Of a DNA stretch of 64,000 bases, positions 1 to 64,000 are shown in pieces. Source of the stretch: an uncultured Chloroflexia bacterium (GTDB lineage: Bacteria; Chloroflexota; Anaerolineae; Anaerolineales; E44-bin32); contig CAWAND010000010.1 in NCBI GenBank assembly GCA_963783335.1, positions 1,125,476-1,189,475 of the forward strand. Direction: 5' to 3'. Under the pieces are notes generated by a model, which was not told the origin of the DNA, searched no databases, and saw only the letters and a program-made list of their open reading frames with translations. How positions within the stretch are numbered: the first letter of the stretch is position 1; every line of letters begins with the position of its first letter. Both the position numbers and the translations under genes were made by a program.

Positions 1-326
1 TCGCCGGGGCCTTCCCCGTCTGGCTGTCGCCGATCCAGGTGGAGATGATCCCCATCGCCGACCGGCACTTAAGCTATGCACAAGACGTAGCGGACAAGCT
101 GCGGGCGGAAGGATTCCGGGTGCAGGTCAATGACCGCAGCGAACGCATGAACGCCAAGATTCGCGACGCCCAGAACCAGAAGATCCCCTACATGTTGATC
201 GTCGGCGATCGCGAAGCCGAAGCCGGCGAAGTCTCGGTCCGGCTCCGCACCGAGGAAGACATGGGGGCCATGCCGCTGGCGGCGTTTGTGGCGCAGGCGC
301 AGGAAGCCGTCAGGCTGGGCGACTGA
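1..326 (+). CDS. thrS: threonine--tRNA ligase, C-terminal fragment (5' end outside window)
   Basis: Frame is open from the window edge. AGAFPVWLSPIQVEMIPIADRH...QKIPYMLIVGDREAEAGEVSVR matches the class II ThrRS C-terminal anticodon-binding domain. TGA at 324-326. Confidence 0.85.
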   Translation, partial: AGAFPVWLSPIQVEMIPIADRHLSYAQDVADKLRAEGFRVQVNDRSERMNAKIRDAQNQKIPYMLIVGDREAEAGEVSVRLRTEEDMGAMPLAAFVAQAQEAVRLGD

Positions 327-369
327 GCGGCGGGTTAAATGGGTAAGACGCCGCCGGCCGGGCAGCGAC

Positions 370-375
370 TATAAT
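370..375 (+). promoter_or_regulatory. -10 box TATAAT, 7 nt before ATG 383 (leaderless-type)
   Basis: gactTATAATggtccgcATG read directly. No SD between box and ATG. Confidence 0.4.
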
Positions 376-382
376 GGTCCGC

Positions 383-1051
383 ATGCTTCATTCGGACCGT
401 ATCGTGCGCGGCGTCAGACAGGGCGCCGGGATCATCCTGCTCTTCGGGGCCTGGCTGGCTTTACCCGCTTGGCTTGCACCGGCCGAGGCGGCCGATCCGG
501 GGCCTAGTGCTGGGCGCGGGGCAGACTACGTGTGCACCAGCCGTGTGCAGCTCCGATTTGGGGCGCTCTGTCCCGCCAATGGCCCAGCCAACGTGTTGGC
601 CGCCGATGCGCGCCAGGGTCAAGCACAGGCCATGCCGCTCCCCACGGTGAGCTTGGACCCCAATCTGGGCTTTCTGCCGTTCACCTACCTGCGCCTCAGC
701 AGCGACCATCCCACCCCAACCTACAGTTCGGAAAGCGATGCCCGGGATGGGAAGCACAGCAGCGGTCAGATCGAACCGGGCTTTGACTACATCTCCTACC
801 TCGACTGCAGCATCAAAAACGGCAAAGCGGTCTTTCTGCTGAGTTCGGGCGTGTACATGCGCGGCGGCAGTGACTGCGGACGGATTGCCACATCCGACTT
901 CCACGGCCTGGCGTTCTATCGGACCCCCGAACGACCATTTGGGTGGGTGCTTGGCGGGACATACACATCGCCTGCCCCGGGTGAGACGGAGACGCATACG
1001 CAGGATTGGGTCAACAAGTATCAGGTGATCCAGATCTATGACTTCAGCTGA
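383..1051 (+). CDS. secreted N-terminal part of an L,D-transpeptidase-like protein (probably one gene with 1038..1580, split by a frame disruption)
   Basis: Signal peptide (GAGIILLFGAWLALPAWLAPAEA/AD). Frame ends at TGA 1049-1051, while the next frame is open from 1029 and runs into the YkuD domain. Confidence 0.5.
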   Translation: MLHSDRIVRGVRQGAGIILLFGAWLALPAWLAPAEAADPGPSAGRGADYVCTSRVQLRFGALCPANGPANVLAADARQGQAQAMPLPTVSLDPNLGFLPFTYLRLSSDHPTPTYSSESDARDGKHSSGQIEPGFDYISYLDCSIKNGKAVFLLSSGVYMRGGSDCGRIATSDFHGLAFYRTPERPFGWVLGGTYTSPAPGETETHTQDWVNKYQVIQIYDFS

Positions 1052-1580
1052 AGCCGGCGGCACAACATGGTATGAGATCGCACCGGGCGAGTGGCTGGAG
1101 GCACGCCTGATCGGAAAGGTCGTCCCCGACACGACGCGTCCAGGCAAGGTGGAAGGGGACCGCTGGATTTCGATCAACTTGTTCGAGCAGACCTTGGCGG
1201 TCTATGACCACGGCCAGCTCGTCTTCGCGACCCTGGTGGCCAGCGGTTTGCCCGGATGGTGGACCCGGCCAGGGGATTTCCAGATCACGACCAAGCTGGA
1301 GAAGACCGTCATGAGCGGGGCCTTCGCCGCCGATCGGTCGGACTACTACTACCTGCAGGACGTTCCATGGACGATGTACTTCGACGAGGCCCGGGCGCTG
1401 CACGGCGCCTACTGGCACAACGGCTTCGGCTACCCGCGCTCTCACGGCTGCGTCAATTTGTCACCGGCCGACTCGCACTGGTTGTACGAGTGGGCGGACG
1501 AAGGCACCTGGGTGCATGTCTGGGATCCGAGCGGCAAAACTCCCACGGACCCAGCCGTGTATGGTTCTGGGGGAGCCTGA
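1038..1580 (+). CDS. L,D-transpeptidase catalytic (YkuD) domain protein
   Basis: HGAYWHNGFGYPRSHGCVNLSPADSHWLYEW is the YkuD His/Cys active-site motif. It has no signal peptide of its own. Confidence 0.8.
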   Translation: MTSAEAGGTTWYEIAPGEWLEARLIGKVVPDTTRPGKVEGDRWISINLFEQTLAVYDHGQLVFATLVASGLPGWWTRPGDFQITTKLEKTVMSGAFAADRSDYYYLQDVPWTMYFDEARALHGAYWHNGFGYPRSHGCVNLSPADSHWLYEWADEGTWVHVWDPSGKTPTDPAVYGSGGA

Positions 1581-1600
1581 GTTCAGGATCCAAAGACTGT

Positions 1601-1637
1601 GGGCCCCTGGCGGCGCAACGCCAAGGGCCCTTTTTTT
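1601..1637 (+). terminator. rho-independent terminator after the L,D-transpeptidase
   Basis: GGGCCCCTGGCG-gcgcaa-CGCCAAGGGCCC forms a 12-bp stem with one mismatch, followed by TTTTTTT. Confidence 0.75.
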
Positions 1638-1691
1638 GTTCCCGGAGGGGGGCTTGCTTTTCCTGCCTCGGACGGCCTACACTCGCCGGTG

Positions 1692-3212
1692 ATGAGATCC
1701 CGTCGCTTGAGATTCGCCCAATGGCTGGGTATCTTCATGGCATTGGGTGTGTCCATCCCGCTGGCCGCTGGCCCCTCGGCAGCCGCATCCACGCTGGCCG
1801 GGGTGCCTACGCCGGAGGGTGAGACCACCGGGCCAGATTGGGTCGAAACTCTCGACGGCAACCTGCCGATCATCCTTAGCGTCCCCCACGGGGGCGAGCT
1901 GCGCCCAGCCGGCATCCCTGATCGTGAAGACGCCATCCTGCTGAACGACCCTGGAAGTCTGCAATTCGCGCGCGATCTGGCGCAGGCGCTCAGCGACCTC
2001 ACCGGGCGCCAGCCCTACCTGGTCATCAATCACCTGGCGCGAAGCAAACTCGACCCCAATCGAAGCCTGGGACTGGGTGCCCAAGGCGACCCCTCGGCGT
2101 CAGCGGCCTGGAAGACGTATCACGATGCCCTTGTGCGGGCGGAGCGTATGGCGACCCAAGCGTGTGGCTGGGGAGCGTACTTCGATGTGCACAGCAATGG
2201 ACGGCCCGAACCGCGGGTGGAGTTCGGATACGGGTTGTCGGTGGACGACTTCGACCAATCCGACAAGGCACTTGACGACCGCCAGTATGTCCTGCGATCC
2301 AACATCCGCTCGTTGGGGACATGGGCGACGGAGGATTTCTCGCAGATATTGAGAGGCTCGGCAAGCTTGGGAGGCCTGCTCGAGGCCCACGGCTACAGCG
2401 TGGCACCCTCGCCCCGGAATCCGGTGCCCCAGCGGGACTACTTTGATGGTGGACTCAGTGTCGCACTGCACGGCAGCCGTTCCGGAGGTTCGATCGACTC
2501 TGTGCAGATCGAGGTCCCCTTCGCACAGCTGGACGAGCCCCGTCGTCCCGTCTTGGCCAGGCTCTTGGCCGAGGCAATCGTCACCTGGATGGATCGGACC
2601 TATGGTTTTGACCTTGGATCGGGTGGGCCGATTTGTTCCGGGTTCGCTGATGTCCGGCTGGATGCCCCCGGGGGCGAAGCGGTGGCGGCGCTGAACCAGG
2701 TGGATGGCCTGCCTGCCTGCGGGAACAGCCCTCGCCGGCTCTGCCCGAGCGAGCCCCTGACCCGGGCGCAGGCAGCGCTCGCGGTGTGGCGCCTCCTCGG
2801 TGAGACGGGCATTTCCCGAACCACAGGTGGGGAGAACGCGTACGCGGATCTCCCCCTTGATCCCACGCAGAAGCAGGCGATAGCGGCACTCGCCGGCGAG
2901 GGCTTGCTGCAGGCGTGCGCTGTGGATCCAGTGCGGTACTGCCCTGAGCAGCAGGAGCGACGGTCGGAGGCGGCACTTCTCGGTATGCGGCTGTTGGAAG
3001 GAGCATCCTATGTGCCGCCGCCCCCGCGGGGCCACTTTTCCGACGCCTCGACAGGCCATTGGTCCGCATGGTGGCTGGAGGCGGCCTTTGCAGACGGCCT
3101 GATCAACAGCTGTGGCGGGAAATCAGCTCTTCGCATCTGCCCCCAAGCTCCAATTTCGAGGCAAGAATTCGCCCAGCTGGTCACCATAGCGTTGAGTAAA
3201 CGTGGGCCCTGA
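1692..3212 (+). CDS. secreted N-formylglutamate-amidohydrolase-like domain protein with three C-terminal SLH-like repeats
   Basis: Start moved to ATG 1692 because the upstream part of the ORF is the terminator. Signal peptide MRSRRLRFAQWLGIFMALGVSIPLAAG. SVPHGGE and DVHSNG motifs resemble the FGase fold. Three repeats of F/YxD...G(L/I)...C...P...(T/S)R.E.A resemble SLH domains. Confidence 0.5.
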   Translation: MRSRRLRFAQWLGIFMALGVSIPLAAGPSAAASTLAGVPTPEGETTGPDWVETLDGNLPIILSVPHGGELRPAGIPDREDAILLNDPGSLQFARDLAQALSDLTGRQPYLVINHLARSKLDPNRSLGLGAQGDPSASAAWKTYHDALVRAERMATQACGWGAYFDVHSNGRPEPRVEFGYGLSVDDFDQSDKALDDRQYVLRSNIRSLGTWATEDFSQILRGSASLGGLLEAHGYSVAPSPRNPVPQRDYFDGGLSVALHGSRSGGSIDSVQIEVPFAQLDEPRRPVLARLLAEAIVTWMDRTYGFDLGSGGPICSGFADVRLDAPGGEAVAALNQVDGLPACGNSPRRLCPSEPLTRAQAALAVWRLLGETGISRTTGGENAYADLPLDPTQKQAIAALAGEGLLQACAVDPVRYCPEQQERRSEAALLGMRLLEGASYVPPPPRGHFSDASTGHWSAWWLEAAFADGLINSCGGKSALRICPQAPISRQEFAQLVTIALSKRGP

Positions 3213-3368
3213 GCGCATCCTGGCCACAGGTTATGTGTTGTCAAGAATCAAAGAGGGTACGAGTTTGGTACAAAAGTACCCTGCCGGTGCCCGATCTTGC
3301 GAATCTAGAATTCACGCAGTCTCATTGGACCACAGAATGTGCTATTGACGGGGAGGCAAAAGCGTCTG

Positions 3369-3728
3369 ATGTATGCGGAAAACGAGATCCTCTTCCCACC
3401 GTACGCTGTCCCTCAACTGAAGGATACCCGAGGCGACGTTTGGCGCGACCTCGTCGAACGGGTTACCCGGCTGCCTGAGGATCACCCCGAGAGCCTGGCC
3501 TTTTCCCTGCTCATGATTCGTCTCGATGGCTGTCTCAGCTGCGAGACGGATTCCTATCGCGCCATGCGCGGCTGTGTGGCATGTGCCCAACAAACCCTCC
3601 GCCGCTTCAAGGGCCCCGATGAAGATCTCGTCGAACGTTTCAACAAGGCCCTGAAGGACGTTCAGGTTTTTCTCCAAGTGGACATCCGAGCGCCCGAATT
3701 GGAGACCGTTTCAGCCCAAGCCGCCTGA
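3369..3728 (+). CDS. hypothetical small Cys-rich protein (CxxC-N11-CxxC)
   Basis: ORF with codon bias like its neighbours. CLSCETDSYRAMRGCVAC suggests a Zn or Fe-S site. No family recognised. Start uncertain (3339 or 3369). Confidence 0.45.
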   Translation: MYAENEILFPPYAVPQLKDTRGDVWRDLVERVTRLPEDHPESLAFSLLMIRLDGCLSCETDSYRAMRGCVACAQQTLRRFKGPDEDLVERFNKALKDVQVFLQVDIRAPELETVSAQAA

Positions 3729-3884
3729 TCTTCCCGGCTCCTTGCTCCGCTTCAACTCAAGTCCCGCCCCCTCATTCCACAGGCCTGGCCCAAGCAGGCC
3801 CTGTGGTACACTTTTTGTGCTTACCCTCCCATCCCCTCGAGGGCTCATGCGACTGCCAACCTCATCCATCACGGTGCCCAATCC

Positions 3885-5903
3885 ATGCTGACCCTGCCTG
3901 AGAAGATCGCCTTCCTAGTTCTGGTCTTGCTATCGCTCTATTTCACGGGCCGAGGCGTAGCCCGGATGATCGCTATCATCCGGCGCGGCCGCGGTCGGCC
4001 CGATTGGGGGCTGGCTGCCCGAAGGGCGGTTGATGTCGTCGTCGCCAAGACGATGGCCCTGGCGCCCACATTCAGGGCCAGGCCCCTGACGAGTGTCATC
4101 CATGGCCTTGTGGCATGGGGCTTCATGTTCTATGTCCTGGTCAACATCGGGGATGTGCTGGAAGCGTACATCCCCGGTTTTGTGTTTATGGGCCGGGGAG
4201 GCGTCGGAAACGTCTATCGACTTGGCGCGGATATCTTCAGCGTCTCCGTGCTGGTGGGTATGACGGCGCTGATGATCCGGCGCTATGTGCTCCGACCGAC
4301 GGCGTTGACCCTGGCTGATCGGACGCTGGTTCATCCCAAGGCAAGGGCCGGGATCGCACGCGACTCTGCCATTGTGGGGGCGTTCATTCTGCTCCACGTC
4401 GGAGGGCGGTTTGTCGGGGAAAGCCTTCACCTGACTTCCGTCGGGCCGGACGCCTGGCAGCCTATTGCGTCCGCAGTGGGCGGATGGTGGGCTGGCGCTT
4501 CACCGCTGGCGCTTGAAATCGCCCGCCACACGGCGTGGTGGTTTGCGCTGGGCCTGATCCTGGCATTCCTGCCCTATTTCCCCCACTCAAAGCACATTCA
4601 TCTGTTTATGGCGCCGATCAACTACTTGCTCCGACCCGAGCGCCGCTCGATGGGGGAGCTGGATGCTCTGGATTTCGAGGACGAGAGCATCGAGCAGTTT
4701 GGGGCTGCGCGACTTGAGGATTTGTCGTATTCCTCGCTGATCGATGCCTATGCTTGCATTATGTGCAACCGCTGCCAGGAGGCCTGCCCGGCGTACACAA
4801 CCGGGAAAGTCCTCTCGCCGGCAGCGTTGGAAGTCAACAAGCGCTATTTCATCAACATTGAAGGCGGCCGGCTGGCCAGCGGCGAGGCCAGCGCCCAGAC
4901 CCTGACGGAATTCGCCATCACGCCGGAGGCGGTGTGGGCGTGCACGGCCTGCGGCGCCTGCAACCAGGTTTGCCCGGTGGGCAACGAGCCGATGCGAGAT
5001 ATTCTCGAGATTCGACGCGATTTGGTGCTGATGCAGAATGCATTCCCTGAACAGCTGCAGACGGCCTTCCGTGGGATGGAACGCACCGTCAATCCGTGGA
5101 ACGTGCCGCCGGAGAACCGTCTTGCGTGGGCCGAGGGATTGTCGGTCCCGACGGTGGAAGAAAATCCTGACGCCGAAATCCTGTGGTGGGTTGGGTGTGC
5201 GCCGGCCACCGATCCGCGGGCGCAGAAGACCGCCCAGGCGTTGGCCAAAGTGTTGAACGCCGCCGGGGTTAACTTCGCCGTCCTGGGAGCACGCGAGCAG
5301 TGCACCGGAGATGCCGCCCGACGCGCCGGCAATGAGTATCTGTTCAATGAATTGGCGATGGCCAACGTCGAGTTGCTCAATCAGGTGGCGCCGAAGCGCA
5401 TCTTGACCACATGCCCACACTGCATGCACGTGCTGCAGAATGAATATCCGGCCTTCGGCGGCAACTATCAGGTCATCCATCACACCCAGCTCCTGCAGGA
5501 GCTTCTGGCGGCTGGCAGGCTGAGCCTCAACTCCGCTGACCAAGACATGGGGACGATCACCTTCCACGATCCATGTTACTTGGGCCGTCAGAACGGTGTC
5601 GTCGCAGCGCCGCGGCGTGCGCTGGCCGAGGCCGGGCTGTCGCTGACCGAGATGCCGCGCCACGGCCAGGCATCTTTCTGCTGCGGCGCCGGTGGGTCGC
5701 AGATGTGGAAGGAAGAGGAGGCCGGCACGGCGCGGGTCAGTGAAACGCGTCTTGAGGAAGCCAGGCGTACGGGGGCTGGGACGCTGGCAGTCGGCTGTCC
5801 GTTTTGCATGATTATGCTGGAATCTTCCCAGGAATCCGACACCCAGATGCCAATCCGAGATGTGGTTGAGATCGTGGCCGAGCGTATGGGGTTGGAAAGC
5901 TGA
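3885..5903 (+). CDS. membrane-anchored (Fe-S)-binding oxidoreductase, HdrD/GlpC-like
   Basis: About 6 N-terminal TM helices. Two ferredoxin motifs (CIMCNRCQEACP, CTACGACNQVCP). Two cysteine-rich CCG-type domains (CPHCMHV...DPCYLGR...FCCGAGG...GCPFCMIM). Confidence 0.8.
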   Translation: MLTLPEKIAFLVLVLLSLYFTGRGVARMIAIIRRGRGRPDWGLAARRAVDVVVAKTMALAPTFRARPLTSVIHGLVAWGFMFYVLVNIGDVLEAYIPGFVFMGRGGVGNVYRLGADIFSVSVLVGMTALMIRRYVLRPTALTLADRTLVHPKARAGIARDSAIVGAFILLHVGGRFVGESLHLTSVGPDAWQPIASAVGGWWAGASPLALEIARHTAWWFALGLILAFLPYFPHSKHIHLFMAPINYLLRPERRSMGELDALDFEDESIEQFGAARLEDLSYSSLIDAYACIMCNRCQEACPAYTTGKVLSPAALEVNKRYFINIEGGRLASGEASAQTLTEFAITPEAVWACTACGACNQVCPVGNEPMRDILEIRRDLVLMQNAFPEQLQTAFRGMERTVNPWNVPPENRLAWAEGLSVPTVEENPDAEILWWVGCAPATDPRAQKTAQALAKVLNAAGVNFAVLGAREQCTGDAARRAGNEYLFNELAMANVELLNQVAPKRILTTCPHCMHVLQNEYPAFGGNYQVIHHTQLLQELLAAGRLSLNSADQDMGTITFHDPCYLGRQNGVVAAPRRALAEAGLSLTEMPRHGQASFCCGAGGSQMWKEEEAGTARVSETRLEEARRTGAGTLAVGCPFCMIMLESSQESDTQMPIRDVVEIVAERMGLES

Positions 5904-5912
5904 ACTGCGATT

Positions 5913-5928
5913 TGTGAATTCCTTCACA
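5913..5928. promoter_or_regulatory. TGTGA-N6-TCACA palindrome (CRP/FNR-type site), copy 1
   Basis: tTTGTGAattccTTCACAa. Lies 9 nt after the Fe-S gene stop and 224 nt upstream of the E1-alpha ATG. Confidence 0.5.
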
Positions 5929-6151
5929 ATAGCGTGATCGTGGTGGAAAGACCCCGCCGGATTCAAAGCGGTTAAGATTAGAGATGAAGCCCCACCGTTC
6001 AGCTGCGTCCTTGCCATAAGTATTCGGGGCTGGTTGACGAGGGTGAAAGTAACCACCAAGTGGCCCGGTTCCCCAAGGCCGGCCGGCTGATTCGCCGGGC
6101 CACATGGCTGCAAGACTCACGTGCATGGACAAGCTCGAAGGAGGCTGCAGG

Positions 6152-7159
6152 ATGGCCGTGACGCAGGAGGCGCAATCCGTCTTGAGCAAAGAAACCACGC
6201 TCGAGATGTATTGGACGATGCTGCTGGCGCGTCGGCTGGATGAACGCGCCTGGGTACTGCATCGGCAGGGCAAGATCGCGTTTCATATCTCAGGAATCGG
6301 GCATGAAGCCGCACAGGTGGGCGCCGCCTTCGCCCTGCGGCGGGGCAGCGATTGGTTTGTCCCTTACTATCGGGATTTGGCCCTTTTGCTGGCCCTGGGT
6401 ATGACCCCCAAGGAATTTATGCTGGGCCTGATGGGCAAGAAGGGCGAACCCAATTCGGGCGCTCGACAAATGCCCAGCCATTGGAGCCTTCGCCGGGCGA
6501 ACGTTGTCAGCCATTCATCTCCGGTCTCAACCCAGACCACGCACGCGGCCGGGATCGGCTTGGCCATGAAACTGCGCGGGGATGACGGCGTGGCCATAAC
6601 CTCGGTTGGGGAGGGCGGCACATCGCAGGGTGAATGGTATGAAGGTGTGAACTGGGCCGCTGTCCACAAGCTGCCAGTGATCTTCCTCGTCGAGAACAAC
6701 AACTATGCCATCTCGGTCCGCCGGGAGCTCCAGATGGGGGTAGACAGTGTGGCCGACAAGGCCAAGGGGCTGGGACTTGTCGGAGTGAGCGTAGATGGCC
6801 TGAACGTCCAAGAGGTCTACCGTGTGGTGAGCGAAGCGGCGAAGCGAGCCCGAACCGGAGAGGGCCCAACGCTGGTGGAGGCCCGAGTCAACCGCATGAC
6901 GCCGCATTCATCTGATGACGATGACCGGACCTACCGTTCCAAAGAGGAGCTGGATGTGATGAAGCGGGATGATCCGCTGACCCGCTTCCAAACCCAATTG
7001 ATTGAGGATGGCCTGCTTGATCAGGATCAGGCGGATGCCCTCGATGTGCGGGCCAAGAAGGCGGTTGACGAAGCCACCAAGCATGCCGAGGCGGCGCCCT
7101 ACCCGTCCGACGAAGAAGCCACGTATCCGGTGTATGTCGAGGACGTGCGCCATGACTGA
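6152..7159 (+). CDS. 2-oxoacid dehydrogenase E1 component, alpha subunit (TPP-dependent; PDH/BCKDH type)
   Basis: SD GAAGGAGG at 6137-6144. TPP-binding region GEGGTSQGEWYEGVNWAAVHKLPVIFLVENNNYAIS. Confidence 0.9.
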   Translation: MAVTQEAQSVLSKETTLEMYWTMLLARRLDERAWVLHRQGKIAFHISGIGHEAAQVGAAFALRRGSDWFVPYYRDLALLLALGMTPKEFMLGLMGKKGEPNSGARQMPSHWSLRRANVVSHSSPVSTQTTHAAGIGLAMKLRGDDGVAITSVGEGGTSQGEWYEGVNWAAVHKLPVIFLVENNNYAISVRRELQMGVDSVADKAKGLGLVGVSVDGLNVQEVYRVVSEAAKRARTGEGPTLVEARVNRMTPHSSDDDDRTYRSKEELDVMKRDDPLTRFQTQLIEDGLLDQDQADALDVRAKKAVDEATKHAEAAPYPSDEEATYPVYVEDVRHD

Positions 7160-8138
7160 GATCACGCTGATCGAAGGTCTCCGCCAGGCCATGGACGAAG
7201 AACTTGCCCGCGATGAGGATGTGTTTATCGTGGGCGAGGATGTGGGTCCCCGCGGCGGCGTTTTCCGGGCCACGATGGGCCTGTTTGAGAAGTACGGAGC
7301 AGAGCGGGTGATGGATTCCCCGCTGGCTGAGCTGTCGATTGTGGGCGTTGGGATTGGGGCCGCCCTGTACGGCATGCGCCCAATCTGTGAAATCCAGTTT
7401 GCGGACTTCATCCATCCGGCGTTCAACCAAATCGTGAGCGAAGCCGCCAAAATGTGCTACCGCTCCAACGGCGATTGGACGGTGCCGATGGTCATCCGCG
7501 CCCCGTACGGGGGCGGTATCGGCGGTGGTCTGTACCACTCGCAGTCGGTGGAATCTTTCTTCGCCCATGTCCCAGGGCTGAAGGTCGTCATCCCGTCCAC
7601 GCCCTACGACGCCAAGGGATTGCTGAAATCGGCCGTCCGAGATCCCAATCCGGTGATGGTGTTTGAGCCCAAAAAGGGCTACCGACTGATCAAAGGTGTT
7701 GTGCCCGAGGATGAGGAAGTTCTCGTGCCGCTTGGGAAGGCCAAGGTGACGCGGGAAGGCACCGATCTGAGCGTCTTCGCCTATGGGATGATGCACCACT
7801 ATTGTCTGGAGGCAGCCGAGACCCTGGCCGGAGAAGGGGTTCAGGTCGAGGTGGTGGACCTGCGCAGCTTGCTTCCGCTGGACAAGGCAGCCGTCCTGGG
7901 GTCGGTTCGCAAGACCGGCAAGGCGCTGGTGGTGTACGAGGACAATTTGACATGCGGCTACGGCGCCGAAATTGCGGCCATCGTGGCCGATGAGGGTTTC
8001 ACCTTTCTGGATGCGCCGGTGAAACGGTTGGCCGGACCAGATGTGCCGGCCATGCCATACAGCCATCCGCTGCAGGATTGGTTCATGCTCAATCCGGATA
8101 AGATCGCGGCTGCCATGCGCGATTTGGCAGCCTATTGA
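7152..8138 (+). CDS. 2-oxoacid dehydrogenase E1 component, beta subunit
   Basis: 8-nt overlap with the alpha subunit. Transketolase-like pyrimidine-binding domain (VMDSPLAELSIVGVGIGAALYGMRPI). Confidence 0.9.
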   Translation: MTEITLIEGLRQAMDEELARDEDVFIVGEDVGPRGGVFRATMGLFEKYGAERVMDSPLAELSIVGVGIGAALYGMRPICEIQFADFIHPAFNQIVSEAAKMCYRSNGDWTVPMVIRAPYGGGIGGGLYHSQSVESFFAHVPGLKVVIPSTPYDAKGLLKSAVRDPNPVMVFEPKKGYRLIKGVVPEDEEVLVPLGKAKVTREGTDLSVFAYGMMHHYCLEAAETLAGEGVQVEVVDLRSLLPLDKAAVLGSVRKTGKALVVYEDNLTCGYGAEIAAIVADEGFTFLDAPVKRLAGPDVPAMPYSHPLQDWFMLNPDKIAAAMRDLAAY

Positions 8139-8207
8139 GCCGGATCTGTGGACGGCTGGCGCGTAGGCTCGGCGAAGGCGATCGGAAGCTAGGAGGCACC
8201 ACTCAAG

Positions 8208-9524
8208 ATGGCAACTAAGGTCATCATGCCCCAACTGGGAGAGTCGGTCGTCGAAGGGACTGTGACCCGGTGGCTGAAGCAGCCGGGCGACGACGTCCAG
8301 GAGTTCGAGCCGCTGGTGGAAATCAACACCGACAAGGTGGACACTGAGGTTCCCTCCCCGGCCAGCGGCGTTGTGCTCAAGGTCTACGTGGAAGAAGGCG
8401 AAACGGTCGAGGCCGGCCGCCTTCTGGCCGTCATCGGCAAAGCCGGTGAGGCGGCGCCCGAAGCGCCGGATGGCGCCCCCCAGAAGGTGAAGGCCGGTTC
8501 AACGCAGCCCGCCAAGGCCAAACCGGCGCAATCCCAGCCTGTCCCATCCGGTTCGACCCAACCCGGCCGATCCAAAGATCTGGGTTTCATCTCGCCCGTC
8601 GTGGCGCGCATGGCCTCCGAACACCAACTCGATCTGAGCCTGATTGAGGGCACGGGCCGCGGTGGCCGGATCACCAAGAAGGATGTTCAGGCATACATTG
8701 AGAAGGGCGGGGAAGCCACACCACCCGCTGCCCCCTGGGAGGAGCCGGCCTCCGGCGAGCTCTTTAGGCCGTCGGAGGAGGTTTTTGGACCGGCCTCGGG
8801 CTGGAGAGGCGAGGGCAAAGCTGGCGAAATCGAGCCGCTCGGCCCGGTGCGCAAGGCGATCGCCGATCACATGCTGCGGTCGAAGCAAACCAGCCCGCAT
8901 GTCACCACCGTCATGGAAGCCGACCTCAGCCGAGTGGTGGCCCACCGCCAGGCGCACAAGGGCGAATTCGAACGCGACGGGGTGCGCTTGACCTTCTCAG
9001 CCTATTTTGCGGCCGCGGCCGTCCAGGCCCTGAAGGCCGTGCCCATTGCCAACGCCTCGCTCACCGAAGGTGGTATCCAATACCATGGCCAGGTCAATCT
9101 GGGCATGGCGGTGTCGCTCGGCGAGGACGGATTGATCGTTCCGGTTATCAAGAACGCCGACCAGCTTTCGCTGCGCGGCCTGGCGTCGGCGCTCGAGGAT
9201 CTCGCCGGCCGCGCACGGACGCGCCAGCTTCAGCCCGAAGAGGTCCAGAGCGGCACATTCACCATTACCAACCACGGTGTCACCGGCTCGCTGTTCGCCA
9301 CGCCAATCATCAACCAACCCCAATCCGGGATCTTGGGCGTGGGCGCCATTCAGAAGCGGGTCGTTGTGGTCGAAAGCCAAACGCTGGGAGGCGATCGAAC
9401 CGATGGAATCGCCATCCGCCCCATGGTCTACCTGACCTTGACCTTTGACCATCGGATCATGGATGGCGCCATCGGAGACGCCTTCCTGGGGCACGTGGTG
9501 AAGACCCTGGAAACCTGGGGCTGA
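8208..9524 (+). CDS. dihydrolipoamide acyltransferase (E2)
   Basis: Lipoyl domain (EINTDKVDTEVPSP), Ala/Pro linker, E3/E1-binding domain (ISPVVARMASEHQLDL), and catalytic DHRIMDG motif. Confidence 0.9.
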   Translation: MATKVIMPQLGESVVEGTVTRWLKQPGDDVQEFEPLVEINTDKVDTEVPSPASGVVLKVYVEEGETVEAGRLLAVIGKAGEAAPEAPDGAPQKVKAGSTQPAKAKPAQSQPVPSGSTQPGRSKDLGFISPVVARMASEHQLDLSLIEGTGRGGRITKKDVQAYIEKGGEATPPAAPWEEPASGELFRPSEEVFGPASGWRGEGKAGEIEPLGPVRKAIADHMLRSKQTSPHVTTVMEADLSRVVAHRQAHKGEFERDGVRLTFSAYFAAAAVQALKAVPIANASLTEGGIQYHGQVNLGMAVSLGEDGLIVPVIKNADQLSLRGLASALEDLAGRARTRQLQPEEVQSGTFTITNHGVTGSLFATPIINQPQSGILGVGAIQKRVVVVESQTLGGDRTDGIAIRPMVYLTLTFDHRIMDGAIGDAFLGHVVKTLETWG

Positions 9525-9619
9525 GGCTCGAAGCTCGGCCCTCACTCGCTATCAAACTATCCGCTAATCGCAGGGCGGTCCCATGGCTGCCCTGAGGATC
9601 AATCAGGAGGAACCCCTGC

Positions 9620-11017
9620 ATGGCAGATTATGATGTGATCATTGTCGGGGCCGGGCCAGGCGGCTACGTATGCGCCATTCGCGCCGCCCAGCTCGGTTTG
9701 AAGACGGCCATCGTTGACAAGCAGTGGCTCGGCGGAGTCTGCCTCAACGTTGGCTGTATCCCCTCCAAGTCTCTGCTGGACAGCGCGCATGTGGCACACA
9801 CCCTGCGCGAACGGGGCGAAGAGTACGGCTTCGAGTTGGAAGGGCTGAAGCTGGATTACAGCGTGGCCTTCAAGCGAAGCCGGGCCGCCTCCGACCGGCT
9901 GACCAAGGGCGTCGGATTTCTGATGAAGAAGAACAACGTCGACGTCCATATGGCTGCCGCAGAATTCAAGGACGCCAAGACGCTCACGCTTGTCGACGGT
10001 GAAGGGAAGACCAGCACGCTGACCGGGGACAACATCGTTGTTGCCACCGGGGCCAGAGCGGCCATGATCCCGGGCGTGGAGGCAGACGGCGAACGGGTGG
10101 TCACCTATCTGGAAGCGATTATGGCCGACAGCCTGCCCAAGTCGGTGGTGATCGTCGGCGCCGGTCCGATCGGTCTGGAATTCGCCACCATCTGGCATTC
10201 GTATGGCGTGGAGGTCACGCTGGTGGAAATGCTCGATCGACTTGCGCCGCGCGAGGATCCGGAGGTCGGCAAGGAAATGGCGCGGGCATTCCGCAAGCGA
10301 GGCATCAAGTTCCACGTCGGGACCAAAGTGGCCGGGATCGAGGTGCTCAAGACCAAAGTCAAGGTGAACGTCTCCGCTGAAGACGGCGAGCAAACGCTGG
10401 AGGCAGATCAGGCATTGATCGCCATCGGTTGGACGCCCAACACCGGGGGATTGGGGCTGGACAAAGCCGGAATCAAGACCACCGACCGAGGTTGGGTGGA
10501 CATCGACGACCGCATGGCGACCAACGTTGAAGGCGTATGGGCGATTGGCGATGTGACCGGCAAACTGCCCCTGGCGCATGTCGCCTCGGCCATGGGGATC
10601 GTCTGCGCCGAGCGGATCGCCGGCGTTGAGTCCGTTGAACTGGACTACGAAATGATGCCGCGCGGCACGTTTTCCCAACCCCAGATCGCGTCGTTCGGGC
10701 TGACGGAAGAACAGGCCAAGGAACGCGGATACGAAGTCAAGATAGGGCGATTCCCATTCCAACCCAACGGTCGCGCGCTGGCCATGGGGGAAAATGTGGG
10801 CTGGGTCAAGATGGTGGTGGACGCCAAGTACGGCGAGATCCTGGGGGCGCACTTGGTGGGGCCCGAAGTCACCGAGCTCTTGCCCGAGCTGACCATCGCC
10901 CACATGATGGAGCTGACCCCAGCCGAGATCGCGCGCAACGTGCACATCCATCCCACCTTGAGCGAGGCGCTTATGGAAGCGGCGCACGTGGCCGAGGGCA
11001 CGCCCATCCACATTTAG
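9620..11017 (+). CDS. lpdA: dihydrolipoyl dehydrogenase (E3)
   Basis: FAD motif GAGPGGY, redox-active disulfide CLNVGCIPSK, and C-terminal HIHPTLSE. Confidence 0.92.
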   Translation: MADYDVIIVGAGPGGYVCAIRAAQLGLKTAIVDKQWLGGVCLNVGCIPSKSLLDSAHVAHTLRERGEEYGFELEGLKLDYSVAFKRSRAASDRLTKGVGFLMKKNNVDVHMAAAEFKDAKTLTLVDGEGKTSTLTGDNIVVATGARAAMIPGVEADGERVVTYLEAIMADSLPKSVVIVGAGPIGLEFATIWHSYGVEVTLVEMLDRLAPREDPEVGKEMARAFRKRGIKFHVGTKVAGIEVLKTKVKVNVSAEDGEQTLEADQALIAIGWTPNTGGLGLDKAGIKTTDRGWVDIDDRMATNVEGVWAIGDVTGKLPLAHVASAMGIVCAERIAGVESVELDYEMMPRGTFSQPQIASFGLTEEQAKERGYEVKIGRFPFQPNGRALAMGENVGWVKMVVDAKYGEILGAHLVGPEVTELLPELTIAHMMELTPAEIARNVHIHPTLSEALMEAAHVAEGTPIHI

Positions 11018-11043
11018 ATCCGCCGTCCCATATTCGGGAAGTT

Positions 11044-11059
11044 TGTGAGAACTTTCACA
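11044..11059. promoter_or_regulatory. TGTGA-N6-TCACA palindrome, copy 2
   Basis: tTTGTGAgaactTTCACAa. Lies 26 nt after the lpdA stop and 25 nt before the citrate synthase ATG. A TAGGAT box at 11069-11074 lies between site and ATG. Confidence 0.5.
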
Positions 11060-11084
11060 AAGAAAGGTTAGGATCCCCAGGCTT

Positions 11085-12257
11085 ATGACCGACATCGCAC
11101 GCGGTCTCCAAGGCGTCATTCTGACGGAGACCCATCTCAGCCAGGTCGACGGGCAGGCGGGTAAGTTGACGATCGCCGGGTATCCGGTTCAGCAGCTGGC
11201 GCCGAATGCCAGCTACGAAGAGGTGGTGCATTTGTTGTGGCACGACCGCCTCCCGAACGAGGAGGAGCTGCTCGCCCTGACGTCGGGCATGGCCGCCGAG
11301 CGCCAACTGCCCGAAGCCACCCTGGATGTGCTGGCGGCGGCTGCCAAACAGGGATTGCCTCCAATGGACGGTCTACGCCTCGGGCTCGACACGCTCAGCC
11401 TGGTGGACGAAAACCTATCCGACACTTCGCAGCCGGCCAACTTGCGGCGAGCGATCTCGCTGGTGGCCCACGCGCCGACAATTGTGGCAGCGATGTGGCG
11501 GTTCCTGCATGGAAAGAAGCCAGTTGCACCCCGCCAGGATTTGGGCCTGGCGGCCAATTTTCTTTACATGATGTTCGACAAGGATCCTCATCCCGCCGCC
11601 GTGCGAGGCTTGGAAACATATCTCAACACGGTCGTTGACCACGGCATGAACGCCTCCACGTTCACGGCACGCGTGATCGTCAGCACCCGTTCGGATATGA
11701 TCTCGGCCGTGGTTGGTGCCGTGGGAGCGCTCAAGGGCCCCCTGCACGGTGGGGCACCCGGCCCGGCGCTGGACACCGTCTTTGCCTTGAGGGAAAAGGC
11801 GAAAACGTCCGGCCAACCTATCGGGGAAGTAGCCCACGATTGGGCCAGGGAAACGGTGGAGGCCGGCGAGCGCATCATGGGCTTTGGTCACCGCGTGTAC
11901 AAGGTGCGCGACCCGCGGGCTGACGTCTTGGGGGCAGCGGCTGAGAAGCTGTTCGAACGCACCGGGGACAACCAGTTGTACGAGGACGCGCGGGCCTGTG
12001 AGGCTGCCTTTATCGATGTCCTGGATGAGCTCAAGCCGGGCCGAAATCTGCGGACGAACGTCGAGTTCTACACGGCCTTGGTGCTGCACGGTGTTGGGCT
12101 CGAGCCGCCGATTTTTTCCTCGGTCTTCGCCATGGGCCGGATGGGGGGCTGGTCGGCCAATGTCCTCGAGCAGATCGAAGACGACATCTTGATACGGCCG
12201 CGGGCCACCTATGTTGGGGCCACGGGAAGGACGTGGGTGCCCTTGGCACAGCGATAG
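11085..12257 (+). CDS. citrate synthase
   Basis: GFGHRVYKVRDPRA signature. Length of 390 aa is typical of the small dimeric type. Confidence 0.88.
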   Translation: MTDIARGLQGVILTETHLSQVDGQAGKLTIAGYPVQQLAPNASYEEVVHLLWHDRLPNEEELLALTSGMAAERQLPEATLDVLAAAAKQGLPPMDGLRLGLDTLSLVDENLSDTSQPANLRRAISLVAHAPTIVAAMWRFLHGKKPVAPRQDLGLAANFLYMMFDKDPHPAAVRGLETYLNTVVDHGMNASTFTARVIVSTRSDMISAVVGAVGALKGPLHGGAPGPALDTVFALREKAKTSGQPIGEVAHDWARETVEAGERIMGFGHRVYKVRDPRADVLGAAAEKLFERTGDNQLYEDARACEAAFIDVLDELKPGRNLRTNVEFYTALVLHGVGLEPPIFSSVFAMGRMGGWSANVLEQIEDDILIRPRATYVGATGRTWVPLAQR

Positions 12258-12286
12258 GGAGGGTTGTTGGCCCCAGGCGAAATCCG

Positions 12287-12313
12287 ACCGGCGCCCCATG
12301 GCGCCGGTTTTGT
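12287..12313 (+). terminator. rho-independent terminator after citrate synthase
   Basis: ACCGGCGCC-ccat-GGCGCCGGT followed by TTTTG. Confidence 0.75.
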
Positions 12314-12332
12314 ATGCAGGGGAAGCTTGGTC

Positions 12333-13067
12333 TCAGACCTTCTCTACCACCCAGAAGTGGGATAGCCCTAGGCCGCGAAGCGGCGTGTGTTCCAAACCTT
12401 GCAGCAGGGTACGCAGCAAGCGTCCCGCGAGGGGCCAGCGGGCGATGATGTTGTCATAGGCGCCGAAGATGGTCGTGGTGCTTATCGGCCTGCACGGAAA
12501 CCCATCGAACAAGGTCTGCAAATCGGCGGCGCTGTAGGCGCGCACATGGGGCGCCAGCTTGTCCCGAAGGCGTCGAGGAAGGTAGTTCACCAGGGGTATG
12601 TTGCCGAAATGATAGCGGCCGCCCCAAAAGATGCCGTGCGTCTCAAAAGGGTAGCCGCGGTTGGGGACGAAGACCACCAAGCGGCCGCCTTTGTGCAGAG
12701 CGCGAAGCATCGCTTGAACGGATTGACGGTCATCGTCGACGTGCTCGAGCACTTCGTGAGACAGGATTAAGTCGAAGCTGTTGGACGGGAACGGGAGGTG
12801 TTCTGAGGCGGCGCACACCACGGCGTGGTGGTTGAGGTGAGCCATCCGGGCGCGGTCGGGATCGTACTCCAGCCCAAACGCCTGCGAGGCGTGGATTTCC
12901 ATGTGTTCCAGATAGGCGCCGATGCCGCAGCCGCAGTCCAGCACGCGGCCGTGCTCGCGCCCATCAGCAGCCGCCAAAATCATCTCCCAACGGCGAACCT
13001 GTCCGGCGCGCCAGACGTACGAAGGCTCGCCTCGGAGGGCCGCACGCGGTAGGTCAGGCGAATCCAT
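12333..13067 (-). CDS. class I SAM-dependent methyltransferase
   Basis: SAM motif I LDCGCGIG. Start chosen at ATG 13067, which forms an ATGA overlap with the Nudix stop. Confidence 0.75.
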   Translation of the reverse strand: MDSPDLPRAALRGEPSYVWRAGQVRRWEMILAAADGREHGRVLDCGCGIGAYLEHMEIHASQAFGLEYDPDRARMAHLNHHAVVCAASEHLPFPSNSFDLILSHEVLEHVDDDRQSVQAMLRALHKGGRLVVFVPNRGYPFETHGIFWGGRYHFGNIPLVNYLPRRLRDKLAPHVRAYSAADLQTLFDGFPCRPISTTTIFGAYDNIIARWPLAGRLLRTLLQGLEHTPLRGLGLSHFWVVEKV

Positions 13068-13630
13068 CAGTCCGTGTTGAACCTCGGAGCGCTGTTCAGG
13101 TGGGCGAAAGCCAGGCCCAGGGCGGCCGCCGATGACATTTGGGACAGTTCGCCACCGGCCCAAAGTGCGTGGGCCTCGGCCTCAGTGAGCCAAACGAGCT
13201 CTTGCTCCTCGAGATCGCCTGAGTCCGGCGTCGCCACCTGGCGGCAGCCGGTCGCCAAAAAGATGTGAGCCCAACCGCCGCGCATGTTTCCGCCGATAAC
13301 ATACCTGCCCAGGCCACGCCAGGAGTCAGCCTGGCATCCCATCTCCTCCATCAGCTCCCGCTTGGCGCTCTCCAGGGGATCTTCGCCTGGCTCGATCATG
13401 CCCGCCGGAGGCTGCAAATCGATGTCGTCCACGCCCCGCTTGTAGGAGCGGATGAATCCGAACCGTCCGACCTCGTCCACTGGAACCACCATGATGTAGT
13501 CCGGCGTGTCCAGGCGCAGGTAGGCTTCAACCACCCGGCCGTCGGGCAGTTGGACGTCTTCGGCCAAGACACGAAGCCAGGGTGATCGATCCAGAAGCAA
13601 GCGCGAATTGAGAGTCTGCCAGGGCTGCAA
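13067..13630 (-). CDS. NUDIX hydrolase
   Basis: Nudix box GMIEPGEDPLESAKRELMEEMG. TTG start preceded by GGAGG. Confidence 0.85.
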   Translation of the reverse strand: MQPWQTLNSRLLLDRSPWLRVLAEDVQLPDGRVVEAYLRLDTPDYIMVVPVDEVGRFGFIRSYKRGVDDIDLQPPAGMIEPGEDPLESAKRELMEEMGCQADSWRGLGRYVIGGNMRGGWAHIFLATGCRQVATPDSGDLEEQELVWLTEAEAHALWAGGELSQMSSAAALGLAFAHLNSAPRFNTD

Positions 13631-13669
13631 GGGTGCGCCTCCGGTTGTGGGCGGATGGTTAGGGGACCT

Positions 13670-13678
13670 AGTCTACCA
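13670..13678 (-). promoter_or_regulatory. extended -10 box TGGTAGACT
   Basis: Reverse complement of agtctacca. Lies about 40 nt upstream of the Nudix TTG start. Confidence 0.4.
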
Positions 13679-13698
13679 TCGGAGGCTGGACGTGCGCG

Positions 13699-14403
13699 TC
13701 AGCCCGCTCGGGCAGAGTAGATGGCAATCGTGCCAAACATCCGCCGGACGTAGGCGCCATGCGAAAACCCGGCCGCAGCCAGGCGTCCCAGCATCGCCTC
13801 CGGCGCCAGGAAGCCTTCCGTGGAGTCGGGGAGATAGGTGTATGCGTCGGCGTCTCCTGCCAGGATGCGGCCGAGGAAGGGGACGACGTGATGCAGATGC
13901 AGTTCGATCAGGGGACGAAGTGGGCCGGCGGGCGGCGGCGAGGTGTCCAGGGCCACCCAGACGGCACCCGATTTGAGAACACGTCGCTGCTCGGACAAGC
14001 TGGCGTCCAGGTCGACGACGTTCCGCAGAAGGAAGCCCGAAACCAGCCCATCGAACGCGGCGCTGGAGAAGGGCAATCGCTGCGCATCGGCCACAATCCA
14101 TTCTGGCTGTCTGGGGCCTTGGCGCTCGCGGCCGACAGCGATCATCTCGGGCGTGAAGTCAGCCGCCACGCAAACGGAGTCCGGCGCCTGCCGCTGGATC
14201 TCGAAGGCGAGGTCGCCGGTGCCTGTGCCGAGATCCAGGTAGCTTCCCCCCTCTTTGGGTGCCAGCCGCCTCACGACATCGCGCCGCCAGCGCACATCCT
14301 GGCCGCCAGTCATCACCCGGTTGAGCAGGTCGTAGCGACCGGCGATACGGCCGAACATGCGGCGGACATAGGCGGACCGCTGCCTTCCCTGGAGGTGTGT
14401 CAC
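13699..14403 (-). CDS. ubiE: demethylmenaquinone/ubiquinone methyltransferase (UbiE/MenG family)
   Basis: YVRRMFGRIAGRYDLLN and LDLGTGTGD motifs. The 451-aa ORF is trimmed because its N-terminus overlaps the ABC permease. Start is GTG 14403 or ATG 14358, uncertain. Confidence 0.8.
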   Translation of the reverse strand: MTHLQGRQRSAYVRRMFGRIAGRYDLLNRVMTGGQDVRWRRDVVRRLAPKEGGSYLDLGTGTGDLAFEIQRQAPDSVCVAADFTPEMIAVGRERQGPRQPEWIVADAQRLPFSSAAFDGLVSGFLLRNVVDLDASLSEQRRVLKSGAVWVALDTSPPPAGPLRPLIELHLHHVVPFLGRILAGDADAYTYLPDSTEGFLAPEAMLGRLAAAGFSHGAYVRRMFGTIAIYSARAG

Positions 14404-14477
14404 CGCGGCCGGCTCAACCCACGGCAGGCGCGCGGGCGGTGTTGGCTGAATGGGGTGAGGTATTGGAGCAACATAGG

Positions 14478-15218
14478 TCAGCCCGCAAACTGCCAGGGGC
14501 AAAGGCGCTGGTGCAGCCAGTCGACAGCGAAATACAGGCCCAGGCCCAACAGGCTCATGGCGAGCACGCCGGCATACATCTTGGGGTAGTTGAGCATGGT
14601 GCTGCCGTTGAGATAGATGTAGTAGCCGAGGCCGCGCTGGGTAGCGAACAACTCGGCGATGTAGAGCACGGCCACGGCCGTGCCAACGGATTGGCGCAGC
14701 GCCGTCAAAATGGCCGGCAAACTGGCCGGCAGGTAGACGAAGCGGAACAGGGCACGACGGCCGGCTCCGAGGCTGGACACCGAGTGAAGCAGCTCCGGTC
14801 GAATGCCAGCCGCCTGATCCCGCACCAGGACCAGGATCTGGAAGAACAGGATCATGAAAATGATCACAATCTTTGGTAAATCCCCAACCCCAAGGAAGAG
14901 CAAAACCACAGGCACCAGAACGACCTTTGGGATAGGGAAGAGGATGTAGATCAAGGGCGCAAACAGGCGGTCCAGGCGCTTGGATTGGCCCAGGACCAGG
15001 CCGGCCGGCACGGCCAGCAGGACCGAGAGGGCCATGGATGCCACAACTCGCCACAGGCTGGCCAGGAAATCAACCCCCAGCGAGCGCGGCAGCTCGGTGG
15101 CGAAGGTCGCCAGGACGATCCACGGCGGGGGGAGGATCGGCCGATGAACCAACCAGGCCAGCCCCTGCCAAATGACCAGCAGAGCCAAGGCTGCCAGGCC
15201 CAGCTTGCCGCGCGTCAT
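14478..15218 (-). CDS. ABC transporter permease (NitT/TauT-like)
   Basis: About 6 TM helices with a typical binding-protein-dependent permease layout. 4-nt overlap with the ATPase gene. Confidence 0.8.
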   Translation of the reverse strand: MTRGKLGLAALALLVIWQGLAWLVHRPILPPPWIVLATFATELPRSLGVDFLASLWRVVASMALSVLLAVPAGLVLGQSKRLDRLFAPLIYILFPIPKVVLVPVVLLFLGVGDLPKIVIIFMILFFQILVLVRDQAAGIRPELLHSVSSLGAGRRALFRFVYLPASLPAILTALRQSVGTAVAVLYIAELFATQRGLGYYIYLNGSTMLNYPKMYAGVLAMSLLGLGLYFAVDWLHQRLCPWQFAG

Positions 15219-15988
15219 GCTGAGATCTCCAAAGCTTGGCGCAGCGAATGCACCATGTCTGAATAGGCCTTCCGGCTGCGGAACTCAGGCGTGGCCGCCC
15301 CGGGATTCTCGAAGATCCTGGGGCGCGAATTGGGAAGGTCTCCCAGCACAAGCACATGCGAGCCCATCAACGCCGCCTCCTCGATGGCGTGGGTCACCAT
15401 GACCGTCGTCAGGCCGCGCTCGTGGCGAAGCTCCAGGGTAAGGTTCTGAAGGCTCTCGCGTGTGGGGGCATCGAGTGAGGCGAAGGGCTCATCCATGAGG
15501 AGCAGGTCGGGATGCAGGGCCAGCGTGCGGGCAATGGCGGTGCGCTGGCGCTGGCCGCCAGAAATCTGGCCCGGAAAGCTGTCCGCCACGGAGTCCAACC
15601 CGAGCCGATCGAGCCAAGGGTCAACCCGCCGCTGCACGCGCACCACGATCTCGTCACGCGGGGCGTGGGTGCCATCGGGACCATAAAAGCCGCGGATACG
15701 AAGCCCCAAGGCGATGTTTTCGCGCACGCTGGCCCAAGGCAGCAGGCCGTAGTCCTGAAGAATCAGGCCCGTTTTGGGGCGCGGGCGAGCCAGCAACTCT
15801 CCGGCGACCTGGATTTGGCCCTCATTCGGAAATCGAAGTCCTGCCAGAAGGTACAACAGAGTGGACTTGCCGCAGCCGGAAGGGCCGAGCACGCTCCATG
15901 CGTCACCGGGATCGACATGCCATGAGAAGTCCTGGAAGACCGGGCGGCCGTCGACGTAGCGGAACCCGACATTGCGCACATCGATCAT
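15215..15988 (-). CDS. ABC transporter ATP-binding protein (NitT/TauT-like)
   Basis: Walker A GPSGCGKST, signature ISGGQRQR, Walker B LLLMDEP. Confidence 0.9.
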   Translation of the reverse strand: MIDVRNVGFRYVDGRPVFQDFSWHVDPGDAWSVLGPSGCGKSTLLYLLAGLRFPNEGQIQVAGELLARPRPKTGLILQDYGLLPWASVRENIALGLRIRGFYGPDGTHAPRDEIVVRVQRRVDPWLDRLGLDSVADSFPGQISGGQRQRTAIARTLALHPDLLLMDEPFASLDAPTRESLQNLTLELRHERGLTTVMVTHAIEEAALMGSHVLVLGDLPNSRPRIFENPGAATPEFRSRKAYSDMVHSLRQALEISA

Positions 15989-16018
15989 GGGCTGATCCGC
16001 AGCGTCGGGCTCATGACC

Positions 16019-16978
16019 TTATTTCGGCAGGTAGGCGGACGTGACCGAATCCGTATAGCTCACATCGGTTTCGACCAACCCCTTGTCGTGGGTCCACGCC
16101 AGGACGTCCTCGAACTGCGCCTTGGAGGGCACGCTGCCAGCCGGGAAATCCGGAATCTTGTAGCTGCCGATCAGCGGGGCGGGGACCAGGCTCTTTTCGG
16201 TCAGGAGATCGGACCACTTGGACTTGTCGGCATTGACATCGGCGGCCGCCTTCTGGACGGCGGCCAGGAACCCGCGCACGGCCTGCGGATGGTCCTTGAT
16301 AAAGGCAGAGCGGAAGGAAATCACGCTGTTGCCGATCGGCGGGTCCGAACTGTCGTCGACAATGACTTTGGCGCCCTGCTGAATTGCAAGCGAAGCCAGG
16401 GGATCGGGCAGGTTGGCCGCCTTGAGTTCGCCCGAGTTGAGCAGCGCCATACGATCCGGGATCTTGGGCACGGCGAGTGTCTTGATGTCCTCCGGGGCGA
16501 AGCCGGCGTCCTCGAGCAATCGGTCGGTGGTGTATTCGATAACCGTCCCTTCAGAGACCCCGATCTCGACGCCCTTGAGATCCTCGATGGTATTGATGCC
16601 GCTGTCTTTGGCGGCCAATATGCGGTACTGCGGGAATTCCTTCGACGCAGTGCGGGCGAAATCGACGATTTGGATTTGGGTCTGGTCCTTGTTGTAGAGC
16701 ATGGTCGAGACAAGATCGTTGATCATGGCGTCGGCTTGTTCGGACTGCATCAGTTGATCGCGTTCGGCGGCCGACGACACCGGGATGAACTTAACCTGGA
16801 CGCCCTCCTTTTCGAAATAGCCTTCCGCCTCGGCGACGTACATGGGAAGCGCGTCGAGAATTGGGAGGACGGCCACCCGCACGGTCTCCGGCCCGGATGT
16901 GCCTCCGGAGCAGGCTGAGAGCAGCGGGGTGAGCAGGATGGCAGGGAGAACAAAGAAAGACAGAAGACGTTTGACCAC
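16019..16978 (-). CDS. ABC transporter substrate-binding lipoprotein (NMT1/THI5-like)
   Basis: Lipobox LLSACSGG. VRVAVLPILDALPMYVAEAEGYFEKEGV is typical of NMT1/sulfonate-type binding proteins. Confidence 0.8.
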   Translation of the reverse strand: MVKRLLSFFVLPAILLTPLLSACSGGTSGPETVRVAVLPILDALPMYVAEAEGYFEKEGVQVKFIPVSSAAERDQLMQSEQADAMINDLVSTMLYNKDQTQIQIVDFARTASKEFPQYRILAAKDSGINTIEDLKGVEIGVSEGTVIEYTTDRLLEDAGFAPEDIKTLAVPKIPDRMALLNSGELKAANLPDPLASLAIQQGAKVIVDDSSDPPIGNSVISFRSAFIKDHPQAVRGFLAAVQKAAADVNADKSKWSDLLTEKSLVPAPLIGSYKIPDFPAGSVPSKAQFEDVLAWTHDKGLVETDVSYTDSVTSAYLPK

Positions 16979-16990
16979 AGAGCAGCTCCT

Positions 16991-17875
16991 TTATACCAGC
17001 GACACTGGAAGCAGCAGGGCTCCCAGCGTGCCAACAAAGAGCGTGATGCTGATCACGCTGTTAAGGTTGAAAAACGCGAAATTCAGACGGCTCAGATCGG
17101 AGGGTGTGACCAGGACATGTTCGTAGGCCAGCAGAGCGAGTGTGACGATGGTCCCCAGCCAGTAGGGGAGTCCCAGATGAAGGCTCCATCCGAGGCCGAT
17201 CAACAGCAGGCCGGTCACGATGTGGCTTGCGGAGGACAGGCGCAAGGCGGTGGGAATGCCGTAAATGGCTGGGATGGCGTGCAGGCCTTCTTTGCGGTCG
17301 AACTCGACGTCTTGGCAGGCATAAATCATGTCGAAGCCGCCGATCCAGAATGTCACCACCCCCAGCAGCAACCAGGCGGGGAGGTCGGCGGGGGTGAACA
17401 GCGAGCCGCGGACGGCAGCCCATGCACCCATCGGAGCCAGCCCGTCGGTGAAACCCAGAATCAGATGCGAAAGGCTTGTAAAGCGCTTGGCGAAGGGGTA
17501 TCCAAGGACAAACAACAACGCCCCAGGCAGCAGACGAAACGGAAGCGGCCCGAGCATGTATGCCGCCAGCGCCAGCACGATAGCAGAGAAGGCCATCCCC
17601 AGCCATGCCGTCGAGGCTGCGATCTGGCCAACCACGAGCGGCCGCCTCGCCGTACGTGGATTGCGTGCATCCAGTTCACGGTCGGCCAGACGATTGGCAC
17701 CCATGGCGAGCGTTCGAGCGGCGACCATTGCCAGGGTGATCCAAATGAAATCATGCCAGGAGGGGAGCCCCTCGGCGGCCAGGATCATCCCCAAATAAGC
17801 GAATGGGAGCGCGAAGATAGTATGCTCGAACTTGATGAGTTCGAGAAATGCACGGGTACTTTTCAGGACGCGCAT
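16991..17875 (-). CDS. UbiA-family aromatic prenyltransferase (menaquinone/ubiquinone type)
   Basis: Asp-rich motif NRLADRELDARNPRT, polytopic membrane protein. Start taken at MRVLKSTRAF. Confidence 0.85.
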   Translation of the reverse strand: MRVLKSTRAFLELIKFEHTIFALPFAYLGMILAAEGLPSWHDFIWITLAMVAARTLAMGANRLADRELDARNPRTARRPLVVGQIAASTAWLGMAFSAIVLALAAYMLGPLPFRLLPGALLFVLGYPFAKRFTSLSHLILGFTDGLAPMGAWAAVRGSLFTPADLPAWLLLGVVTFWIGGFDMIYACQDVEFDRKEGLHAIPAIYGIPTALRLSSASHIVTGLLLIGLGWSLHLGLPYWLGTIVTLALLAYEHVLVTPSDLSRLNFAFFNLNSVISITLFVGTLGALLLPVSLV

Positions 17876-17961
17876 GGACAGTCCATGAGGGGTTTGGCAG
17901 GGGTACGGACAACTGCTGAATTCTAACATGTCGGCAGGGCTGCGGAATGGTGAGAATCAAG

Positions 17962-17998
17962 CGGCCGCTGGTTTGGTATGGTTCCAAACCAGCGGCCG
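17962..17998 (-). terminator. hairpin terminator after the Mo-oxidoreductase gene
   Basis: Perfect 15-bp stem CGGCCGCTGGTTTGG/CCAAACCAGCGGCCG with a 7-nt loop. T-rich tract on the minus strand (CTTGATTCTC). Confidence 0.6.
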
Positions 17999-18038
17999 GA
18001 GGCACCCGTCGCCTGCTTGTTGCCAGGCGGCAGAATGG

Positions 18039-19646
18039 TTAGATGCGAACGCGCATGCTGTCTGTGCCGGTGGCGCCGTCCGGGTAAGGGTCGCCCGGCT
18101 GGGTGATCTGCAGGTCACCGTTGCCATCGTAGGCGCGTACCTGGAAGTTGTGGCTGCCGGGGGACGGATCCCAATCATAGCGCCATTGCACCCAGGTCAA
18201 CGGGCTGAGCGCCGGGAGGCGAAGCTCAACTTCGGTCCAGGGGCCTTCATCGACGGAAAGTTCGACCTTGCTGATGCCGCGCGTGCCGGCCCAGGCGATG
18301 CCGCCCACCGGAATCTTGCCGGTGCCGGGATCGGGTTGATCGACGGCCACCGTGTCGATGACAGAAGTGGTTCTCGGGATGGCGGTTTGGCTCCAGCCGC
18401 GCTCGACCCAGTATCCACGACCGCTGTTGTCGACAGCTTCCATATGGGTAATCCATTTGGGCTGCTTCATCCCGTAGTGGCCGGGAATGTAGATCCGCAG
18501 GGGGAAACCATGCTCGATCGGAAGCGGCACACCGCCCATCGAGTGAACCATGAGCACGCGTTCATCCATCGCTTCTTCGATGGAAAGGCTCTCGTAGAAT
18601 CCGTCGGCAGCTTCCATTTGGATCGCCGTGGCACCATCGCGCAGCCCGACTTCGGCAAGCAAGTTTCTGAGGGGCACACCTGTCCAGCGGGCGGTGCTGG
18701 TGAGATCGCCGCCGACCGGATTAGAGATACACTGCATCGTCACCACCTGGCTCACGGATGGACGGTTGACCAGATCCGGAATCTTGTAGGTGGTGGGTTG
18801 AACAACCAGGCCGTCAAACTTCATCTCCCAGGTGGAGCCGTCAAGCGCCGGCGGCAGGGTGTTGATGTCGATGCGGTAGAAATCGGCATTGGAGGTCAGC
18901 TCGGGTCGGGTTCCAGGCGCTGGCGGAATCCGCGCTTCAAGGGTTGCTTGGGGCGGCGAAGCCGCTGGCCCCGAGGTATCGCCGCTGCCGATATTCGGCG
19001 TCGCGCCGGTGGCGGAAGCCGTCGGCCTGGGTCGACTTGCGATCGAGGCCAGCGCGTATGAGCCCAAGCCGATGCCGAGCGAGGCACCCAGCACATAAAG
19101 GAACTGGCGGCGGTCGACGACGCCAATCTCTGTCGTCTCGGCGTGGGCCCGGCCCGCACCCAGCAGGAGCCAGGTTAATACGTAGCTCCAAGCAAACGAA
19201 AGGGCGGCGATCCACAGGATCGTGGTCAACCAGCCCACCGGTCCAACACCCAGGGCCGCCTCGACCGCTATGGACATCAGTGCCACCAGGCCGCCGCCAA
19301 CCAGGCTGATCATGCCGCGCCTTTCCGGGCGGATTCGCAGCGCATATGCCAGGGCCACACCAAACACGGCACCCCCAGCGATGAACTGACCGATGGCAAT
19401 GGTCTGCTCGATCAGCTTGGCGGTGGAGTTGGTCGCGCCCAAGTTGAGCCCGCGGATGAGACTGACCATGGTATGAATAACGGTCGTGATGAGTGCACCG
19501 GGCAGAATGCGGGTCATCCAGTCAAAGCTGTCGAACGGAATGAACGGAAGCTTCAGCCACTGCAGGCCAAGGTAGTTCAGGGCCACAAAGGCAATCCCCG
19601 TGAGTAGCCCGAGCGCGGCTGCCGACAAGATCCACATACGTTTCAT
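18039..19646 (-). CDS. membrane-anchored molybdopterin-dependent oxidoreductase (sulfite-oxidase fold)
   Basis: GGAGG SD before ATG 19646. About 6 N-terminal TM helices, Mo-domain (MQCISNPVGG with Cys ligand; GFPLRIYIPGHYGMKQPKW), and C-terminal Ig-like domain. Confidence 0.8.
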   Translation of the reverse strand: MKRMWILSAAALGLLTGIAFVALNYLGLQWLKLPFIPFDSFDWMTRILPGALITTVIHTMVSLIRGLNLGATNSTAKLIEQTIAIGQFIAGGAVFGVALAYALRIRPERRGMISLVGGGLVALMSIAVEAALGVGPVGWLTTILWIAALSFAWSYVLTWLLLGAGRAHAETTEIGVVDRRQFLYVLGASLGIGLGSYALASIASRPRPTASATGATPNIGSGDTSGPAASPPQATLEARIPPAPGTRPELTSNADFYRIDINTLPPALDGSTWEMKFDGLVVQPTTYKIPDLVNRPSVSQVVTMQCISNPVGGDLTSTARWTGVPLRNLLAEVGLRDGATAIQMEAADGFYESLSIEEAMDERVLMVHSMGGVPLPIEHGFPLRIYIPGHYGMKQPKWITHMEAVDNSGRGYWVERGWSQTAIPRTTSVIDTVAVDQPDPGTGKIPVGGIAWAGTRGISKVELSVDEGPWTEVELRLPALSPLTWVQWRYDWDPSPGSHNFQVRAYDGNGDLQITQPGDPYPDGATGTDSMRVRI

Positions 19647-19779
19647 GGGCGAGGTCCTCCATAATTTGGGTCGTGACACGCGTCCAGTCTAGAATCCCAG
19701 GCTTACGAGGACATTACAGGGAACAAGAACTGGAAGCGTGCCAAAGCCGAGTTCATCCAGGTCAAGGCTGAACTCCGAT

Positions 19780-19785
19780 TAGAAT
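19780..19785 (+). promoter_or_regulatory. -10 box TAGAAT, 9 nt before ATG 19795 (leaderless-type)
   Basis: ccgatTAGAATggacgactcATG read directly. Confidence 0.35.
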
Positions 19786-19794
19786 GGACGACTC

Positions 19795-21031
19795 ATGAAT
19801 TCTAAAGCCGCAGTGCGCATTACCCGCACCCTCTTCGCCACACAGAGCATGGCCTCGGCCGCGCTTTTCGCCTCGGTCACCCTGGCATCCATTGTGGGGG
19901 CCGAGCTTTCAGGCCGGGCCGCCTGGGCTGGTGTCCCATCCGCCAGCCAGCTGGGCGGTGTGGCCGTGTCGGCCTTCATCTGGGGCGCCTTGATGGAGAA
20001 GTTTGGGCGGCGCGCCGGCCTGCTTGCCGGGGCCAGCCTGGGAATCGTGGGGGCAGCCGTTGCCACCGGAGGCGTCTTGGCCCGATCATTCTGGATCCTC
20101 ATCCTGGGCCTGACGCTGATGGGCATCTCGCGCGCAGCGACGGATCAGGGACGATTTGCGGCTGCCGACGTGCATCCGCCCCAGAGTTCGCGCTCGGGCC
20201 CTGTCGATGGTGGTTTTCGGTGGCACCATCGGTGCGATTGTGGGGCCGCTGCTTGTGGGCCCCTCCGGCGTGTGGATGACTCAGCTCGGGTTGTCCGAGC
20301 TGTCAGGCGGCTTTCTGGCGGCCGTGGTTCTGATGGCGGCGGCCACCATGATCCTGTTTTTCGGACTCCGTCCGGATCCCAAGCTGCTGGCAGCCGAGGT
20401 GGAGAAGAATATTCAAACCTCACCCACCAGCGGAGGCTCCGGCCGGAAGCTCGGCGACATCCTGCGCGATCCCGGGGTCTTGTTCCCCATGACGGTGATG
20501 ATCACGGCGCAGTTGGTGATGGTGCTGGTCATGGTCATCACGGCCTTGTACATGAAAGCCAACCAGCATTCCCTCTCCAATGTATCGATCGTCATTTCGT
20601 CGCACACGGTGGGGATGTTTGCCTTCTCTGTGGTTTCCGGCCGGCTGGCGGACCGCTTCGGTCGAGCGCCGGTGATCCTGGCGGGAGGGCTGACCTTGAT
20701 GCTCGCATCCCTGGCGGCCGGTCTGACCTCCGATCTACTGCCTCTGGCCGTGGCGCTTTTCTTTGTGGGACTCGGATGGAATCTGTGCTACGTGGGAGGC
20801 TCGTCGCTGCTTTCGGATCACTTGCGGGCCGGTGAGCGCTCCCGGACGCAGGGCCTCAACGACACACTGGTGGGTTTGGTGTCAGCCGTAGGGAGCCTGT
20901 CGAGTGGGTTCGCGTTCGCCGCACTGGGGTACGCAGCCATTGGCCAGATAGGGGCCTTGATCTGCTTGATCCCGGTCGCTCAGGGTGTGCTTTGGACGTG
21001 GCGCGGCCGGCGGGCGCTGGCCGTCGGTTAG
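19795..21031 (+). pseudogene. MFS transporter with a +1 frame disruption in a CCCC run (20179-20182)
   Basis: Frame 1 reads as MFS up to ...RFAAADVHPP. Frame 2 continues RVRARALSMVVFGGTIGAIVGP... to the stop at 21031. Removing one C joins them seamlessly. Confidence 0.8.
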
Positions 21032-21046
21032 AGTCGGACCTCCACC

Positions 21047-22516
21047 TCAGCTCCCCAACCCCAACTGTTTCCAGATGTCATCCACGCGAGATTTCACCTC
21101 GGGACTCATCTCAATGCGCTGCGGCCAACCCCGGCTGTAGCCTTCCTCTGGCAGCTTGGCGGTGGCGTCAATGCCGATCTTGCCCCCATACGAATGGGCG
21201 TAGGACGCGTGATCCAAATCGTCCACTGGACCCATGGTCAGTTCAAGGTCATGCGACCAATCGACATTGCCCAAAGCCTGCCAGGCTGACATCGAAGGAT
21301 CCTGGACGTCGACCCATTCATCGACGATCACCAGGCACTTGGCCAACATCATCAGGCCGAGGCCCCACAGGCCGTGCATCACTTTGCGAGCGTGCCCGGG
21401 GTAGCGCTTGTGGATGGAGACCAGCACCAAGTTGTGAAACACGCCTTCGGCCGGCATGCACACATCCCTGATTTCCGGCATGAACAAACGCATCAGAGGT
21501 AAGAAGAGCCGCTCGGTGGCTTTGCCCATCCAGACGTCCTCCATGGGAGGCACCCCAACGATTGTGGTGGGGTAGATGGGATCCCGCCGATGGGTGATGG
21601 CGGTGAGGTGGAACACGGGGTAGGGTTCGACGGGTGTGTAGTAGCCGGTGTGGTCGCCGAATGGCCCTTCGGGCAGGTGCTGGTTGGGGTCGACATAGCC
21701 TTCGAGGACGATTTCGGCTTGTGATGGGACCTCGAGGGGCTGGCTGACACAGTCCACGAATTCGACCGGCTTGCCGCGCACCCAGCCCGCCAGCAGGTAC
21801 TCATCGATGTTGGGCGGAAGGGGCGCGGAAGCGCACCACATGCTGGCCGGGTCGCCGCCCAGCACGATAGCTGCGGGGATCTTGTCTTTGTGGATTTGAA
21901 GTGCGACGCGCTCGTGCTCGGCGCCTCCCTTGTGGCGCTGCCAGTGCATCAGAAGGCGCTGGTCGTCGACGACCTGCAGCCGGTACATGCCCACATTGCG
22001 GGTTCCGGTCTCTGGATCGCGCGTGATGACCTGGGGCAGCGTGATAAAGCGGCCGCCGTCTTCCGGCCAGCAGCGCAGGATCGGCAGGCTTGCCAGGCTC
22101 GGGTGGTCTTTCTCGACGACTTCTTGGACGGGTCCGCTGCGGGCTTTGGAAGGTCCCAAGCCGATCGACCGCAAAGCGCCCAAGAAATCCTGGCCCCGGG
22201 AAAGCATCCCGCCGAGGCCCTGGGGCAGGCGAAAATCCAACAGGTCGTTCAAGCGATCGCCCAGTCCATCGAGGTCGTCAACGCCCAGCGCGCTGGCCAT
22301 GCGCTGGGCCGAGCCGAACAGGTTGATGGCTGCCGGCAGGCCGAATCCATCGACGTTCTCAAACAACAACGCCTTGTTAGCAGCCGCCGGGCCTTTGCTG
22401 ACGCGGTCGGTGATCTCGGTGATCTCGAGATCGCGCGAAACAGGCTGGGTGATGCGGACCAATTGTTGGTCCTGCTCCAGGCGTTCCAGGAAGGCGCGCA
22501 GATCGTTGATGGGCAT
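21047..22516 (-). CDS. UbiD-family decarboxylase (menaquinone-biosynthesis type)
   Basis: 489 aa with full-length UbiD-like sequence (ITLPQVITRDPETGTRNVGMYR..., GPFGDHTGYY). GGAG SD. Confidence 0.85.
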   Translation of the reverse strand: MPINDLRAFLERLEQDQQLVRITQPVSRDLEITEITDRVSKGPAAANKALLFENVDGFGLPAAINLFGSAQRMASALGVDDLDGLGDRLNDLLDFRLPQGLGGMLSRGQDFLGALRSIGLGPSKARSGPVQEVVEKDHPSLASLPILRCWPEDGGRFITLPQVITRDPETGTRNVGMYRLQVVDDQRLLMHWQRHKGGAEHERVALQIHKDKIPAAIVLGGDPASMWCASAPLPPNIDEYLLAGWVRGKPVEFVDCVSQPLEVPSQAEIVLEGYVDPNQHLPEGPFGDHTGYYTPVEPYPVFHLTAITHRRDPIYPTTIVGVPPMEDVWMGKATERLFLPLMRLFMPEIRDVCMPAEGVFHNLVLVSIHKRYPGHARKVMHGLWGLGLMMLAKCLVIVDEWVDVQDPSMSAWQALGNVDWSHDLELTMGPVDDLDHASYAHSYGGKIGIDATAKLPEEGYSRGWPQRIEMSPEVKSRVDDIWKQLGLGS

Positions 22517-22545
22517 GGGGGGCGCTCCAATTCGGGTGTGGCGGG

Positions 22546-22554
22546 ATTATAGCA
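22546..22554 (-). promoter_or_regulatory. extended -10 box TGCTATAAT
   Basis: Reverse complement of attatagca. Lies about 30 nt upstream of the UbiD ATG. Confidence 0.5.
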
Positions 22555-22762
22555 AATCAGCGTTGGGCGCTCGGGCTTTACCCAGCGGCCGGAACTTGGT
22601 CTTCCTCCAAGAGTCGGCCCGTCCCTTGGATACGATGCGCGGCGAGCGTGCAGCTGCCGGGGAAGGTGAACCGGGTTTGGGCGGGCAGGTGAGGCGCAAG
22701 CCCGGTTGAGGCGGGGGTCAGGGAATAATCAGCCGCCGGCCGGAAGGACTCCTTGATGGATT

Positions 22763-23029
22763 CTAGCTGTCCGAGGGCAGAAACCTGGCTGCCAACTCGC
22801 TCCAGCTGGGCTCGGTGAGCGTGGTCCCATCTTCAAAGACGATGGTGGGCACACTGACAAAGCCATGGTTGATCTGCTTGACGGTGGCGCGCGCCTCCTC
22901 CGAGAGTTCGACATCGATCCACTCGTAGGCGATGTCGTGCTGCTCCATGAAGCGTTTGGCGAGACGTGTGTCGGCGCACCAGTCAGATCCATACATCCGG
23001 ATTGTGCCTTCTTTCACAATATCAGGCAT
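22763..23029 (-). CDS. glutaredoxin-like thioredoxin-fold protein (single active-site Cys)
   Basis: IRMYGSDWCADTRLAKRF...VSVPTIVFEDG. The CxxC position reads CADT. Start at ATG 23029 overlaps the zwf stop by 8 nt. Confidence 0.65.
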   Translation of the reverse strand: MPDIVKEGTIRMYGSDWCADTRLAKRFMEQHDIAYEWIDVELSEEARATVKQINHGFVSVPTIVFEDGTTLTEPSWSELAARFLPSDS

Positions 23030-24533
23030 CGTTGCTCGGATCGCTTGAATCGTCGGGTGCATTGGGCTGGCCGCTGCCGCAGCCCAGAGACCATTCTCGG
23101 TTGTCGGAGGCCAGGAAATCGTCGGCGGCCACGGGGCCCCATGAGCCGGGTTCGTATTTCTGCAGTTTGGGTCCCTTTTCCGCTGTCCATCCTTCCACGA
23201 TGGAGTCGATCAATCCCCACGCAAGCTCGATGGTGTCGGCCCGTGTGAAGAGGGCAAAGTCGCCGTTGACGGCGTCAAGCAGCAAGCGCTCGTAGGCGTC
23301 CGGGATGGATCCACGTCCGAAGGCGTCGGCATAGTGAAACTCCATATCGACCGAGCGCATCCCGGCTTGGGTGTCCGGAACCTTGGCCTCGAAGCGTAGG
23401 TGCATGCCCTCATCGGGCTGGATGCAGATTCCGAGCGCGTTGGGGCGGATCGTTTCCCCGGGCTGCATGGGGAACATCAGATGGGGTACGGTCTTGAACT
23501 GGATTCGGATCTCGGTGCGCTTGGAGGCCAAACTCTTGCCCGAGCGCAGGTAGAAGGGGACGCCCTGCCAACGCCAATTGTCAATGTACAGGCGCAGCGC
23601 AGCATAGGTGGCGGTTTGCAAATCCTTGGCCACGCCCGGTTCGTCTCGGTAACCCCAGTATTGGCCGCGCACGCTGTGGCGCCCAACCTGGCTGGGGGGT
23701 ATGGGACGGATCGAGCTGAGAACCTTGACGCGTTCGTTGCGGATGGCGGTGCCTTGAAACGAAGGGGGCGGTTCCATGGCCACCAGGGAAAGCAGCTGCA
23801 TCAGGTGATTTTGGAACATGTCACGCAGAATGCCGACCTGATCGTAGAATCCCCCCCGATGGCCAACCCCGACTTCTTCTGCCACCGTAATCTGCACATT
23901 GTCGATGTATCGGCGATTCCAGATCGGCTCAAAGATCGAGTTCGCGAAGCGAAACACGAGCACGTTCTGAACGGTTTCCTTGCCCAGGTAGTGATCAATA
24001 CGGAAAATCTGCTCTTCATCCAGGTAGCGGTGGGTTGCCTGATTGAGTTGCTTGGCCGATTCCAAGTCGTGTCCAAATGGCTTCTCAATGACCACGCGCC
24101 GCCAGCCGCGGCTCGGCTCGACCATCCCCGTTTCGCCCAAACGGTTGAGGATGGGCTCGTAGACTTGGGGCGGCGTGGCGAGATAAAAGAGACGGTTGTC
24201 GTCGCCGCCGATCTCGTGTTCCAGGTCTGACAGCTTCTTTTTCAGCGCGTTGATGGCATCGTCGTCGTTGAAATCGCCGCAGACATAACTAAGGTGTTGG
24301 GAGAAGGCCTTCCACTCATCGGTGTCCATCTTGTCGGGTGCGAACTCCTCGAGCCCCTGCTTCACGTTGGCTCGGAAAGAGTCGTCATCCATCTGGCTGC
24401 GGGCCATGCCTACGATGCGAAAGCCGTCTGGAAGGCGCCCCTTACAGTACAGGCTGAAGATGGCCGGGACCAGCTTGCGGGAGGTCAGATCCCCTGACGC
24501 TCCAAAGATCACCATCACGGTGGTGTGAGTCAT
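23022..24533 (-). CDS. zwf: glucose-6-phosphate dehydrogenase
   Basis: NADP motif FGASGDLTSRKL and active-site RIDHYLGKE. GGAG SD before ATG 24533. Confidence 0.92.
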   Translation of the reverse strand: MTHTTVMVIFGASGDLTSRKLVPAIFSLYCKGRLPDGFRIVGMARSQMDDDSFRANVKQGLEEFAPDKMDTDEWKAFSQHLSYVCGDFNDDDAINALKKKLSDLEHEIGGDDNRLFYLATPPQVYEPILNRLGETGMVEPSRGWRRVVIEKPFGHDLESAKQLNQATHRYLDEEQIFRIDHYLGKETVQNVLVFRFANSIFEPIWNRRYIDNVQITVAEEVGVGHRGGFYDQVGILRDMFQNHLMQLLSLVAMEPPPSFQGTAIRNERVKVLSSIRPIPPSQVGRHSVRGQYWGYRDEPGVAKDLQTATYAALRLYIDNWRWQGVPFYLRSGKSLASKRTEIRIQFKTVPHLMFPMQPGETIRPNALGICIQPDEGMHLRFEAKVPDTQAGMRSVDMEFHYADAFGRGSIPDAYERLLLDAVNGDFALFTRADTIELAWGLIDSIVEGWTAEKGPKLQKYEPGSWGPVAADDFLASDNREWSLGCGSGQPNAPDDSSDPSNDA

Positions 24534-24579
24534 GTATTGCTCCTCGTGCAGCTTGCTTTCCCCTCCTGGGGTCAGTTTC

Positions 24580-24588
24580 ATTCTAGCA
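24580..24588 (-). promoter_or_regulatory. extended -10 box TGCTAGAAT
   Basis: Reverse complement of attctagca. Lies about 47 nt upstream of the zwf ATG. Confidence 0.5.
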
Positions 24589-24642
24589 GACCCGTTTGGG
24601 GGTTTCCGCTTGATAAGAGGGGGATCGGAGGTGGGGCCGGCT

Positions 24643-24651
24643 TGTTATAAT
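24643..24651 (+). promoter_or_regulatory. extended -10 box TGTTATAAT, 8 nt before ATG 24660 (leaderless-type)
   Basis: cTTGTTATAATcctcccccATG read directly. Confidence 0.5.
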
Positions 24652-24659
24652 CCTCCCCC

Positions 24660-25910
24660 ATGCGCGACAGATTGAGTTGGCTGGGTTGGTTCTTCCTGGG
24701 GGCCGGGCTGGCGGCGGCCGGAGCCTGGCTTGTGTACCAGATACCGTGGGTAAACTACCGCCTCGGGTGGCGGCTGGATATGACGCAAGGCGTCGTTCGG
24801 GGATGGCTCCACCCGGGAGACATGCTGCCGGCCCCAGCCGACGGCCGGGTCGAGGTGTCGGTGCCGACGGCGCTGCCGACTCTAACGGCCCGATCTACCT
24901 CAGACGCATCCGCCGGTCCTACCACCACCCCGACCCCGGTGCCTACTCCGATCCCCGCCGCCGTGACGCTCGATCCGCCCAAATGGGAAAAGCAAGATTG
25001 GAACAACTGCGGGCCGGCCACTTTGGCCGAGGCGCTGCGCTATTACGGCTGGCAAGGTGATCAGTTCGCCATCTCAGATCTGCTCAAACCCGATCGCGGC
25101 GACAAGAACGTGAACGTCGAAGAGTTGATCTACTACGTCAAAACTCGCGCCGGTTGGCTGGACGCGGATTACCGTGTCGGTGGGACGCTGGATACACTCA
25201 AGCGATTCATCGCGGCCGGGTTTCCGATCATCATTGAAAAGGGCCTGGTGCTGTCCCCCAACGATGGCGGCGGCGGGTGGGCCGGGCACTATCTTCTGCT
25301 CACGGGCTACGATGATGCGCAAGGGGTGTTCATCGGGCAGGACACCAACCCGATCTCAGGCGGGGCGGATCGGCAGGTGAGCTACCAGGCTGTGGATGAG
25401 GGTTGGCAGGCTTTCAACCGTGTGTACATGTTCGTCTACCTTCCAGAGCAGCAATCCCAGATCGATCAGCTCTTGGGCGGGGATCTCGACGTGGACCACA
25501 ACCGTCAGAACGCGCTCGATGAGGCCCGCAATGAGATTGAGAAGAACCCGAAAGACGCTTTCGCCTGGTTCAATCTGGGCACCAACCTGGTCTATTTTGA
25601 ACGCTGGGGTGAAGCCGGCAAAGCCTATGATACGGCCTTGAACCTGGGACTCCCGTGGCGCTTCACGCGCTATCAGTTTGGCCCGTACATTGCCTACTTC
25701 AACCAGGGGCGATTCCAGGACGTGATCGACCTGGCGGACGCCACCCTGTACCGCACGTACAAGGCGGAAGAATCACTCCTCTGGCGAGGCTGGGCCGAGT
25801 ACCGGCTGGGTGAAACCGGCAAGGCGATCGCCGATTTTCAGGACGCGCTGAAGGTCAACCCCAATTATCAGGACGCACAATACGCCCTGAAATTCGTCAC
25901 AGGTGGTTGA
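24660..25910 (+). CDS. membrane-anchored peptidase-C39-like domain protein with C-terminal TPR repeats
   Basis: N-terminal TM helix, Pro/Thr linker, QDWNNCGPATLAEALRYYGW (papain-like Cys), and TPR-like repeats at the C-terminus. Confidence 0.65.
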   Translation: MRDRLSWLGWFFLGAGLAAAGAWLVYQIPWVNYRLGWRLDMTQGVVRGWLHPGDMLPAPADGRVEVSVPTALPTLTARSTSDASAGPTTTPTPVPTPIPAAVTLDPPKWEKQDWNNCGPATLAEALRYYGWQGDQFAISDLLKPDRGDKNVNVEELIYYVKTRAGWLDADYRVGGTLDTLKRFIAAGFPIIIEKGLVLSPNDGGGGWAGHYLLLTGYDDAQGVFIGQDTNPISGGADRQVSYQAVDEGWQAFNRVYMFVYLPEQQSQIDQLLGGDLDVDHNRQNALDEARNEIEKNPKDAFAWFNLGTNLVYFERWGEAGKAYDTALNLGLPWRFTRYQFGPYIAYFNQGRFQDVIDLADATLYRTYKAEESLLWRGWAEYRLGETGKAIADFQDALKVNPNYQDAQYALKFVTGG

Positions 25911-25975
25911 GGCGCCTGCCCCTGATCCAGTATGATTAGTGTTCAAACCCGTCTTGCCAAGGAGATCGAAATCTG

Positions 25976-26488
25976 ATGCTGATCAGTGACAAGATGAACC
26001 AGGAGCTCAACAAGCAGGTTGGCAGCGAGCTGGGGGCCTCCAATCAGTATGTCAATGTGGCTGCCTATTTCGACAATGAAGGGTTGCCCGAGCTTTCCGG
26101 TTTCTTCTTCCGTCAATCCGCCGAAGAGCGCGTGCACGCCATGCGCTTCGTGGACTATATTCTCGACGCGGGCGGGAAGGTGGCCGTGCCAGCCATTGAA
26201 GCACCGCCCAGCGAGATCAATTCGGCGGAGAAGGCCGTCGAGATGTCCTTGAACTGGGAGATGCAGGTCACCGGCCAGATCAATGCCTTGATGGACCTGG
26301 CCATGAAAGAAAACGACCATATCACGCAGGAGTTCTTGCGCTGGTTCATTGACGAGCAGCTCGAGGAAGTGTCCACCATGGAAGAGCTGCTGTCAGTGGT
26401 TCGCCGGGCTGGCGACGCGAATTTGCTGTTCGTCGAGCAGTATGTGGTCCGCAAGGGGGATCCCCATGCTGGAGGCGAGCAGGCCTGA
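25976..26488 (+). CDS. ferritin
   Basis: NQELNKQVGSELGASNQYVNVAAYF...FRQSAEERVHAMRFVDYI matches a ferritin-like ferroxidase centre. GGAG SD. Confidence 0.88.
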   Translation: MLISDKMNQELNKQVGSELGASNQYVNVAAYFDNEGLPELSGFFFRQSAEERVHAMRFVDYILDAGGKVAVPAIEAPPSEINSAEKAVEMSLNWEMQVTGQINALMDLAMKENDHITQEFLRWFIDEQLEEVSTMEELLSVVRRAGDANLLFVEQYVVRKGDPHAGGEQA

Positions 26489-26512
26489 CATCAGAATTCG
26501 CTCCAGCCGGTT

Positions 26513-26528
26513 TGTGAAATCCTTCACA
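26513..26528. promoter_or_regulatory. TGTGA-N6-TCACA palindrome, copy 3
   Basis: tTTGTGAaatccTTCACAt. Lies 24 nt after the ferritin stop and 17 nt before the ferritin terminator stem, between convergent genes. Confidence 0.4.
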
Positions 26529-26545
26529 TATCGCCTTCTCTGACT

Positions 26546-26572
26546 GGGACAGCCATTTGGCTGTCCCTTTTC
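26546..26572 (+). terminator. rho-independent terminator after ferritin
   Basis: GGGACAGCC-attt-GGCTGTCCC followed by TTTTC. Confidence 0.8.
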
Positions 26573-26685
26573 ATGTCGCTTGGCGGGCGCAGACAGCCGG
26601 TTGGTGCTTGGCGCACCTCCGACATCGTTCTGTGCCTCCGATGCGCCTTGACTGTCAAGTGCCAGAGTGCAGGTCGCAGCTGGAT

Positions 26686-27909
26686 TCAGAACAATCTTGC
26701 TTGAACGCCGGGTCTCCGTCCATCAAGTGTGATGTACGGTGCTGCCCGTTCCGCCAAGATGCCCAGGCGGCGGAGCTGGGAAACATCCGTCAGGCGGCGG
26801 ACGCGACGAGCCTTCAAGACCGCGCCCACACCCTTGAGCCCCAGGCCGGGGACACGCAGCAGCTGCTCTCGGTCGGCCAGGTTTAGCTCGACGGGAGCTT
26901 CGGCAAGGGCCAGATCGGCAAAGGCGCGCTTGGGGTCGCGATCCAGGGGAAGCCGGCCTTGGGGGGTGAAGGGCAGATCTTCGAACTCGAAGCCATAATC
27001 CCTGAGAAGGTAGGAGGCTTCATACAATCGCTGCTGGCGGAGCGGATCCTCGGCCGGATGGCCGTCCAGCGGGGTATCCGGCACCGGCGAGAAAGCCTCG
27101 AAGTAGGTTCGGCGGACACCCCACTGTGAAAACAGGTTGGCGACCGTGCTGAGGATTTCGACATCATCTTCGCCCGCCGCGCCAACCACAAATTGGGTCG
27201 TGCTCGAGGCCCAACGCCCGCGCCAGCCGTGCCGAGATGGCAGCTCGCGCCGGATTTCGGCCGCCCACCTGAGCGGAGGCAGCAGCTCATCAAGGTAACC
27301 CTTGTGCGGCGCCAAACGTGCCAGCCGGTTCGCGTTGGGAGCTTCCAAGTTAATGGAGACCCGGTTGGCGAGCTGCATGGCACGCAGAACCTGCCCCTGA
27401 TCTGCGCCCGGCATGAGCTTGAGGTGGAGGTAGCCGCCATAACCCAGGCGGTGGCGGAGGATCTCGGCCGTGTCCAGCAGTTTGTCCTGGGTGTGTGCGC
27501 CGCCGGCGAACACACCGCTGGAAAGAAACAGCCCTTGGACGCGTCCGCTCTGATGCACCGAAAAGAACGTCCGGGCCATCTCTTCGGGTTTGAAGGTCAC
27601 CCGGCGCGAGCGGCGGCCGGCGCGGAAAGGGCAGTAGAGGCAATCCCGTTCGCAGGCTGTCGTCAGCATGGCTTTCAGCAACGGAATGCGCCTTCCACCG
27701 GCCGAGGTCTGGTAGATCGGAATCGGCTGACTCTTGCCCGGAACTTCGACCCAATCGGATACACTGCCAGCGCGAGGCTGCCCACCGGCCGGTGAGTATC
27801 CGCACGCTCGGACCGAAGCCGGCGATCGAGATTCAAGACCTCGCCTCTCGCCGGCCTGCTCGAAGTGCGAGTCGTTGGCCACTATCGCCAACTTATCCAT
27901 CGCATCCAT
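26686..27909 (-). CDS. radical SAM protein of the putative DNA modification/repair type
   Basis: CERDCLYCPF (CxxxCxxC) and a C-terminal helix-hairpin-helix (EQLLRVPGLGLKGVGAVLKARR). Confidence 0.7.
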   Translation of the reverse strand: MDAMDKLAIVANDSHFEQAGERRGLESRSPASVRACGYSPAGGQPRAGSVSDWVEVPGKSQPIPIYQTSAGGRRIPLLKAMLTTACERDCLYCPFRAGRRSRRVTFKPEEMARTFFSVHQSGRVQGLFLSSGVFAGGAHTQDKLLDTAEILRHRLGYGGYLHLKLMPGADQGQVLRAMQLANRVSINLEAPNANRLARLAPHKGYLDELLPPLRWAAEIRRELPSRHGWRGRWASSTTQFVVGAAGEDDVEILSTVANLFSQWGVRRTYFEAFSPVPDTPLDGHPAEDPLRQQRLYEASYLLRDYGFEFEDLPFTPQGRLPLDRDPKRAFADLALAEAPVELNLADREQLLRVPGLGLKGVGAVLKARRVRRLTDVSQLRRLGILAERAAPYITLDGRRPGVQARLF

Positions 27910-27915
27910 ACAGCA

Positions 27916-27924
27916 AGAATAGCA
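27916..27924 (-). promoter_or_regulatory. extended -10-like box TGCTATTCT, 6 nt before ATG 27909 (leaderless-type)
   Basis: Reverse complement of agaatagca. Confidence 0.35.
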
Positions 27925-28080
27925 CAGATGTTCTAGTCTGTCCACAGGTCATCCCGTTGCACGGCCCGTTAAGGATGGCGTAACGATTTGTGGGCATAGT
28001 GAAGATCGTCCACCTGGTGTCTTTTCGAGCCGGAATTGACTCGTGCCGTGCGAGGCCTGGGCTGAAATCATCTGATAGGC

Positions 28081-28830
28081 ATGATGTACACTGAGTTCAA
28101 ATCCCCACGTTCACAACCTTGGAGCCGAACCTTGCCGCGAGATTCCGCTGCGCAGCGCATACTGATCGTGGACGACGAGTCCACCATTCGAGATGTCCTC
28201 CGCCGCTATCTGGAGCGCGAGGGCTTTGAAGTCGTCGACGCCGCTGATGGCCAGGCGGCCTTGGCGGCCGTGGAAAGCGGGCTTCCCGATCTGGCCGTGC
28301 TTGACCTGATGCTGCCCGGGATGGATGGGATGACCCTGGCGGAGCGGCTGCGGGATTCGGGCCCGGTGCCGATCGTGATGCTCACCGCCAAGGGTGAAAC
28401 CGCCGATCGGATTCAGGGTCTCGAGCTCGGAGCGGATGACTACATTGTCAAGCCATTCAGTCCGAGAGAGCTGGTGCTGCGGGTCAAGGCCGTCCTGCGC
28501 CGGTTGGAGCCCAATTTGGGTGAGACCGATGAAGAGATCGAAATCCATGGGCTGACCCTCGACCCCGCCAGCCGCACCGTCGACGTCGAAGGCGAACCGG
28601 TGACCCTGACGGCCAAAGAATTCGACCTGCTCCACTTCTTGATGCGCCACCCCCGGCAGGTGTTCTCGCGTGACCAGCTGCTTGATCAGGTCTGGGGCTA
28701 TGACTTCTTCGGCGACGCCTCGACCGTCACGGTCCATGTCCGGCGCCTGCGGGAGAAGATTGAGGCTGATCCCTCTTCGCCTCGTCGCCTGGTGACCGTC
28801 TGGGGGGTCGGGTACAAGTTCGATGGCTAG
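28081..28830 (+). CDS. OmpR/PhoB-family response regulator
   Basis: Receiver domain (RILIVDDE..., LDLMLPGMDG) plus winged-helix domain (LTAKEFDLLHFL...VWGVGYKF). Confidence 0.9.
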   Translation: MMYTEFKSPRSQPWSRTLPRDSAAQRILIVDDESTIRDVLRRYLEREGFEVVDAADGQAALAAVESGLPDLAVLDLMLPGMDGMTLAERLRDSGPVPIVMLTAKGETADRIQGLELGADDYIVKPFSPRELVLRVKAVLRRLEPNLGETDEEIEIHGLTLDPASRTVDVEGEPVTLTAKEFDLLHFLMRHPRQVFSRDQLLDQVWGYDFFGDASTVTVHVRRLREKIEADPSSPRRLVTVWGVGYKFDG

Positions 28831-30082
28831 TTCCCGCGGAGACCGCACCTGGCTGACCCGGTTCGTCATCGGGGTGCTGGCGGCCCTGGCGGTGAGCGTT
28901 GTGCTGATCATGGCGCTGATGCGCCCGCCGATGAAGGACCTGGCGCAGCTCACCCTGATCTCCGGGATCACGGCGGTTGGGTCGATCCTGATCGGCCTGC
29001 TGGCCTACCGCCTTGGTTTCTGGCGGCGCATCGGCAGCCTGAGCATGACCCTGACCCTGGGCTACGTCTTGGCGGCCGGGCTGACATTGTTAAATGTGTG
29101 GATCAGCGCCCGGCTGATGTTCGCCAGTCCGCATGACTTGGCGCTGGCCGGCGTGCTGTTGGTCTTTGCCAGCGGGATCTCGGTCTCCTTCGGCTATCTT
29201 GTGTCGAGCAGCCTGACGCGCCTGGTGCGCCAGATGGTCGAAGGCGCCCGGCGCTTGAGCAAGGGTGATTTCAGCACCCGCGTTCAGCCGGAGGGACGGG
29301 ACGAGGTGGCGTCGTTGGCGCAGGCTTTTAACGACATGGCGCGCCAGCTCGAGCTGGCCGGGGAGGAGAAGGCGCGGCTGGAAGGCGCCCGGCGGGAATT
29401 CGTGGCCTGGGTCTCCCACGACCTGCGCACGCCGCTGTCCGCTCTGCGGGCGATGATCGACGCCATGGCCGAGGGGGTGGTCAAGGATCCGGAGACGGTC
29501 GAGCGCTACCTACATCAGTGCCAGACGGAGCTGGACCGCATGCGGGACATGATCGACGATCTGTTCCAGCTTGCCCAGCTGGACGCAGGCCACATGCAGA
29601 TGACAATCGAGACATGTTCGCTGGCCGACCTGATCTCTGACACATTGGGCAGCGCCACACCCAAGGCCGCCGCCAAACACGTGAAGGTCAGCGGCTGGGT
29701 GGACCCTTCGCTGGACCCCGTTCGGCTGGCCCCGCGCGAGATTGGCAGGGTGATTCGCAACCTGCTTGACAACGCGCTTCGCCACACGCCTGAAGGCGGT
29801 GAGATTAAGCTCACGGCCGGATTGGAGGAAGGATTGGTGTCGGTCTCGGTCACCGACACGGGCGAAGGCATCTCCGCCGAGGACCTGCCGCGGGTCTTTG
29901 AACGTTTCTACCGCGGCGAAGCCAGCCGATCGCGCGATGGCTTTGACAGTGGTGGCGCCGGGCTGGGGTTGGCGATTGCGCGTGGTTTTGTTGAGGCCCA
30001 TGGTGGCCGGATCTGGGCTGAAAGCCGGGCGGGCGAAGGGACCCGAGTGAGTTTCAGCCTCCCGTCCGCCAAGGCCGGCTGA
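28823..30082 (+). CDS. sensor histidine kinase (HAMP-HisKA-HATPase)
   Basis: Two TM helices, H-box SHDLRTPL, and G boxes DTGEGI / GGAGLGLAI. 8-nt overlap with the regulator gene. Confidence 0.9.
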   Translation: MASSRGDRTWLTRFVIGVLAALAVSVVLIMALMRPPMKDLAQLTLISGITAVGSILIGLLAYRLGFWRRIGSLSMTLTLGYVLAAGLTLLNVWISARLMFASPHDLALAGVLLVFASGISVSFGYLVSSSLTRLVRQMVEGARRLSKGDFSTRVQPEGRDEVASLAQAFNDMARQLELAGEEKARLEGARREFVAWVSHDLRTPLSALRAMIDAMAEGVVKDPETVERYLHQCQTELDRMRDMIDDLFQLAQLDAGHMQMTIETCSLADLISDTLGSATPKAAAKHVKVSGWVDPSLDPVRLAPREIGRVIRNLLDNALRHTPEGGEIKLTAGLEEGLVSVSVTDTGEGISAEDLPRVFERFYRGEASRSRDGFDSGGAGLGLAIARGFVEAHGGRIWAESRAGEGTRVSFSLPSAKAG

Positions 30083-30690
30083 TGGAGAGGTGGATACCTA
30101 TGAGAGCGGTTTGGAAGGCAACCTCAGTGCTCGTTTGTCTTGGGCTGGCTGCATGTGGTGCAGCCGGGGTGGGCTCTGTGACTCTGGTTGAGGACAACCC
30201 GCCAACGTCCCAGCCAACGCTGGCGCCTGTGGCTCTGGAGGATTTGGGACCGGCGCCCGAGTTGAACAACCAGGTGTGGCTCAACACCGAACAGCCTCTG
30301 CGGCTGGAGGACTTGCGCGGCAAGGTGGTGCTGCTCGACATGTGGACCTTCGGCTGCATCAACTGCCGGCATGTGATCCCCTCCCTGCGCGGTTGGTACC
30401 AGTCCTATGGGGACAAGGGGCTGGTGGTCATCGGCAACCACTACCCTGAATTTGGGTATGAGGCCGACCTGGACAACCTCAAGCAGGCGTTGGTCGATCT
30501 CGACGTACCCTATCCGGTGGCCCAGGACAATCAGGGTGAGACCTGGCGGGCCTACAAGAACCGGTACTGGCCGGCGCTGTACCTGATCGATAAACGCGGC
30601 CATATCCGCTATCGGCATATCGGTGAGGGTGCGTACGCAGAGACTGAAGCGGCTATCCAGACGTTGCTGGCCGAACCCTACCCAGGCTGA
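30082..30690 (+). CDS. thioredoxin-like (TlpA/redoxin) lipoprotein
   Basis: Lipobox LGLAACG and CxxC motif WTFGCINCRH. The ATG overlaps the kinase TGA. Confidence 0.8.
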   Translation: MERWIPMRAVWKATSVLVCLGLAACGAAGVGSVTLVEDNPPTSQPTLAPVALEDLGPAPELNNQVWLNTEQPLRLEDLRGKVVLLDMWTFGCINCRHVIPSLRGWYQSYGDKGLVVIGNHYPEFGYEADLDNLKQALVDLDVPYPVAQDNQGETWRAYKNRYWPALYLIDKRGHIRYRHIGEGAYAETEAAIQTLLAEPYPG

Positions 30691-30724
30691 CATCCCATCC
30701 AAGAACACACAGTTTAGGAGAAAT

Positions 30725-30752
30725 GCAGCGCCCGCCGGCCGGCGGGCGCTGC
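30725..30752. terminator. perfect 28-nt GC palindrome between convergent redoxin and bioY genes (bidirectional terminator candidate)
   Basis: GCAGCGCCCGCCGG/CCGGCGGGCGCTGC. A T-rich flank is present only on the minus-strand side (ATTTCTCC). Confidence 0.6.
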
Positions 30753-30780
30753 ACCTTGCAGTATGGAAGGACGAATCCGA

Positions 30781-31362
30781 TTAATGAATGGGCAGTCCCA
30801 ACCTGGACAGGCCCAGCCAGCCGAGTGGGAGCAGCGCCGTACCCAGGCCGATCTTGAGCACATCGCCCAGCACGAACGGGGCAACACCCAAAGCCAGGGC
30901 CTGATTGGGCCCGACCATCCAGGCCAACCAGCTTGCTCCGATGGCATAAATCACAAGATTTCCGAGAGTCATCGCACCCAAGGCGGCCAGCGGGCGCCGG
31001 TCCCAACCTCGCTCGGCCAGCCAGCCGACGAGGAAAGCGGCGGCGGCAAATCCGATCAGGTAGCCCCCGGTGGGCCCGAGCAGGTGCGCCAGACCGAAAC
31101 CGCCGCCGGCAAACACCGGTAGCCCGGCCAGCCCCTCGCCCAGGTAAGCCAGCAGGGCAAATCCGCCGCGCCGGCTACCCAGCAGCACACCAATCAGTAG
31201 GACGGCCAGGGTTTGGGCGGTGATCGGGACGGGGGTGAACGGCAGGCGAACCTGAATCAAAGCTGAAACCGCCACCACAAGGCTCCCGGCAGTGACGAGC
31301 AAAATGCCATACATAAAACTGCGGATGCGAGTTTGGGGGCGGATCAGATCAGCGTACACCAT
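30781..31362 (-). CDS. bioY: biotin transporter BioY
   Basis: BioY-like polytopic sequence (TAQTLAVLLIGVLLG...GGYLIGFAAAAFLVGWLAERG). GGAGG SD 10 nt before ATG 31362. Confidence 0.85.
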   Translation of the reverse strand: MVYADLIRPQTRIRSFMYGILLVTAGSLVVAVSALIQVRLPFTPVPITAQTLAVLLIGVLLGSRRGGFALLAYLGEGLAGLPVFAGGGFGLAHLLGPTGGYLIGFAAAAFLVGWLAERGWDRRPLAALGAMTLGNLVIYAIGASWLAWMVGPNQALALGVAPFVLGDVLKIGLGTALLPLGWLGLSRLGLPIH

Positions 31363-31380
31363 AGAGCTCGAACCTCCATT

Positions 31381-31396
31381 TGTGAAAAGCTTCACA
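31381..31396. promoter_or_regulatory. TGTGA-N6-TCACA palindrome, copy 4
   Basis: tTTGTGAaaagcTTCACAt. Lies 18 nt upstream of the bioY ATG (abutting its SD) and 53 nt after the herA stop. Confidence 0.5.
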
Positions 31397-31449
31397 TATC
31401 GCCCGGTCCGGATCACGTGACAACCGGCCTACGAGGGATGGACAAAGAG

Positions 31450-33108
31450 CTAGTCCCCGAAGAGGGTGTCCTTTCCCTTTTGAGCGCGCGCCTTGAGTTC
31501 CTTGCCTTCCGCCAATCCGACCGCGGCGTAGAACGATTCATCGTAGTCGCGCGTACGAACGACGACCGGCATGGGAACAGCGTGCCCCAGGATGAGTGCT
31601 TGTTGGCGGGTATCCAGGCGGGCCAGCACCTCCTTGAGGGCGCCGGCCCCGCTCACCCCGGAGAACACCGCTCGGATGTCGGCCTCGTTATCGAGCAGGC
31701 AGGTGACGCGTGTGCCAATCTGGCTCATGACTTCGTCGTCGATGCCGCTTGGCCGCTGGTCGACGATCAGCAAGGTCACGTTGTACTTGCGCAGCTCGCG
31801 GGCGATGTTCCCAAAGATCGTGTGTCCGGCGATGGCCGGATCCAGAAATTTGTGTGCCTCTTCGATCACGATCGTCAGCGGGCGGGGTTCATCCGCCTGG
31901 GCGCCAGCGGCCATGTTCTTCTGATGGACATAGCGTTCGTGAATGCGCCGGGTGAGGTAGTTGGCTACCAGCACATACGACGCCAGCGTGTTGCCATAGG
32001 TGCCAAATTCCAGAACGACGCTGGTGCCCTTGCTCAAGCTGAGGAAGATCTCGTCGACGGCGTCGTCGCCTTGGCCTGGGACGATGAATCCCATGCGGCG
32101 GAAGAACTCGAACTTTCGCTGGATGGCGCCCAGCGTCCCGGCCACGATGCGTCCGCTGTCCAGCAAATCCGCAATCTCATCTGAGCCCTGTGCCTCATCC
32201 AGCAGCTTGGCGATCCAGTCCGGCCCCAGGTGACGCCGCAGGAAATAGAGCGCCCCGGTCTGGACGTCGCTCAGGCCGAGCAACCCGGAGAGCATTTCTA
32301 CATCCTCCGGCTCGATCTGCTGATAGCCGATCTTGAGCACGCGGTCGATCTTGCTTTTGCGGGCCCGGGAGGTGTCTTCGTCGAGAGTCACCACACGCAC
32401 GCGCCCGTCCGGGAACAATTGGCGGAGGCCTTTGTATTCCCGTCCGCTCTCGTCCTTGACCGCCCAGCCGTAGTCGTTGTGCATGTCGAAGATCAGCGTC
32501 GAGGCCAGCCCGGATTTGATGATCCCGGCCAGCAGGGTACGGGTGATAAAGGATTTGCCCGTACCGCTCTTGCCGAAGATGCCCGAAGAGCGTTCGACGA
32601 AGCGCGGCAGATCCAGGTTGACCTGCACCTGGTCCATTTCCAGTGGGGTCCCGAGAAAGAAATGTGTCTCGTCCTCCGGGCCGAACACCCGCTCCACGTC
32701 CTCGGCGGAGGCTTCATAGATGGCGGAGAAATGCCCGGGAATGGTCTTGACCGGTCGGGGAGTCTCATCGTCAGGATCGAGCATTAACATCGGGCTGACG
32801 TGAACCGTCCCATAAGCCACCTGGCCGCGATAGACCTCGGCTGTGAATTCGTCACCGAAATCGGGAGGATGATGGGCTAGCTCGGGGTTGGTTGAATCCA
32901 GGGCGATGTCCGTGATGATGCCAAAGAAGTGTCGGCCGGACTCCCGCCCCTGGGCGACCACATAACGGCCGACCGCCAGCTTCTCGAGTGTAAAACCGGG
33001 ATCGAGCCGGACGTTCAGGCCGCTGGAGAGCGACCCTCCGATAACTGACCCCAATGGTCGTTCGTGGCGTCTCGGGAAGATTTCGTCCAGGTTGGCAGCA
33101 TCTGTCAT
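31450..33108 (-). CDS. herA: HerA-like (DUF87/FtsK-HerA superfamily) hexameric ATPase
   Basis: N-terminal barrel-like segment, Walker A GKSGTGKS, Walker B LTIVIEEAHKF. A NurA-like gene lies upstream in the same operon. Confidence 0.75.
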   Translation of the reverse strand: MTDAANLDEIFPRRHERPLGSVIGGSLSSGLNVRLDPGFTLEKLAVGRYVVAQGRESGRHFFGIITDIALDSTNPELAHHPPDFGDEFTAEVYRGQVAYGTVHVSPMLMLDPDDETPRPVKTIPGHFSAIYEASAEDVERVFGPEDETHFFLGTPLEMDQVQVNLDLPRFVERSSGIFGKSGTGKSFITRTLLAGIIKSGLASTLIFDMHNDYGWAVKDESGREYKGLRQLFPDGRVRVVTLDEDTSRARKSKIDRVLKIGYQQIEPEDVEMLSGLLGLSDVQTGALYFLRRHLGPDWIAKLLDEAQGSDEIADLLDSGRIVAGTLGAIQRKFEFFRRMGFIVPGQGDDAVDEIFLSLSKGTSVVLEFGTYGNTLASYVLVANYLTRRIHERYVHQKNMAAGAQADEPRPLTIVIEEAHKFLDPAIAGHTIFGNIARELRKYNVTLLIVDQRPSGIDDEVMSQIGTRVTCLLDNEADIRAVFSGVSGAGALKEVLARLDTRQQALILGHAVPMPVVVRTRDYDESFYAAVGLAEGKELKARAQKGKDTLFGD

Positions 33109-33136
33109 GACATGAGCCTCATTGTGCTGTGATGGG

Positions 33137-33373
33137 TCAAGATGTCAGCAAGCGAAGCAGGTTTTGGAGCTGCGGCAGGTCGCCAGCCATCAAGCGGGCG
33201 CAGGCACGCCCAGCGTCGATCAAGAACGGCCGCCGTTCAGCTGCTGGTCTGGCTTCTGACGCAGTCTGCAGAGCGGCGGCCAACAGATGGTCAGCGGGAA
33301 GCTGAGGCGTGCTGAGAACCAGCGGTAGGAAATCAAAGGTGGTGGTGAAGGCTCGCACATCCTCCGGCGTCAT
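33137..33373 (-). CDS. hypothetical small helical protein (78 aa)
   Basis: ORF packed between the herA and nurA module genes with similar codon bias. No motif recognised. Confidence 0.4.
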   Translation of the reverse strand: MTPEDVRAFTTTFDFLPLVLSTPQLPADHLLAAALQTASEARPAAERRPFLIDAGRACARLMAGDLPQLQNLLRLLTS

Positions 33374-33393
33374 CCGATAGATCGGCGCCAGGG

Positions 33394-33753
33394 TCAGCGG
33401 AGGCTGGGGGGGAGGTGCTGGTGGAACGCCTCCCCAACCCGGTAGCCGACGGCCAGGGCGCTGAACTCCACCGGCACTTGGCGGTTGGCTTGTCCGTCGG
33501 CCAGCACTTCCGCCGGGGCCGTCTCAGTGGCTGCCATCTGCCGCGCGAATTCGTCGTCTTGAATGCTGATATCGTAGATCAAGCCGATGACCTGGCTTCC
33601 CCCTTGCTGGGCCTCGGCCAGGCAAAAACCGCCGAAAACGGGGATTTCCGGTTCCGGAAGGCGGATGGCGCCCACGAAACCGCGCGTGCTGCAGCGGGTG
33701 ACCCTTCCGATAAGCCCTTGCTTGTCCGTCATGTTTTGGCTCCGATAGTTCAC
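33394..33753 (-). CDS. hypothetical protein, possibly a stand-alone HAS-barrel-like domain
   Basis: GLIGRVTRCSTRGFVGAIRLPEPEIPVFGGFCLAEAQQGGSQVIGLIYDISI resembles the N-terminal barrel of HerA. GTGA overlap with the nurA stop. Alternative ATG at 33732 has a GGAG SD. Confidence 0.4.
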   Translation of the reverse strand: MNYRSQNMTDKQGLIGRVTRCSTRGFVGAIRLPEPEIPVFGGFCLAEAQQGGSQVIGLIYDISIQDDEFARQMAATETAPAEVLADGQANRQVPVEFSALAVGYRVGEAFHQHLPPSLR

Positions 33754-34934
33754 AGGCTGTGCCGGCGACGGGAAGTCAGCCAGGCCTTGGCGGTCTGCTT
33801 GTGTGATCGTTCCGGATGCAAACCGTGGGCGAGAAGACTCTCTTCGAAGAGGCCGGCCACGGTTTGGCGTTCTGCCTGGCTGACCACGGCCAATTCATGG
33901 GCCCGGGCCAGGACGTAGGGAAAGCCGGCCGTGGTGAGGCCCTGTTCGACCAGGCCGGAATGCACACGGGCCATCAACTCGGGCGAATTGGCGACCCAGC
34001 TGGGAATCTCGACTCGCATCGGATCCTTGACGCCAGGTGGGCGGTAGTAGAAGAAAGCCACTTCGTGACCGGCGGCCTTGAAATCCCGATTGATGGGGGA
34101 AGCGTAGATGAATGAGACGCTGCGATGGCCCTCTGGCAAGACCTGAGCGAATAGGCCGCGGTCGGTCAGGCCAAGGTAGGGCGTGGCCTGCAGCCGGTCG
34201 GTGCCGATCTTGTCCAAGGGGAGATCGAGCAGGTGGAGCAAGGCCAGGACGTTGGCGTGGCGGGGCCGATCGATCACCCCAGCCAACGCTGCTCCAGCTT
34301 GTCGGATGTTGTCCATGCCATGCAGGTAGTCCTTTAACAAGGCATCAGCCGACTTGCGCTGTTGGCCTTGGACTTGCAACGCCAACCACAGGATCAAGCC
34401 ATTGTCGAGAAGCGCCAGGCTGGCTTCTCCCTGGCAGCTGTTGGCCAGGCGGGCCAACTCGGCCATCTCGGCGATGTCGCGGCGGGCGCTCACGATCTCA
34501 GAGCCGATCAAGCCGCCGTCCTCAAGGTACAGCTCTTCCTTGCCTGAATACAGGCTGGGCGTGGAGCGAGCCGTGGGCGCTTGGCCTGATCCAGCAATGT
34601 AGTGCAGGCTGCCGATGTTGATCATGTAGTACATGGCAGCCGCGTGACGGTCCGGAGGAATTTGTGAGCCGTCTGCACCGAACACATGCAGCGGAGTTTG
34701 CAGGGCAGGTGGGGCGATGCTATTGGCCAAATCGTCGGTTGTTGGGATGGCTCCCGGCCAGCGATCTCCTGCCCGGGCCAGCTTGGCCTGCAGGGTCTCG
34801 GCATCGAGCCCCGACGCCGCCCGCAAGGCGTCCACGGCCTGGGGCAGTCGTTCGCCTAACGCCGCCATTTCTTGGGCGATTTTGGCGCCGGCACTCTGGA
34901 TTTGGGGTGCCAAACTTGGGAGATCAAGGGACAT
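33750..34934 (-). CDS. nurA: NurA-like 5'-3' nuclease
   Basis: VFGADGSQI (catalytic Asp context typical of NurA), size about 395 aa, and linkage to herA. AGGTG SD before ATG 34934. Confidence 0.6.
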   Translation of the reverse strand: MSLDLPSLAPQIQSAGAKIAQEMAALGERLPQAVDALRAASGLDAETLQAKLARAGDRWPGAIPTTDDLANSIAPPALQTPLHVFGADGSQIPPDRHAAAMYYMINIGSLHYIAGSGQAPTARSTPSLYSGKEELYLEDGGLIGSEIVSARRDIAEMAELARLANSCQGEASLALLDNGLILWLALQVQGQQRKSADALLKDYLHGMDNIRQAGAALAGVIDRPRHANVLALLHLLDLPLDKIGTDRLQATPYLGLTDRGLFAQVLPEGHRSVSFIYASPINRDFKAAGHEVAFFYYRPPGVKDPMRVEIPSWVANSPELMARVHSGLVEQGLTTAGFPYVLARAHELAVVSQAERQTVAGLFEESLLAHGLHPERSHKQTAKAWLTSRRRHSL

Positions 34935-34963
34935 GATGTGCACCTATCGAACACCTGTTCCGC

Positions 34964-34969
34964 ATTATA
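34964..34969 (-). promoter_or_regulatory. -10 box TATAAT for the nurA-herA operon
   Basis: Reverse complement of attata within cgTATATAATgcgg. Lies about 30 nt upstream of the nurA ATG. Confidence 0.45.
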
Positions 34970-35095
34970 TACGAGCCGGGATGCCTCGCAAGGGCGCTCT
35001 GTCGTGTGTCCTGGGCCAGGAGGACCCCCAACCGTCGGGTGGGCTTGGAGGTCTACCCCTACAGGTTCGGGTCTTTCGCCTAGATGACCGCCTTG

Positions 35096-35104
35096 TGCTA
35101 TACT
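35096..35104 (+). promoter_or_regulatory. extended -10 box TGCTATACT, 7 nt before ATG 35112 (leaderless-type)
   Basis: cttgTGCTATACTccgcgccATG read directly. Confidence 0.5.
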
Positions 35105-35111
35105 CCGCGCC

Positions 35112-35363
35112 ATGAAAGCCGACCGCCCTGTGCCTGACCGAGTCGTCGATTGGCTGCAGGCAAGCGGGCTGAGTGGCATCGCGGCCGCCATCGCCGAAGG
35201 CTTGGGGCCATTGGGCCCCTTGGCGGCACAACTGACTTACCTGGTTGCGCCGGTCTTGGACCGTCCCGGTGATGGACCCCTGAATGACCTGGCGGGTTGG
35301 CTGGAAGACCCTAGCCAGATCGATCAACTGGCCGAGCGGCTTCGAAGGGGAGGTACGCTTTGA
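35112..35363 (+). CDS. hypothetical small protein (83 aa), first gene of the cluster
   Basis: One hydrophobic segment. Its stop overlaps the next start by 4 nt. Confidence 0.5.
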   Translation: MKADRPVPDRVVDWLQASGLSGIAAAIAEGLGPLGPLAAQLTYLVAPVLDRPGDGPLNDLAGWLEDPSQIDQLAERLRRGGTL

Positions 35364-36109
35364 GCTCAACCGGCACGGTCGGTCTTGGGATCCTGCTTCT
35401 GTTCATCCTCCTGATGCTGGCCTTTGCCAGCTTGGGCCGGCGGTGGGAGTCCACCTTCCGCGAGCTTCCCGGTTTGGACGCGCTCGGGAACGCCATTGAA
35501 CGAGCGGTGGAATCCGGGAGGCGGGTGCACCTGTCTTTGGGCACCGGCTCCGTCTCAGGCACCGACAGCGCACCCGCGCTGGCCGGGCTGGCCTTACTCA
35601 AACGAATTGCTGCAATTACCTCCATGAGCGACAAACCCGTTGTGGCCACCACCGGTGACGGGGCGATGGCTCTCCTGGCTCAGGATAGCCTTCGCACTGC
35701 TTACAGTGACGTGGGGGCCAAGGATCGGTTTGAGTCCATCTCCGGACGGATGCTCGGACCGACACCCTATTCCTACGTGGCAACCATGCCGACGATGCTT
35801 GACACGGAAGACGTGTCAGTCCACCTAATGGTCGGCTCATTCGGCGCCGAATCCGGCCTTGCGGCCGATTTTGGAGACCGGCAGCACGCGATGGTGTTGG
35901 CGGGCACCGACGATGTTCAGTCCCAGGCGCTTCTCTACGCCACAGCCAAGAATCCGTTGGTGGGTGAAGAGGTGTTTGCTGTCGGGGCCTACTTGGACGT
36001 AAGTCCGCTCCACAAGGCGAGCCTCCGCACCCAGGATGTCGTCCGATACCTTGTCGTCGGTGCAATCCTGGTCGGCGCACTGCTGCACACGCTGGGAATC
36101 GGACTATGA
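35360..36109 (+). CDS. hypothetical bitopic membrane protein (249 aa)
   Basis: N- and C-terminal TM helices flank a soluble domain. Translationally coupled on both sides. Confidence 0.6.
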   Translation: MSSTGTVGLGILLLFILLMLAFASLGRRWESTFRELPGLDALGNAIERAVESGRRVHLSLGTGSVSGTDSAPALAGLALLKRIAAITSMSDKPVVATTGDGAMALLAQDSLRTAYSDVGAKDRFESISGRMLGPTPYSYVATMPTMLDTEDVSVHLMVGSFGAESGLAADFGDRQHAMVLAGTDDVQSQALLYATAKNPLVGEEVFAVGAYLDVSPLHKASLRTQDVVRYLVVGAILVGALLHTLGIGL

Positions 36110-36741
36110 AGCTCGGCGCCTACGTCATCTGGGCGGCAGTTGCTACGGCCACGGGCCTATTCGTCCTGCTGGGCTATTTCTTCCAACTCGACCTGCTTCT
36201 CGGGCTGCGCCTGCTGCTGATCCAATGGGCCGTCCTTCTCGCCGCGGGTGCGCTGTTCCTCGGCCTGTACAACTTGCTTTCTGTCCACTGGACCAAGGTC
36301 AGCCTGCAGGAAGGTGGTTGGCCCTACAGCGCGCTGCTGATTCTGATGTTCCTTGTCACCCTGGTGCTGGGATTGCTCTTTGGCCCTGACTATCAAGCGG
36401 TGATGCTTTTGTTCCGCTATGTCCAACTACCTGTCGAATCCAGCCTGTTGGCGCTGCTGGCGGTTTCGCTCACCCTGGCCGGGTTTCGTATGCTTTCACG
36501 CCGCCGTGACTTGGCCAGCCTGGTCTTCCTCGGCGCCGCCTTTCTGACTTTGCTCGGAACGGCGCCCTGGCCGGTAGGGGCGGATAGTTCGCTGGCGCTG
36601 CTGGTGGGTGACATGCGGGCATGGATGAGCCAAGTCGTCGCCGCCGGTGGGGCACGCGGCATTTTGCTCGGCGTCGCACTGGGCGCAATCACGACTGGAT
36701 TGCGGGTCCTGCTCGCATCCGACCGACCGTACGGGGACTAG
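36106..36741 (+). CDS. hypothetical polytopic membrane protein (211 aa)
   Basis: About 5-6 TM helices. 4-nt overlap upstream. Confidence 0.6.
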   Translation: MKLGAYVIWAAVATATGLFVLLGYFFQLDLLLGLRLLLIQWAVLLAAGALFLGLYNLLSVHWTKVSLQEGGWPYSALLILMFLVTLVLGLLFGPDYQAVMLLFRYVQLPVESSLLALLAVSLTLAGFRMLSRRRDLASLVFLGAAFLTLLGTAPWPVGADSSLALLVGDMRAWMSQVVAAGGARGILLGVALGAITTGLRVLLASDRPYGD

Positions 36742-36744
36742 TTG

Positions 36745-39156
36745 ATGGCCGAAATTCGCTGCCCAATGTGCAGCAAGCCCAACCCTGAAGACGCCGATAC
36801 TTGCTCCTTCTGCGGTGCACGGCTGAAGCCATTGGTGGCCGATTCGCCCGAGGAACCATCGCCAGTCGGCAGTCCACAAGAAGAGGGCCAGGGCGAGCCG
36901 GTCCCCGATTGGCTGGCGCGTGTCAGATCTAAGGCCGAAGCCGACCGCGGCGAGGATGACGAGGAGACCGACGTTCCGGAGTCGGCGGACGACGAAAGTG
37001 GATCTCCGGATTGGCTCGGACGGCTGCGTCAGGCTGAACCTCTCCAAGATGAAGGGCCACCCGAAGGGTATATTCCAGACTGGCTCGACGAATCTTCCGA
37101 AGACGCATCGGCCTCGCCCGAGACCGAGGTACCTCTCGAGCACGAAACCCCCGCCGAACACGAAGCGCAGGCCGGACCTCCCAGCCCCGACCGACCCGAG
37201 ACTGGCTGGTTGGATAGATTACGGGCAGAGTCGACTTCCGAGGTAACCTCCGAAGAATCCATCGACGAAGAGGACAGCTCCGCCCCCGAGCAGGAGCTCT
37301 TTGATCCGGGAGCGGGTGACGCCCTTGACTGGCTCGGAGACCTCGAAGAATCGGCTTCGGATGAGCCCGCGCCCGGCTCGGCGGCCGAAGGCGTTTCCCC
37401 TTGGGCCGATTATGAAACCCCGCCGGAGGCCGAAGGGGAGGTGTCCCTTGGGGGCGAGACACAGGCCGAAGCGCCGGATGATTGGCTGAGCGATCTAGGT
37501 GGTGAGGGCGGTGAGCCCGGCGGTCTGCCTGATTGGATCTCCGAGCTATCTGAACCCGGCGAAGGGGTGGGTGACGAGGCCGCGGCCAGTTTTGGGGGCG
37601 AAGACGAACTTCCCGCAAGCCCAGAATTCGAACCATCGCTTGGATCGGAGGAGTCCGGCCTGCCAGATCTCGAGGCCGAGCCTTTGGGGCCGCCAGGGGA
37701 GGATGCTGCTCCGTTGGAGCCAAGCGAGGTCATCGACGAGGGCCAGGCCGGGGACTTTGACTGGGATGAAGTCGAATTCGATTGGGACTCGGAAGAGATC
37801 CAGGACAAGCTCCCGGAGGAACCGTTGGAGGCTCCGGAACCCCCGGAGCCAGAGGCCGCCGAACTGCCGCACGTGCCCGCGCTGATCATGGGCGATGCGG
37901 ATGATGAGCCCAAGAGCGATGTACAGGATTTCGATCTCTCCACCGTAGAATTGCCGGATTGGCTGAGCGAGGTGCGCCCGGATGCAGGCGAGGGTGAAGC
38001 GGGGCGCGGCGATTTGGCACCAGCCACGATCCCAACTTGGCTCGAAGCCATGCGCCCGGTTGAAACCTTCCGGCCCGTGATCGATATCGAGCCCGAAGAG
38101 GAGCAGGCGGTCGAATCCGTCGGCCCGCTGGCGGGACTGCGCGGTGTCTTGTTGGCCGAACCCGTGGTGGCCAAGCCGCACACGGCCACGACCTCTGGCG
38201 CTCGCCTCGAAGTCACCGAACGTCAATTTGCTCAGGCTGAGCTGCTGCAGCGGATCGTGGAGCAAGAGGAGCATGAGATCCCGGCCACCGTCCAGGGAAA
38301 GCGAGCGTGGCCCGTGGCCCGCTGGCTGGTCAGCTTGATCATGCTGCTGGCAGTCCTGATTCCGGCGGTTGCCGGGGCGCCTGTGTTTCCCATCCCTCAG
38401 CGGGTTTCGCGTGATCTGGGCCCGCTGGTGGGAATCGTCAATACGCTGCCAACAGATCGCCCAATCCTGATGGTGTTCGACTTCGAACCTGGATACAGCG
38501 GCGAACTGGACGCTGTCGCCGAGCCGTTGATTGAAAGCCTGTTGGCGCGGGGGATCAACATCGTGACCGTGTCGACCCGGCCGACAGGGCCGCCGCTGGC
38601 CGTTGATTTGATTGACAAGATCGGAGCCCCTTATCAGATTGAGAACGGCCGCAACGTATTGCATCTGGGATATTTGTCCGGCGGACCGTCGGCCGTTCAG
38701 CTCTTTTCAGCTGCGCCCCGCGAAGCCATACTCAAGGGCTTTGAACTGCCTCCCGAAATGTCGGGGCAGTCGGCGTGGGCCTCCCCCTTGCTGAGCGATG
38801 TCCACAGCCTGTCGGACTTCGGCATGGTGGCCGTTGTGGCTGCCGGTACGGATACCGCCCGCACTTGGGCGGAGCAGGCGCATCCGTGGATGGGCGACAC
38901 GCCACTGGTGATGGTTTTGAGCCAGGGTGCGGAGCCGCTGATCCGTCCCTACTTCGAGTCGCTCACACCTCAGGTGAATGGCATCCTATCGGGTTTGCCC
39001 ACTGCGCTTGCCTATGAGCAACTCAACGGACGCCAAGGTATGGCCTTCAACCGCTGGAACGGGTTCGGGGCTGGGGCCTTCGCTGCCGAGTGGCTGATCC
39101 TGGCAGGAGCTGTCTACGGTGCGATTACCTGGTTCATGAGGAGACGCCGTGCCTGA
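36745..39156 (+). CDS. zinc-ribbon protein with a long acidic PDWL-repeat region and a C-terminal membrane-anchored domain
   Basis: CPMCSKPNPEDADTCSFCGARL zinc ribbon. About nine (P/L/G)(D/T)W(L/I) repeats in a D/E/P-rich region. TM helix, an approximately 270-aa domain, then a terminal TM helix. Confidence 0.7.
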   Translation: MAEIRCPMCSKPNPEDADTCSFCGARLKPLVADSPEEPSPVGSPQEEGQGEPVPDWLARVRSKAEADRGEDDEETDVPESADDESGSPDWLGRLRQAEPLQDEGPPEGYIPDWLDESSEDASASPETEVPLEHETPAEHEAQAGPPSPDRPETGWLDRLRAESTSEVTSEESIDEEDSSAPEQELFDPGAGDALDWLGDLEESASDEPAPGSAAEGVSPWADYETPPEAEGEVSLGGETQAEAPDDWLSDLGGEGGEPGGLPDWISELSEPGEGVGDEAAASFGGEDELPASPEFEPSLGSEESGLPDLEAEPLGPPGEDAAPLEPSEVIDEGQAGDFDWDEVEFDWDSEEIQDKLPEEPLEAPEPPEPEAAELPHVPALIMGDADDEPKSDVQDFDLSTVELPDWLSEVRPDAGEGEAGRGDLAPATIPTWLEAMRPVETFRPVIDIEPEEEQAVESVGPLAGLRGVLLAEPVVAKPHTATTSGARLEVTERQFAQAELLQRIVEQEEHEIPATVQGKRAWPVARWLVSLIMLLAVLIPAVAGAPVFPIPQRVSRDLGPLVGIVNTLPTDRPILMVFDFEPGYSGELDAVAEPLIESLLARGINIVTVSTRPTGPPLAVDLIDKIGAPYQIENGRNVLHLGYLSGGPSAVQLFSAAPREAILKGFELPPEMSGQSAWASPLLSDVHSLSDFGMVAVVAAGTDTARTWAEQAHPWMGDTPLVMVLSQGAEPLIRPYFESLTPQVNGILSGLPTALAYEQLNGRQGMAFNRWNGFGAGAFAAEWLILAGAVYGAITWFMRRRRA

Positions 39157-39850
39157 GCTCTCGGCCGATCTTTTCGGGGGCCTGCTGGCCTGGGTGCTGA
39201 CCCTGATGGTGCTCAGCTTTCTCATTCGGGACAACCCGCTTTTTCGGGTTGCGACCTACCTGTTTGTCGGTGTTGCTTCAGGATACGCCGGCGCCATCGC
39301 CTGGCACAATGTTCTCGAGCCTGCCCTCATTGACCCCGTGATCACTCGCGGCCCAGGGGCGCTGTTGGACGTAACCCTGATTGTTCCCTGGGTGCTGCTT
39401 CTGCTGCTGTTGTTCAAACTCTCACCGGCGACTTCTCGGTTGGGCAGTGTGTCCACTGCGCTGCTGGTGGGCGTGGGTGCCGGCGTTGTGGTCGGAGGAG
39501 CAATTACCGGAACCTTGATCCCCCAGTCGGTCGCAGCCATGGCCACCTTGAGCCCCGCGGCAGTAACGCCGACCACAGGCGAGACCGGACTCGAGCGCAG
39601 TTTCAGCGTCTTGGTACTGCTGGTCGGCACCGTCAGCACGCTGGTCTACTTCCAATTCACTGCCCGAAAGACGGCGACAGGTGAAGCGCAGCGGGCCGCC
39701 GTGGTCAATATCGTGGCTTGGGTGGGCCGACTTTTCATCGCCGTGACCTTTGGCGTAATGTACGCTGGGGTCTTGATGGCCACGTTGGTTATTCTGTCGG
39801 AAAGGATCCAGTTCTTGGTAGCCTTTGTTGCCCGATTCTTCACAGGCTGA
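39149..39850 (+). CDS. hypothetical polytopic membrane protein (233 aa)
   Basis: About 6 TM helices. 8-nt overlap upstream. Confidence 0.6.
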   Translation: MPELSADLFGGLLAWVLTLMVLSFLIRDNPLFRVATYLFVGVASGYAGAIAWHNVLEPALIDPVITRGPGALLDVTLIVPWVLLLLLLFKLSPATSRLGSVSTALLVGVGAGVVVGGAITGTLIPQSVAAMATLSPAAVTPTTGETGLERSFSVLVLLVGTVSTLVYFQFTARKTATGEAQRAAVVNIVAWVGRLFIAVTFGVMYAGVLMATLVILSERIQFLVAFVARFFTG

Positions 39851-39859
39851 GCGAGGTCT

Positions 39860-41620
39860 ATGAGCGCCAACATCGAGCCCGATACCCTGCTCGCGATCGA
39901 CGTCGGCAGCGTGCACACCCGTGCCAGTCTGTTCGATGTGGTGGAAGGCCGCTATCGTCTTGTGGCCTCTGGCAGGGCACTGTCGACCGCCGGCCCGCCA
40001 TTGTTTGACGTGCGGGAAGGTGTCCGCATCGCGCTCGATCAACTGCAAGCTGTCACGGGCAGGAAGATGATCGATGACACCGAGACGCTCATCATGCCGG
40101 TCACAGGGGGCGGGATGGGGGTGGACATCTGCGTGGCGACCGGATCGGCCGGCCCCACCCTGAAGGCCGTGCTGGTCGGCCTGATGGATGACATTTCGCT
40201 CGAGAGCGGCCGCCGGTTGGCCGAATCAACCTACCTGACGCTGATCGAAGAAATCGGCCTTACCGACCGCCGTGGGGAGGACGAGAAACTGGACTCGATC
40301 CTCAGGGCGAAGCCAGACGTGTTGTTGGTGGTCGGCGGAACGGACGGCGGCGCGGCAGCCTCTGTTCTTTCGATGGTCGATCTGGTCAGCCTTTCGACGG
40401 GATTGATGCCGGACGGCAACCGGCCGCACGTCGTGTTTGCTGGGAACCGGGCGCTGGCGGCTCACGTGGCCGAACGTTTTACCGAAGCCACACCGGTCGC
40501 ATTGACGGCCAATATTCGTCCCGATCTGGAACAAGAAGATTTGGCGCCGGCTCGTACCAGGCTGGCCGAGGTCTTGTCTGAGTCCCGGGCGAGCAAAGTG
40601 GCCGGGTATGACGAACTGGTGCAATGGAGCGGCGGCCACATGATGCAGACGGCCGACGCCTTTGGCCGGGTGATTCGCTATCTAAGCCAGGTCTATGACC
40701 CCGCCAAGGGTGTGTTGGGGATCGACCTGGGAGGCAGCCATACCACGCTGGCGGCTGGCTTTTCAGGTGACCTGAGGCTGAGTGTCCGCTCGGATATGGG
40801 CCTGGGAGAGTCTCTTCCTGGTCTCATTCAGCACACAAAATTGGAGAGTATCAGCCGCTGGCTGCCAGAGGAGATCTCCGACGCCGACATTCTGAATTAT
40901 GTCCACAACAAGGCCAACTATCCGGCGACCATCCCGGCCGAGAAGGATGAACTCTATCTTGAATTCGCCCTTGCCAGAGAGATTATGCGCAGTTCGCTCA
41001 AGCTGGCCCGCAGGGGCTGGCCGAGGAAAGGCAAACTACGAGATTCGATCTTGCTGCCGCCGATGGAGCCCATTTTGGCCGCCGGAGGGATCCTGGCTCG
41101 CGCGCCGCATCCTGGCTATGCCGCTCTGGCTATCCTGGATGCCTTTCAACCCGTGGGGATCACAACCCTTGTCCTGGACCCTCATGGTCTGACGCCTGCT
41201 CTAGGAGTCGCCGCCGGACCGGCGCCAATGGTGAGTGTGCAGGTGTTGAACAGCGGCAATTATGTCAGCTTGGGGACGGTTGTCTCCCCCGTGGGTGGTG
41301 GAAAGTTGGGCCGCCCGGCCCTGCGAGTGCGGTTGGATAAAGAAAGTGAAGGTGAGGGCATGGAAGGGGAGGTCCGCGCCGGCCAGCTGGTCATCCTGCC
41401 GCTTGGACTGGGTGAAACCGGCCGCTTGACGCTGCGTCCCGAAAAGGGCTTCGACGTCGGCTTCGGCGGGCCCGGCAAAGCTGGTGCGCTGCGTGTGTCA
41501 GGCGGAATTCTTGGGTTGATTATCGACGCACGCGGGCGGCCGTTGCCTTTGCCGCTGGATCCCGAGGCACGGCGCGAGTTGGCCAGCAAGTGGCTCTGGG
41601 ATATCGGGGTGCGAGAATGA
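39860..41620 (+). CDS. GlmL/MutL-family actin-fold (ASKHA) ATPase-like protein
   Basis: LLAIDVGSVHTRASLFD (phosphate-1 motif), LLVVGGTDGG, and GIDLGGSHTT (second actin-fold lobe). Confidence 0.65.
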   Translation: MSANIEPDTLLAIDVGSVHTRASLFDVVEGRYRLVASGRALSTAGPPLFDVREGVRIALDQLQAVTGRKMIDDTETLIMPVTGGGMGVDICVATGSAGPTLKAVLVGLMDDISLESGRRLAESTYLTLIEEIGLTDRRGEDEKLDSILRAKPDVLLVVGGTDGGAAASVLSMVDLVSLSTGLMPDGNRPHVVFAGNRALAAHVAERFTEATPVALTANIRPDLEQEDLAPARTRLAEVLSESRASKVAGYDELVQWSGGHMMQTADAFGRVIRYLSQVYDPAKGVLGIDLGGSHTTLAAGFSGDLRLSVRSDMGLGESLPGLIQHTKLESISRWLPEEISDADILNYVHNKANYPATIPAEKDELYLEFALAREIMRSSLKLARRGWPRKGKLRDSILLPPMEPILAAGGILARAPHPGYAALAILDAFQPVGITTLVLDPHGLTPALGVAAGPAPMVSVQVLNSGNYVSLGTVVSPVGGGKLGRPALRVRLDKESEGEGMEGEVRAGQLVILPLGLGETGRLTLRPEKGFDVGFGGPGKAGALRVSGGILGLIIDARGRPLPLPLDPEARRELASKWLWDIGVRE

Positions 41621-41661
41621 CGCATTTGGCATCGTTCTTGCATCATTGGGCCTGAGGCTAT

Positions 41662-42729
41662 ATGGCGATTACATATCTTCCCCCTGTGCGGCACGTCCTG
41701 CCGCTAACCACGGTACGCCGAACGCGGGAACTTCCCGCAGCCGGCGCGGTCACGGTGCGCGTCAACGAAAAGGTCCAGGCCCAAGACGTTCTGGGTGAGG
41801 CCGAGGTGGCCCCCAGGCACTTCTTCCTGGATTTGGCTCGTGGCCTGGGTGTGTCCGAACTTCAGGTTCAGAAGTATCTGGTTAAACAAGCGGGAGACCT
41901 GGTGAACGCCGACGAGATCATCGCTGGCCCTGCCGGCGTGGCCAGGCGCACTGTCCGTGCGCCTTCGGATGGCCGGATCATCAGCTTCACTGGCGGCAAG
42001 GTCCTGTTCCAATCACGCGGCCGGATGGTCGAAGTCAAGGCCGGATTCCCGGGCTTGGTCATTGCCACCGACGGTGTGCAGCGGATCACACTCGAGACCA
42101 CGGGTGCCCTTATTCAGGGCGTTTGGGGGAACGGTAAGCAGGACTATGGCCTGATGCGCATGGTGGGCGATGGCCCTCGAAGCCGTCTACAGACGCGATT
42201 GATGGACATTCAACTGCGCGGAGCCGTGATTGTTGCTGGCCAGTGCGACCACCCGGCACCTCTCCATCAAGCCGGAGAGCTGTCCCTGCGAGGCCTTATC
42301 TTGGGGGGCATGGCTGCCGCTTTGATCCCCATGGCACGGCGCCTTCCTTACCCGATTGTCGTCCTGGGCGGCTTTGGGGATTTCCCCATTAGCGCGCCGA
42401 TCTTCAACCTGCTGGCGAGCAACGCCGGCCGTGAAGTTGCCGTTGAAGGAAGAACGCCTTCATCGTATGAGATCTATCGGCCGGAAGTCATTATTCCGCT
42501 CCCATCGGATCGGAGCGTTGATTTGCCAGAAGACGTGATCCCGCTTGGCCCAGGTGTGCGCGTGCGTATCTTACGAGCTCCCTTGCAAGGGGTTGTCGGC
42601 GAAGTGCGCGAAATCTTGCCCAGAGCCGAAGAAATGCCTAGCGGAATGCTCGCCCGAAGTGCCGTCGTGTCGATTGAGGGATCGGCACCAGCCAGGGTCC
42701 CCCTGGCAAACCTGGAAGTGTTGGGCTAA
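41662..42729 (+). CDS. hypothetical protein (355 aa) with barrel-sandwich-like N-terminal part and KOW-like C-terminus
   Basis: The ORF is intact. Fold assignment rests on weak pattern resemblance only. Confidence 0.45.
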   Translation: MAITYLPPVRHVLPLTTVRRTRELPAAGAVTVRVNEKVQAQDVLGEAEVAPRHFFLDLARGLGVSELQVQKYLVKQAGDLVNADEIIAGPAGVARRTVRAPSDGRIISFTGGKVLFQSRGRMVEVKAGFPGLVIATDGVQRITLETTGALIQGVWGNGKQDYGLMRMVGDGPRSRLQTRLMDIQLRGAVIVAGQCDHPAPLHQAGELSLRGLILGGMAAALIPMARRLPYPIVVLGGFGDFPISAPIFNLLASNAGREVAVEGRTPSSYEIYRPEVIIPLPSDRSVDLPEDVIPLGPGVRVRILRAPLQGVVGEVREILPRAEEMPSGMLARSAVVSIEGSAPARVPLANLEVLG

Positions 42730-42784
42730 ACAGCAGCGTCGCCCGGAGAATTGACATCCGGCTGAAGCGCGAGGAGAGAAGACC

Positions 42785-43330
42785 ATGGCAGAAGATTTCG
42801 AAGTCGGTGGCCCCCTGCCCGAGGAATCATCCAATCGGACGTTTCTGATCGCAGCAGCCGGAATCGGCGGCCTGCTCGTCCTGAGCATGATCTGTCTGGG
42901 GGTGTATGCGCTTGTCCTGGCGCCGCGTCAGCAGCAGGCGCGGGTGGAGCAGGCGACCCAAATCGTGCTCCAGAACACGCAGGTGGCCCAGTCTCTAACG
43001 CAGACTGCCGCCGCCGGCCGGGCAACCCAAACCCCCACGCCGTCGGAGACACCCGTGCCAAACACGCCCACGGCGACCGCCACGCAGGTGGTGGTCATTC
43101 CGACCGACACACCCTTCACGACATTTGGCACCTCCGCGCCGCTGACGTCGACCGCCGCCGCACAGCAAACTCTTGACGCAGCGCAGCAGACGACCCCGAC
43201 GGCGACGCCGACCGCTTTGCCCGCCACGGGTTTTGCCGACGAGGCCGGATTGCCCACATTGTTCCTGCTCGCCCTTGGCCTGCTGGCAGTCGTTATCGTC
43301 GCTCGAGGCATACGAACCAGAACGTCCTGA
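42785..43330 (+). CDS. Thr/Pro/Ala-rich surface protein with N-terminal TM helix and C-terminal LPXTG-like sorting signal
   Basis: LPATG at 43217-43231, followed by the hydrophobic stretch LPTLFLLALGLLAVVIVA and a basic tail RGIRTRTS. Confidence 0.6.
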   Translation: MAEDFEVGGPLPEESSNRTFLIAAAGIGGLLVLSMICLGVYALVLAPRQQQARVEQATQIVLQNTQVAQSLTQTAAAGRATQTPTPSETPVPNTPTATATQVVVIPTDTPFTTFGTSAPLTSTAAAQQTLDAAQQTTPTATPTALPATGFADEAGLPTLFLLALGLLAVVIVARGIRTRTS

Positions 43331-43378
43331 ATTCGATCTTCTCGCGCGATCCGCACAGGACCTTTACCGCAGGGCCAG

Positions 43379-44794
43379 ATGGTTTTGGCCCTGCGGTTGC
43401 CTTGTGGGATAATGGCGCCGCACCGGTTGGCTTTGTTCCCAAAGGATGATCCATTGGCTCCCAAATCTGCTTCTCAGGCCTGGGCAGAGCTCCCCTTCCC
43501 CAATTTGGCGCGCCAGGTGCTTGAAGACCTGGCGGCGGGCCGTTGTGCGGCCGTAGTGGGGCTCAGCAACACCGGCAAGTCGACTTTTATGCGCGGCCTG
43601 GCCACGGCACCTGCTCAATCTGCGTACGAAACGGTGCGCGGGCGGCCGGGCCGTCTGCTGTACGTGGACTGCAATCGGGCCGTGGCCATTTCGGTGCAGG
43701 CCTTCTATGAGGTGGTGTTGCGATCGTTGTTGGAAGCGCTGGTGGAGGATGCCTCACCGGAGCTGTACGATCGGCTGCGGGCCTACCATGCTTCGATCAC
43801 GGAAGCCGGGAATGAGTTTGGCGCTTCCCTCTCCTTCAACCTCGCGTTGAGCGACTTGTGTCAGGAACTTGGGAGCGATCTCTGTTTGCTGGTAGATGAA
43901 TTTGATGAGATCTACACTGCCCTGGAAGACCGGGCGCTTCTAAATATGCGCGCCTTGCGGGATCGATTCCCCGACCGGCTGTTGTTTGTCACGGCGACCG
44001 TGCGGCGGCTGCCGGGACTGAGGGGGCGGGTGGTGGAGGATGAGTTTGCCGAGATGTTCTCCCAGTCAACGCATGTGCTGCCCGGCCTGACAAGGGATGA
44101 TGTCGATCCGATCCTGGCCGCCATGGGCATCGAACTCACCGGCTCTCAACCCGAAATCTCCTACGAACTCTCTGGGGGTCATCCCGGCCTCCTGATCGCC
44201 GTGGCGCAGGCACTGTCTGGGACGGACACCGAAGATCTACAAATGGGGTTGACCCTCGTCAGCCGTGAGCCGCAGCCCCGGGCGGAGTGCCTGAAGATTT
44301 GGAATCAACTTAGTGAAGAAGAGCGCGGTTGGCTGGCGACGTTGGTCACGCAGGCCGAGAGCCGGCTCCCAGCACCGCAAATGGGTCAGCTTGAGAGCCT
44401 AGGTCTGGTGCACAAGGGAGAAGTCTTCTCGCCCGTGCTGGCAGGCTTTGTGGGACGGCGATCCCGCGCACCCGGTGTCGGAGATCAGGGGATCCACCTT
44501 GATCCGGATTCGGGCGATGTGTGGGTGGACGGTGTGCGGATTCCGGTGCTCACCGACCTTGAATACCGGCTGATGGCTCTGCTGGATGAGCGACGAGACA
44601 AGGTCACAGACAAATACAAGATCGTGACCACGGTTTGGGGAGAGGACTACTTGGGGGACGTCGACGATGCACGCGTCGAAAAACTTGTCAGCCGGTTGAG
44701 GGGAAAGATAGAAAGCGATCCGTCGAATCCGCGCTATTTGGTGACCCTGAGAGGGCGGGGTTACAAACTCCTGACCCGACCCAAGAAGGGCTGA
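43379..44794 (+). CDS. P-loop ATPase (AAA/STAND-like) fused to a C-terminal OmpR/PhoB-type winged-helix DNA-binding domain
   Basis: Walker A GLSNTGKST, Walker B LCLLVDEFDE, and C-terminal LTDLEYRLMALL...LVTLRGRGYKL. Start ambiguous (43379 or 43412). Confidence 0.7.
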   Translation: MVLALRLPCGIMAPHRLALFPKDDPLAPKSASQAWAELPFPNLARQVLEDLAAGRCAAVVGLSNTGKSTFMRGLATAPAQSAYETVRGRPGRLLYVDCNRAVAISVQAFYEVVLRSLLEALVEDASPELYDRLRAYHASITEAGNEFGASLSFNLALSDLCQELGSDLCLLVDEFDEIYTALEDRALLNMRALRDRFPDRLLFVTATVRRLPGLRGRVVEDEFAEMFSQSTHVLPGLTRDDVDPILAAMGIELTGSQPEISYELSGGHPGLLIAVAQALSGTDTEDLQMGLTLVSREPQPRAECLKIWNQLSEEERGWLATLVTQAESRLPAPQMGQLESLGLVHKGEVFSPVLAGFVGRRSRAPGVGDQGIHLDPDSGDVWVDGVRIPVLTDLEYRLMALLDERRDKVTDKYKIVTTVWGEDYLGDVDDARVEKLVSRLRGKIESDPSNPRYLVTLRGRGYKLLTRPKKG

Positions 44795-44799
44795 AGATT

Positions 44800-46254
44800 C
44801 TAAGAGGAGGCGATGGCAGCGCCGTACGCCATCAGCGCCTCCGTGCGCTCGGGTTGGAGCGCCTCAGCGTAGATCCGCAGGACGGGCTCCGTGCCGGAGG
44901 GACGGATCAGAAGCCACGAGTCATCATCCAGGATGTACTTAACCCCATCGCTGTTCTCGACCATGGCAACTTTGATCCCGTCAATGGTCGCCGGAGCGTC
45001 CTGTGTCAATCTGGCGACCATCTTCGATTTGATGATGGGATGGGACAGACGTTGGTCGAGGCGAGCGTAGTGCGACGGGCCCACCTCCTCTAGGAGCTCG
45101 GCCACCAACTGGTCCAAGCTCTTGCCCGTCTTGGCGACCATCTCAAGCACCAGCAGCCCCATCAATACGCCATCCCCTTCGGGGATATGGCCCTGGAACG
45201 ACATGCCTCCAGATTCTTCGCCACCGATCAGCACATCACCCCGCAGCATGTGGTCGGCGATATGGTTGAACCCCACCGGTGTCTCAATCACCTCCAGCCC
45301 GTAGCGCTCGGCCAGCCGATTGACCATGCGTGTCGTGGACACGGTCTTGACGATCTTGCCGCTCAGCCCACGCGTTTCAACCAGGTACTTGACCGAAAGG
45401 GCCATAATCCGGTGGGGGTCCACAAATTGGCCCCGGCCGTCCATCGCCCCGATCCGATCTGCATCGCCGTCGGTGGCCACGCCCAACTGCCCATGGCCAG
45501 CTGCGATGGCGCCCGCCAGCGCCCCCAGATATTGGGCAATCGGTTCAGGATGGATGCCGCCAAAACCGGGATTCATCTCGCCGCGCACTTCAAACACTTC
45601 GCAGCCGGTACCCTGAAGGATGCCCTTGATTTGGCCGCGCCCAGAGCCGAACATCGAGTCGACCACCAGATGCTGCGGGTTCTCGGCGATGGCCTCAAAG
45701 TCGATCAAGCTGCGAAGGTGGGCGTAGTAATCGGGCGTGGGGTTGAAGCGCTGGATGAGGCCGGCTTCCTTTGCCCGATCGTAGTCCATCAAGTTGGGGC
45801 CGCGCCCGCGCAATTCGTTATCGTTGAGGTAGACCTCGACCCGGCGGCATTGTTCAGGTGAGGCGGCGCCGCCGTAGGCGATCTTCAGCTTGACGCCGTT
45901 GTAGCGGGGCGCGTTGTGAGAGGCGGTGATCATGATCCCGGCCACCGCATTAAGGTGTCGCACCGCGTGGCTGATGGCGGGAGTCGGCGCATCGGCGGTG
46001 GTCAAATGGACCGTGTAACCGTTGGCCGCCAGCACGCGGGCTGCTTCCACAGCGTAGCGATCGGACAGGAAACGCGTGTCAAACCCAACCACCATGCATT
46101 TCGGGTCGGGTTCGGCCAAGTCGCCGGCGCCGTTAAGCCACTCTTCCGCCGCGACCGCGTCGGCGATGGCCTGGGTCACCAGACGCAAGTTGTGGAAGGT
46201 GAATGTGTCGGAGATAACGCCTCGCCAGCCATCAGTGCCAAAGTGGATTGTCAT
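44800..46254 (-). CDS. alpha-D-phosphohexomutase (phosphoglucomutase/phosphomannomutase family)
   Basis: Phosphoserine loop TASHNAPRYNG, metal loop GVATDGDADR, and sugar loop GGEESGG. Confidence 0.88.
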   Translation of the reverse strand: MTIHFGTDGWRGVISDTFTFHNLRLVTQAIADAVAAEEWLNGAGDLAEPDPKCMVVGFDTRFLSDRYAVEAARVLAANGYTVHLTTADAPTPAISHAVRHLNAVAGIMITASHNAPRYNGVKLKIAYGGAASPEQCRRVEVYLNDNELRGRGPNLMDYDRAKEAGLIQRFNPTPDYYAHLRSLIDFEAIAENPQHLVVDSMFGSGRGQIKGILQGTGCEVFEVRGEMNPGFGGIHPEPIAQYLGALAGAIAAGHGQLGVATDGDADRIGAMDGRGQFVDPHRIMALSVKYLVETRGLSGKIVKTVSTTRMVNRLAERYGLEVIETPVGFNHIADHMLRGDVLIGGEESGGMSFQGHIPEGDGVLMGLLVLEMVAKTGKSLDQLVAELLEEVGPSHYARLDQRLSHPIIKSKMVARLTQDAPATIDGIKVAMVENSDGVKYILDDDSWLLIRPSGTEPVLRIYAEALQPERTEALMAYGAAIASS

Positions 46255-46376
46255 AGGTCTGCTCGGGCGAACGCCTTTCCTTGACAGATAGGATCAAATT
46301 CGGGGGAAACCGCGGTCTGGGCCGATGAAAGTCATCGCTGGTCACCGGACGCACAGCGGGGCCGCGGGCGAACGGG

Positions 46377-46385
46377 ATTCTAGCA
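46377..46385 (-). promoter_or_regulatory. extended -10 box TGCTAGAAT
   Basis: Reverse complement of attctagca. Lies about 120 nt upstream of the phosphohexomutase ATG. Confidence 0.45.
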
Positions 46386-46433
46386 GGCGCCCAAGGCGCC
46401 GTCAACCTGAGCCCGCCAGGTTTGCTTTCTGCT

Positions 46434-46449
46434 TGTGAAGAAATTCACA
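46434..46449. promoter_or_regulatory. TGTGA-N6-TCACA palindrome, copy 5
   Basis: cTTGTGAagaaaTTCACAa. Lies 14 nt after the solute-binding-protein stop. Its centre is about 71-72 nt upstream of the TSS implied by the 46377-46385 box. Confidence 0.5.
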
Positions 46450-46463
46450 ACCCGTGTTTGGGG

Positions 46464-47735
46464 TCAGGGGTTCTGGACGGCCCCAGCGGCCTTGAGGGCC
46501 GCCGAATTTGGCGTGCCTCCGCCAACGAGGACGGTCTGGACGGCGGAGAGCAGCGGCGGGCCGAAGGTGGCGGTCTGCTCCGCACCCGGCGCAAGAATGG
46601 AGACGCTGGCCAGTCGGTTCACGGCCGCGCGATCGGCATCGGATGTCCAAGCGTTCAGGGCCGATGTCGTGGGCGGCATCATCCCCAGGGCTTCGGTCCA
46701 AGGGCCGAGAAAGGCCGGCTGGCTCAAGAAAGCCAGCAATTCCTTAACCAGTTCTTGTTGGTCGGGATCGGTGGCGGCGACGCTCCATGACCACGGATAG
46801 GCATAGGCTATGCCCTCACCCCCCTGCGTGGGCAGGGGAATGACGGATAGATTGTCGCGATTGTGGGCCAGAAGGTAGGTTTGCAGGGGCACCACGGCGG
46901 CGTCAACCCGCCGATCGCGCAGGGCCTGCCAGGAGTCATCCAGGGTCGTGACTTGGGGTGCCGAGGGGGGCAAGTAGCCGGTCCGGTCGGCGGAGGCAAA
47001 GAAGGCCAACACCCTCGCCAGCGTTGTGGGATCGAGGCTGGGCTGCCCGTCATCGCCGATCAACGGCCCCTGCATGGCCTGGTAGAGCGCCAAGGTCACA
47101 CTGGCCTGCGGATCGCCCAGCGGGAGCATGAATAGATGCGCCGCATCCAGCAAGGACTGCAGCGACAGTGGGGGTGTTTCAAAACGATCCGTGCGGTAGG
47201 CGAAAGCCAGGGCGTCGCTGGCAAACGGGAGGCCGAAGTAGCTCTGGTCTTCATCCGAGACTTGAATGGCAAACGGCAGCCATTCCGGTGGGCTAGGGGC
47301 CGGGGCAATGTCACCCATGGGCACGATCAGGCCCTTGACGATGGCGGTGTTGAGGGTGATCGGATCCAAGGCGATGAGATCCGGGACCGCATCAGGGGCT
47401 GCCACCCGCGCGGCCGAAAGCGTTTCGAGCAGGCCGGCGGGGCCGGAGCGATCCTTGACGCGCACGTCCAGGGAGAGGCCGGGGTGGCTGTCGCGAAAGG
47501 CTTGAAGCCGTTCGGCAAACATGGCGCCGGAGGGTGATTCGGTGTCCGGCGCGAGCTTGGGCGGTACCCACAGCGTCAAACCCCTCGGGCGGGTGGAGAG
47601 GTTGGGCGTGGGGCTGGCGCTGACCGCGGTCGGCGGTGGGCTGGAAGGGGTGGCGGTTGGCGCCGGATTGGGGGCGCCGCACCCACTCAACGCCAGGACC
47701 AGCAGGGCCAGGGGAAGACCGGGAAAGGACTTCAT
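46464..47735 (-). CDS. extracellular solute-binding lipoprotein (sugar-type ABC family 1), orphan
   Basis: Lipobox LALSGCG, Pro/Thr linker, and family-1 SBP-like body. No permease or ATPase genes are adjacent. Confidence 0.65.
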   Translation of the reverse strand: MKSFPGLPLALLVLALSGCGAPNPAPTATPSSPPPTAVSASPTPNLSTRPRGLTLWVPPKLAPDTESPSGAMFAERLQAFRDSHPGLSLDVRVKDRSGPAGLLETLSAARVAAPDAVPDLIALDPITLNTAIVKGLIVPMGDIAPAPSPPEWLPFAIQVSDEDQSYFGLPFASDALAFAYRTDRFETPPLSLQSLLDAAHLFMLPLGDPQASVTLALYQAMQGPLIGDDGQPSLDPTTLARVLAFFASADRTGYLPPSAPQVTTLDDSWQALRDRRVDAAVVPLQTYLLAHNRDNLSVIPLPTQGGEGIAYAYPWSWSVAATDPDQQELVKELLAFLSQPAFLGPWTEALGMMPPTTSALNAWTSDADRAAVNRLASVSILAPGAEQTATFGPPLLSAVQTVLVGGGTPNSAALKAAGAVQNP

Positions 47736-47743
47736 AGACGGCG

Positions 47744-47752
47744 ATTATAGCA
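47744..47752 (-). promoter_or_regulatory. extended -10 box TGCTATAAT, 8 nt before ATG 47735 (leaderless-type)
   Basis: Reverse complement of attatagca. Confidence 0.5.
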
Positions 47753-47774
47753 TCCGAGGCGGGCCAGCTCGCTG

Positions 47775-47783
47775 TGCTAAAAT
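47775..47783 (+). promoter_or_regulatory. extended -10 box TGCTAAAAT, 9 nt before the uvrC ATG 47793
   Basis: gcTGTGCTAAAATgccgaggctATG read directly. Confidence 0.45.
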
Positions 47784-47792
47784 GCCGAGGCT

Positions 47793-49655
47793 ATGGGCAT
47801 ATCGCCGGATACAGAAATCATGCTTCAGGGACTTCCCGACAAACCTGGATGCTACCTGATGAAAGGCAAGCGCGGCCAGGTTCTGTATGTGGGCAAGGCG
47901 GTCAACCTGAAGAACAGGGTTCGTTCGTATTTCCACGCCTCGGCCAGCCACTCTCGCAAGGTGGCCGAGATGGTCTCCAACGTTGTGGACATAGAATGGA
48001 TCATCGTCGGATCCGAACTCGAGGCCTTGATCCTCGAGATGAACCTGATCAAGCGATATCGGCCCAAGTACAATGTGCGGTTGAAGGACGACAAGCGCTA
48101 TCCGTATATCAAAGTCCACTGGGCGGACCCCTTTCCCAAAGTGACCATGACGCGCAGGCTGGCCGATGATGGGTCCCGCTACTACGGCCCATACACCAGT
48201 GTATGGGCGGTGCATCAGACATTGGACGTGCTGCGCAAGATCTTCCCCTACCTTACCTGCGACCGGGTGATCACCGGTGAAGACAAGCGGGCCTGTCTGT
48301 ACTACGACATCAAGCTGTGTACGGCGCCATGCATCGGTGCCATTGACCAGGCCAAATACAGAGCGATGATTGGTGATTTGTGCCAATTCCTGGAGGGCCA
48401 CACGGAGCCGATTGTGGATCGCCTCAAGAAGGCGATGACATCCGCTTCGGCCCATTTGGAGTACGAGCAGGCGGCGGCTATCCGAGATCAGTTGACGGCA
48501 ATTGAGAAAGTTGTGGAGGGCCAAAGGGTGGTCTCGCGGCAGAAGATCGATTCGGATGTGATCGCCTTTGCCCGGGAACAAGGCGAGGCTTGCGTGCAGG
48601 TGTTCTTCATCCGGGCCGGGAAGCTTATCGGCCGCGAGTACTTCATCTTGGAGGGCACCGAGGACGCCGAGGCGCCCGAGGTGCTGAAGTCGTTCATTAA
48701 GCAGTTCTATGATGAAGCCCCGCATGTGCCGCAGAAGCTGCTGCTGCCTGCGGAGGTCGAGGAAGCCAAGATCATCGAAGCCTGGCTCACCCAACGCCGA
48801 GATGGACGCCGCAAGGTCAAGCTGGTGGTGCCACGACGCGGTGCCAATCGGCAGCTTGTGGACATGGCAGCCGAGAATGCAGCCGATACACTGGCGATGC
48901 TTCGTACACGCTGGGAGGCGGACCGGAGCCAGCATGTTGAGGCGCTGGCGGAGCTGCAGCAGGCGCTCAACCTCCCTGTCCCGCCAAACCGGATTGAGTG
49001 CTACGACATTTCCAACCTTCAAGGGACGGCAGCGGCAGGATCGATGGTGGTTTTCGAACAGGGTGCGCCCAGCAAAAGCTTGTACCGGAAATTCACGATC
49101 AAAAGTGTCCAGGGCCAGGATGACTTCGCCAGCATGGAGGAAGTACTTCAGCGACGTTTCCGGCGCTGGAAGATCGCCCAAGAGGAGCAGGACAAACCGG
49201 GGGGAAAGCTGGACCGTGGCTTTGGCCTGCTGCCTGATTTGCTGATCGTGGATGGCGGAAAGGGCCAGCTGGCAAGGGCGGTCGATGTGCTGCGCGCATT
49301 CGAAATCTCTGACCAGGTGCCGCTGGCGGGCCTGGCGAAGGGTCATGAAGAGCTCTACCTTCCGGGAAAGCCAGATCCATTGATCCTGCCTCGCCGATCA
49401 GCTGGACTGCACCTCGTTCAGCGGCTGCGGGATGAGGCGCATCGGTTTGCCGTCAGCCACCATCGCACTCGACGTCGGAAAGCAGGCATGGCCTCGCAGT
49501 TGGACTCCATCCCCGGCATCGGACCGGCGCGCCGCAAGGCGCTGCTTCGGGCGTTTGGAGATCTGAACGCCATGCGTACCGCCGAGACTCATGAGCTGGC
49601 TGCGGTGCATGGCATAAGTGTTGAGCTGGCTGAGCGCGTCAAGGCAGCTCTCTAG
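47793..49655 (+). CDS. uvrC: excinuclease ABC subunit C
   Basis: GIY-YIG domain (GCYLMKGKRGQVLYVGKA...), UVR motif, RNase-H-like endonuclease domain, and C-terminal (HhH)2. Confidence 0.93.
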   Translation: MGISPDTEIMLQGLPDKPGCYLMKGKRGQVLYVGKAVNLKNRVRSYFHASASHSRKVAEMVSNVVDIEWIIVGSELEALILEMNLIKRYRPKYNVRLKDDKRYPYIKVHWADPFPKVTMTRRLADDGSRYYGPYTSVWAVHQTLDVLRKIFPYLTCDRVITGEDKRACLYYDIKLCTAPCIGAIDQAKYRAMIGDLCQFLEGHTEPIVDRLKKAMTSASAHLEYEQAAAIRDQLTAIEKVVEGQRVVSRQKIDSDVIAFAREQGEACVQVFFIRAGKLIGREYFILEGTEDAEAPEVLKSFIKQFYDEAPHVPQKLLLPAEVEEAKIIEAWLTQRRDGRRKVKLVVPRRGANRQLVDMAAENAADTLAMLRTRWEADRSQHVEALAELQQALNLPVPPNRIECYDISNLQGTAAAGSMVVFEQGAPSKSLYRKFTIKSVQGQDDFASMEEVLQRRFRRWKIAQEEQDKPGGKLDRGFGLLPDLLIVDGGKGQLARAVDVLRAFEISDQVPLAGLAKGHEELYLPGKPDPLILPRRSAGLHLVQRLRDEAHRFAVSHHRTRRRKAGMASQLDSIPGIGPARRKALLRAFGDLNAMRTAETHELAAVHGISVELAERVKAAL

Positions 49656-49667
49656 CAGGAGGTCCGG

Positions 49668-50045
49668 GTGCTATCCGTTTGGATTGTTGACGACGACGAT
49701 GAGATGAGCCATGCGGTCAAGCTGATGCTGGAACTGCTCGAGTTCCAGGTCCAGACCTTCCGTGATGCCCGCACCGCCTCCCGGCAGCTTCTGGCCGGCA
49801 AGAGGCCGGATGTCCTGCTGCTGGACATCAACATGCCAGAGGTCACCGGCATTGATATGCTCGAGTTTGTACGACTGCGCAAAGAGCTCAAGTCGCTGCC
49901 GGTGGTGATGCTCTCTTCTGAAACCACGGATGTTCAAGTGGACGAGGCCATGTCCTTGGGGGCGAATGGGTATGTCTTCAAGCCGGTAACCATCGATGAA
50001 TTGGAAGCCGTCCTCAATAAGGTGCTTCCGCAGCGCAACGGCTAG
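49668..50045 (+). CDS. stand-alone CheY-like response regulator receiver
   Basis: GTG start. IVDDDDE, LLLDINMP and FKPV receiver motifs. No output domain. Confidence 0.8.
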   Translation: MLSVWIVDDDDEMSHAVKLMLELLEFQVQTFRDARTASRQLLAGKRPDVLLLDINMPEVTGIDMLEFVRLRKELKSLPVVMLSSETTDVQVDEAMSLGANGYVFKPVTIDELEAVLNKVLPQRNG

Positions 50046-51241
50046 GTGTTCGGCCTGCCTCCTCGCTGGATCACATCTGCATGGGCTCCCGGCCCGGCCT
50101 GGCAAACCCAGGTCGTGGCTCGCTTTCCGGTCTCAGCCGAGTAACGGCGGGCGAGTTGGTCGCAGAAACCACCCGCCCTGTCTCTCTCCACCAGGCTGAC
50201 CGTCGACCCACCGAAGCCGGCACCCGTCAGGCGCGAGCCATACGCTCCGTCCAGTTGATCGGCGATCTCCACCATCTTGTCCAACTCGGGACCCGACACC
50301 TGGAACAAGTCGCGCAGGCTGACGTGTGAGGCACGCATCAACTTGCCAAACTCGGTTGCGTCGCCGGCTTCAAGGGCCTTGGCACCTTGCCGAACGCGTT
50401 CGATCTCTTCGACGACGTGCTGCGCCCGCATGCGGGCCGGTTGGGGCAGATGGTCCGCCATCTCCCCAAACTCCTCGAGTGTGATATCCCGCAGACTCCC
50501 CAAGCCATCTCGATGGCGGCGCAGTTCGGCCACCGCCTGGCGGCATTCCTGGACGCGTTGGTTGTAGGCCGAGGCGGCCAGAGCACGCGGGACTCCGGTG
50601 TCGGCCACGACGATCGAAACCTGTGCTGGAAGAGGCACGGGTCGGGCCGAAAGATTATTGAAGTCCAAAAGCAGCGCGTGATCCCTCACGGCTGAAACGG
50701 ACGTCCACTGATCCATCAGGCCGGAGTGGACGCCGGCCATGGTGTGCTCGGCTGATTGGCACAATCTGGCCAGTGCGATGTCCGACCAATCAAGAGCCTG
50801 CAGGCTGCTCAGGGCGGAAGCGAAGGCCACCTCGATCGCCGCCGACGATGACAGGCCGGCCCCCGAAGGCACATCGCACGTGTAGGCAGCATCGAATGCG
50901 GGGAGCCGGTGCCCCGAATTGACCCATGCCCAGCACACGCCCACCGGGTATCGAGCCCAGTCGGGCGTGTTGGCCCGCAGCTGAGCTGTCGGTGCCTCAA
51001 GATCAGACACCTGGAAGACATGCTCGGCCCCGAGATCCAGCGCCGCCAGGCGAATCGAGCCGGATGACGACTCCCGCAACCCGACCAGAGCTGCAAACTG
51101 GATCCCGCAGGGCAGAGCCAGGCCGTTGTTGTAGTCGACGTGCTCTCCGAGCAGATTGACCCTTCCGGGCGCCCGGGCAAGGACGGTGGGCTTCTGTCCG
51201 AAGGTTGCTTCGAATCGGGCTGGCAGCTCGCCTGCGCTCAC
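50042..51241 (-). CDS. galK: galactokinase
   Basis: GRVNLLGEHVDYNNG signature and GHMP motif PSGAGLSSSAA. GTG start overlaps the upstream stop (GTGA). Confidence 0.9.
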   Translation of the reverse strand: MSAGELPARFEATFGQKPTVLARAPGRVNLLGEHVDYNNGLALPCGIQFAALVGLRESSSGSIRLAALDLGAEHVFQVSDLEAPTAQLRANTPDWARYPVGVCWAWVNSGHRLPAFDAAYTCDVPSGAGLSSSAAIEVAFASALSSLQALDWSDIALARLCQSAEHTMAGVHSGLMDQWTSVSAVRDHALLLDFNNLSARPVPLPAQVSIVVADTGVPRALAASAYNQRVQECRQAVAELRRHRDGLGSLRDITLEEFGEMADHLPQPARMRAQHVVEEIERVRQGAKALEAGDATEFGKLMRASHVSLRDLFQVSGPELDKMVEIADQLDGAYGSRLTGAGFGGSTVSLVERDRAGGFCDQLARRYSAETGKRATTWVCQAGPGAHADVIQRGGRPNT

Positions 51242-52920
51242 GGCGAGTCGTCCATCGTCGGGCCGCTGGGCTGAATCCAGACGCCCAAGCGCAAGGAAAG
51301 ACGAAGCAGGGCCTGCAGGTCGGACTCGTCGATCAAGAAGGCGCGTTCGCCTACCTGGTGCTGGAGGAAGCGAGCGGCTTTGCGCTCGCGCTGCAGGCGC
51401 TCGAGTGCATCTGGCTCGGTGAGAGTAAAAAGCAATTTGCGGGATAGGTTGGCGTCGGCACCACGCGCTTCAAACCGGCCCAGCGCTTGGTCGAGGCGTG
51501 GCGGCAAATCCTCGTCGGCAAGCCGCTGCAGCAAGGCCCGAATATGGGAAATCTTGAGGCCCTGCCGGCGGGCACTCTCCAAAGACTGGGCTGTGAGTTG
51601 GTATGTGTACACATCGCCCTCAAGGCCGATCCATGTGCAGATGCGGGCGATTTGATAGCGCAGACTGACGTCAACCGAGCGGTGGATCTTCAGCTTGCCA
51701 TCCATGCTGATTGAAACGTGGCCCTCGACCGGCTCGACTGAGGGGTGTGCCTCCTGATCTGTCAACACCTCAAACCACGGAGTGATGCGTATGGCCGTCG
51801 GGGCCTCCGCAGGATGAGCTCCGCCCAAATCAACGGCTCCCAACCAGTGCAGCGGCCCGGAGAGCAGATACGCCAGCAGACGACCGTCGACGGCGTCCCA
51901 ATGGTCGAAGCCGCGCAGGAAGCGGCCAGAGCGAGCGTCTTGGACATACCAGGCATCGAAATCGCCTGCCGGCCGTTGAAACCCGGGCTTGTGCGCCTTG
52001 ACATCGGCTTGAAAGGCGCTCAGATTCCACCACGTCCGCTTCGGCAGCTCTCGGAGCATCTGCAGCACCACACGCCTGGCTCCGGCGGGTTCGTTGGGCC
52101 AGGGGAGTGTGGCATGGAGCAAACCGGGGACGTGCGCCAGATCGTTCCAGGTGCTGCTCGCTGCCCAGGCTCGGCCCAGGGCGCTGAGCGCCTGAGAGCG
52201 ACCCTGGTCCAAGAATTGCCGGGCGGCCTCCGGTTCGGGTTGAAGCGGACGGAAGGAAAAGACCCCGAGGTCGATCAAGAGCTGCACGACCAGATCCAGC
52301 GAACCGGGCTGGAGAAGAAAGTCTGTCAGCCGACGGCGCCGTTCAACGGGCAGCTCTGCACCGTCGGCGGGCCGGCGTCGGAAGGCTGACATCAGCGTGA
52401 CCGCGTCATCCACCATGCGGGACGAGGACAGCTGAACGGCTGCCGGCGTGTCTGCCGGACGGCCATAAGGGGAGGCGGCAGGTTCAAAAGCGGTTTGCAG
52501 GTGCGTCAAGATTTCGTTGGGGATGAAGCCGAATTCCTCGAAGCCGACTGGCGTGTCGGCGAAAGCCCGGCCCACCAAGCCCCGATACCACAAGCTCTCA
52601 AGGGGGGAGACAGGCTGACGCCAGGGTTTCTCCCGGTCCCGTCGACCCGGTCCGAGCGTGCGCACCTCGCCATATCGCCGTTCGAGATCTGCCCAAGGCA
52701 GCCGGCCGTCAGAGTCGACAAGTTCTTCGAGTATCCCCACCAGAGGTTCTGGGAGAGCGTCGATTCCTTCCTCCAGAATCTCGTCCTGCAGGAGCGCGCT
52801 GGCGACCCACTGGGCGGCCTCCTTTGGCGGCCCAGGCGGCGGATCCAGGCCCCACAGCTCAGCCAGGGCGCGCAGGAAACCCATGTCTTGATCCTGGAGC
52901 GATTGGAGCAGGTCTTGCAT
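51238..52920 (-). CDS. hypothetical protein (560 aa) with XPB-N-terminal/helicase-associated-like segments and no helicase core
   Basis: Intact ORF, translationally coupled to galK. VYTYQLTAQSLESARRQGLKISHIRALLQR resembles the damage-recognition-type domain found N-terminal of XPB helicases (weak, pattern only). Confidence 0.4.
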   Translation of the reverse strand: MQDLLQSLQDQDMGFLRALAELWGLDPPPGPPKEAAQWVASALLQDEILEEGIDALPEPLVGILEELVDSDGRLPWADLERRYGEVRTLGPGRRDREKPWRQPVSPLESLWYRGLVGRAFADTPVGFEEFGFIPNEILTHLQTAFEPAASPYGRPADTPAAVQLSSSRMVDDAVTLMSAFRRRPADGAELPVERRRRLTDFLLQPGSLDLVVQLLIDLGVFSFRPLQPEPEAARQFLDQGRSQALSALGRAWAASSTWNDLAHVPGLLHATLPWPNEPAGARRVVLQMLRELPKRTWWNLSAFQADVKAHKPGFQRPAGDFDAWYVQDARSGRFLRGFDHWDAVDGRLLAYLLSGPLHWLGAVDLGGAHPAEAPTAIRITPWFEVLTDQEAHPSVEPVEGHVSISMDGKLKIHRSVDVSLRYQIARICTWIGLEGDVYTYQLTAQSLESARRQGLKISHIRALLQRLADEDLPPRLDQALGRFEARGADANLSRKLLFTLTEPDALERLQRERKAARFLQHQVGERAFLIDESDLQALLRLSLRLGVWIQPSGPTMDDSP

Positions 52921-52961
52921 GCTTCGGCCGGGTTCTCTGGCAGATGCAGCGGCTTGATTGG

Positions 52962-53876
52962 CTACACTCTCACCCTGAGCGCTTTGGGAATGATCTTGAT
53001 CGCTAATTGTGTGACCTGAGAAGCGAAGTCGGCGTAGATTTCGCCGTCGGTGTGGATGGGTATCGGATTCTCCGACGTGACTTCGAGTTCCGTGAACTCG
53101 CCCAATCGAACCTGGCGGAATCGTCCGTGAGTGCCGCGCATGACTTCTGGGATCAGTCGCAGCATCATCAGGCGAGAAATGCCTTCGATCGTGGCATAGT
53201 TGAGGAGGCCGTCGTCCGGCACGGCGTCGGGTGAGGTGAGGAAGCCGCCCCCTTCTCGCCGCCCGTTGTTGAGCGCCAGCAGCAATGTCGGCTGCTCGAA
53301 GGTCTCCCGATCGGTTTTGACTGTCATCATCGGCGCGTCATGATGCCTGAACACGGTCTGCAGCACCGCCCAAATGTACATCGGGTAGCCGCGCAGGCGG
53401 GTGATCTGGTAGGAGTAGATTGCCACCGAGGCGCCAAAACCCACGTTGATGGTGTTGTCCCAGTACTCGGTGCGGCCCGTGTTGTCGGTGATGGTTCCCA
53501 CATCGATGATGCGCTCCGTGCCGTTCAGCGCTTTGAGGATGGCGATTTCGGGGTCTGTGGCGACGCCGACATTGGCGCAGAAGTCGTTGCCTGAGCCGAC
53601 GGGTACTGCGCCAAGTGCCGGGCGGCGTTCCTCCGGGATGCGCATCAGGCCGTTGACGATCTCATGGATCGTGCCATCCCCGCCCAAACCGACCACCGTG
53701 TCGAAACCTTCGTCGGCGGCAGATTCGGCAAGCTTGGATGCATGACCCGGGTATTGTGTGGGAGCCCACTCCCCACCGCCATGCCGGTCGATGGCGGCCT
53801 GCAGGACATGGACAAGATCCCAGGCGTGGCCCCGATCGGCATGCGCATTGAAGATGAGTTTTGTCTTTGAGCTCAA
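52962..53876 (-). CDS. diacylglycerol-kinase-family lipid kinase (YegS/BmrU-like)
   Basis: TTG start with GGGAGGGGA SD. VVGLGGDGTIHEIVNG catalytic motif. Confidence 0.85.
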   Translation of the reverse strand: MSSKTKLIFNAHADRGHAWDLVHVLQAAIDRHGGGEWAPTQYPGHASKLAESAADEGFDTVVGLGGDGTIHEIVNGLMRIPEERRPALGAVPVGSGNDFCANVGVATDPEIAILKALNGTERIIDVGTITDNTGRTEYWDNTINVGFGASVAIYSYQITRLRGYPMYIWAVLQTVFRHHDAPMMTVKTDRETFEQPTLLLALNNGRREGGGFLTSPDAVPDDGLLNYATIEGISRLMMLRLIPEVMRGTHGRFRQVRLGEFTELEVTSENPIPIHTDGEIYADFASQVTQLAIKIIPKALRVRV

Positions 53877-54454
53877 GAAGTCCCCTCCCGATCGATTCCC
53901 CGGACGGTGGGTCCGAAGCGGAGATCACCCCGACTAGCTTATGCCATGACTCTTGAAGCGGCAAGTAGCGAATGCTCCGAACGCGGCTGAAGATCGGCGT
54001 CCGGCATCGAGCGCTTGAGGTGTGAACACAACAAAAGGCCTGCGCTTCCAGTTTCGGAAGGTCTTGGCCAAGGCGGTCCATTCCGCGGGAAAGAATGAAG
54101 TTGAAGCGTCGATTATAGTCCAATCACCAGCCGCCACTCGCCAGACATCCCCCCTGTTAGTACATTTTTTAAGCATAGCGGTCCTTGACTTTCAGCCAAG
54201 GCGTGCATAAGGTTATGACGAACGGAGCCTCAGGCCACCTGAGGGCTGCACGGCCCCCGTCGGCTATGGGATCATTCAACCGGCTGCCACGAGCAAGCGG
54301 CAGTTTGAAGCAAGCAAGCGCCGCGGTTGGATATGCGCCCTTCCCTATAGCCTTAAGGCGCGGGTCACCCGGCGAGAGTGGAAAGCCGGCTGCCTAAAGG
54401 CGTGATGGGGCTCTTTCTTTTCTCCAGACTTGTCAGCCAGCCGGTTCATTCCTC

Positions 54455-55066
54455 TCAGGTCTTCAGCAACGCGTTCAGCTCAGCGATGGCTTGTTCGGGG
54501 CTCTTGAAGTGGATGGCCGCCATCCCAATTTGCCGCGCCGCAAGGATGTTCTCGGCGAAATCGTCGATGAAAACAACGGCTTGGGCGGGAAGCGACCATT
54601 GCTTGAGCAGCATTTGATAGATAGCAGGGTCAGGCTTCGCAAGCGCAACCTCGGCCGAGATCAGAATCGCATCGAAGACGTCATCCAGGTGCCATAGATC
54701 CTCAATAGAACGTCGAATGTCCTTCCAGGCGTTGGTGATGAGGCCAGTCTTGTACTCTGTGCGAAGCTGACGGATCTTCTCAATCAACGCCAGGTCGAGC
54801 TGATCACCGCGCCAGAAGTCGCGCCTTAGGTCAGCTGCCTGTTCTGCAGACAGGTCAAGCCGTCCAGCCAGGTCATCCCAGATGTCTTGGACACTCGCTT
54901 CCCCAACAGTGGCCCGCCGGCTGACGGGGCTGTCAAAGACCATCTTGTCCAGCGAGTCCTGCTCCAGGCCCAGCTTACGTTCCCAGGCCCGCCGGGGCTG
55001 CCGGTCGCCGGTTCGCACGAGGACTCCACCCAGATCCCAGACAACAGCTTGGATAGGTGACATCAT
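54455..55066 (-). CDS. HAD-superfamily hydrolase (subfamily IA-like)
   Basis: Motif I VVWDLGGVL and motif IV FIDDFAENI. GGAGAG SD before ATGATG 55066. Confidence 0.8.
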   Translation of the reverse strand: MMSPIQAVVWDLGGVLVRTGDRQPRRAWERKLGLEQDSLDKMVFDSPVSRRATVGEASVQDIWDDLAGRLDLSAEQAADLRRDFWRGDQLDLALIEKIRQLRTEYKTGLITNAWKDIRRSIEDLWHLDDVFDAILISAEVALAKPDPAIYQMLLKQWSLPAQAVVFIDDFAENILAARQIGMAAIHFKSPEQAIAELNALLKT

Positions 55067-55094
55067 TGTCTCTCCATTTCCGATCCGCGCCCCG

Positions 55095-56108
55095 TCAAGC
55101 CGTTGCGGTGAGCGGCTTTCGAAAGGCGAAGAACTTCCATCGCGTTTCGTAGCCCAAGCCGAGGTAAAGATCCAAGGCGCCGGTCTGGTTGTCTGAGTCC
55201 ACACCCAAAGCGGCCTGGGTCATACCGGCATCCGAGATCACCCGCAGGCTGCGAGCAATCAAGGCCCGGGCCAGACCCCTGCGGCGCCACGGACGTCGGA
55301 CGCAGATGTCCTCCGTGTAGCCGCGAGCGCGATCGTAGCGCTGGTTCTCGTCTTCGTCAATGAAGTTGAGGACCATGCCAGCGATCTCGTCCTTATCCCA
55401 GGCGACCTGCCACAAGTCTGGGTTGGCGTTTGGATCCTTTGTCCACATCCGATAATCGTCATCGGAAGCAGGGCGCGTGCCCCAATGGTCCCGGAAGGCC
55501 TCTTTCATGGCGTCGTAGATGGCTCGGTTGTGTTCGGGCCTGACTGGGCGCACCTCAAGCCCTGAGGGCATCGGAATGTCGGGGATGTGCTCCAGGTCTC
55601 CTCGCACCATACGGTAGAAGGTTCGGGTGGGCTTAAATCCCTGCCGCTCGACCACCGCCCGCAGCGCGTCTTCCTTCTCGCCAAGGGAGACATGCAAGGC
55701 CTTGGGTTCGACGTCCGCGTGTGCGGCGGCAACCTGTTCCAATCGCTCGGTCAACCTGCCGAAGAGGCTGGCTGGCAAGCTGGTCTCCCGGTAGTTGGGA
55801 AGGACATAGATGTCGGCACGATAGACCCGTCCGCCGGCATTCTCATCGTTCCAAGTTGCATCCCCGTAGGCAACCAGTTTCCCGTCCGCCTCGGCCAGGA
55901 AGGTGTCTTGGCCGGGATCGAAATGGGGGGAATGCTCCAAGAAGTTGCGCACTTCGTCGGTGTTCCTGACGACGTCGATCCCATCGGCGGCCATGCTGGT
56001 ATTGAGGACTTCGGCGATCGCCGGCAGGTCGGCCGCCCCGGAATACGGTCGCAGGACAATGCCCAGGTCACTGATCTGCGTGTGATCAGTGGTTGGTTCG
56101 TGTAACAT
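55095..56108 (-). CDS. tandem-GNAT N-acetyltransferase
   Basis: Two GNAT folds. The second carries the acetyl-CoA loop VRRPWRRRGLARALI. GGAG SD. Confidence 0.75.
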   Translation of the reverse strand: MLHEPTTDHTQISDLGIVLRPYSGAADLPAIAEVLNTSMAADGIDVVRNTDEVRNFLEHSPHFDPGQDTFLAEADGKLVAYGDATWNDENAGGRVYRADIYVLPNYRETSLPASLFGRLTERLEQVAAAHADVEPKALHVSLGEKEDALRAVVERQGFKPTRTFYRMVRGDLEHIPDIPMPSGLEVRPVRPEHNRAIYDAMKEAFRDHWGTRPASDDDYRMWTKDPNANPDLWQVAWDKDEIAGMVLNFIDEDENQRYDRARGYTEDICVRRPWRRRGLARALIARSLRVISDAGMTQAALGVDSDNQTGALDLYLGLGYETRWKFFAFRKPLTATA

Positions 56109-56196
56109 AGTGAACTCCTTCGTTTGATGTCCTTTCTGCCGCTCGCTGGCCGAGGGCGGCTGGACCCGTGGGGATGGGCTTGCCGCCGCCCCCGGC

Positions 56197-57012
56197 CTAC
56201 TTGTGCGCAGTGAACATCAGCATACTGACCTGATCAGCCCGGACGGGCTGTGTGAAATCGGAACCAAGGCCGACCACGTCGACCTCGCCGAACCCTGCCC
56301 AGGCGAGCATCATGGCCATCTCGTGGCGTGAGTACCAGCGCTGGCGAACGGTTCGGTATTCCTGGCGAACCAGCTTCCTGCCTTGACAAAGTCTGTAGAC
56401 GCGCTGCTCGGTGTATGTTTGATCCACCGGGTCAAGGCTCAAGAAGCGGCGTTCAGCCACCAGCGATGTGTCGTCGGACGCTTTCAACTGCGTTGGCTGC
56501 GTGCGGGCGCCCCCCAGCAGGCTCTCCGATCCCCCCAGCAGGGAGGCCGGCAGCTCGACGTTGAATGCCAGAGCGCCGCCAGGCCGAAGGTGGTGAAAGA
56601 TGGCGCGCAGGGCCCGGAGCACGCGCCTGCGATCGGTGAGCAGCATCATCGTCCCATAGGGCACCAGGATCGAGCTGTATTCGCGATCGAGATTCATCTG
56701 CTCCATAGGGACGCCGTAGATCGTCAGACGCAACTTGCGTTCCAGCGCCTGCCGGACCAGGTAGGCGCGCATGATGGCGGAAGGTTCAAGGGCGTCGACC
56801 TGGTAGCCATAGCCTATCAGGTCGATCAGCAGACCGCCGGAGGCAGCCCCTACCAAAAGCGTCGGTTCGCCGCAGCGCTCGACCACTGCCCGATAGCCAG
56901 CCTCTGAACGGTCATCTCTTTTCGGACCGTGGTCCTTGAGGGCCCAGTACATCTCCGCCAGGCCCGGCGTACGTGAGGCGCTGGGTAGCGCCCAAGCCTG
57001 ATTGTTCATCAT
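56197..57012 (-). CDS. class I SAM-dependent methyltransferase
   Basis: GGGAGG SD before ATGATG 57012. LLVGAASGGLLIDLIGYGYQVDALEPS matches motif I. Confidence 0.65.
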   Translation of the reverse strand: MMNNQAWALPSASRTPGLAEMYWALKDHGPKRDDRSEAGYRAVVERCGEPTLLVGAASGGLLIDLIGYGYQVDALEPSAIMRAYLVRQALERKLRLTIYGVPMEQMNLDREYSSILVPYGTMMLLTDRRRVLRALRAIFHHLRPGGALAFNVELPASLLGGSESLLGGARTQPTQLKASDDTSLVAERRFLSLDPVDQTYTEQRVYRLCQGRKLVRQEYRTVRQRWYSRHEMAMMLAWAGFGEVDVVGLGSDFTQPVRADQVSMLMFTAHK

Positions 57013-57167
57013 CGATACCTCCCGCTCTCCATCCCCCTGGACTGCTGCCCCGTCTGGACAAAGACCCGCACGGGTGAGTTGCGGCTTCAATACCTGTTGC
57101 ATGTTTTCACCGATCACCTCGTCCCTGCCGTCTACGATTGGTCCGGTCTCCTCCCACATCACCTTGC

Positions 57168-57202
57168 CAGAATCAAATGAGGCTGCGGATCCCGCAGCCT
57201 CA
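57168..57202 (-). terminator. rho-independent terminator (second of a tandem pair)
   Basis: TGAGGCTGCGG-atc-CCGCAGCCTCA with an 11-bp stem. TTTGATTCT follows on the minus strand. Confidence 0.65.
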
Positions 57203-57215
57203 TCTGAGAATCTGA

Positions 57216-57253
57216 CGAAATGAAAACCGCGGGCGTTTGAGAGCGCCCGCGGT
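57216..57253 (-). terminator. rho-independent terminator (first of a tandem pair)
   Basis: ACCGCGGGCG-N8-CGCCCGCGGT. TTTCATTTCG follows on the minus strand. Confidence 0.65.
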
Positions 57254-57275
57254 GCTGGTCGAAAGGACTAGACCG

Positions 57276-57356
57276 TCAGCAGGCGCGCTCCATGAAGGAT
57301 GCAACGGCCAGAACGCCGCTGTCGCCTTCGATTCGGAAACCAATGACCTTTGCCAT
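57276..57356 (-). CDS. candidate 26-aa small ORF (MAKVIGFRIEGDSGVLAVASFMERAC)
   Basis: GAGGTG SD-like sequence ends 4 nt before ATG 57356. Third-position GC about 74 percent, like real genes here. Sits between hom and the tandem terminators. Confidence 0.25.
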   Translation of the reverse strand: MAKVIGFRIEGDSGVLAVASFMERAC

Positions 57357-57415
57357 CATGCACCTCGCTGACCTTGATCCGTACCCGACCACCTTACAAT
57401 TTTTCTTGAGGCGGG

Positions 57416-58486
57416 TCAACCCCCGATTTTCCACCCATTGGGATGGATGCGCCCGAGGTCTCCGGTCGCCGCCCGAATGAAATCAGCCAGCAGACCATAG
57501 GCCGTTGTCTCAGGTCCCGGATCCGACTCAAGCACGGTCAACGGACCAAGGATGTCGGACCAGAATGTGACAGCCGAGGACGTGCCGCCCACCTGATAGA
57601 GTGGGTCATCCCGTGTGACCTGCAATGGCTGAACCGATGCGTGGAGTTGGCCATCGCGTTCCTCCGCCTGACAGACCAGCTTCCAGCGCTTGCTTTGATC
57701 TGCTGCCTGCCGGATCTCATCCTGAGTGATCTGGCGGATGCCACTGCGCTGGACCTGATCGGGGGTCATCGGATGATTCATCAGGACACTGACCAGCGCG
57801 GCGACCTTGACGCTCGCATCCCAGCCATCGATGTCGCCGGAAGGATCGGTCTCGGCGATACCAATGGTCTGCGCGTGTGCCACAGCCTCGTCGAACGATT
57901 TGCCGTCCTCCATCAAACCCAATATCAAGTTGGTGGTGGAGTTGAGCACGCCGCGGAAGCCCCTCAATCTGGCGGCAGGCAGAGTCTCGCGCCAGAGTGA
58001 AAAGATCGGAGCCCCGTCCATAACGGTTGACTCGAACAGGAAGCGCGCGCCCTTCGCCTGTGCCAGGTCCGCCAACTGGCGATAGGCATGGACGACAGGG
58101 CCCTTATTGGCCGTCACAACATGCATGCCAAGGTCCAGCCCGGTTCGGATGTGCTCGACTGCCGGTTGCCCCTTGGCGTAGTCGACCGGTGTGTTCTCGA
58201 ACATCAGGTCGGCGGCAGAGGCACGGAGCAGGGGTATCGGCCCGTCCACCGCCTCCATTCCGGGAATTGCGGTGAGGTCGCCGCCACTTTCAACCTCGAG
58301 ACAGGCGGCTTCCAGGTCGAGCCCATCCGCTGCGAAGACCGTGCCGTGGCTCCCGGTGGCGATGCCGACCGCTCGCCAGGTGAGCGCATAGCGACGTTCG
58401 AGTTCCTCACGCTTTTGGAGCAGAAGGCGGGCCAGGGCGCGGCCGACGTTGCCGAACCCAACCAAGACAAGACGCATTTCTCGCAT
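57416..58486 (-). CDS. hom: homoserine dehydrogenase (no ACT domain)
   Basis: Rossmann motif LVGFGNVGRALARLL and catalytic region VTANKGPV...FLFESTVMDGAPIF. GGAG SD before ATG 58486. Confidence 0.85.
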   Translation of the reverse strand: MREMRLVLVGFGNVGRALARLLLQKREELERRYALTWRAVGIATGSHGTVFAADGLDLEAACLEVESGGDLTAIPGMEAVDGPIPLLRASAADLMFENTPVDYAKGQPAVEHIRTGLDLGMHVVTANKGPVVHAYRQLADLAQAKGARFLFESTVMDGAPIFSLWRETLPAARLRGFRGVLNSTTNLILGLMEDGKSFDEAVAHAQTIGIAETDPSGDIDGWDASVKVAALVSVLMNHPMTPDQVQRSGIRQITQDEIRQAADQSKRWKLVCQAEERDGQLHASVQPLQVTRDDPLYQVGGTSSAVTFWSDILGPLTVLESDPGPETTAYGLLADFIRAATGDLGRIHPNGWKIGG

Positions 58487-58547
58487 GAGCGCCAACTCCG
58501 TTTCGGGATGAGCGCGATCGGCGCCCATCAGCAGACTTGTGGTGCAG

Positions 58548-59279
58548 CTATATCAGTGGCCAGGGGTAGGGCCGGCCGGGACCGGGCAAAGGCATGCAGC
58601 CAGACTCGATGAGCTGCCTCGCACGAAGGTCAAGGGCGTCCAGTTCGTCATCAGACAGCAGCGGCCCGAGCGCTGATCGTGCTGGCCCGTGCTCAAGTGC
58701 CGCCCTGAATTGGACCAGATCGTTCAGTAGGTCCTCGGGAATGGCCTGGCCGGCGAAATCCCAGATCACCGTTCTGAGCTTGGGATGGATGTGGAAACAG
58801 ACCCCGTGGTCGATAAGCCACAGGTGATCACGGGCGTCGAACAGGACGTGGCCACCCTTGCGGTCGGCGTTGTTGATGAGGGCATCGAACAGGGCAGCCG
58901 GCAGAAGCCGTGGCTTGTCTTCTTCGGCCATGGTGAAGTAGTGTCGCTCGGGATCGGTGTCAACAAACAACTGGACGGAGCCAGGTCCGGAAGGGCCGTT
59001 TGTGCGCATGACCGTGGGCGGCACCAGATCCCAACCCAGGTGAGCGCTCACGATGTAGGCTGCCACCTCGCGGGCGGCCAGCGTGCCTTCCGGGAAATCC
59101 CACAGCGGCCGCTCGCCCTGCGATGGTTTGTAGACTGCCCGGCGCTCCTTGCCCAAGCATTGGACTCGCACCAGAAAGGTGAAATTGGACCCATACATGA
59201 ACTGGCCTTCGAGGGCGAGATCGCATTCGGCCAGGTCGTTCAGGATCTCCGAGTCGGATGGGCTGTCGGGCAAGGACAT
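58548..59279 (-). CDS. SCO1664-family protein (PI3/4-kinase-like fold)
   Basis: AVYKPSQGERPLWDFPEGTLAAREVAAY...NNADRKGGHVL...LIDHGVCF is a kinase-like catalytic loop. N-terminus trimmed because the longer ORF overlaps the DUF3090 gene. Confidence 0.7.
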   Translation of the reverse strand: MSLPDSPSDSEILNDLAECDLALEGQFMYGSNFTFLVRVQCLGKERRAVYKPSQGERPLWDFPEGTLAAREVAAYIVSAHLGWDLVPPTVMRTNGPSGPGSVQLFVDTDPERHYFTMAEEDKPRLLPAALFDALINNADRKGGHVLFDARDHLWLIDHGVCFHIHPKLRTVIWDFAGQAIPEDLLNDLVQFRAALEHGPARSALGPLLSDDELDALDLRARQLIESGCMPLPGPGRPYPWPLI

Positions 59280-59325
59280 AAGGAAAGGGCCTGGAAATTG
59301 AGAGTGTTTGCCGGGCTGAGGGGTT

Positions 59326-59853
59326 CTAGTGCTTGTGGCCGTTGCGCTTGGGGCAGAAGTGCCCTTCTGGGTCAATCGGTTGACCACAGTTGCCGCAAAT
59401 GGCACGCCCTCGGCTGGCCACCTCGAGGCCCCACTGGCACATCCGCCGCATCTGCTCCCGCGTGCACCAGAATCGGGCCACACCGGGCTCGTCAACCTGG
59501 CCCTCCTCTGGCTGGATTTCCCGAGCCACCAGAACCATGAGGTCATTCGAATCGTCGTAGCCAAGCCCAAGCTGCCCGACGCGGAACGCAGGATCGATGG
59601 GACGCTGCAGGGCCATGTCCGATTCCTGGAATTCGGCCTCCGCTTCAGACAATTCAGGGACGCGCGCAATCAGTTCATCCAGAAACTGTTCCACGCCGAC
59701 AGCCAGAGACTGGATCTGGGTCTTTTCCACAATCAGAGTGACCAGTTCATCTTCTTTGCTTGCCTGGATGTAGAAAACGCGCTTGCCCGGAGGTCCGATG
59801 GCGCCGGAGGTGATGTGATCTACTGGTCTGAGATTGAATTCCAACGAAGGCAT
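59326..59853 (-). CDS. DUF3090-family protein
   Basis: ITSGAIGPPGKRVFYIQA... and a C-terminal Cys/His cluster (CGNCGQPIDPEGHFCPKRNGHKH). Confidence 0.7.
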   Translation of the reverse strand: MPSLEFNLRPVDHITSGAIGPPGKRVFYIQASKEDELVTLIVEKTQIQSLAVGVEQFLDELIARVPELSEAEAEFQESDMALQRPIDPAFRVGQLGLGYDDSNDLMVLVAREIQPEEGQVDEPGVARFWCTREQMRRMCQWGLEVASRGRAICGNCGQPIDPEGHFCPKRNGHKH

Positions 59854-59923
59854 GAGCGCAACTCAGGAATTGGTTGTCGAAAGAGGTGATGGGCCCTGTC
59901 GGCCCGGTGCTAGAGGAAGTATA

Positions 59924-60547
59924 TCATCGCGCCTCTGCCTGATGCGCAGCGGAGGCGTCATTCAGTTTGACCAGACGGGTGTGAGCGCCATGGATTGCGA
60001 GCACACTGATCGAGCCGGGATCAACCACCAGCCGTTGGAAGAGGTCCAGGGGCAGGCCAACGTAGTGCGCGATGGCGAGTTTGATCATGTCCGAATGGGA
60101 AACTACCGCGATCACCGCCTTCTTGGAGGTGTGGCGGTTGATCAGGGTATCCAGTTCTGCGACGATACGAGCCTGGGCTTCGGCAAAGGATTCCCCGTTG
60201 GGGAAGCGAGCCAACGAGGGGGCGTTCTGAACCCGCTCCCACATCTTGAGCCGCCGGAGCGATTTCAGGCTGCGGCCCTCCCATTTTCCAAGCTTGAGTT
60301 CGCCCAGCCCCGGAAGGACTTGGACCTCCAGGCCTTGGGCCAGGGCGATCGGGGCAGCCGTCTCGGTGGTGCGTTCGAGAGGGCTGGCATAGACGGCCTG
60401 CAGTTTGACCCCTTTGAGAGAAGCTGCAACAGCTTCGGCTTGGGCGCGGCCAACGTCGTTGAGGTGCACGCCCGGCAGCCAGCCGGCCAGTTTGTGCTTG
60501 CCGACAAAGTCGTTCTGTCCATGGCGGATGAGAAGCACGGTGGTCAT
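59924..60547 (-). CDS. histidine-phosphatase (phosphoglycerate-mutase-like) family protein
   Basis: LLIRHGQNDF contains the catalytic RHG motif. VVSHSDMIK contains the second His. Confidence 0.8.
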   Translation of the reverse strand: MTTVLLIRHGQNDFVGKHKLAGWLPGVHLNDVGRAQAEAVAASLKGVKLQAVYASPLERTTETAAPIALAQGLEVQVLPGLGELKLGKWEGRSLKSLRRLKMWERVQNAPSLARFPNGESFAEAQARIVAELDTLINRHTSKKAVIAVVSHSDMIKLAIAHYVGLPLDLFQRLVVDPGSISVLAIHGAHTRLVKLNDASAAHQAEAR

Positions 60548-60557
60548 GGTCGCGGCG

Positions 60558-61985
60558 CTAGGCCTCACCTCCTGATCGGCTCGGCTGTTGTCGTTTGAGT
60601 TTCTGGATCTCTTCTTCGGTGAGTTCGGGGAGATGCTCCTGGCGAGTCACCCCGAGCGCCTTGCGTTGGGCATCCCGCCAGCGCTCCAGGCGGGCTTTCA
60701 CCTGCTCTTCATAGCCCTCGTCAGACGGGTTGTAGAAATAGGTGCCGAGCAGGTCCTTGGGAAGGTACTGTTGGCCAACATGGTGCCCGGGGCGTTCGTG
60801 CGGGTAGACGTAGCCTTTGCCGTGGCCGAGGGCGGCCGCATCCCGGTTGGAATCCCGAAGATGGTCGGGGACGTCGATGATGCCCTTGTCCTCGACCATG
60901 CGATAGGCCTTGAAATAGGCAGCGGCCGTGTTGGATTTGGGGGCCGTGGCCAGGTAGAGCGTGGCCTCGACCAGCGGATAGACGCCCTCCGGCATCCCGA
61001 TGAATTCAAATGACTGCGAGGCGGCTGCCGCCACCACCAAACCCATTGGGTCAGCCAGGCCAATGTCCTCCGAAGCCAGGATCAGGAGCCGGCGCATGAT
61101 GAAGCGCGGCGATTCTCCTGCGTAGAGCATCTTGGCCAGCCAGTACAGCGCCGCATCGGGGTCCGATCCGCGTATGGATTTGATGAAGGCAGAGATCGTG
61201 TCGTAATGGGCGTCGCCGTCTTTGTCGTACAGAATAGCGCGGCGCTGGATGGACTCCTGGGCGACATCGAGGCTGATGGTGACCCGACCGGTCGGGTCGG
61301 GAGGGGTGGTTTCCACCGCCAATTCGAGGGCGTTCAACGCGTTGCGCGCATCCCCACCAGCGACCTGGACCAGGTGCGCCAGGGCGTCGGGATTCAGATC
61401 GACGTCTCGCTGGCCATAACCGCGTTCCCCGTCTTCCAGAGCTTGCTGGATGATGGCTGCTACATCTTCGTCGGAAAGGGCGCGCAGCTGGAAAATGCGC
61501 GATCGGGACACCAACGCGCCGATGACTTCGAAGTATGGGTTTTCCGTCGTGGCGCCGACAAAGGTGATCAGCCCTTGCTCGACGAGGGGCAGTAGGGCAT
61601 CTTGCTGCGCCTTGTTCCACCGGTGCACCTCGTCAACGAACAGAATTGTGCGCGTCTGGTAGAGCTTGCGCCGTTCGCGGGCGGCGGCGATGACCTGGCG
61701 CAGTTCAGCTTTGCCGGCCAAGACGGCCGATATGGTCTCAAAGTGAGACTCGGTGGAGTTGGCGACAATCATCGCCAGGGTGGTTTTCCCGGTGCCCGGG
61801 GGGCCCCACAAAATGATGGATGAAAAGAGGCGATCGGCTTCAATTGCTCGGCGGAGCAGCTTGCCCTCACCGACGATATGTTCCTGCCCGATGAATTCGT
61901 CAAACTGGCGCGGCCGCATCCTGGCGGCGAGGGGCGCCTCCTGGGCGAGTCGGGTGGACATGGCGTGATCGAAAAGGTCGGGCAT
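60558..61985 (-). CDS. rarA: replication-associated recombination protein A (AAA+ ATPase)
   Basis: Walker A GPPGTGKTT, Walker B LFVDEVHRWNK, and MgsA-type C-terminal domain. Confidence 0.92.
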   Translation of the reverse strand: MPDLFDHAMSTRLAQEAPLAARMRPRQFDEFIGQEHIVGEGKLLRRAIEADRLFSSIILWGPPGTGKTTLAMIVANSTESHFETISAVLAGKAELRQVIAAARERRKLYQTRTILFVDEVHRWNKAQQDALLPLVEQGLITFVGATTENPYFEVIGALVSRSRIFQLRALSDEDVAAIIQQALEDGERGYGQRDVDLNPDALAHLVQVAGGDARNALNALELAVETTPPDPTGRVTISLDVAQESIQRRAILYDKDGDAHYDTISAFIKSIRGSDPDAALYWLAKMLYAGESPRFIMRRLLILASEDIGLADPMGLVVAAAASQSFEFIGMPEGVYPLVEATLYLATAPKSNTAAAYFKAYRMVEDKGIIDVPDHLRDSNRDAAALGHGKGYVYPHERPGHHVGQQYLPKDLLGTYFYNPSDEGYEEQVKARLERWRDAQRKALGVTRQEHLPELTEEEIQKLKRQQPSRSGGEA

Positions 61986-61997
61986 GGGTATGCGGCC

Positions 61998-62006
61998 ATT
62001 CTACCA
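61998..62006 (-). promoter_or_regulatory. extended -10 box TGGTAGAAT, 12 nt before the rarA ATG
   Basis: Reverse complement of attctacca. Confidence 0.45.
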
Positions 62007-62060
62007 TCGGGACGATGGGCTTCCAGCGGGCTCATCTACTGCGGGTCGACCGGGTCACTG

Positions 62061-62069
62061 TGTTAGAAT
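62061..62069 (+). promoter_or_regulatory. extended -10 box TGTTAGAAT upstream of maf
   Basis: cacTGTGTTAGAATccc read directly. Lies 59 nt before ATG 62129. Confidence 0.45.
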
Positions 62070-62128
62070 CCCGCCCCAGATATGCCTGCGGCTGATTCGG
62101 CTCAAGGCGAAGGTGGAACTTGGTTTCG

Positions 62129-62801
62129 ATGCTTTCGAAGTTGACGATTGTGTTGGCCTCGGCCTCGCCCAGGCGACGCCAGCTGCTGGCCGAGTTCTGG
62201 GGCTGAGGTGCGCGTTCATCCGGTGGGCGTTTCAGAGCGTGCCCGGCCGGGAGAGACGCCCGAGTCGTTGGTGCAGCGACTGGCAGACGCCAAAGCCGAG
62301 GCAGCCTTGACGTCCGCCCATGACGCCCAGCTTGTGCTGGGCGCCGACACGATTGTCGTGAGGGACGGACGGATCCTCGGCAAGCCAGCCTCGGCTGAAG
62401 ACGCCGAAGCCATGCTTATGAGCCTTGCCGGGCGAACGCACGATGTGCTTACCGGGCTGACCCTGATCGAGCCCGTTTCTGGACGACGTGCTGCCTGCGT
62501 CACCCTTTCTCGGGTTCCCATGCGAGGCTATTCCCCAACGGAGATCCATGACTATGTGGCCACCGGAAGTCCGATGGATAAGGCTGGCGCCTACGGCATA
62601 CAGGATGAGGACATTAACCCGGTCGATTTGGCGGCTTTCGCCGACTGCTACACGAACGTGATGGGCATGCCGCTGTGTCAATTGGGCCAGGCGCTGAGCG
62701 CGCTTGGCTATCGCCCGCCGCGCGACCTGGGGCAGATCTGCCAGTCCTATGGTCGTCACAAGACCGCCCCCTGGCAGGGGGCGGTCCAGGGTGCCGCATG
62801 A
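62129..62801 (+). pseudogene. maf: Maf-like nucleoside-triphosphate pyrophosphatase with a frame disruption in a GGGG run (62199-62202)
   Basis: Frame 2 reads MLSKLTIVLASASPRRRQLLAEFWG then stops at 62204-62206. Frame 0 continues AEVRVHPVGVSE...LGADTIVV... to 62801. Deleting one G gives an uninterrupted Maf. Confidence 0.8.
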
Positions 62802-64000
62802 AGCGACTGCTGCCCGCCATTCTGATTGTGATATTTTTCACAAGTAGTTGCGGGCTTTTCAGCTCGGGGCCGCGCACGCCCGAACCAACCGGGACGCTCC
62901 CCGGTCCATCGGTGCGCAACACGCCCGCGCCAGATGCCGAGGCGGCGGCGACCCAGTTTCTGGACGCCTGGAAGCAGAGCGACTACGACAGCATGTATGG
63001 CATGCTGAGCTCACTGACCCAGGCGGGCATCAGTAAGCAGGCGTTCGTCGATCGCTATGATTCGGTCGTCACGCAAGCCGCACTGAGCGGGATCGACACC
63101 GAGATCGTCTCTTCGCTGGTCCACCCGGATTCAGCCCAGGTACGCTACCGCGTCACCTTCCACAGCACGGTGGTGGGCGACTTCGTGGTTGAGACCTACA
63201 TGAATCTGACCCGAGAAGACAACCAGTGGAAGGTGGCTTGGTCGGACAGCGCGATCATGCCGGATTTGGCCAATGGCAACCAGCTCTCGATGCAGGTCAA
63301 CACACCAGTTCGGGCCAACATCTACGATCGCAACGGCCTGGCGTTGGCCACCCAGGGGGACATCGTCGCCCTGTGGATCGTGCCCAACCAGATCGGAGAC
63401 GGTGACGCTGAGTTCGAACATGCTGTCGGCCTTGAGCCGCCTGCTCGACCGCCCCGCCGACAATATCAAAGCGCTCTACGACGACATCCGCTCGACCGAT
63501 TGGCGGGTCAACCTGGGCGAAGTGTCGTTGGACGACTTCCAGCGCTATCAGGGAACGTTGGCAGCCACCGGCGGTGTGCAGTGGGCTGTGTACCAGGGAC
63601 GCTATTATCCCAACGACGGCTTGGCACCGCATTCGGTCGGCTATGTAGCCCAAATTCAGGCCGAGCAAGTTGAGAAGTATCAGCGCCTTGGCTATCGCAA
63701 GGATGCCTTTGTCGGCCAGGATGGGCTGGAAGCGGTATACGAAAGCGATCTGCGCGGCACGCCGGGCGGCACACTCTACGTGCTGGATGCGGGGAACAAC
63801 GTGCTCAAGGAGCTCGCCTCGCGCGATCCAGAACCCCCCTCTGCCGTTTACACGAACCTGGACCGTGACCTTCAGCTCCACACACAGCAGGCGCTGGCCT
63901 CGATGCCAGAACAGGTGCGCGCGGCGGCGGTCGTGTTGGACAGGGACTCGGGGGCCGTACTGGCGATCGCCTCCTCGCCCGGGTTCGACCCCAACCTGTT
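62798..64000 (+). pseudogene. penicillin-binding protein 2-type transpeptidase, 3' end outside window, with a frame disruption near 63405-63422
   Basis: ATGA overlap with the maf stop. Signal/lipobox MKRLLPAILIVIFFTSSCG. Frame 2 turns to nonsense after ...NQIGDGDAE. Frame 0 continues NMLSALSRLLDRPADNIKALY...AAVVLDRDSGAVLAIASSPGFDPN to the window edge. Confidence 0.75.
62827..62842. promoter_or_regulatory. TGTGA-N6-TCACA palindrome, copy 6 (intragenic)
   Basis: aTTGTGAtatttTTCACAa within codons 10-15 (signal peptide LIVIFFTS) of the PBP gene. Confidence 0.25.

Follow-up and report, generated by a model that had tools for sequence, protein, structure and literature searches.

An 18-bp palindrome recurring in a Chloroflexota lineage very probably marks operators of one homodimeric global regulator

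The 64,000-nucleotide stretch of DNA analysed here (the window) raises the question of what, if anything, reads a palindrome, TGTGA-N6-TCACA, that recurs through it. Scanning recovered exactly six perfect copies (at 5913, 11044, 26513, 31381, 46434 and 62827), the same six that an earlier sequence-only reading of this DNA had listed, compared with a mean of 0.02 in dinucleotide-preserving shuffles of the window, none of 100 of which reached six; with up to one mismatch there were 8 matches against 1.28 expected. The symmetry extends into the flanks, as that reading had held: the 18-mer TTGTGAANNNNTTCACAA matches all six perfect copies with zero or one mismatch and a seventh, imperfect but conserved, copy with two, and up to three mismatches yielded 8 matches in the window against 1.07 expected. 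Unrelated loci with comparable GC content, 1.42 Mb in all, contained no match to the 18-mer at up to one mismatch. These counts exclude a chance origin. We number the copies as follows, with mismatches to the 18-mer.

5912..5929, unstranded: site 1, TTGTGAATTCCTTCACAA, 0 mismatches
11043..11060, unstranded: site 2, TTGTGAGAACTTTCACAA, 1 mismatch
26512..26529, unstranded: site 3, TTGTGAAATCCTTCACAT, 1 mismatch
31380..31397, unstranded: site 4, TTGTGAAAAGCTTCACAT, 1 mismatch
46433..46450, unstranded: site 5, TTGTGAAGAAATTCACAA, 0 mismatches
62826..62843, unstranded: site 6, TTGTGATATTTTTCACAA, 1 mismatch
23002..23019, unstranded: site 7, imperfect, TTGTGAAAGAAGGCACAA as read on the minus strand, 2 mismatches

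The copies share the consensus tTTGTGAAwnnwTTCACAAa (TTGTGAA-N4-TTCACAA), which is strictly two-fold symmetric over 18-20 bp, is AT-enriched in its central 4 nt and carries information only in positions 0-19; beyond these 18-20 bp we found neither information nor conserved sequence in the flanks, nor any clusters or pairs of copies. Among the 14 half-sites of the window copies, 12 have T before TGTGA (position 1) and 11 have A after it (position 7). Solitary half-sites were not over-represented, as 9 of the 11 that occur (4.8 expected) lie inside palindromes. As had been claimed, five of the six perfect copies fall between genes, although intergenic DNA makes up just 8.7% of the window (P about 3 × 10−5); the sixth occupies codons 10-15 of a lipoprotein signal peptide. 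Site density is about one per 9 kb, with a site in roughly one intergenic region in eight, which implies hundreds of sites per genome. The motif is confined to a narrow clade; a syntenic sister lineage (L127-L129; 79-80% identity) has no sites at all.

Within that clade, the half-sites of sites 1, 2, 3, 5, 6 and 7 and of the core of site 4 are retained in relatives whose proteins are 79-97% identical, with substitutions in the spacers, even between convergent stop codons and within the rare-codon region of a signal peptide. The symmetry, the retained half-sites and the changing spacers make it very probable that the palindromes serve one homodimeric global regulator as DNA operators. While the motif, its statistics, conservation and positions can be read directly from the sequences, they point to protein binding indirectly: one sequence-specific homodimeric transcription factor, a global regulator in this Chloroflexota lineage, would bind the double-stranded palindromes, each monomer reading one 7-bp half-site (TTGTGAA), with the 4 AT-rich bp between them setting the half-site centres about one helical turn apart.

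Site 1 is separated by 8 nt from the stop codon of the preceding CCG/4Fe-4S protein gene, and an E1alpha-E1beta-E2-E3 2-oxoacid dehydrogenase operon lies at least 175 nt downstream of it. The upstream placement had been proposed correctly, at a distance of 224 nt; we count 175 nt to the first ATG of the E1 alpha open reading frame, which is not conserved in relatives, and the larger figure may correspond to a later start. Site 1 is kept in L001 with a different spacer, and in L031 its half-sites are conserved around a spacer 1 nt longer. Site 2 lies 25 nt past the stop codon of E3 (dihydrolipoyl dehydrogenase) and is followed at once by the ribosome-binding region, with about 24-25 nt between the site and the ATG of citrate synthase (11085); its half-sites are kept in L001 (citrate synthase 90% identical) and L031 (75%), again with differing spacers. 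Site 7 fills the 25-nt gap from the G6PD stop codon (23022) to the ATG of a mycoredoxin-like gene (22996), its spacer containing a Shine-Dalgarno-like GAAGG. The form TTGTGAA-N4-(G/A)GCACAA, with variable spacers, is common to L036, L037, L038 and L126, and the site is degenerate in L125. Site 4, which starts 52 nt past the stop codon of HerA, leaves 3 nt between its end and the GGAGG ribosome-binding site of bioY, and its core is 18 nt before the ATG (31362, minus strand). L125 has a perfect core (TGTGACTCTCTTCACA) and L126 retains one half-site, both with the same ATGGAGG-ATG arrangement downstream.

Site 3 lies in the 3' region of a ferritin gene that converges with a radical-SAM gene, about 23-24 nt past the stop codon; no promoter was found near it. 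It is identical in L035 and degenerate in L126 and L038, and its ortholog in L125 (TTGTGAGAATATTCACAA) sits within a 49-nt spacer between two convergent stop codons. Ferritin has its own intrinsic terminator 16 nt beyond the site, so the palindrome at 26512 is not the ferritin terminator.

26546..26567, plus strand: canonical ferritin intrinsic terminator, GGGACAGCC-attt-GGCTGTCCC followed by TTTT

The stop codon of a solute-binding-protein gene lies 13 nt before site 5. Downstream of the site a promoter is predicted for a phosphogluco/phosphomannomutase (phosphohexomutase) gene, its −35 box 27 nt and its −10 box 51 nt away, and from it a 5' leader of about 115 nt would run to the ATG (46254).

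46377..46405, minus strand: predicted sigma-70-type promoter, TTGACG-17-TAGAAT with TG before the −10 box, 10 of 12 matches (0.1 expected in shuffles)

Relative to the inferred start site, the centre of site 5 is at about −71.5 in the window and −72.5 in L122. The predicted promoter is conserved in L122 and L120, and site and promoter are kept together in L122, at a gap of 28 nt, and in L120/L121, at a gap of 23 nt. L116-L119 have neither; there a new perfect site stands upstream of a lipid-kinase gene near a TATAAT box, and in L116 it lies at about −64 from the TATAAT-based start, with 338 nt separating it from the annotated stop codon before it. This loss of the phosphohexomutase site and gain of a lipid-kinase site is turnover of the kind typical of regulons. 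The contexts given by the sequence-only reading for citrate synthase (25 nt), bioY (18 nt), the phosphohexomutase −10 box (about 50 nt, by our count 51) and the ferritin 3' region were all borne out.

Site 6 is intragenic. It starts 24 nt past the Maf stop codon (62801), which overlaps the ATG (62798) of a PBP-like lipoprotein gene, and is read as codons I-V-I-F-F-T of the signal peptide. These include rare codons (ATA, AGT and ACA make up 5%, 6% and 12% of their families), and the site is kept in L123, whose protein is 79% identical, while neighbouring signal-peptide residues have diverged. Because the codons are rare and the site is conserved where adjacent residues changed, it appears to be under selection at the nucleotide level inside a gene.

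Regarding the identity of the binder, a Rex-family protein is tentatively our most likely candidate, because the 18-bp consensus is identical to the Rex operator. The generalised form of that operator is TTGTGAANNNNTTCACAA (PMC6391272, PMC2883068, PMC3441419), written TTGTGAAW4TTCACAA in S. aureus (PMC2883068), and the majority consensus of the window copies equals it, including T at position 1 and A at position 7. The match to Rex boxes (ROP) of Gram-positive bacteria, Thermotogales, Deinococcus-Thermus and Chloroflexi thus covers T1/A18, A7/T12 and the AT-rich centre. Rex orthologues reportedly occur in Chloroflexi, and Rex sites are said to be gained and lost between close relatives, as are the sites here. 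As in Rex regulons, several sites lie over the 5' ends of target genes and the targets include central carbon and redox functions; sites 2, 4 and 7 adjoin or overlie the ribosome-binding region of the gene that follows, a placement that fits a repressor rather than an activator, and several targets have an NAD(H) or redox link (the E1-E2-E3 complex, citrate synthase, the mycoredoxin-like gene with UbiD after it, and ferritin). Deletion of Rex in S. mutans up-regulates pyruvate dehydrogenase genes (PMC3441419). Were the binder Rex, an NADH/NAD+-sensing winged-helix/Rossmann repressor, the bound protein would hinder initiation at overlapping or adjacent promoters and, more speculatively, would act as a roadblock to read-through from the upstream gene at junctions without a promoter of their own. 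Its response to NADH is suggested by the motif identity; as NADH rose relative to NAD+ the protein would leave the DNA, and redox coupling would cover the 2-oxoacid dehydrogenase complex, citrate synthase, the mycoredoxin-UbiD (quinone) genes, phosphohexomutase and others.

Several observations weigh against Rex. Pfam and tblastn searches of the window and of 1.67 Mb of further loci turned up no rex gene (PF06971 plus PF02629). The density of about one site per 9 kb is, to our knowledge, above that of any described Rex regulon, by roughly ten times or more; the predicted C. bescii regulon has 63 sites (PMC6391272). Site 5, some 70 nt upstream of a strong promoter, is activator-like in position, where a simple repressor would not act, and between the two convergent genes at site 3 there is no initiation to repress; the intragenic site is likewise unlike described Rex regulons. 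Many targets have no NAD(H) link, with no obvious redox logic for bioY, the PBP-like lipoprotein or the lipid kinase, and de-repression of NADH-producing dehydrogenases at high NADH would be counter-intuitive. Finally, the absence of sites from the syntenic sister lineage is unexpected for an ancient regulator with a universal motif.

Some of these difficulties ease if the operators belong to a cNMP-domain/HTH dimer of the CRP/FNR family, a plausible but doubtful reading in which a global regulator bound to TGTGA-N6-TCACA would activate from upstream sites (phosphohexomutase, dehydrogenase operon, lipid kinase) and repress at gene 5' ends (citrate synthase, bioY, mycoredoxin). Such a dual activator and repressor accounts for both classes of site position, and a master regulator matches the density and mixed functions more closely than do the Rex regulons described so far; CRP/GlxR-type global regulators come closer to the site density seen here. 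In favour stand the class-I-like position of site 5 in the window and L122, upstream of a conserved strong promoter, and the L116 site at about −64. Class I activation requires helical phase, however, and the gap from site to −35 box is 27, 28 and 23 nt in the window, L122 and L120, which would place the L120 site on a different helical face; phasing to the promoter is thus not conserved here, as class I activation would demand. The convergent and intragenic sites are as hard to account for as with Rex.

The sequence of the motif is similarly divided. Its 16-bp core is the classical CRP core, and it shares the GTG/CAC core and spacing, the global scale and the mixture of activator-like and repressor-like positions with operators of E. 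coli CRP, SdrP and actinobacterial CRP/GlxR. The FNR half-site is TTGAT, which the palindromes do not match. In E. coli the CRP consensus is AAATGTGATCTAGATCACATTT (PMC8465061), with A rather than T before TGTGA and T rather than A after it. Thermus thermophilus SdrP, which prefers AWTGTRA-N6-TYACAWT (PMC8465061), is among the family members that also favour T before TGTGA, but leaves unspecified the inner A/T pair that is conserved here. The conserved A7, T12 and AT-rich centre are features of Rex operators found in neither consensus. Thus, where the sequence-only reading had proposed a CRP/FNR-type regulon, operators of a dimeric factor are upheld, and the family label is not established, given the flank bases and the FNR half-site. 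That reading had rightly noted no CRP/FNR-family gene in the window, and Pfam and tblastn found no cNMP_binding/HTH_Crp gene there or in the lineage loci. A single weak CRP-like tblastn match fell in L091, an unrelated locus.

A further regularity, pointed out earlier for the intergenic copies, is that each of the seven window sites begins 2-52 nt beyond a stop codon whose gene is transcribed in the direction of the site, and in the three long spacers the site lies at the end nearest that stop codon. This could reflect a different, possibly lineage-specific DNA-binding protein acting as a conditional roadblock or insulator against read-through at gene boundaries, which we consider unlikely. 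It would suit the conservation of the ferritin site in the 49-nt convergent spacer of L125, the conserved site 6 just past the Maf stop codon and inside the next gene, and a narrow-clade motif that is missing from the syntenic sister lineage and far denser than known Rex regulons; on the gene map of the window, moreover, none of about seven divergent promoter regions has a site. That absence is not significant, however, since the expected share is under 20%, and in a compact genome a site upstream of a co-directional promoter is automatically near the previous stop codon. The L116 site is far from one, no precedent or candidate protein was identified, and a new family need not be invoked when the motif exactly equals a known operator consensus.

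A role at the RNA level is very unlikely; the element would then be transcribed, in 3' UTRs and between cistrons, as an AU-rich hairpin that stabilises, terminates or processes transcripts or modulates translation of the next gene. Every copy does lie in a likely transcribed region shortly past a stop codon, several adjoin a ribosome-binding site, and a palindrome would form the same hairpin in both convergent transcripts. The predicted hairpins have stems of 5-8 bp and loops of 4-8 nt (6-8 bp and 4-6 nt at the six perfect sites), and those of sites 1 and 3 are somewhat more stable than shuffled sequence (z −4.2 and −4.5). Yet the AU-rich stems are weak (−4.2 to −9.1 kcal/mol), none was called in a terminator scan or is followed by a U-tract, no Rfam family matches and no loop sequence is conserved. 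The stem sequence is invariant rather than covarying, and inner changes are uncompensated: an inner position of site 2 is G.U in the window and A.C in L001, and site 7 retains two mismatched inner pairs in all relatives. Site 5, being upstream of a conserved promoter, would fall outside the phosphohexomutase transcript. The 3'-UTR hairpin that had been offered as an alternative is thus not supported.

A repetitive extragenic palindrome, miniature mobile element, uptake-sequence-like repeat or compositional artefact would be in keeping with a high copy number, lineage restriction and mostly extragenic placement past stop codons, but is extremely improbable, as nothing is conserved beyond the palindrome itself, copies are neither clustered nor paired, and single half-sites are not enriched. 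The likeness to REP/BIME elements and intercistronic stabiliser hairpins lies in being palindromic, abundant and past stop codons between co-directional or convergent genes; the element here is much shorter, AT-rich and without a conserved flank, its orthologous positions are kept across species-level divergence with spacer turnover, its half-site is fixed rather than covarying, and one copy is embedded in coding sequence.

A pattern search of the window recovered six perfect copies of TGTGA-N6-TCACA at exactly the positions reported by the sequence-only reading (5913-5928, 11044-11059, 26513-26528, 31381-31396, 46434-46449 and 62827-62842), against a mean of 0.02 expected from dinucleotide-preserving shuffles. 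Allowing one mismatch in the core gave 8 matches in the window against 1.28 expected. G+C content is 61-64% throughout the window, a composition that does not favour an AT-rich palindrome. The symmetry proposed to extend beyond the core proved real: the 18-mer TTGTGAANNNNTTCACAA, in which each half-site reads TTGTGAA, fits seven sites with 0-2 mismatches (none at 5912 and 46433; one at 11043, 26512, 31380 and 62826; two at the imperfect site at 23002). In a profile of these seven sites the majority base equals the TTGTGAANNNNTTCACAA consensus at every specified position, with T at half-site position 1 in 12/14 half-sites, TGTG invariant, A at position 6 in 13/14 and at position 7 in 11/14, and an AT-enriched centre. 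Once the profile was symmetrised, information was confined to positions 0-19 and the flanks carried none. The 7-mer half-site occurs 11 times in the window against 4.8 expected and 9/11 occurrences lie inside palindromes, so the unit is the dimeric palindrome and not a repeated word. Two further near matches, 42075-42090 (TGTGCAGCGGATCACA, one core mismatch) and 14852-14869 (TCATGAAAATGATCACAA, three mismatches), were not taken as sites; both lie inside ORFs, lack flanking symmetry and fall within chance expectation.

We assigned gene contexts from Pfam and NCBIfam profile searches and from direct reading of the sequence.

Palindromic sites, with 18-mer coordinates, and the predicted promoter next to one of them
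Site 1, 5912: 8 nt past the stop of the CCG/4Fe-4S protein gene and at least 175 nt upstream of the E1alpha-E1beta-E2-E3 (2-oxoacid dehydrogenase) operon
Site 2, 11043: between the E3 stop codon and the citrate synthase ATG, directly upstream of the ribosome-binding region
Site 7, 23002, imperfect: occupies the 25-nt gap between G6PD and a mycoredoxin-like gene, with UbiD next after the latter
Site 3, 26512: between the ferritin stop codon and the canonical ferritin terminator; ferritin is convergent with a radical-SAM gene
Site 4, 31380: starts 52 nt past the HerA stop codon and ends 3 nt ahead of the bioY GGAGG
Site 5, 46433: 13 nt past the solute-binding-protein stop and 27 nt upstream of a strong predicted promoter
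Predicted phosphogluco/phosphomannomutase promoter: TTGACG-17-TAGAAT with TG, leader about 115 nt
Site 6, 62826-62843: in the signal-peptide codons of a PBP-like lipoprotein whose ATG overlaps the Maf stop codon

As had been noted, five of the six perfect copies are intergenic, in a window of which only 8.7% is intergenic (P ~3 × 10−5), and the density of about one site per 9 kb corresponds to roughly one in eight intergenic regions. The proximity to a preceding stop codon likewise held up, with all seven sites starting 2-52 nt past the stop of a gene transcribed toward them. None of the window's divergent promoter regions, about seven in number, contains a site, an absence that is not statistically significant. 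Sites 2, 4 and 7 abut the ribosome-binding region of the downstream gene and must therefore overlap its start site or leader. Site 3 has no nearby promoter, and site 5 lies at about −70 from its predicted promoter; relative to the predicted start its centre falls at about −71.5 in the window and at −72.5 and −67.5 in two relatives (L122 and L120), so its phase is not strictly kept; the usual centres of activating CRP/FNR-family sites are about −41.5, −61.5 and −71.5. A predicted sigma-70 promoter before bioY using the half-site TTCACA as its −35 was set aside, since its −10 overlaps the conserved start codon.

We compared these sites with orthologous loci fetched from relatives (L-numbers). 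The closest genome matches to the window citrate synthase are uncultured Chloroflexia/Chloroflexota MAGs (L001, contig CAWDZQ010000004.1, 90%; L031, 75%), and the sources of homologues of other window proteins name Anaerolineales or Chloroflexota. Site 2 is kept in both L001 and L031, and site 1 in L001; in L031 the ortholog of site 1 (~4795-4815, TTGTGAGTATTCTTCACAA) has intact half-sites and a spacer one base longer, N7 instead of N6, reflecting either a genuine insertion that inactivates the site or an indel error of the MAG assembly. Site 7 is retained as TTGTGAA-N4-(G/A)GCACAA in L036, L037, L038 and L126. L035 has an identical copy of site 3, L126 and L038 have degenerate ones, and in L125 (ERZ25039533 contig_37214) it reads TTGTGAGAATATTCACAA and lies within a 49-nt spacer separating two convergent stop codons. 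The core of site 4 is perfect in L125, and L126 retains one of its half-sites. Site 5 and its promoter are both kept in L122 and L120/L121, with gaps to the −35 box of 28 and 23 nt against 27 in the window, and both are missing in L116-L119, which carry a new perfect site upstream of a lipid-kinase gene where the window has none. Perfect 18-mers were found also in L001, L116 and L122. Because spacer bases differ between orthologous sites, the half-sites stand out as footprints.

Site 6 is kept in L123, whose protein is 79% identical, while neighbouring residues have changed. It encodes I-V-I-F-F-T using ATA and ACA, followed by AGT, codons that account for 5%, 12% and 6% of their respective families in the window; given these rare codons at 62826-62843, the nucleotide sequence, and not just the peptide, appears to be under selection. 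The distribution of the motif is narrow: a syntenic sister lineage (L127-L129; 79-80% identity) has no site at all, and 1.42 Mb of loci outside the close lineage contain no 18-mer with one mismatch or fewer and only two with 2 mismatches, against six and one, respectively, in the window.

Homodimeric helix-turn-helix and winged-helix proteins read two 7-bp half-sites about one helical turn apart, with an AT-rich centre, on B-DNA. A dimeric protein would be expected to bind the palindromes in this way, and we consider it highly probable that they are operators, read on DNA by a homodimer.

The motif had been described as a CRP/FNR-type signature, which stands for the core, present as six perfect copies of the 16-bp CRP core TGTGA-N6-TCACA, and fails for the extended CRP consensus and the FNR half-site. 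FNR half-sites are arranged as TTGAT-N4-ATCAA, and direct reading found no TTGAT at the window sites. The E. coli CRP consensus is AAATGTGATCTAGATCACATTT (PMC8465061), from which the window motif differs at both core-flanking positions, having T not A before TGTGA (12/14) and A not T after it (11/14); Thermus SdrP, which prefers AWTGTRA-N6-TYACAWT (PMC8465061), has the outer T in common with the window motif and leaves the inner A unspecified. The generalised Rex operator, as quoted in two papers that both cite Ravcheev et al. 2012 (PMC6391272, PMC3441419), is TTGTGAANNNNTTCACAA, identical to the window consensus, and the S. aureus form is TTGTGAAW4TTCACAA (PMC2883068). Against this operator two window sites match at 18/18 positions, four have one mismatch and one has two. 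The 2012 work of Ravcheev and colleagues is said to report Rex orthologues in Chloroflexi.

Rex is our tentative candidate for the binder, favoured because the full 18-bp consensus matches, because sites 2, 4 and 7 occupy repressor-like positions, and because several targets are NAD(H)- or redox-linked, with pdh genes de-repressed in an S. mutans Rex mutant (PMC3441419). If motif identity is a guide, the bound protein would be Rex, leaving the DNA when NADH rises. A CRP-family global regulator is possible, if doubtful: it would suit the observed density (a site every 9 kb or so, in roughly one of eight intergenic regions), the varied set of targets, and the location of site 5, some 70 nt upstream of a strong predicted promoter that is itself conserved, although the phase of that site is not kept in L120. 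Neither Rex nor the CRP family explains the conserved convergent copy and the conserved intragenic copy, which hint that binding matters where control of initiation cannot be the purpose. Another DNA-binding protein with a boundary or roadblock role would be an unlikely binder.

No Rex gene, which would pair an N-terminal winged-helix DNA-binding domain with a Rossmann NAD(H)-binding one (PF06971 and PF02629), was found among the ~57 window ORFs by Pfam (with unannotated ORFs also searched at a relaxed E up to 1), or by tblastn in the window and 129 loci (1.67 Mb) using B. subtilis and T. aquaticus queries. The window also has no CRP/FNR gene by Pfam (~57 ORFs) and tblastn, in agreement with the sequence-only reading, and the same methods found no cNMP-binding/HTH_Crp gene in the window or the lineage loci. 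Our literature search on CRP-type or Rex motifs in Chloroflexi returned nothing relevant. A distant relative, L124 (PBP-like protein 54% identical, no palindromes), encodes at 16952-18241 an alpha/beta-hydrolase fused to a class III nucleotidyl cyclase domain, which shows only that related Chloroflexota have cNMP signalling. Among other known sites, the LacI-family operator (TTGTGAGC/GCTCACAA) was rejected as 2 bp shorter; the ARG box (TGAAT-W4-ATTCA), the Zur and LexA boxes and the parS, SlmA, Noc and MatP sites were rejected because their half-sites differ in spacing or sequence.

The proposal that the palindromes act as transcribed 3'-UTR hairpins found no support, and we regard an RNA element as very improbable. 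Predicted folding energies are only −4.2 to −9.1 kcal/mol, the stems are rich in A and U, and a U-tract is lacking after them; the terminator scan calls none of them, and ferritin has a proper terminator of its own right behind its copy. The stem sequence is fixed and without covariation, changes at inner positions are uncompensated in relatives, and the loops are unconstrained in the profile. Site 5, moreover, lies upstream of a conserved predicted promoter. No Rfam family matches the palindromes, and both an intrinsic terminator and a structured 3'-UTR RNA were rejected, as we found neither a stable G+C-rich stem with a U-tract nor compensatory pairing. A repeat element or chance is scarcely credible: information ends at 18-20 bp and single copies sit at orthologous positions, unlike a REP/MITE-like repeat, the flanks carry no information that would mark a longer repeat or mobile element, and single half-sites are not enriched as in an uptake-sequence-like repeat.

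Returning to the operator reading, we read the sites as a regulon signature of a known type in an uncultured lineage, whose density, clade restriction and boundary positions are unusual and are not yet evidence of a new mechanism. Speculatively, the bound protein could act as a roadblock to read-through at junctions without their own promoter, namely E3/citrate synthase, HerA/bioY, G6PD/mycoredoxin, Maf/PBP and ferritin/radical-SAM. In a broader and improbable scenario, a narrow Chloroflexota clade would have amplified a Rex-box-type operator until its near-perfect copies numbered in the hundreds, preferentially at transcription-unit boundaries, including those between convergent genes and just inside downstream ORFs, and the bound sensor would serve as a genome-wide conditional roadblock or insulator, with redox (or cNMP) state setting read-through more than initiation. 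Were the binder Rex or CRP-like, the sites would provide the first glimpse of a global regulon from an uncultured lineage of soil/sediment Chloroflexota, in which one signal would join pyruvate/2-oxoacid dehydrogenase, citrate synthase, quinone and thiol-redox genes, sugar-phosphate interconversion and biotin uptake. The motif is defined well enough for whole-regulon reconstruction from MAGs alone, and its density, clade restriction and convergent-end and intragenic copies merit a genome-wide look.

Several neighbouring genes are of separate interest. The radical-SAM gene convergent with ferritin (26686-27945) has a match to TIGR03916 (putative DNA modification/repair radical SAM protein) that falls short of the curated cutoff. 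L038 lacks this gene, and ferritin there is followed by a co-directional response-regulator/histidine-kinase/AhpC-like operon; L125 and L126, which are more distant, have it. At 33750-41620, NurA, a small ORF and HerA lie on one strand, divergent from a cluster of DUF6754, four unannotated proteins (211, 804, 233 and 355 aa) and a PF13941 'MutL'-family protein, and this gene order is kept in all relatives (L116, L120, L125, L127, L128), the motif-less sister lineage included. The PBP-like gene (62798-63673; L123 1334-3595) is split in two: one ORF carries the MecA_N and PBP dimer domains, and in L123 the transpeptidase is encoded by a separate ORF that comes next. The window ORF stops at 63673 and covers only ~70% of the homologues' alignment.

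Two leaders carry other conserved noncoding elements. Right ahead of the first ATG of the E1alpha ORF lies a strong G+C-rich inverted repeat (6060-6103, GTGGCCCGG...CCGGGCCAC), with a 21-nt block, TTCAAAGCGGTTAAGATTAGA, upstream of it at 5962-5982. Both are kept in L001 and L031, where the surrounding leader diverges, and may serve the dehydrogenase operon as a structured leader and as a site for a second regulator; the ATG at 6104 is not conserved, so the true E1alpha start is probably downstream. The second element is a ~200-250 nt noncoding stretch at 54160-54415 (− strand), in the gap between a HAD hydrolase and a DAGK/YegS lipid kinase, with orthologs at L116 1962-2215 and L120 1928-2172. 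Rfam gave no match for it, even with E relaxed to 1, and it was not called as a tmRNA. The stretch is highly conserved in relatives, its flanks diverge, and RNAalifold predicts a long closing helix (GAGCCCCA... / ...UGAGGCUC) and 65 pairs, 6 with compensatory changes, making it a candidate unannotated structured RNA.

Follow-up and report, generated by a model that had tools for sequence, protein, structure and literature searches.

In the MamJ-MamK pair, an acidic repetitive adaptor ties membrane organelles to an actin-like filament. The actin-fold ATPases FtsA and PilM are membrane-tethered, and their peptide partners are the FtsZ tail (D-I-P-x-F-L-R) and the N-terminal tail of PilN, respectively. 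FtsA, an actin homologue, binds the C-terminal peptide of FtsZ (PMC5832921). In GltJ, of the Myxococcus Agl-Glt focal adhesions, a cytosolic Zn ribbon competes with a partner for a motif in GltJ's own linker (PMC11135422). The characterised relatives of the ATPase described below, which belong to the GlmL/MutL family (PF13941, TIGR01319), are only soluble accessory proteins of glutamate mutase and related B12 aminomutases, and none is a component of a membrane machine.

The window, the 64-kb stretch of DNA analysed here, contains nine closely spaced, co-directional ORFs (g1 to g9, Table 1), which a preliminary description had presented as a tightly coupled cluster of 9-10 genes. All nine ORFs were found at the positions given there and the tight packing was confirmed, but the count was not, since the conserved unit comprises eight genes, g1-g8 (35112-43330). 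The g1/g2 and g2/g3 junctions are 4-nt overlaps (35360/35363 and 36106/36109), g4 and g5 overlap by 8 nt, and the junctions after g5 are, in order, gaps of 9, 41, 55 and 48 nt. A gap of 3 nt separates g3 from g4 if the latter starts at ATG 36745: the longest g4 ORF opens at TTG 36742, and the orthologues begin at the equivalent of that ATG ('MAEIRCPMC').

Table 1. Features of the g1-g8 region, in window positions.
Feature	Coordinates	Strand	Product or sequence	Basis
extended -10 element	35094..35104	+	TGTGCTATACT	sole copy in the 64-kb window, both strands
g1	35112..35363	+	83 aa	ORF; conserved moderately hydrophobic core (GPL..LGAQ..Y..P)
g2	35360..36109	+	DUF6754 protein	Pfam DUF6754, 4e-35
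g3	36106..36741	+	211-aa polytopic membrane protein, ~6 TM	hydropathy, conservation
g4	36745..39156	+	putative scaffold	Zn ribbon, acidic arm, TM1, ectodomain, TM2
g5	39149..39850	+	233-aa polytopic membrane protein, ~6 TM	hydropathy, conservation
g6	39860..41620	+	586-aa ASKHA (actin/Hsp70-fold) ATPase	Pfam MutL/GlmL family, 6.5e-61
g7	41662..42729	+	355-aa soluble beta-rich multidomain protein	AlphaFold, pLDDT 81.8
g8	42785..43330	+	181-aa stalk protein	LPXTG-type cell-wall sorting signal
g9	43379..44794	+	471-aa STAND-type P-loop NTPase with OmpR/PhoB-type winged helix	Pfam
PGM-like gene	44800..46254	-	PGM/PMM/GlmM-superfamily sugar-phosphate mutase	four PGM_PMM Pfam domains

The block was compared in 81 loci (80 genome loci and one metagenome contig) whose g6 ATPase is 40-62% identical to that of the window. 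The order of g1-g8 was unchanged in all 81, an arrangement far beyond chance, and no gene was missing where the contig reached. The eight genes are kept together, in constant order, in every sampled Anaerolineae genome, and form one invariant, translationally coupled block. Three remoter metagenome relatives, with an ATPase 31-36% identical, showed the same cluster around it; the homologues are therefore co-localised, not scattered. The GC content is uniform across the region, supporting its chromosomal, native character, and no plasmid or phage matches were found.

The leaderless-type promoter proposed for the cluster was borne out. In the window, TATACT ends 7 nt before the ATG of g1 and no Shine-Dalgarno sequence is present, which predicts a leaderless transcript. 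Of 68 loci, 66 had the 9-nt extended -10 box TGCTATACT at the equivalent position upstream of g1 and two carried the variants TGTTATACT and TGGTATACT; the box occurred only once elsewhere in 1.49 Mb. The distance from box to start codon was 6-9 nt in 53 of 75 cases; no conserved -35 box was found across the loci compared. This placement puts the predicted mRNA start at the g1 start codon or adjoining it, and a conserved leaderless operon is strongly supported by the sequence comparison.

Both flanks change between loci while the order and presence of g1-g8 stay invariant, and the block survives the insertion of selfish modules. The divergent upstream genes had been correctly named nurA and herA, but their adjacency is lineage-specific (10/81 loci, the closest relatives). 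The g9 gene, with Pfam matches to Trans_reg_C (1.3e-16), AAA_16 and nSTAND1, had been viewed as a dedicated regulator. Only about 10 of the closest relatives carry it downstream of g8, and it is missing in about 85% of the loci, where the PGM-like gene directly follows g8; on this distribution it is a lineage-specific addition outside the conserved core. The PGM-like gene is the sole widely conserved neighbour of g1-g8, convergent with the operon in 47-53 loci at a median of 125 bp past g8. Its best NCBIfam match, Arch_GlmM, scored 297 bits, under the cut-off of 439.

The g6 product shares with GlmL/MutL the ASKHA fold class and the nucleotide-binding motifs, which are invariant or nearly so (D14/G16/T20, G159-G160..G164, G291 and G409), but the Pfam match spans residues 11-464 only. 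Beyond the end of the GlmL models (450-459 positions) lies a family-specific beta-rich C-terminal domain of ~120 aa (aa 465-586, nt 41252-41617), with G552, D556, R558, R560 and P561 (GLIIDARGRP) and W578 invariant. This last segment is the best conserved of the protein and holds its most invariant residues. Nearly all of the 609 representative clusters matching g6 at E<1e-30 are ~575-600 aa long. The NCBIfam scores are far under the cut-offs (GlmL equivalog, 94 bits vs 475; family model, 66 vs 204) and, unlike GlmL, g6 never adjoins mutase subunits and always lies between membrane-protein genes. By these comparisons g6 belongs to the GlmL family yet is not a true GlmL.

The g4 protein opens with a Zn ribbon (aa 7-29; Pfam Zn_Ribbon_1, 6e-05, 23.1 bits, just under the 25-bit gathering cut-off) and a disordered acidic arm (aa ~36-520, 28% D+E) with 9 PDWL-type motifs in the window protein. 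There follow TM1 (aa 528-546), a Rossmann-like ectodomain (~559-764), TM2 (~767-803) and an RRRRA tail; the AlphaFold model of aa 515-804 had a pLDDT of 88.9 and a pTM of 0.83, and Foldseek returned only generic Rossmann-like matches for the ectodomain. Complete orthologues retain the Zn ribbon and the motifs, while the arm varies from 190 to 810 residues. The consensus, E-E-[LIV]-P-D-W-L-x-x-[LM]-R, was derived from 704 motifs in 72 orthologues (median 9 per protein; 2-21 with a stricter pattern), and 93% of the Trp residues of the arm fall within it. What had been described as an acidic repeat is not a DNA tandem repeat but a dispersed short linear motif. It resembles the FtsZ tail, and in some lineages it is also appended to the tail of the g6 ATPase. 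Like MamJ, g4 is acidic, motif-repetitive and encoded with an actin-fold ATPase; however, the two are not homologous, their contexts are unrelated, and g4 itself is integral to the membrane. In a divergent lineage (L083), three SH3_3 domains (1e-24) are inserted between the ectodomain and TM2.

Among the smaller proteins, g1, whose orthologue lies immediately upstream of g2 in 50/81 loci, had no Pfam or NCBIfam match. DUF6754 was matched by all 25 g2 orthologues examined, and the PDB profile search gave no sequence relative. By hydropathy, g2 is not bitopic, as first described: a pair of TM helices, at residues 7-25 and 231-249, encloses a ~200-aa domain whose membrane side is ambiguous. The protein has many invariant acidic or polar residues (E51, D91, D109, E164, E203, D226, R229). 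In g3, E111 and R184 are invariant and the C-terminal D206-R207-P208-Y209 (DRPY) motif is near-invariant, and g5 has the conserved motifs GDNPLFR and GTLxPQ. Neither belongs to a known family: no consistent Pfam match was found among 28 g3 orthologues, and none at all among 27 of g5.

The model of g7, whose orthologues are 54-94% identical, starts with a barrel-sandwich hybrid, continues with an alpha/beta swivel-like domain in the centre and ends in an SH3/KOW-like barrel. Its Foldseek matches were at domain level only: NusG domain II, RNAP beta' SBHM, the RnfC N-terminus, UPF0107 AF_0055 (TMt 0.64) and Spt5 KOW (TMt 0.75-0.81); a few g7 homologues contain PF13375 RnfC_N.

The g8 protein begins with a conserved cytoplasmic tail (PEESxNRTF), a TM helix (20-38) and a Thr/Pro/Ala-rich linker, and ends with LPATG (nt 43217-43231), a GFADExGLP box, a hydrophobic helix and a basic tail (RTRTS). 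The sorting-signal pattern was found in 69/81 orthologues; nine of the others have variant pentapeptides (LPTGG and MPxTG among them) and three are cut by contig ends. The earlier label of LPXTG-like surface protein fits the signal but is incomplete, as an N-terminal TM anchor is also present. The tripartite signal (LPXTG, hydrophobic stretch, basic tail) is that of sortase-anchored proteins of monoderms. In contrast to these, g8 has no folded passenger domain, has the additional conserved GFADExGLP box and carries a TM anchor in place of a cleavable signal peptide, so that it would bridge membrane and wall. No sortase gene was found in the 64-kb window or in the flanks of the 81 loci.

Searches with Pfam, NCBIfam, PADLOC, PDB profiles and Foldseek (two AlphaFold models) placed the cluster in no characterised pathway, and no mention of it was found in the literature. 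No defence model matched g1-g8; g9 gave a weak match to the mad8 model (E 0.00079). Membership of a defence system, mobile element, RNF complex, B12-mutase system or Glt system was considered in each case and rejected. The fold matches of the g4 ectodomain and g7 are generic or domain-level and g2, g3 and g5 are unmatched, so that the cluster cannot be assigned an enzymatic or transport activity. Overall, the preliminary description held for the conserved unit, the unplaced pathway, the promoter and the envelope-associated make-up (an ASKHA ATPase in the cytoplasm together with several integral membrane proteins and a protein of LPXTG type), and failed for the dedicated regulator and the nurA-herA linkage.

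We tentatively propose that the products of g1-g8 are subunits of a single cell-envelope complex, chromosomally encoded, of housekeeping type and conserved across the class Anaerolineae (Chloroflexota). Judged by the anatomy of its proteins, this would probably be a wall-anchored, ATPase-coupled complex. Proteins g2, g3, g4, g5 and g8 would form a membrane platform of about 17 TM helices, fixed outside to the peptidoglycan through the Thr/Pro-rich stalk of g8, which would keep its N-terminal TM in the membrane and be linked covalently to the wall by a sortase. The g4 ectodomain would be displayed outside, with the three SH3b domains of the divergent lineage as added wall-binding modules, and its Zn ribbon and acidic arm would project inward. 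The E-L-P-D-W-L-x-x-L-R motifs may be multivalent docking sites for g6, through its C-terminal domain, and/or g7, through its SH3-like domain; the Zn ribbon may compete for them, by analogy with the ZnR-linker switch of GltJ. ATP binding and hydrolysis by g6 could drive platform assembly or conformational cycles, for which FtsA, PilM and Hsp70-like reactivases are precedents. As with FtsA and PilM, a cytoplasmic ASKHA ATPase is encoded alongside bitopic and polytopic membrane proteins with putative docking peptides (the g4 motifs and the g8 N-tail), but g6 matches only the MutL model, and its docking is conjectural. The exclusively soluble, mutase-associated nature of its characterised relatives also counts against an envelope complex, as do the lack of a sortase gene near the operon, the 12 g8 orthologues outside the LPxTG pattern and the ambiguous topology of g2. 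In the thin multicellular filaments of these bacteria, the most likely role would be in morphogenesis related to the wall or septum, or in maintaining the envelope; this is the weakest part of the proposal, drawn solely from taxonomic distribution and wall anchoring.

Alternatively, the operon could encode a transporter or export apparatus, whose cargo could be, for instance, g8 itself or a polysaccharide of the wall or sheath, with g3 and g5 as conduit, g2 and g4 as accessory proteins and the ATPase gating or energising export. The two conserved ~6-TM proteins with invariant charged or polar residues (those of g3 given above; D28-N29 and P125 in g5) would suit this reading, the PGM-like neighbour could provide sugar-1-phosphate precursors, and GT-B glycosyltransferase halves were among the top Foldseek matches of the g4 ectodomain. 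We nevertheless consider it unlikely: about 28 orthologues each of g3 and g5 match no Pfam or NCBIfam transporter family, the PGM-like gene is on the opposite strand, and the GT-B similarity is weak (E>1e-3, TM about 0.3) and concerns an extracellular domain, where nucleotide sugars are absent. To our knowledge, no transporter energised by an ASKHA ATPase has been described.

A surface-motility or adhesion complex of the Agl-Glt kind, with g4 recruiting cytoplasmic factors as GltJ does, appears very improbable. The layout of g4 is that of GltJ (cytosolic N-terminal Zn ribbon, long disordered linker with motif, TM, outer domain), both are encoded within conserved operons with other membrane proteins, and a Ras/MglA-like GTPase adjoins the cluster in one locus (L001). 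However, g4 has no GYF domain, repeats its motif and is unmatched by the NCBIfam GltJ model; the model's weak match is to g8 (E 0.007), at 15 bits vs a cut-off of 450 and in a low-complexity region. The Agl motor, other Glt proteins and MglAB partners are absent from the cluster, the GTPase neighbour is not conserved in other loci, and a covalently wall-anchored stalk is ill suited to a travelling complex. Anaerolineae grown in culture are described as non-motile.

A GlmL-type reactivase or chaperone of a coenzyme-B12 or other radical enzyme, with neighbours unrelated or forming a membrane-bound enzyme variant, is suggested by the Pfam and NCBIfam family matches of g6 and its public NCBI name, 'glutamate mutase L'. 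This reading is largely refuted by the sub-threshold scores, the invariant C-terminal domain outside the GlmL models, the strict linkage to membrane proteins and the absence of glmS/glmE, B12-binding or mutase genes from the window cluster and the 81 loci. That g1-g8 are unrelated housekeeping genes held together by synteny inertia, as the uncharacterised state of every single product might allow, is hardly credible given an invariant gene content and order between flanks that turn over, the stop-start overlaps, the single operon-specific promoter and a block left intact by selfish-module insertions.

Genes g1 to g8 form one conserved, translationally coupled and leaderless operon, encoding an 83-aa protein (g1), a DUF6754 protein (g2), two polytopic membrane proteins (g3 and g5), a zinc-ribbon scaffold (g4), an ASKHA ATPase (g6), a soluble protein (g7) and an LPXTG stalk protein (g8). 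All nine co-directional plus-strand ORFs of the preliminary description, g1-g8 and the adjacent g9, were recovered at the same coordinates by ORF calling and translation, and its domain assignments for the cluster were confirmed by family scans. The genes overlap by 4 nt at both the g1/g2 and the g2/g3 junctions, and g4 and g5 overlap by 8 nt. The g3/g4 gap is 3 nt if g4 starts at ATG 36745, the position equivalent to the start of its orthologues ('MAEIRCPMC'); the longest g4 ORF starts from TTG 36742. The gaps from g5/g6 to g8/g9 measure, in order, 9, 41, 55 and 48 nt, and GAGG-type ribosome-binding sites are found upstream from g6, g7 and g8.

When GTDB was scanned at one genome per species, more than 574 stretches were found to encode a g6 relative. 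The best 80 were analyzed; all come from Anaerolineae/Chloroflexota metagenome-assembled genomes, one of them labelled Anaerolinea thermophila. A metagenome contig completes the 81 loci compared here; it encodes an ATPase with 60% identity to g6 and has all eight genes, identically ordered, and no g9. By phmmer, g6 was found at all 81 loci, g5, g7 and g8 at 80 each, g4 at 79, g3 at 71, g2 at 70 and the short g1 at 50. The genes were always collinear, and contig ends or fragmented assemblies account for each missing gene; the co-localisation expected of a single system thus holds among relatives. An exhaustive HMMER search found 609 representative clusters of g6 relatives at E<1e-30, nearly all of about 575-600 aa, and in the three distant representatives that were looked up (ATPase 31-36% identical) the cluster again ran from DUF6754 through MutL to a protein of about 355 aa and one of about 200 aa.

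Family scans identified g9 as an AAA_16/STAND protein with an OmpR/PhoB-type winged helix. It follows g8 in about 10 of the closest relatives only among the 81 loci, so that its earlier reading as a dedicated regulator finds no support; the cluster of nine to ten genes proved to be a tight unit, of eight genes, with g9 outside it. Two loci carry selfish insertions within an otherwise undisrupted operon: a DUF3800-like 257-aa ORF between g6 and g7 (L040:7308-8081) and an antitoxin/PIN-domain toxin pair between g5 and g6 (L050:6562-7282).

The leaderless promoter proposed for g1 is the best-supported cis feature of the region. The 9-mer TGCTATACT, part of the extended -10 element, occurs once in the 64-kb window, both strands counted. 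It was found at the equivalent position in 66 of the 68 loci whose upstream sequence was long enough, the remaining two having TGTTATACT and TGGTATACT; elsewhere it occurred once in 1.49 Mb of locus DNA. The start codon lies 6-9 nt past the element in 53 of 75 cases. The conserved position, the rarity elsewhere and this spacing identify the element as operon-specific and as fixing a leaderless or near-leaderless start. The element has persisted even where the proteins share as little as 40% identity. Comparison of the upstream regions revealed no conserved -35 box, and an Rfam scan for an RNA leader or riboswitch gave no match.

Features of the window in and around the operon
Feature	Coordinates	Strand	Remark
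nurA, 119-aa ORF, herA trio	31450-34943	-	divergent from operon
78-aa ORF	33137-33373		between 119-aa ORF and herA
Extended -10 element TGTGCTATACT	35094-35104		TATACT ends 7 nt before g1 ATG; no Shine-Dalgarno
Operon g1-g8	35112-43330	+	
Promoter-like TTGGCC-17-GATAAT, upstream TG	43385-43413	+	inside first codons of annotated g9
PGM/PMM/GlmM-superfamily mutase	44800-46254	-	convergent to operon
533-aa ORF	47745-49346	-	overlaps 620-aa ORF on opposite strand; no Pfam match
620-aa ORF	47793-49655	+	overlaps 533-aa ORF on opposite strand

Public entries of the cluster are annotated as 'DUF6754 domain-containing protein', 'glutamate mutase L' and 'hypothetical protein' (MGA9190458.1, MGA9190462.1, MGA9190463.1). 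The ATPase g6 matches Pfam MutL (PF13941) over residues 11-464 (6.5e-61, 206.9 bits), and its nucleotide-binding motifs are invariant or nearly so (D14/G16/T20, GGTDGG around 159-164, G291, G409). It scored 93.8 bits against the NCBIfam equivalog for GlmL (NF040745), with a cut-off of 475, and 66.1 bits against the family TIGR01319, with a cut-off of 204. Beyond residue 464, where the Pfam model stops, the protein has an extra C-terminal domain of about 120 aa, in which the most invariant residues of the family are found: G552, D556, R558, R560 and P561 (GLIIDARGRP) and W578. Since g6 falls below the GlmL cut-offs and the Pfam model ends at residue 464, we place it on a branch of the GlmL superfamily distinct from GlmL. 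A true glutamate mutase accessory protein is rejected on these scores and on the genomic context: no subunit of a B12-dependent mutase (glmS/glmE or aminomutase genes) was found in the window cluster or among the conserved neighbours of the 81 loci, which also rejects a B12-mutase operon. The public name 'glutamate mutase L' is a misnomer for g6. Models of FtsA, MreB, PilM and ParM did not match it either (at E<=0.1 Pfam gave MutL only; NCBIfam gave none).

The soluble protein g7 is as conserved as g6 (54-94% identity among orthologues). Its AlphaFold model (pLDDT 82) is a string of beta-rich domains, for which Foldseek gave matches at the level of single domains only: a barrel-sandwich hybrid resembling NusG domain II, RNAP beta' and the RnfC N-terminus, a swivel-like alpha/beta domain resembling AF_0055 (TMt 0.64) and a C-terminal SH3/KOW-like barrel resembling Spt5 KOW (TMt 0.75-0.81). 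Matches of a few g7 homologues to RnfC_N, and a PF02508 tag on the fragment P0399, raised the possibility of an RNF-like complex or RNF/NQR oxidoreductase. This was rejected: g7 has the N-terminal barrel-sandwich domain alone in common with RnfC, no match to PF02508 (RnfA/E-type) was obtained for 28 g3 and 27 g5 orthologues, and the single match belongs to a chimeric fragment. P0399 (388 aa, from a 2.3-kb ENA contig) joins an RnfA/RnfE-like N-terminal half to the ectodomain and TM2 of g4; it is probably an assembly chimera, and could be a real fusion.

The N-terminal zinc ribbon of g4 was confirmed by the family scan, and hydropathy predicts two TM helices. The CxxC...CxxC ribbon is retained in every complete orthologue and leads into an acidic arm of 188-808 residues. 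From 704 W-[LIVMF] motifs in 72 orthologues the consensus of the arm is E-E-[LIV]-P-D-W-L-x-x-[LM]-R; the median is 9 motifs per protein, and 93% of the arm Trp residues lie inside a motif. No DNA tandem repeats were detected in g4, and the arm motif is therefore not a DNA repeat. It resembles, we presume, the FtsZ tail (D-I-P-x-F-L-R). An IPADWL/IPAEWI motif occurs on an added tail of the ATPase in some lineages, which suggests that the receptor of the ELPDWL motif is a core component. A W-L motif common to the g1 N-terminus and the g6 C-terminus was considered and set aside, being present in 20 of 51 g1 orthologues and, in g6, possibly belonging to the fold ('KWLWDIG').

The C-terminal 290 residues of g4 gave a confident AlphaFold model (pLDDT 88.9, pTM 0.83), with a TM helix, a six-stranded Rossmann-like domain and a long TM helix. 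Foldseek matched the ectodomain to generic doubly-wound folds alone (GT-B halves, transhydrogenase dIII, RCK), at E>1e-3. Because the zinc ribbon and the long acidic arm carry no signal peptide, the domain between the two helices is predicted to face outwards. In a divergent orthologue (L083:1857-5663, 1269 aa) the Rossmann-like ectodomain is separated from the second TM helix by an insertion, made up of a Thr/Pro linker of about 220 aa and three SH3b domains (SH3_3, 1e-24). SH3b domains are typical wall-binding modules. Also at this locus, the 744-aa ATPase has an acidic/basic tail, and the N-terminal tail of the 349-aa stalk protein is long and acidic.

The stalk protein g8 runs from a conserved cytoplasmic tail (PEESxNRTF) through a long TM anchor and a Thr/Pro/Ala-rich linker to an LPxTG-GFADExGLP-hydrophobic-RRLR end, with two TM helices by hydropathy. 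In the window it ends in LPATG...LFLLALGLLAVVIVARGIRTRTS, that is, in a C-terminal LPXTG followed by a hydrophobic segment and a positive tail. This sorting-signal pattern is present in 69 of the 81 orthologues; nine have variant pentapeptides and three are cut by contig ends. No TLxTC-containing ORF, as expected of a sortase, was found in the window, and no sortase-like gene among the conserved neighbours of the 81 loci. On balance we lean slightly towards the complex being wall-anchored.

Pfam PF20539 (DUF6754) matched g2 at 4e-35 (121.6 bits; gathering score 27) and all 25 of the g2 orthologues scanned. Hydropathy predicts two TM helices for g2 and about six each for g3 and g5. These three proteins have invariant charged residues, and no characterised relatives of them were detected. 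PDB profile searches of g2, g6 and g7 gave nothing meaningful. BLASTP and hhalign comparisons of family profiles of 50-80 members revealed no paralogy among the eight families; the pairs considered, g2 and the C-terminal part of g4, g3 and g5, and the C-terminal domain of g6 with the others, gave only TM-helix signal.

Seven of the eight products are without a characterised relative. Among known systems, Agl-Glt (GltJ) was matched by g8 alone, at 15.4 bits against a cut-off of 450 and in a low-complexity region, and g4 has no GYF domain. A defence system or island beside NurA-HerA was rejected, PADLOC giving no match for g1-g8 or NurA and the NurA-HerA adjacency being limited to 10 close relatives. 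A mobile element is dismissed by the absence of plasmid and phage matches and by the uniform GC (0.595-0.645 over the whole window). Literature searches brought up nothing relevant on 'glutamate mutase L', or on actin-like proteins and sortases in Anaerolineae; none of the papers covered mentions DUF6754 or PF13941, gives DUF6754 a function or connects Anaerolineae with a gene cluster of this kind. The earlier statement that the membrane components fit no characterised pathway is borne out by the libraries and literature searched, and Foldseek, run on the models of g7 and of the g4 C-terminal part, gave only the domain-level matches of g7 and the generic Rossmann-like ones of g4. The g1-g8 cluster as a whole corresponds to no known kind of system in the libraries and papers searched.

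Over all its products the operon specifies about 17 TM helices; it also supplies an ATPase whose nucleotide-binding motifs are intact, a multivalent arm of repeated motifs and a stalk of the LPXTG type. Its eight products probably act together at the envelope. The core of the envelope machine proposed earlier is thus retained, without its regulator. The membrane proteins would form a platform, and g8 would bridge the membrane and the peptidoglycan once a sortase has acted; the g4 ectodomain, to which SH3b domains are added in one lineage, would also face the wall. With its ELPDWL motifs, the acidic g4 arm may gather g6 and g7, the soluble module, and ATP turnover by g6 could drive assembly or conformational cycles. 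Two published precedents, the FtsA-FtsZ C-terminal peptide (PMC5832921) and GltJ, make the docking idea concrete; in GltJ the N-terminal zinc ribbon associates with a short motif of the protein's own disordered linker, against competition from a cytosolic partner, and a switch results (PMC11135422). Recruitment of g6/g7 by the motif is a tentative proposal. Equally speculative is the complete assembly, a class-wide Anaerolineae envelope machine in which g6 and its beta-rich partner would sit on an ELPDWL scaffold, possibly gated by the zinc ribbon, and would dock on a membrane platform that the sortase-anchored stalk ties covalently to the peptidoglycan. Wall or septum morphogenesis, or envelope maintenance in thin filaments, is the most plausible role and also the weakest link of the argument; a morphogenetic role we consider rather unlikely.

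Eight genes that have stayed together throughout the class, behind an invariant leaderless promoter of their own, very likely matter to the cell. The Anaerolineae, which are filamentous, abound in sediments, digesters and activated sludge, and to our knowledge almost nothing is known of their cell biology. At minimum, the annotation is corrected and DUF6754 is given a fixed genomic context. If the envelope-machine reading is true, the operon would represent a novel type of morphogenetic or cytoskeleton-like system in bacteria, and the GlmL family, a branch of the actin/Hsp70 superfamily, would gain its first role in a membrane machine. ELPDWLxxLR would then be a new multivalent short linear motif in bacteria, and the operon an entry point to cytoplasm-membrane-wall coupling in monoderm Chloroflexota.

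The divergent genes upstream from g1 were confirmed as nurA and herA by family scans; they adjoin the operon in 10 close relatives only among the 81 loci, and HerA falls far below the NCBIfam cut-offs of repair and anti-phage subfamilies alike. Clustering of the flanking ORFs identified a PGM/PMM/GlmM-like mutase as the single widely conserved neighbour (47-53 of 81 loci), at a median of 125 bp after g8. Its best match is an archaeal-type GlmM, below every NCBIfam equivalog cut-off. At one locus (L001:13587-14840, minus strand) a Ras/Arf/MglA-like small GTPase gene and a 248-aa gene directly follow g8, a pair not conserved at the other loci. PADLOC gave g9 a weak mad8 match only (E 0.00079, 17 bits). 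The promoter-like sequence within its first annotated codons suggests that g9 may be transcribed from a promoter of its own, with its start codon lying downstream of 43379.
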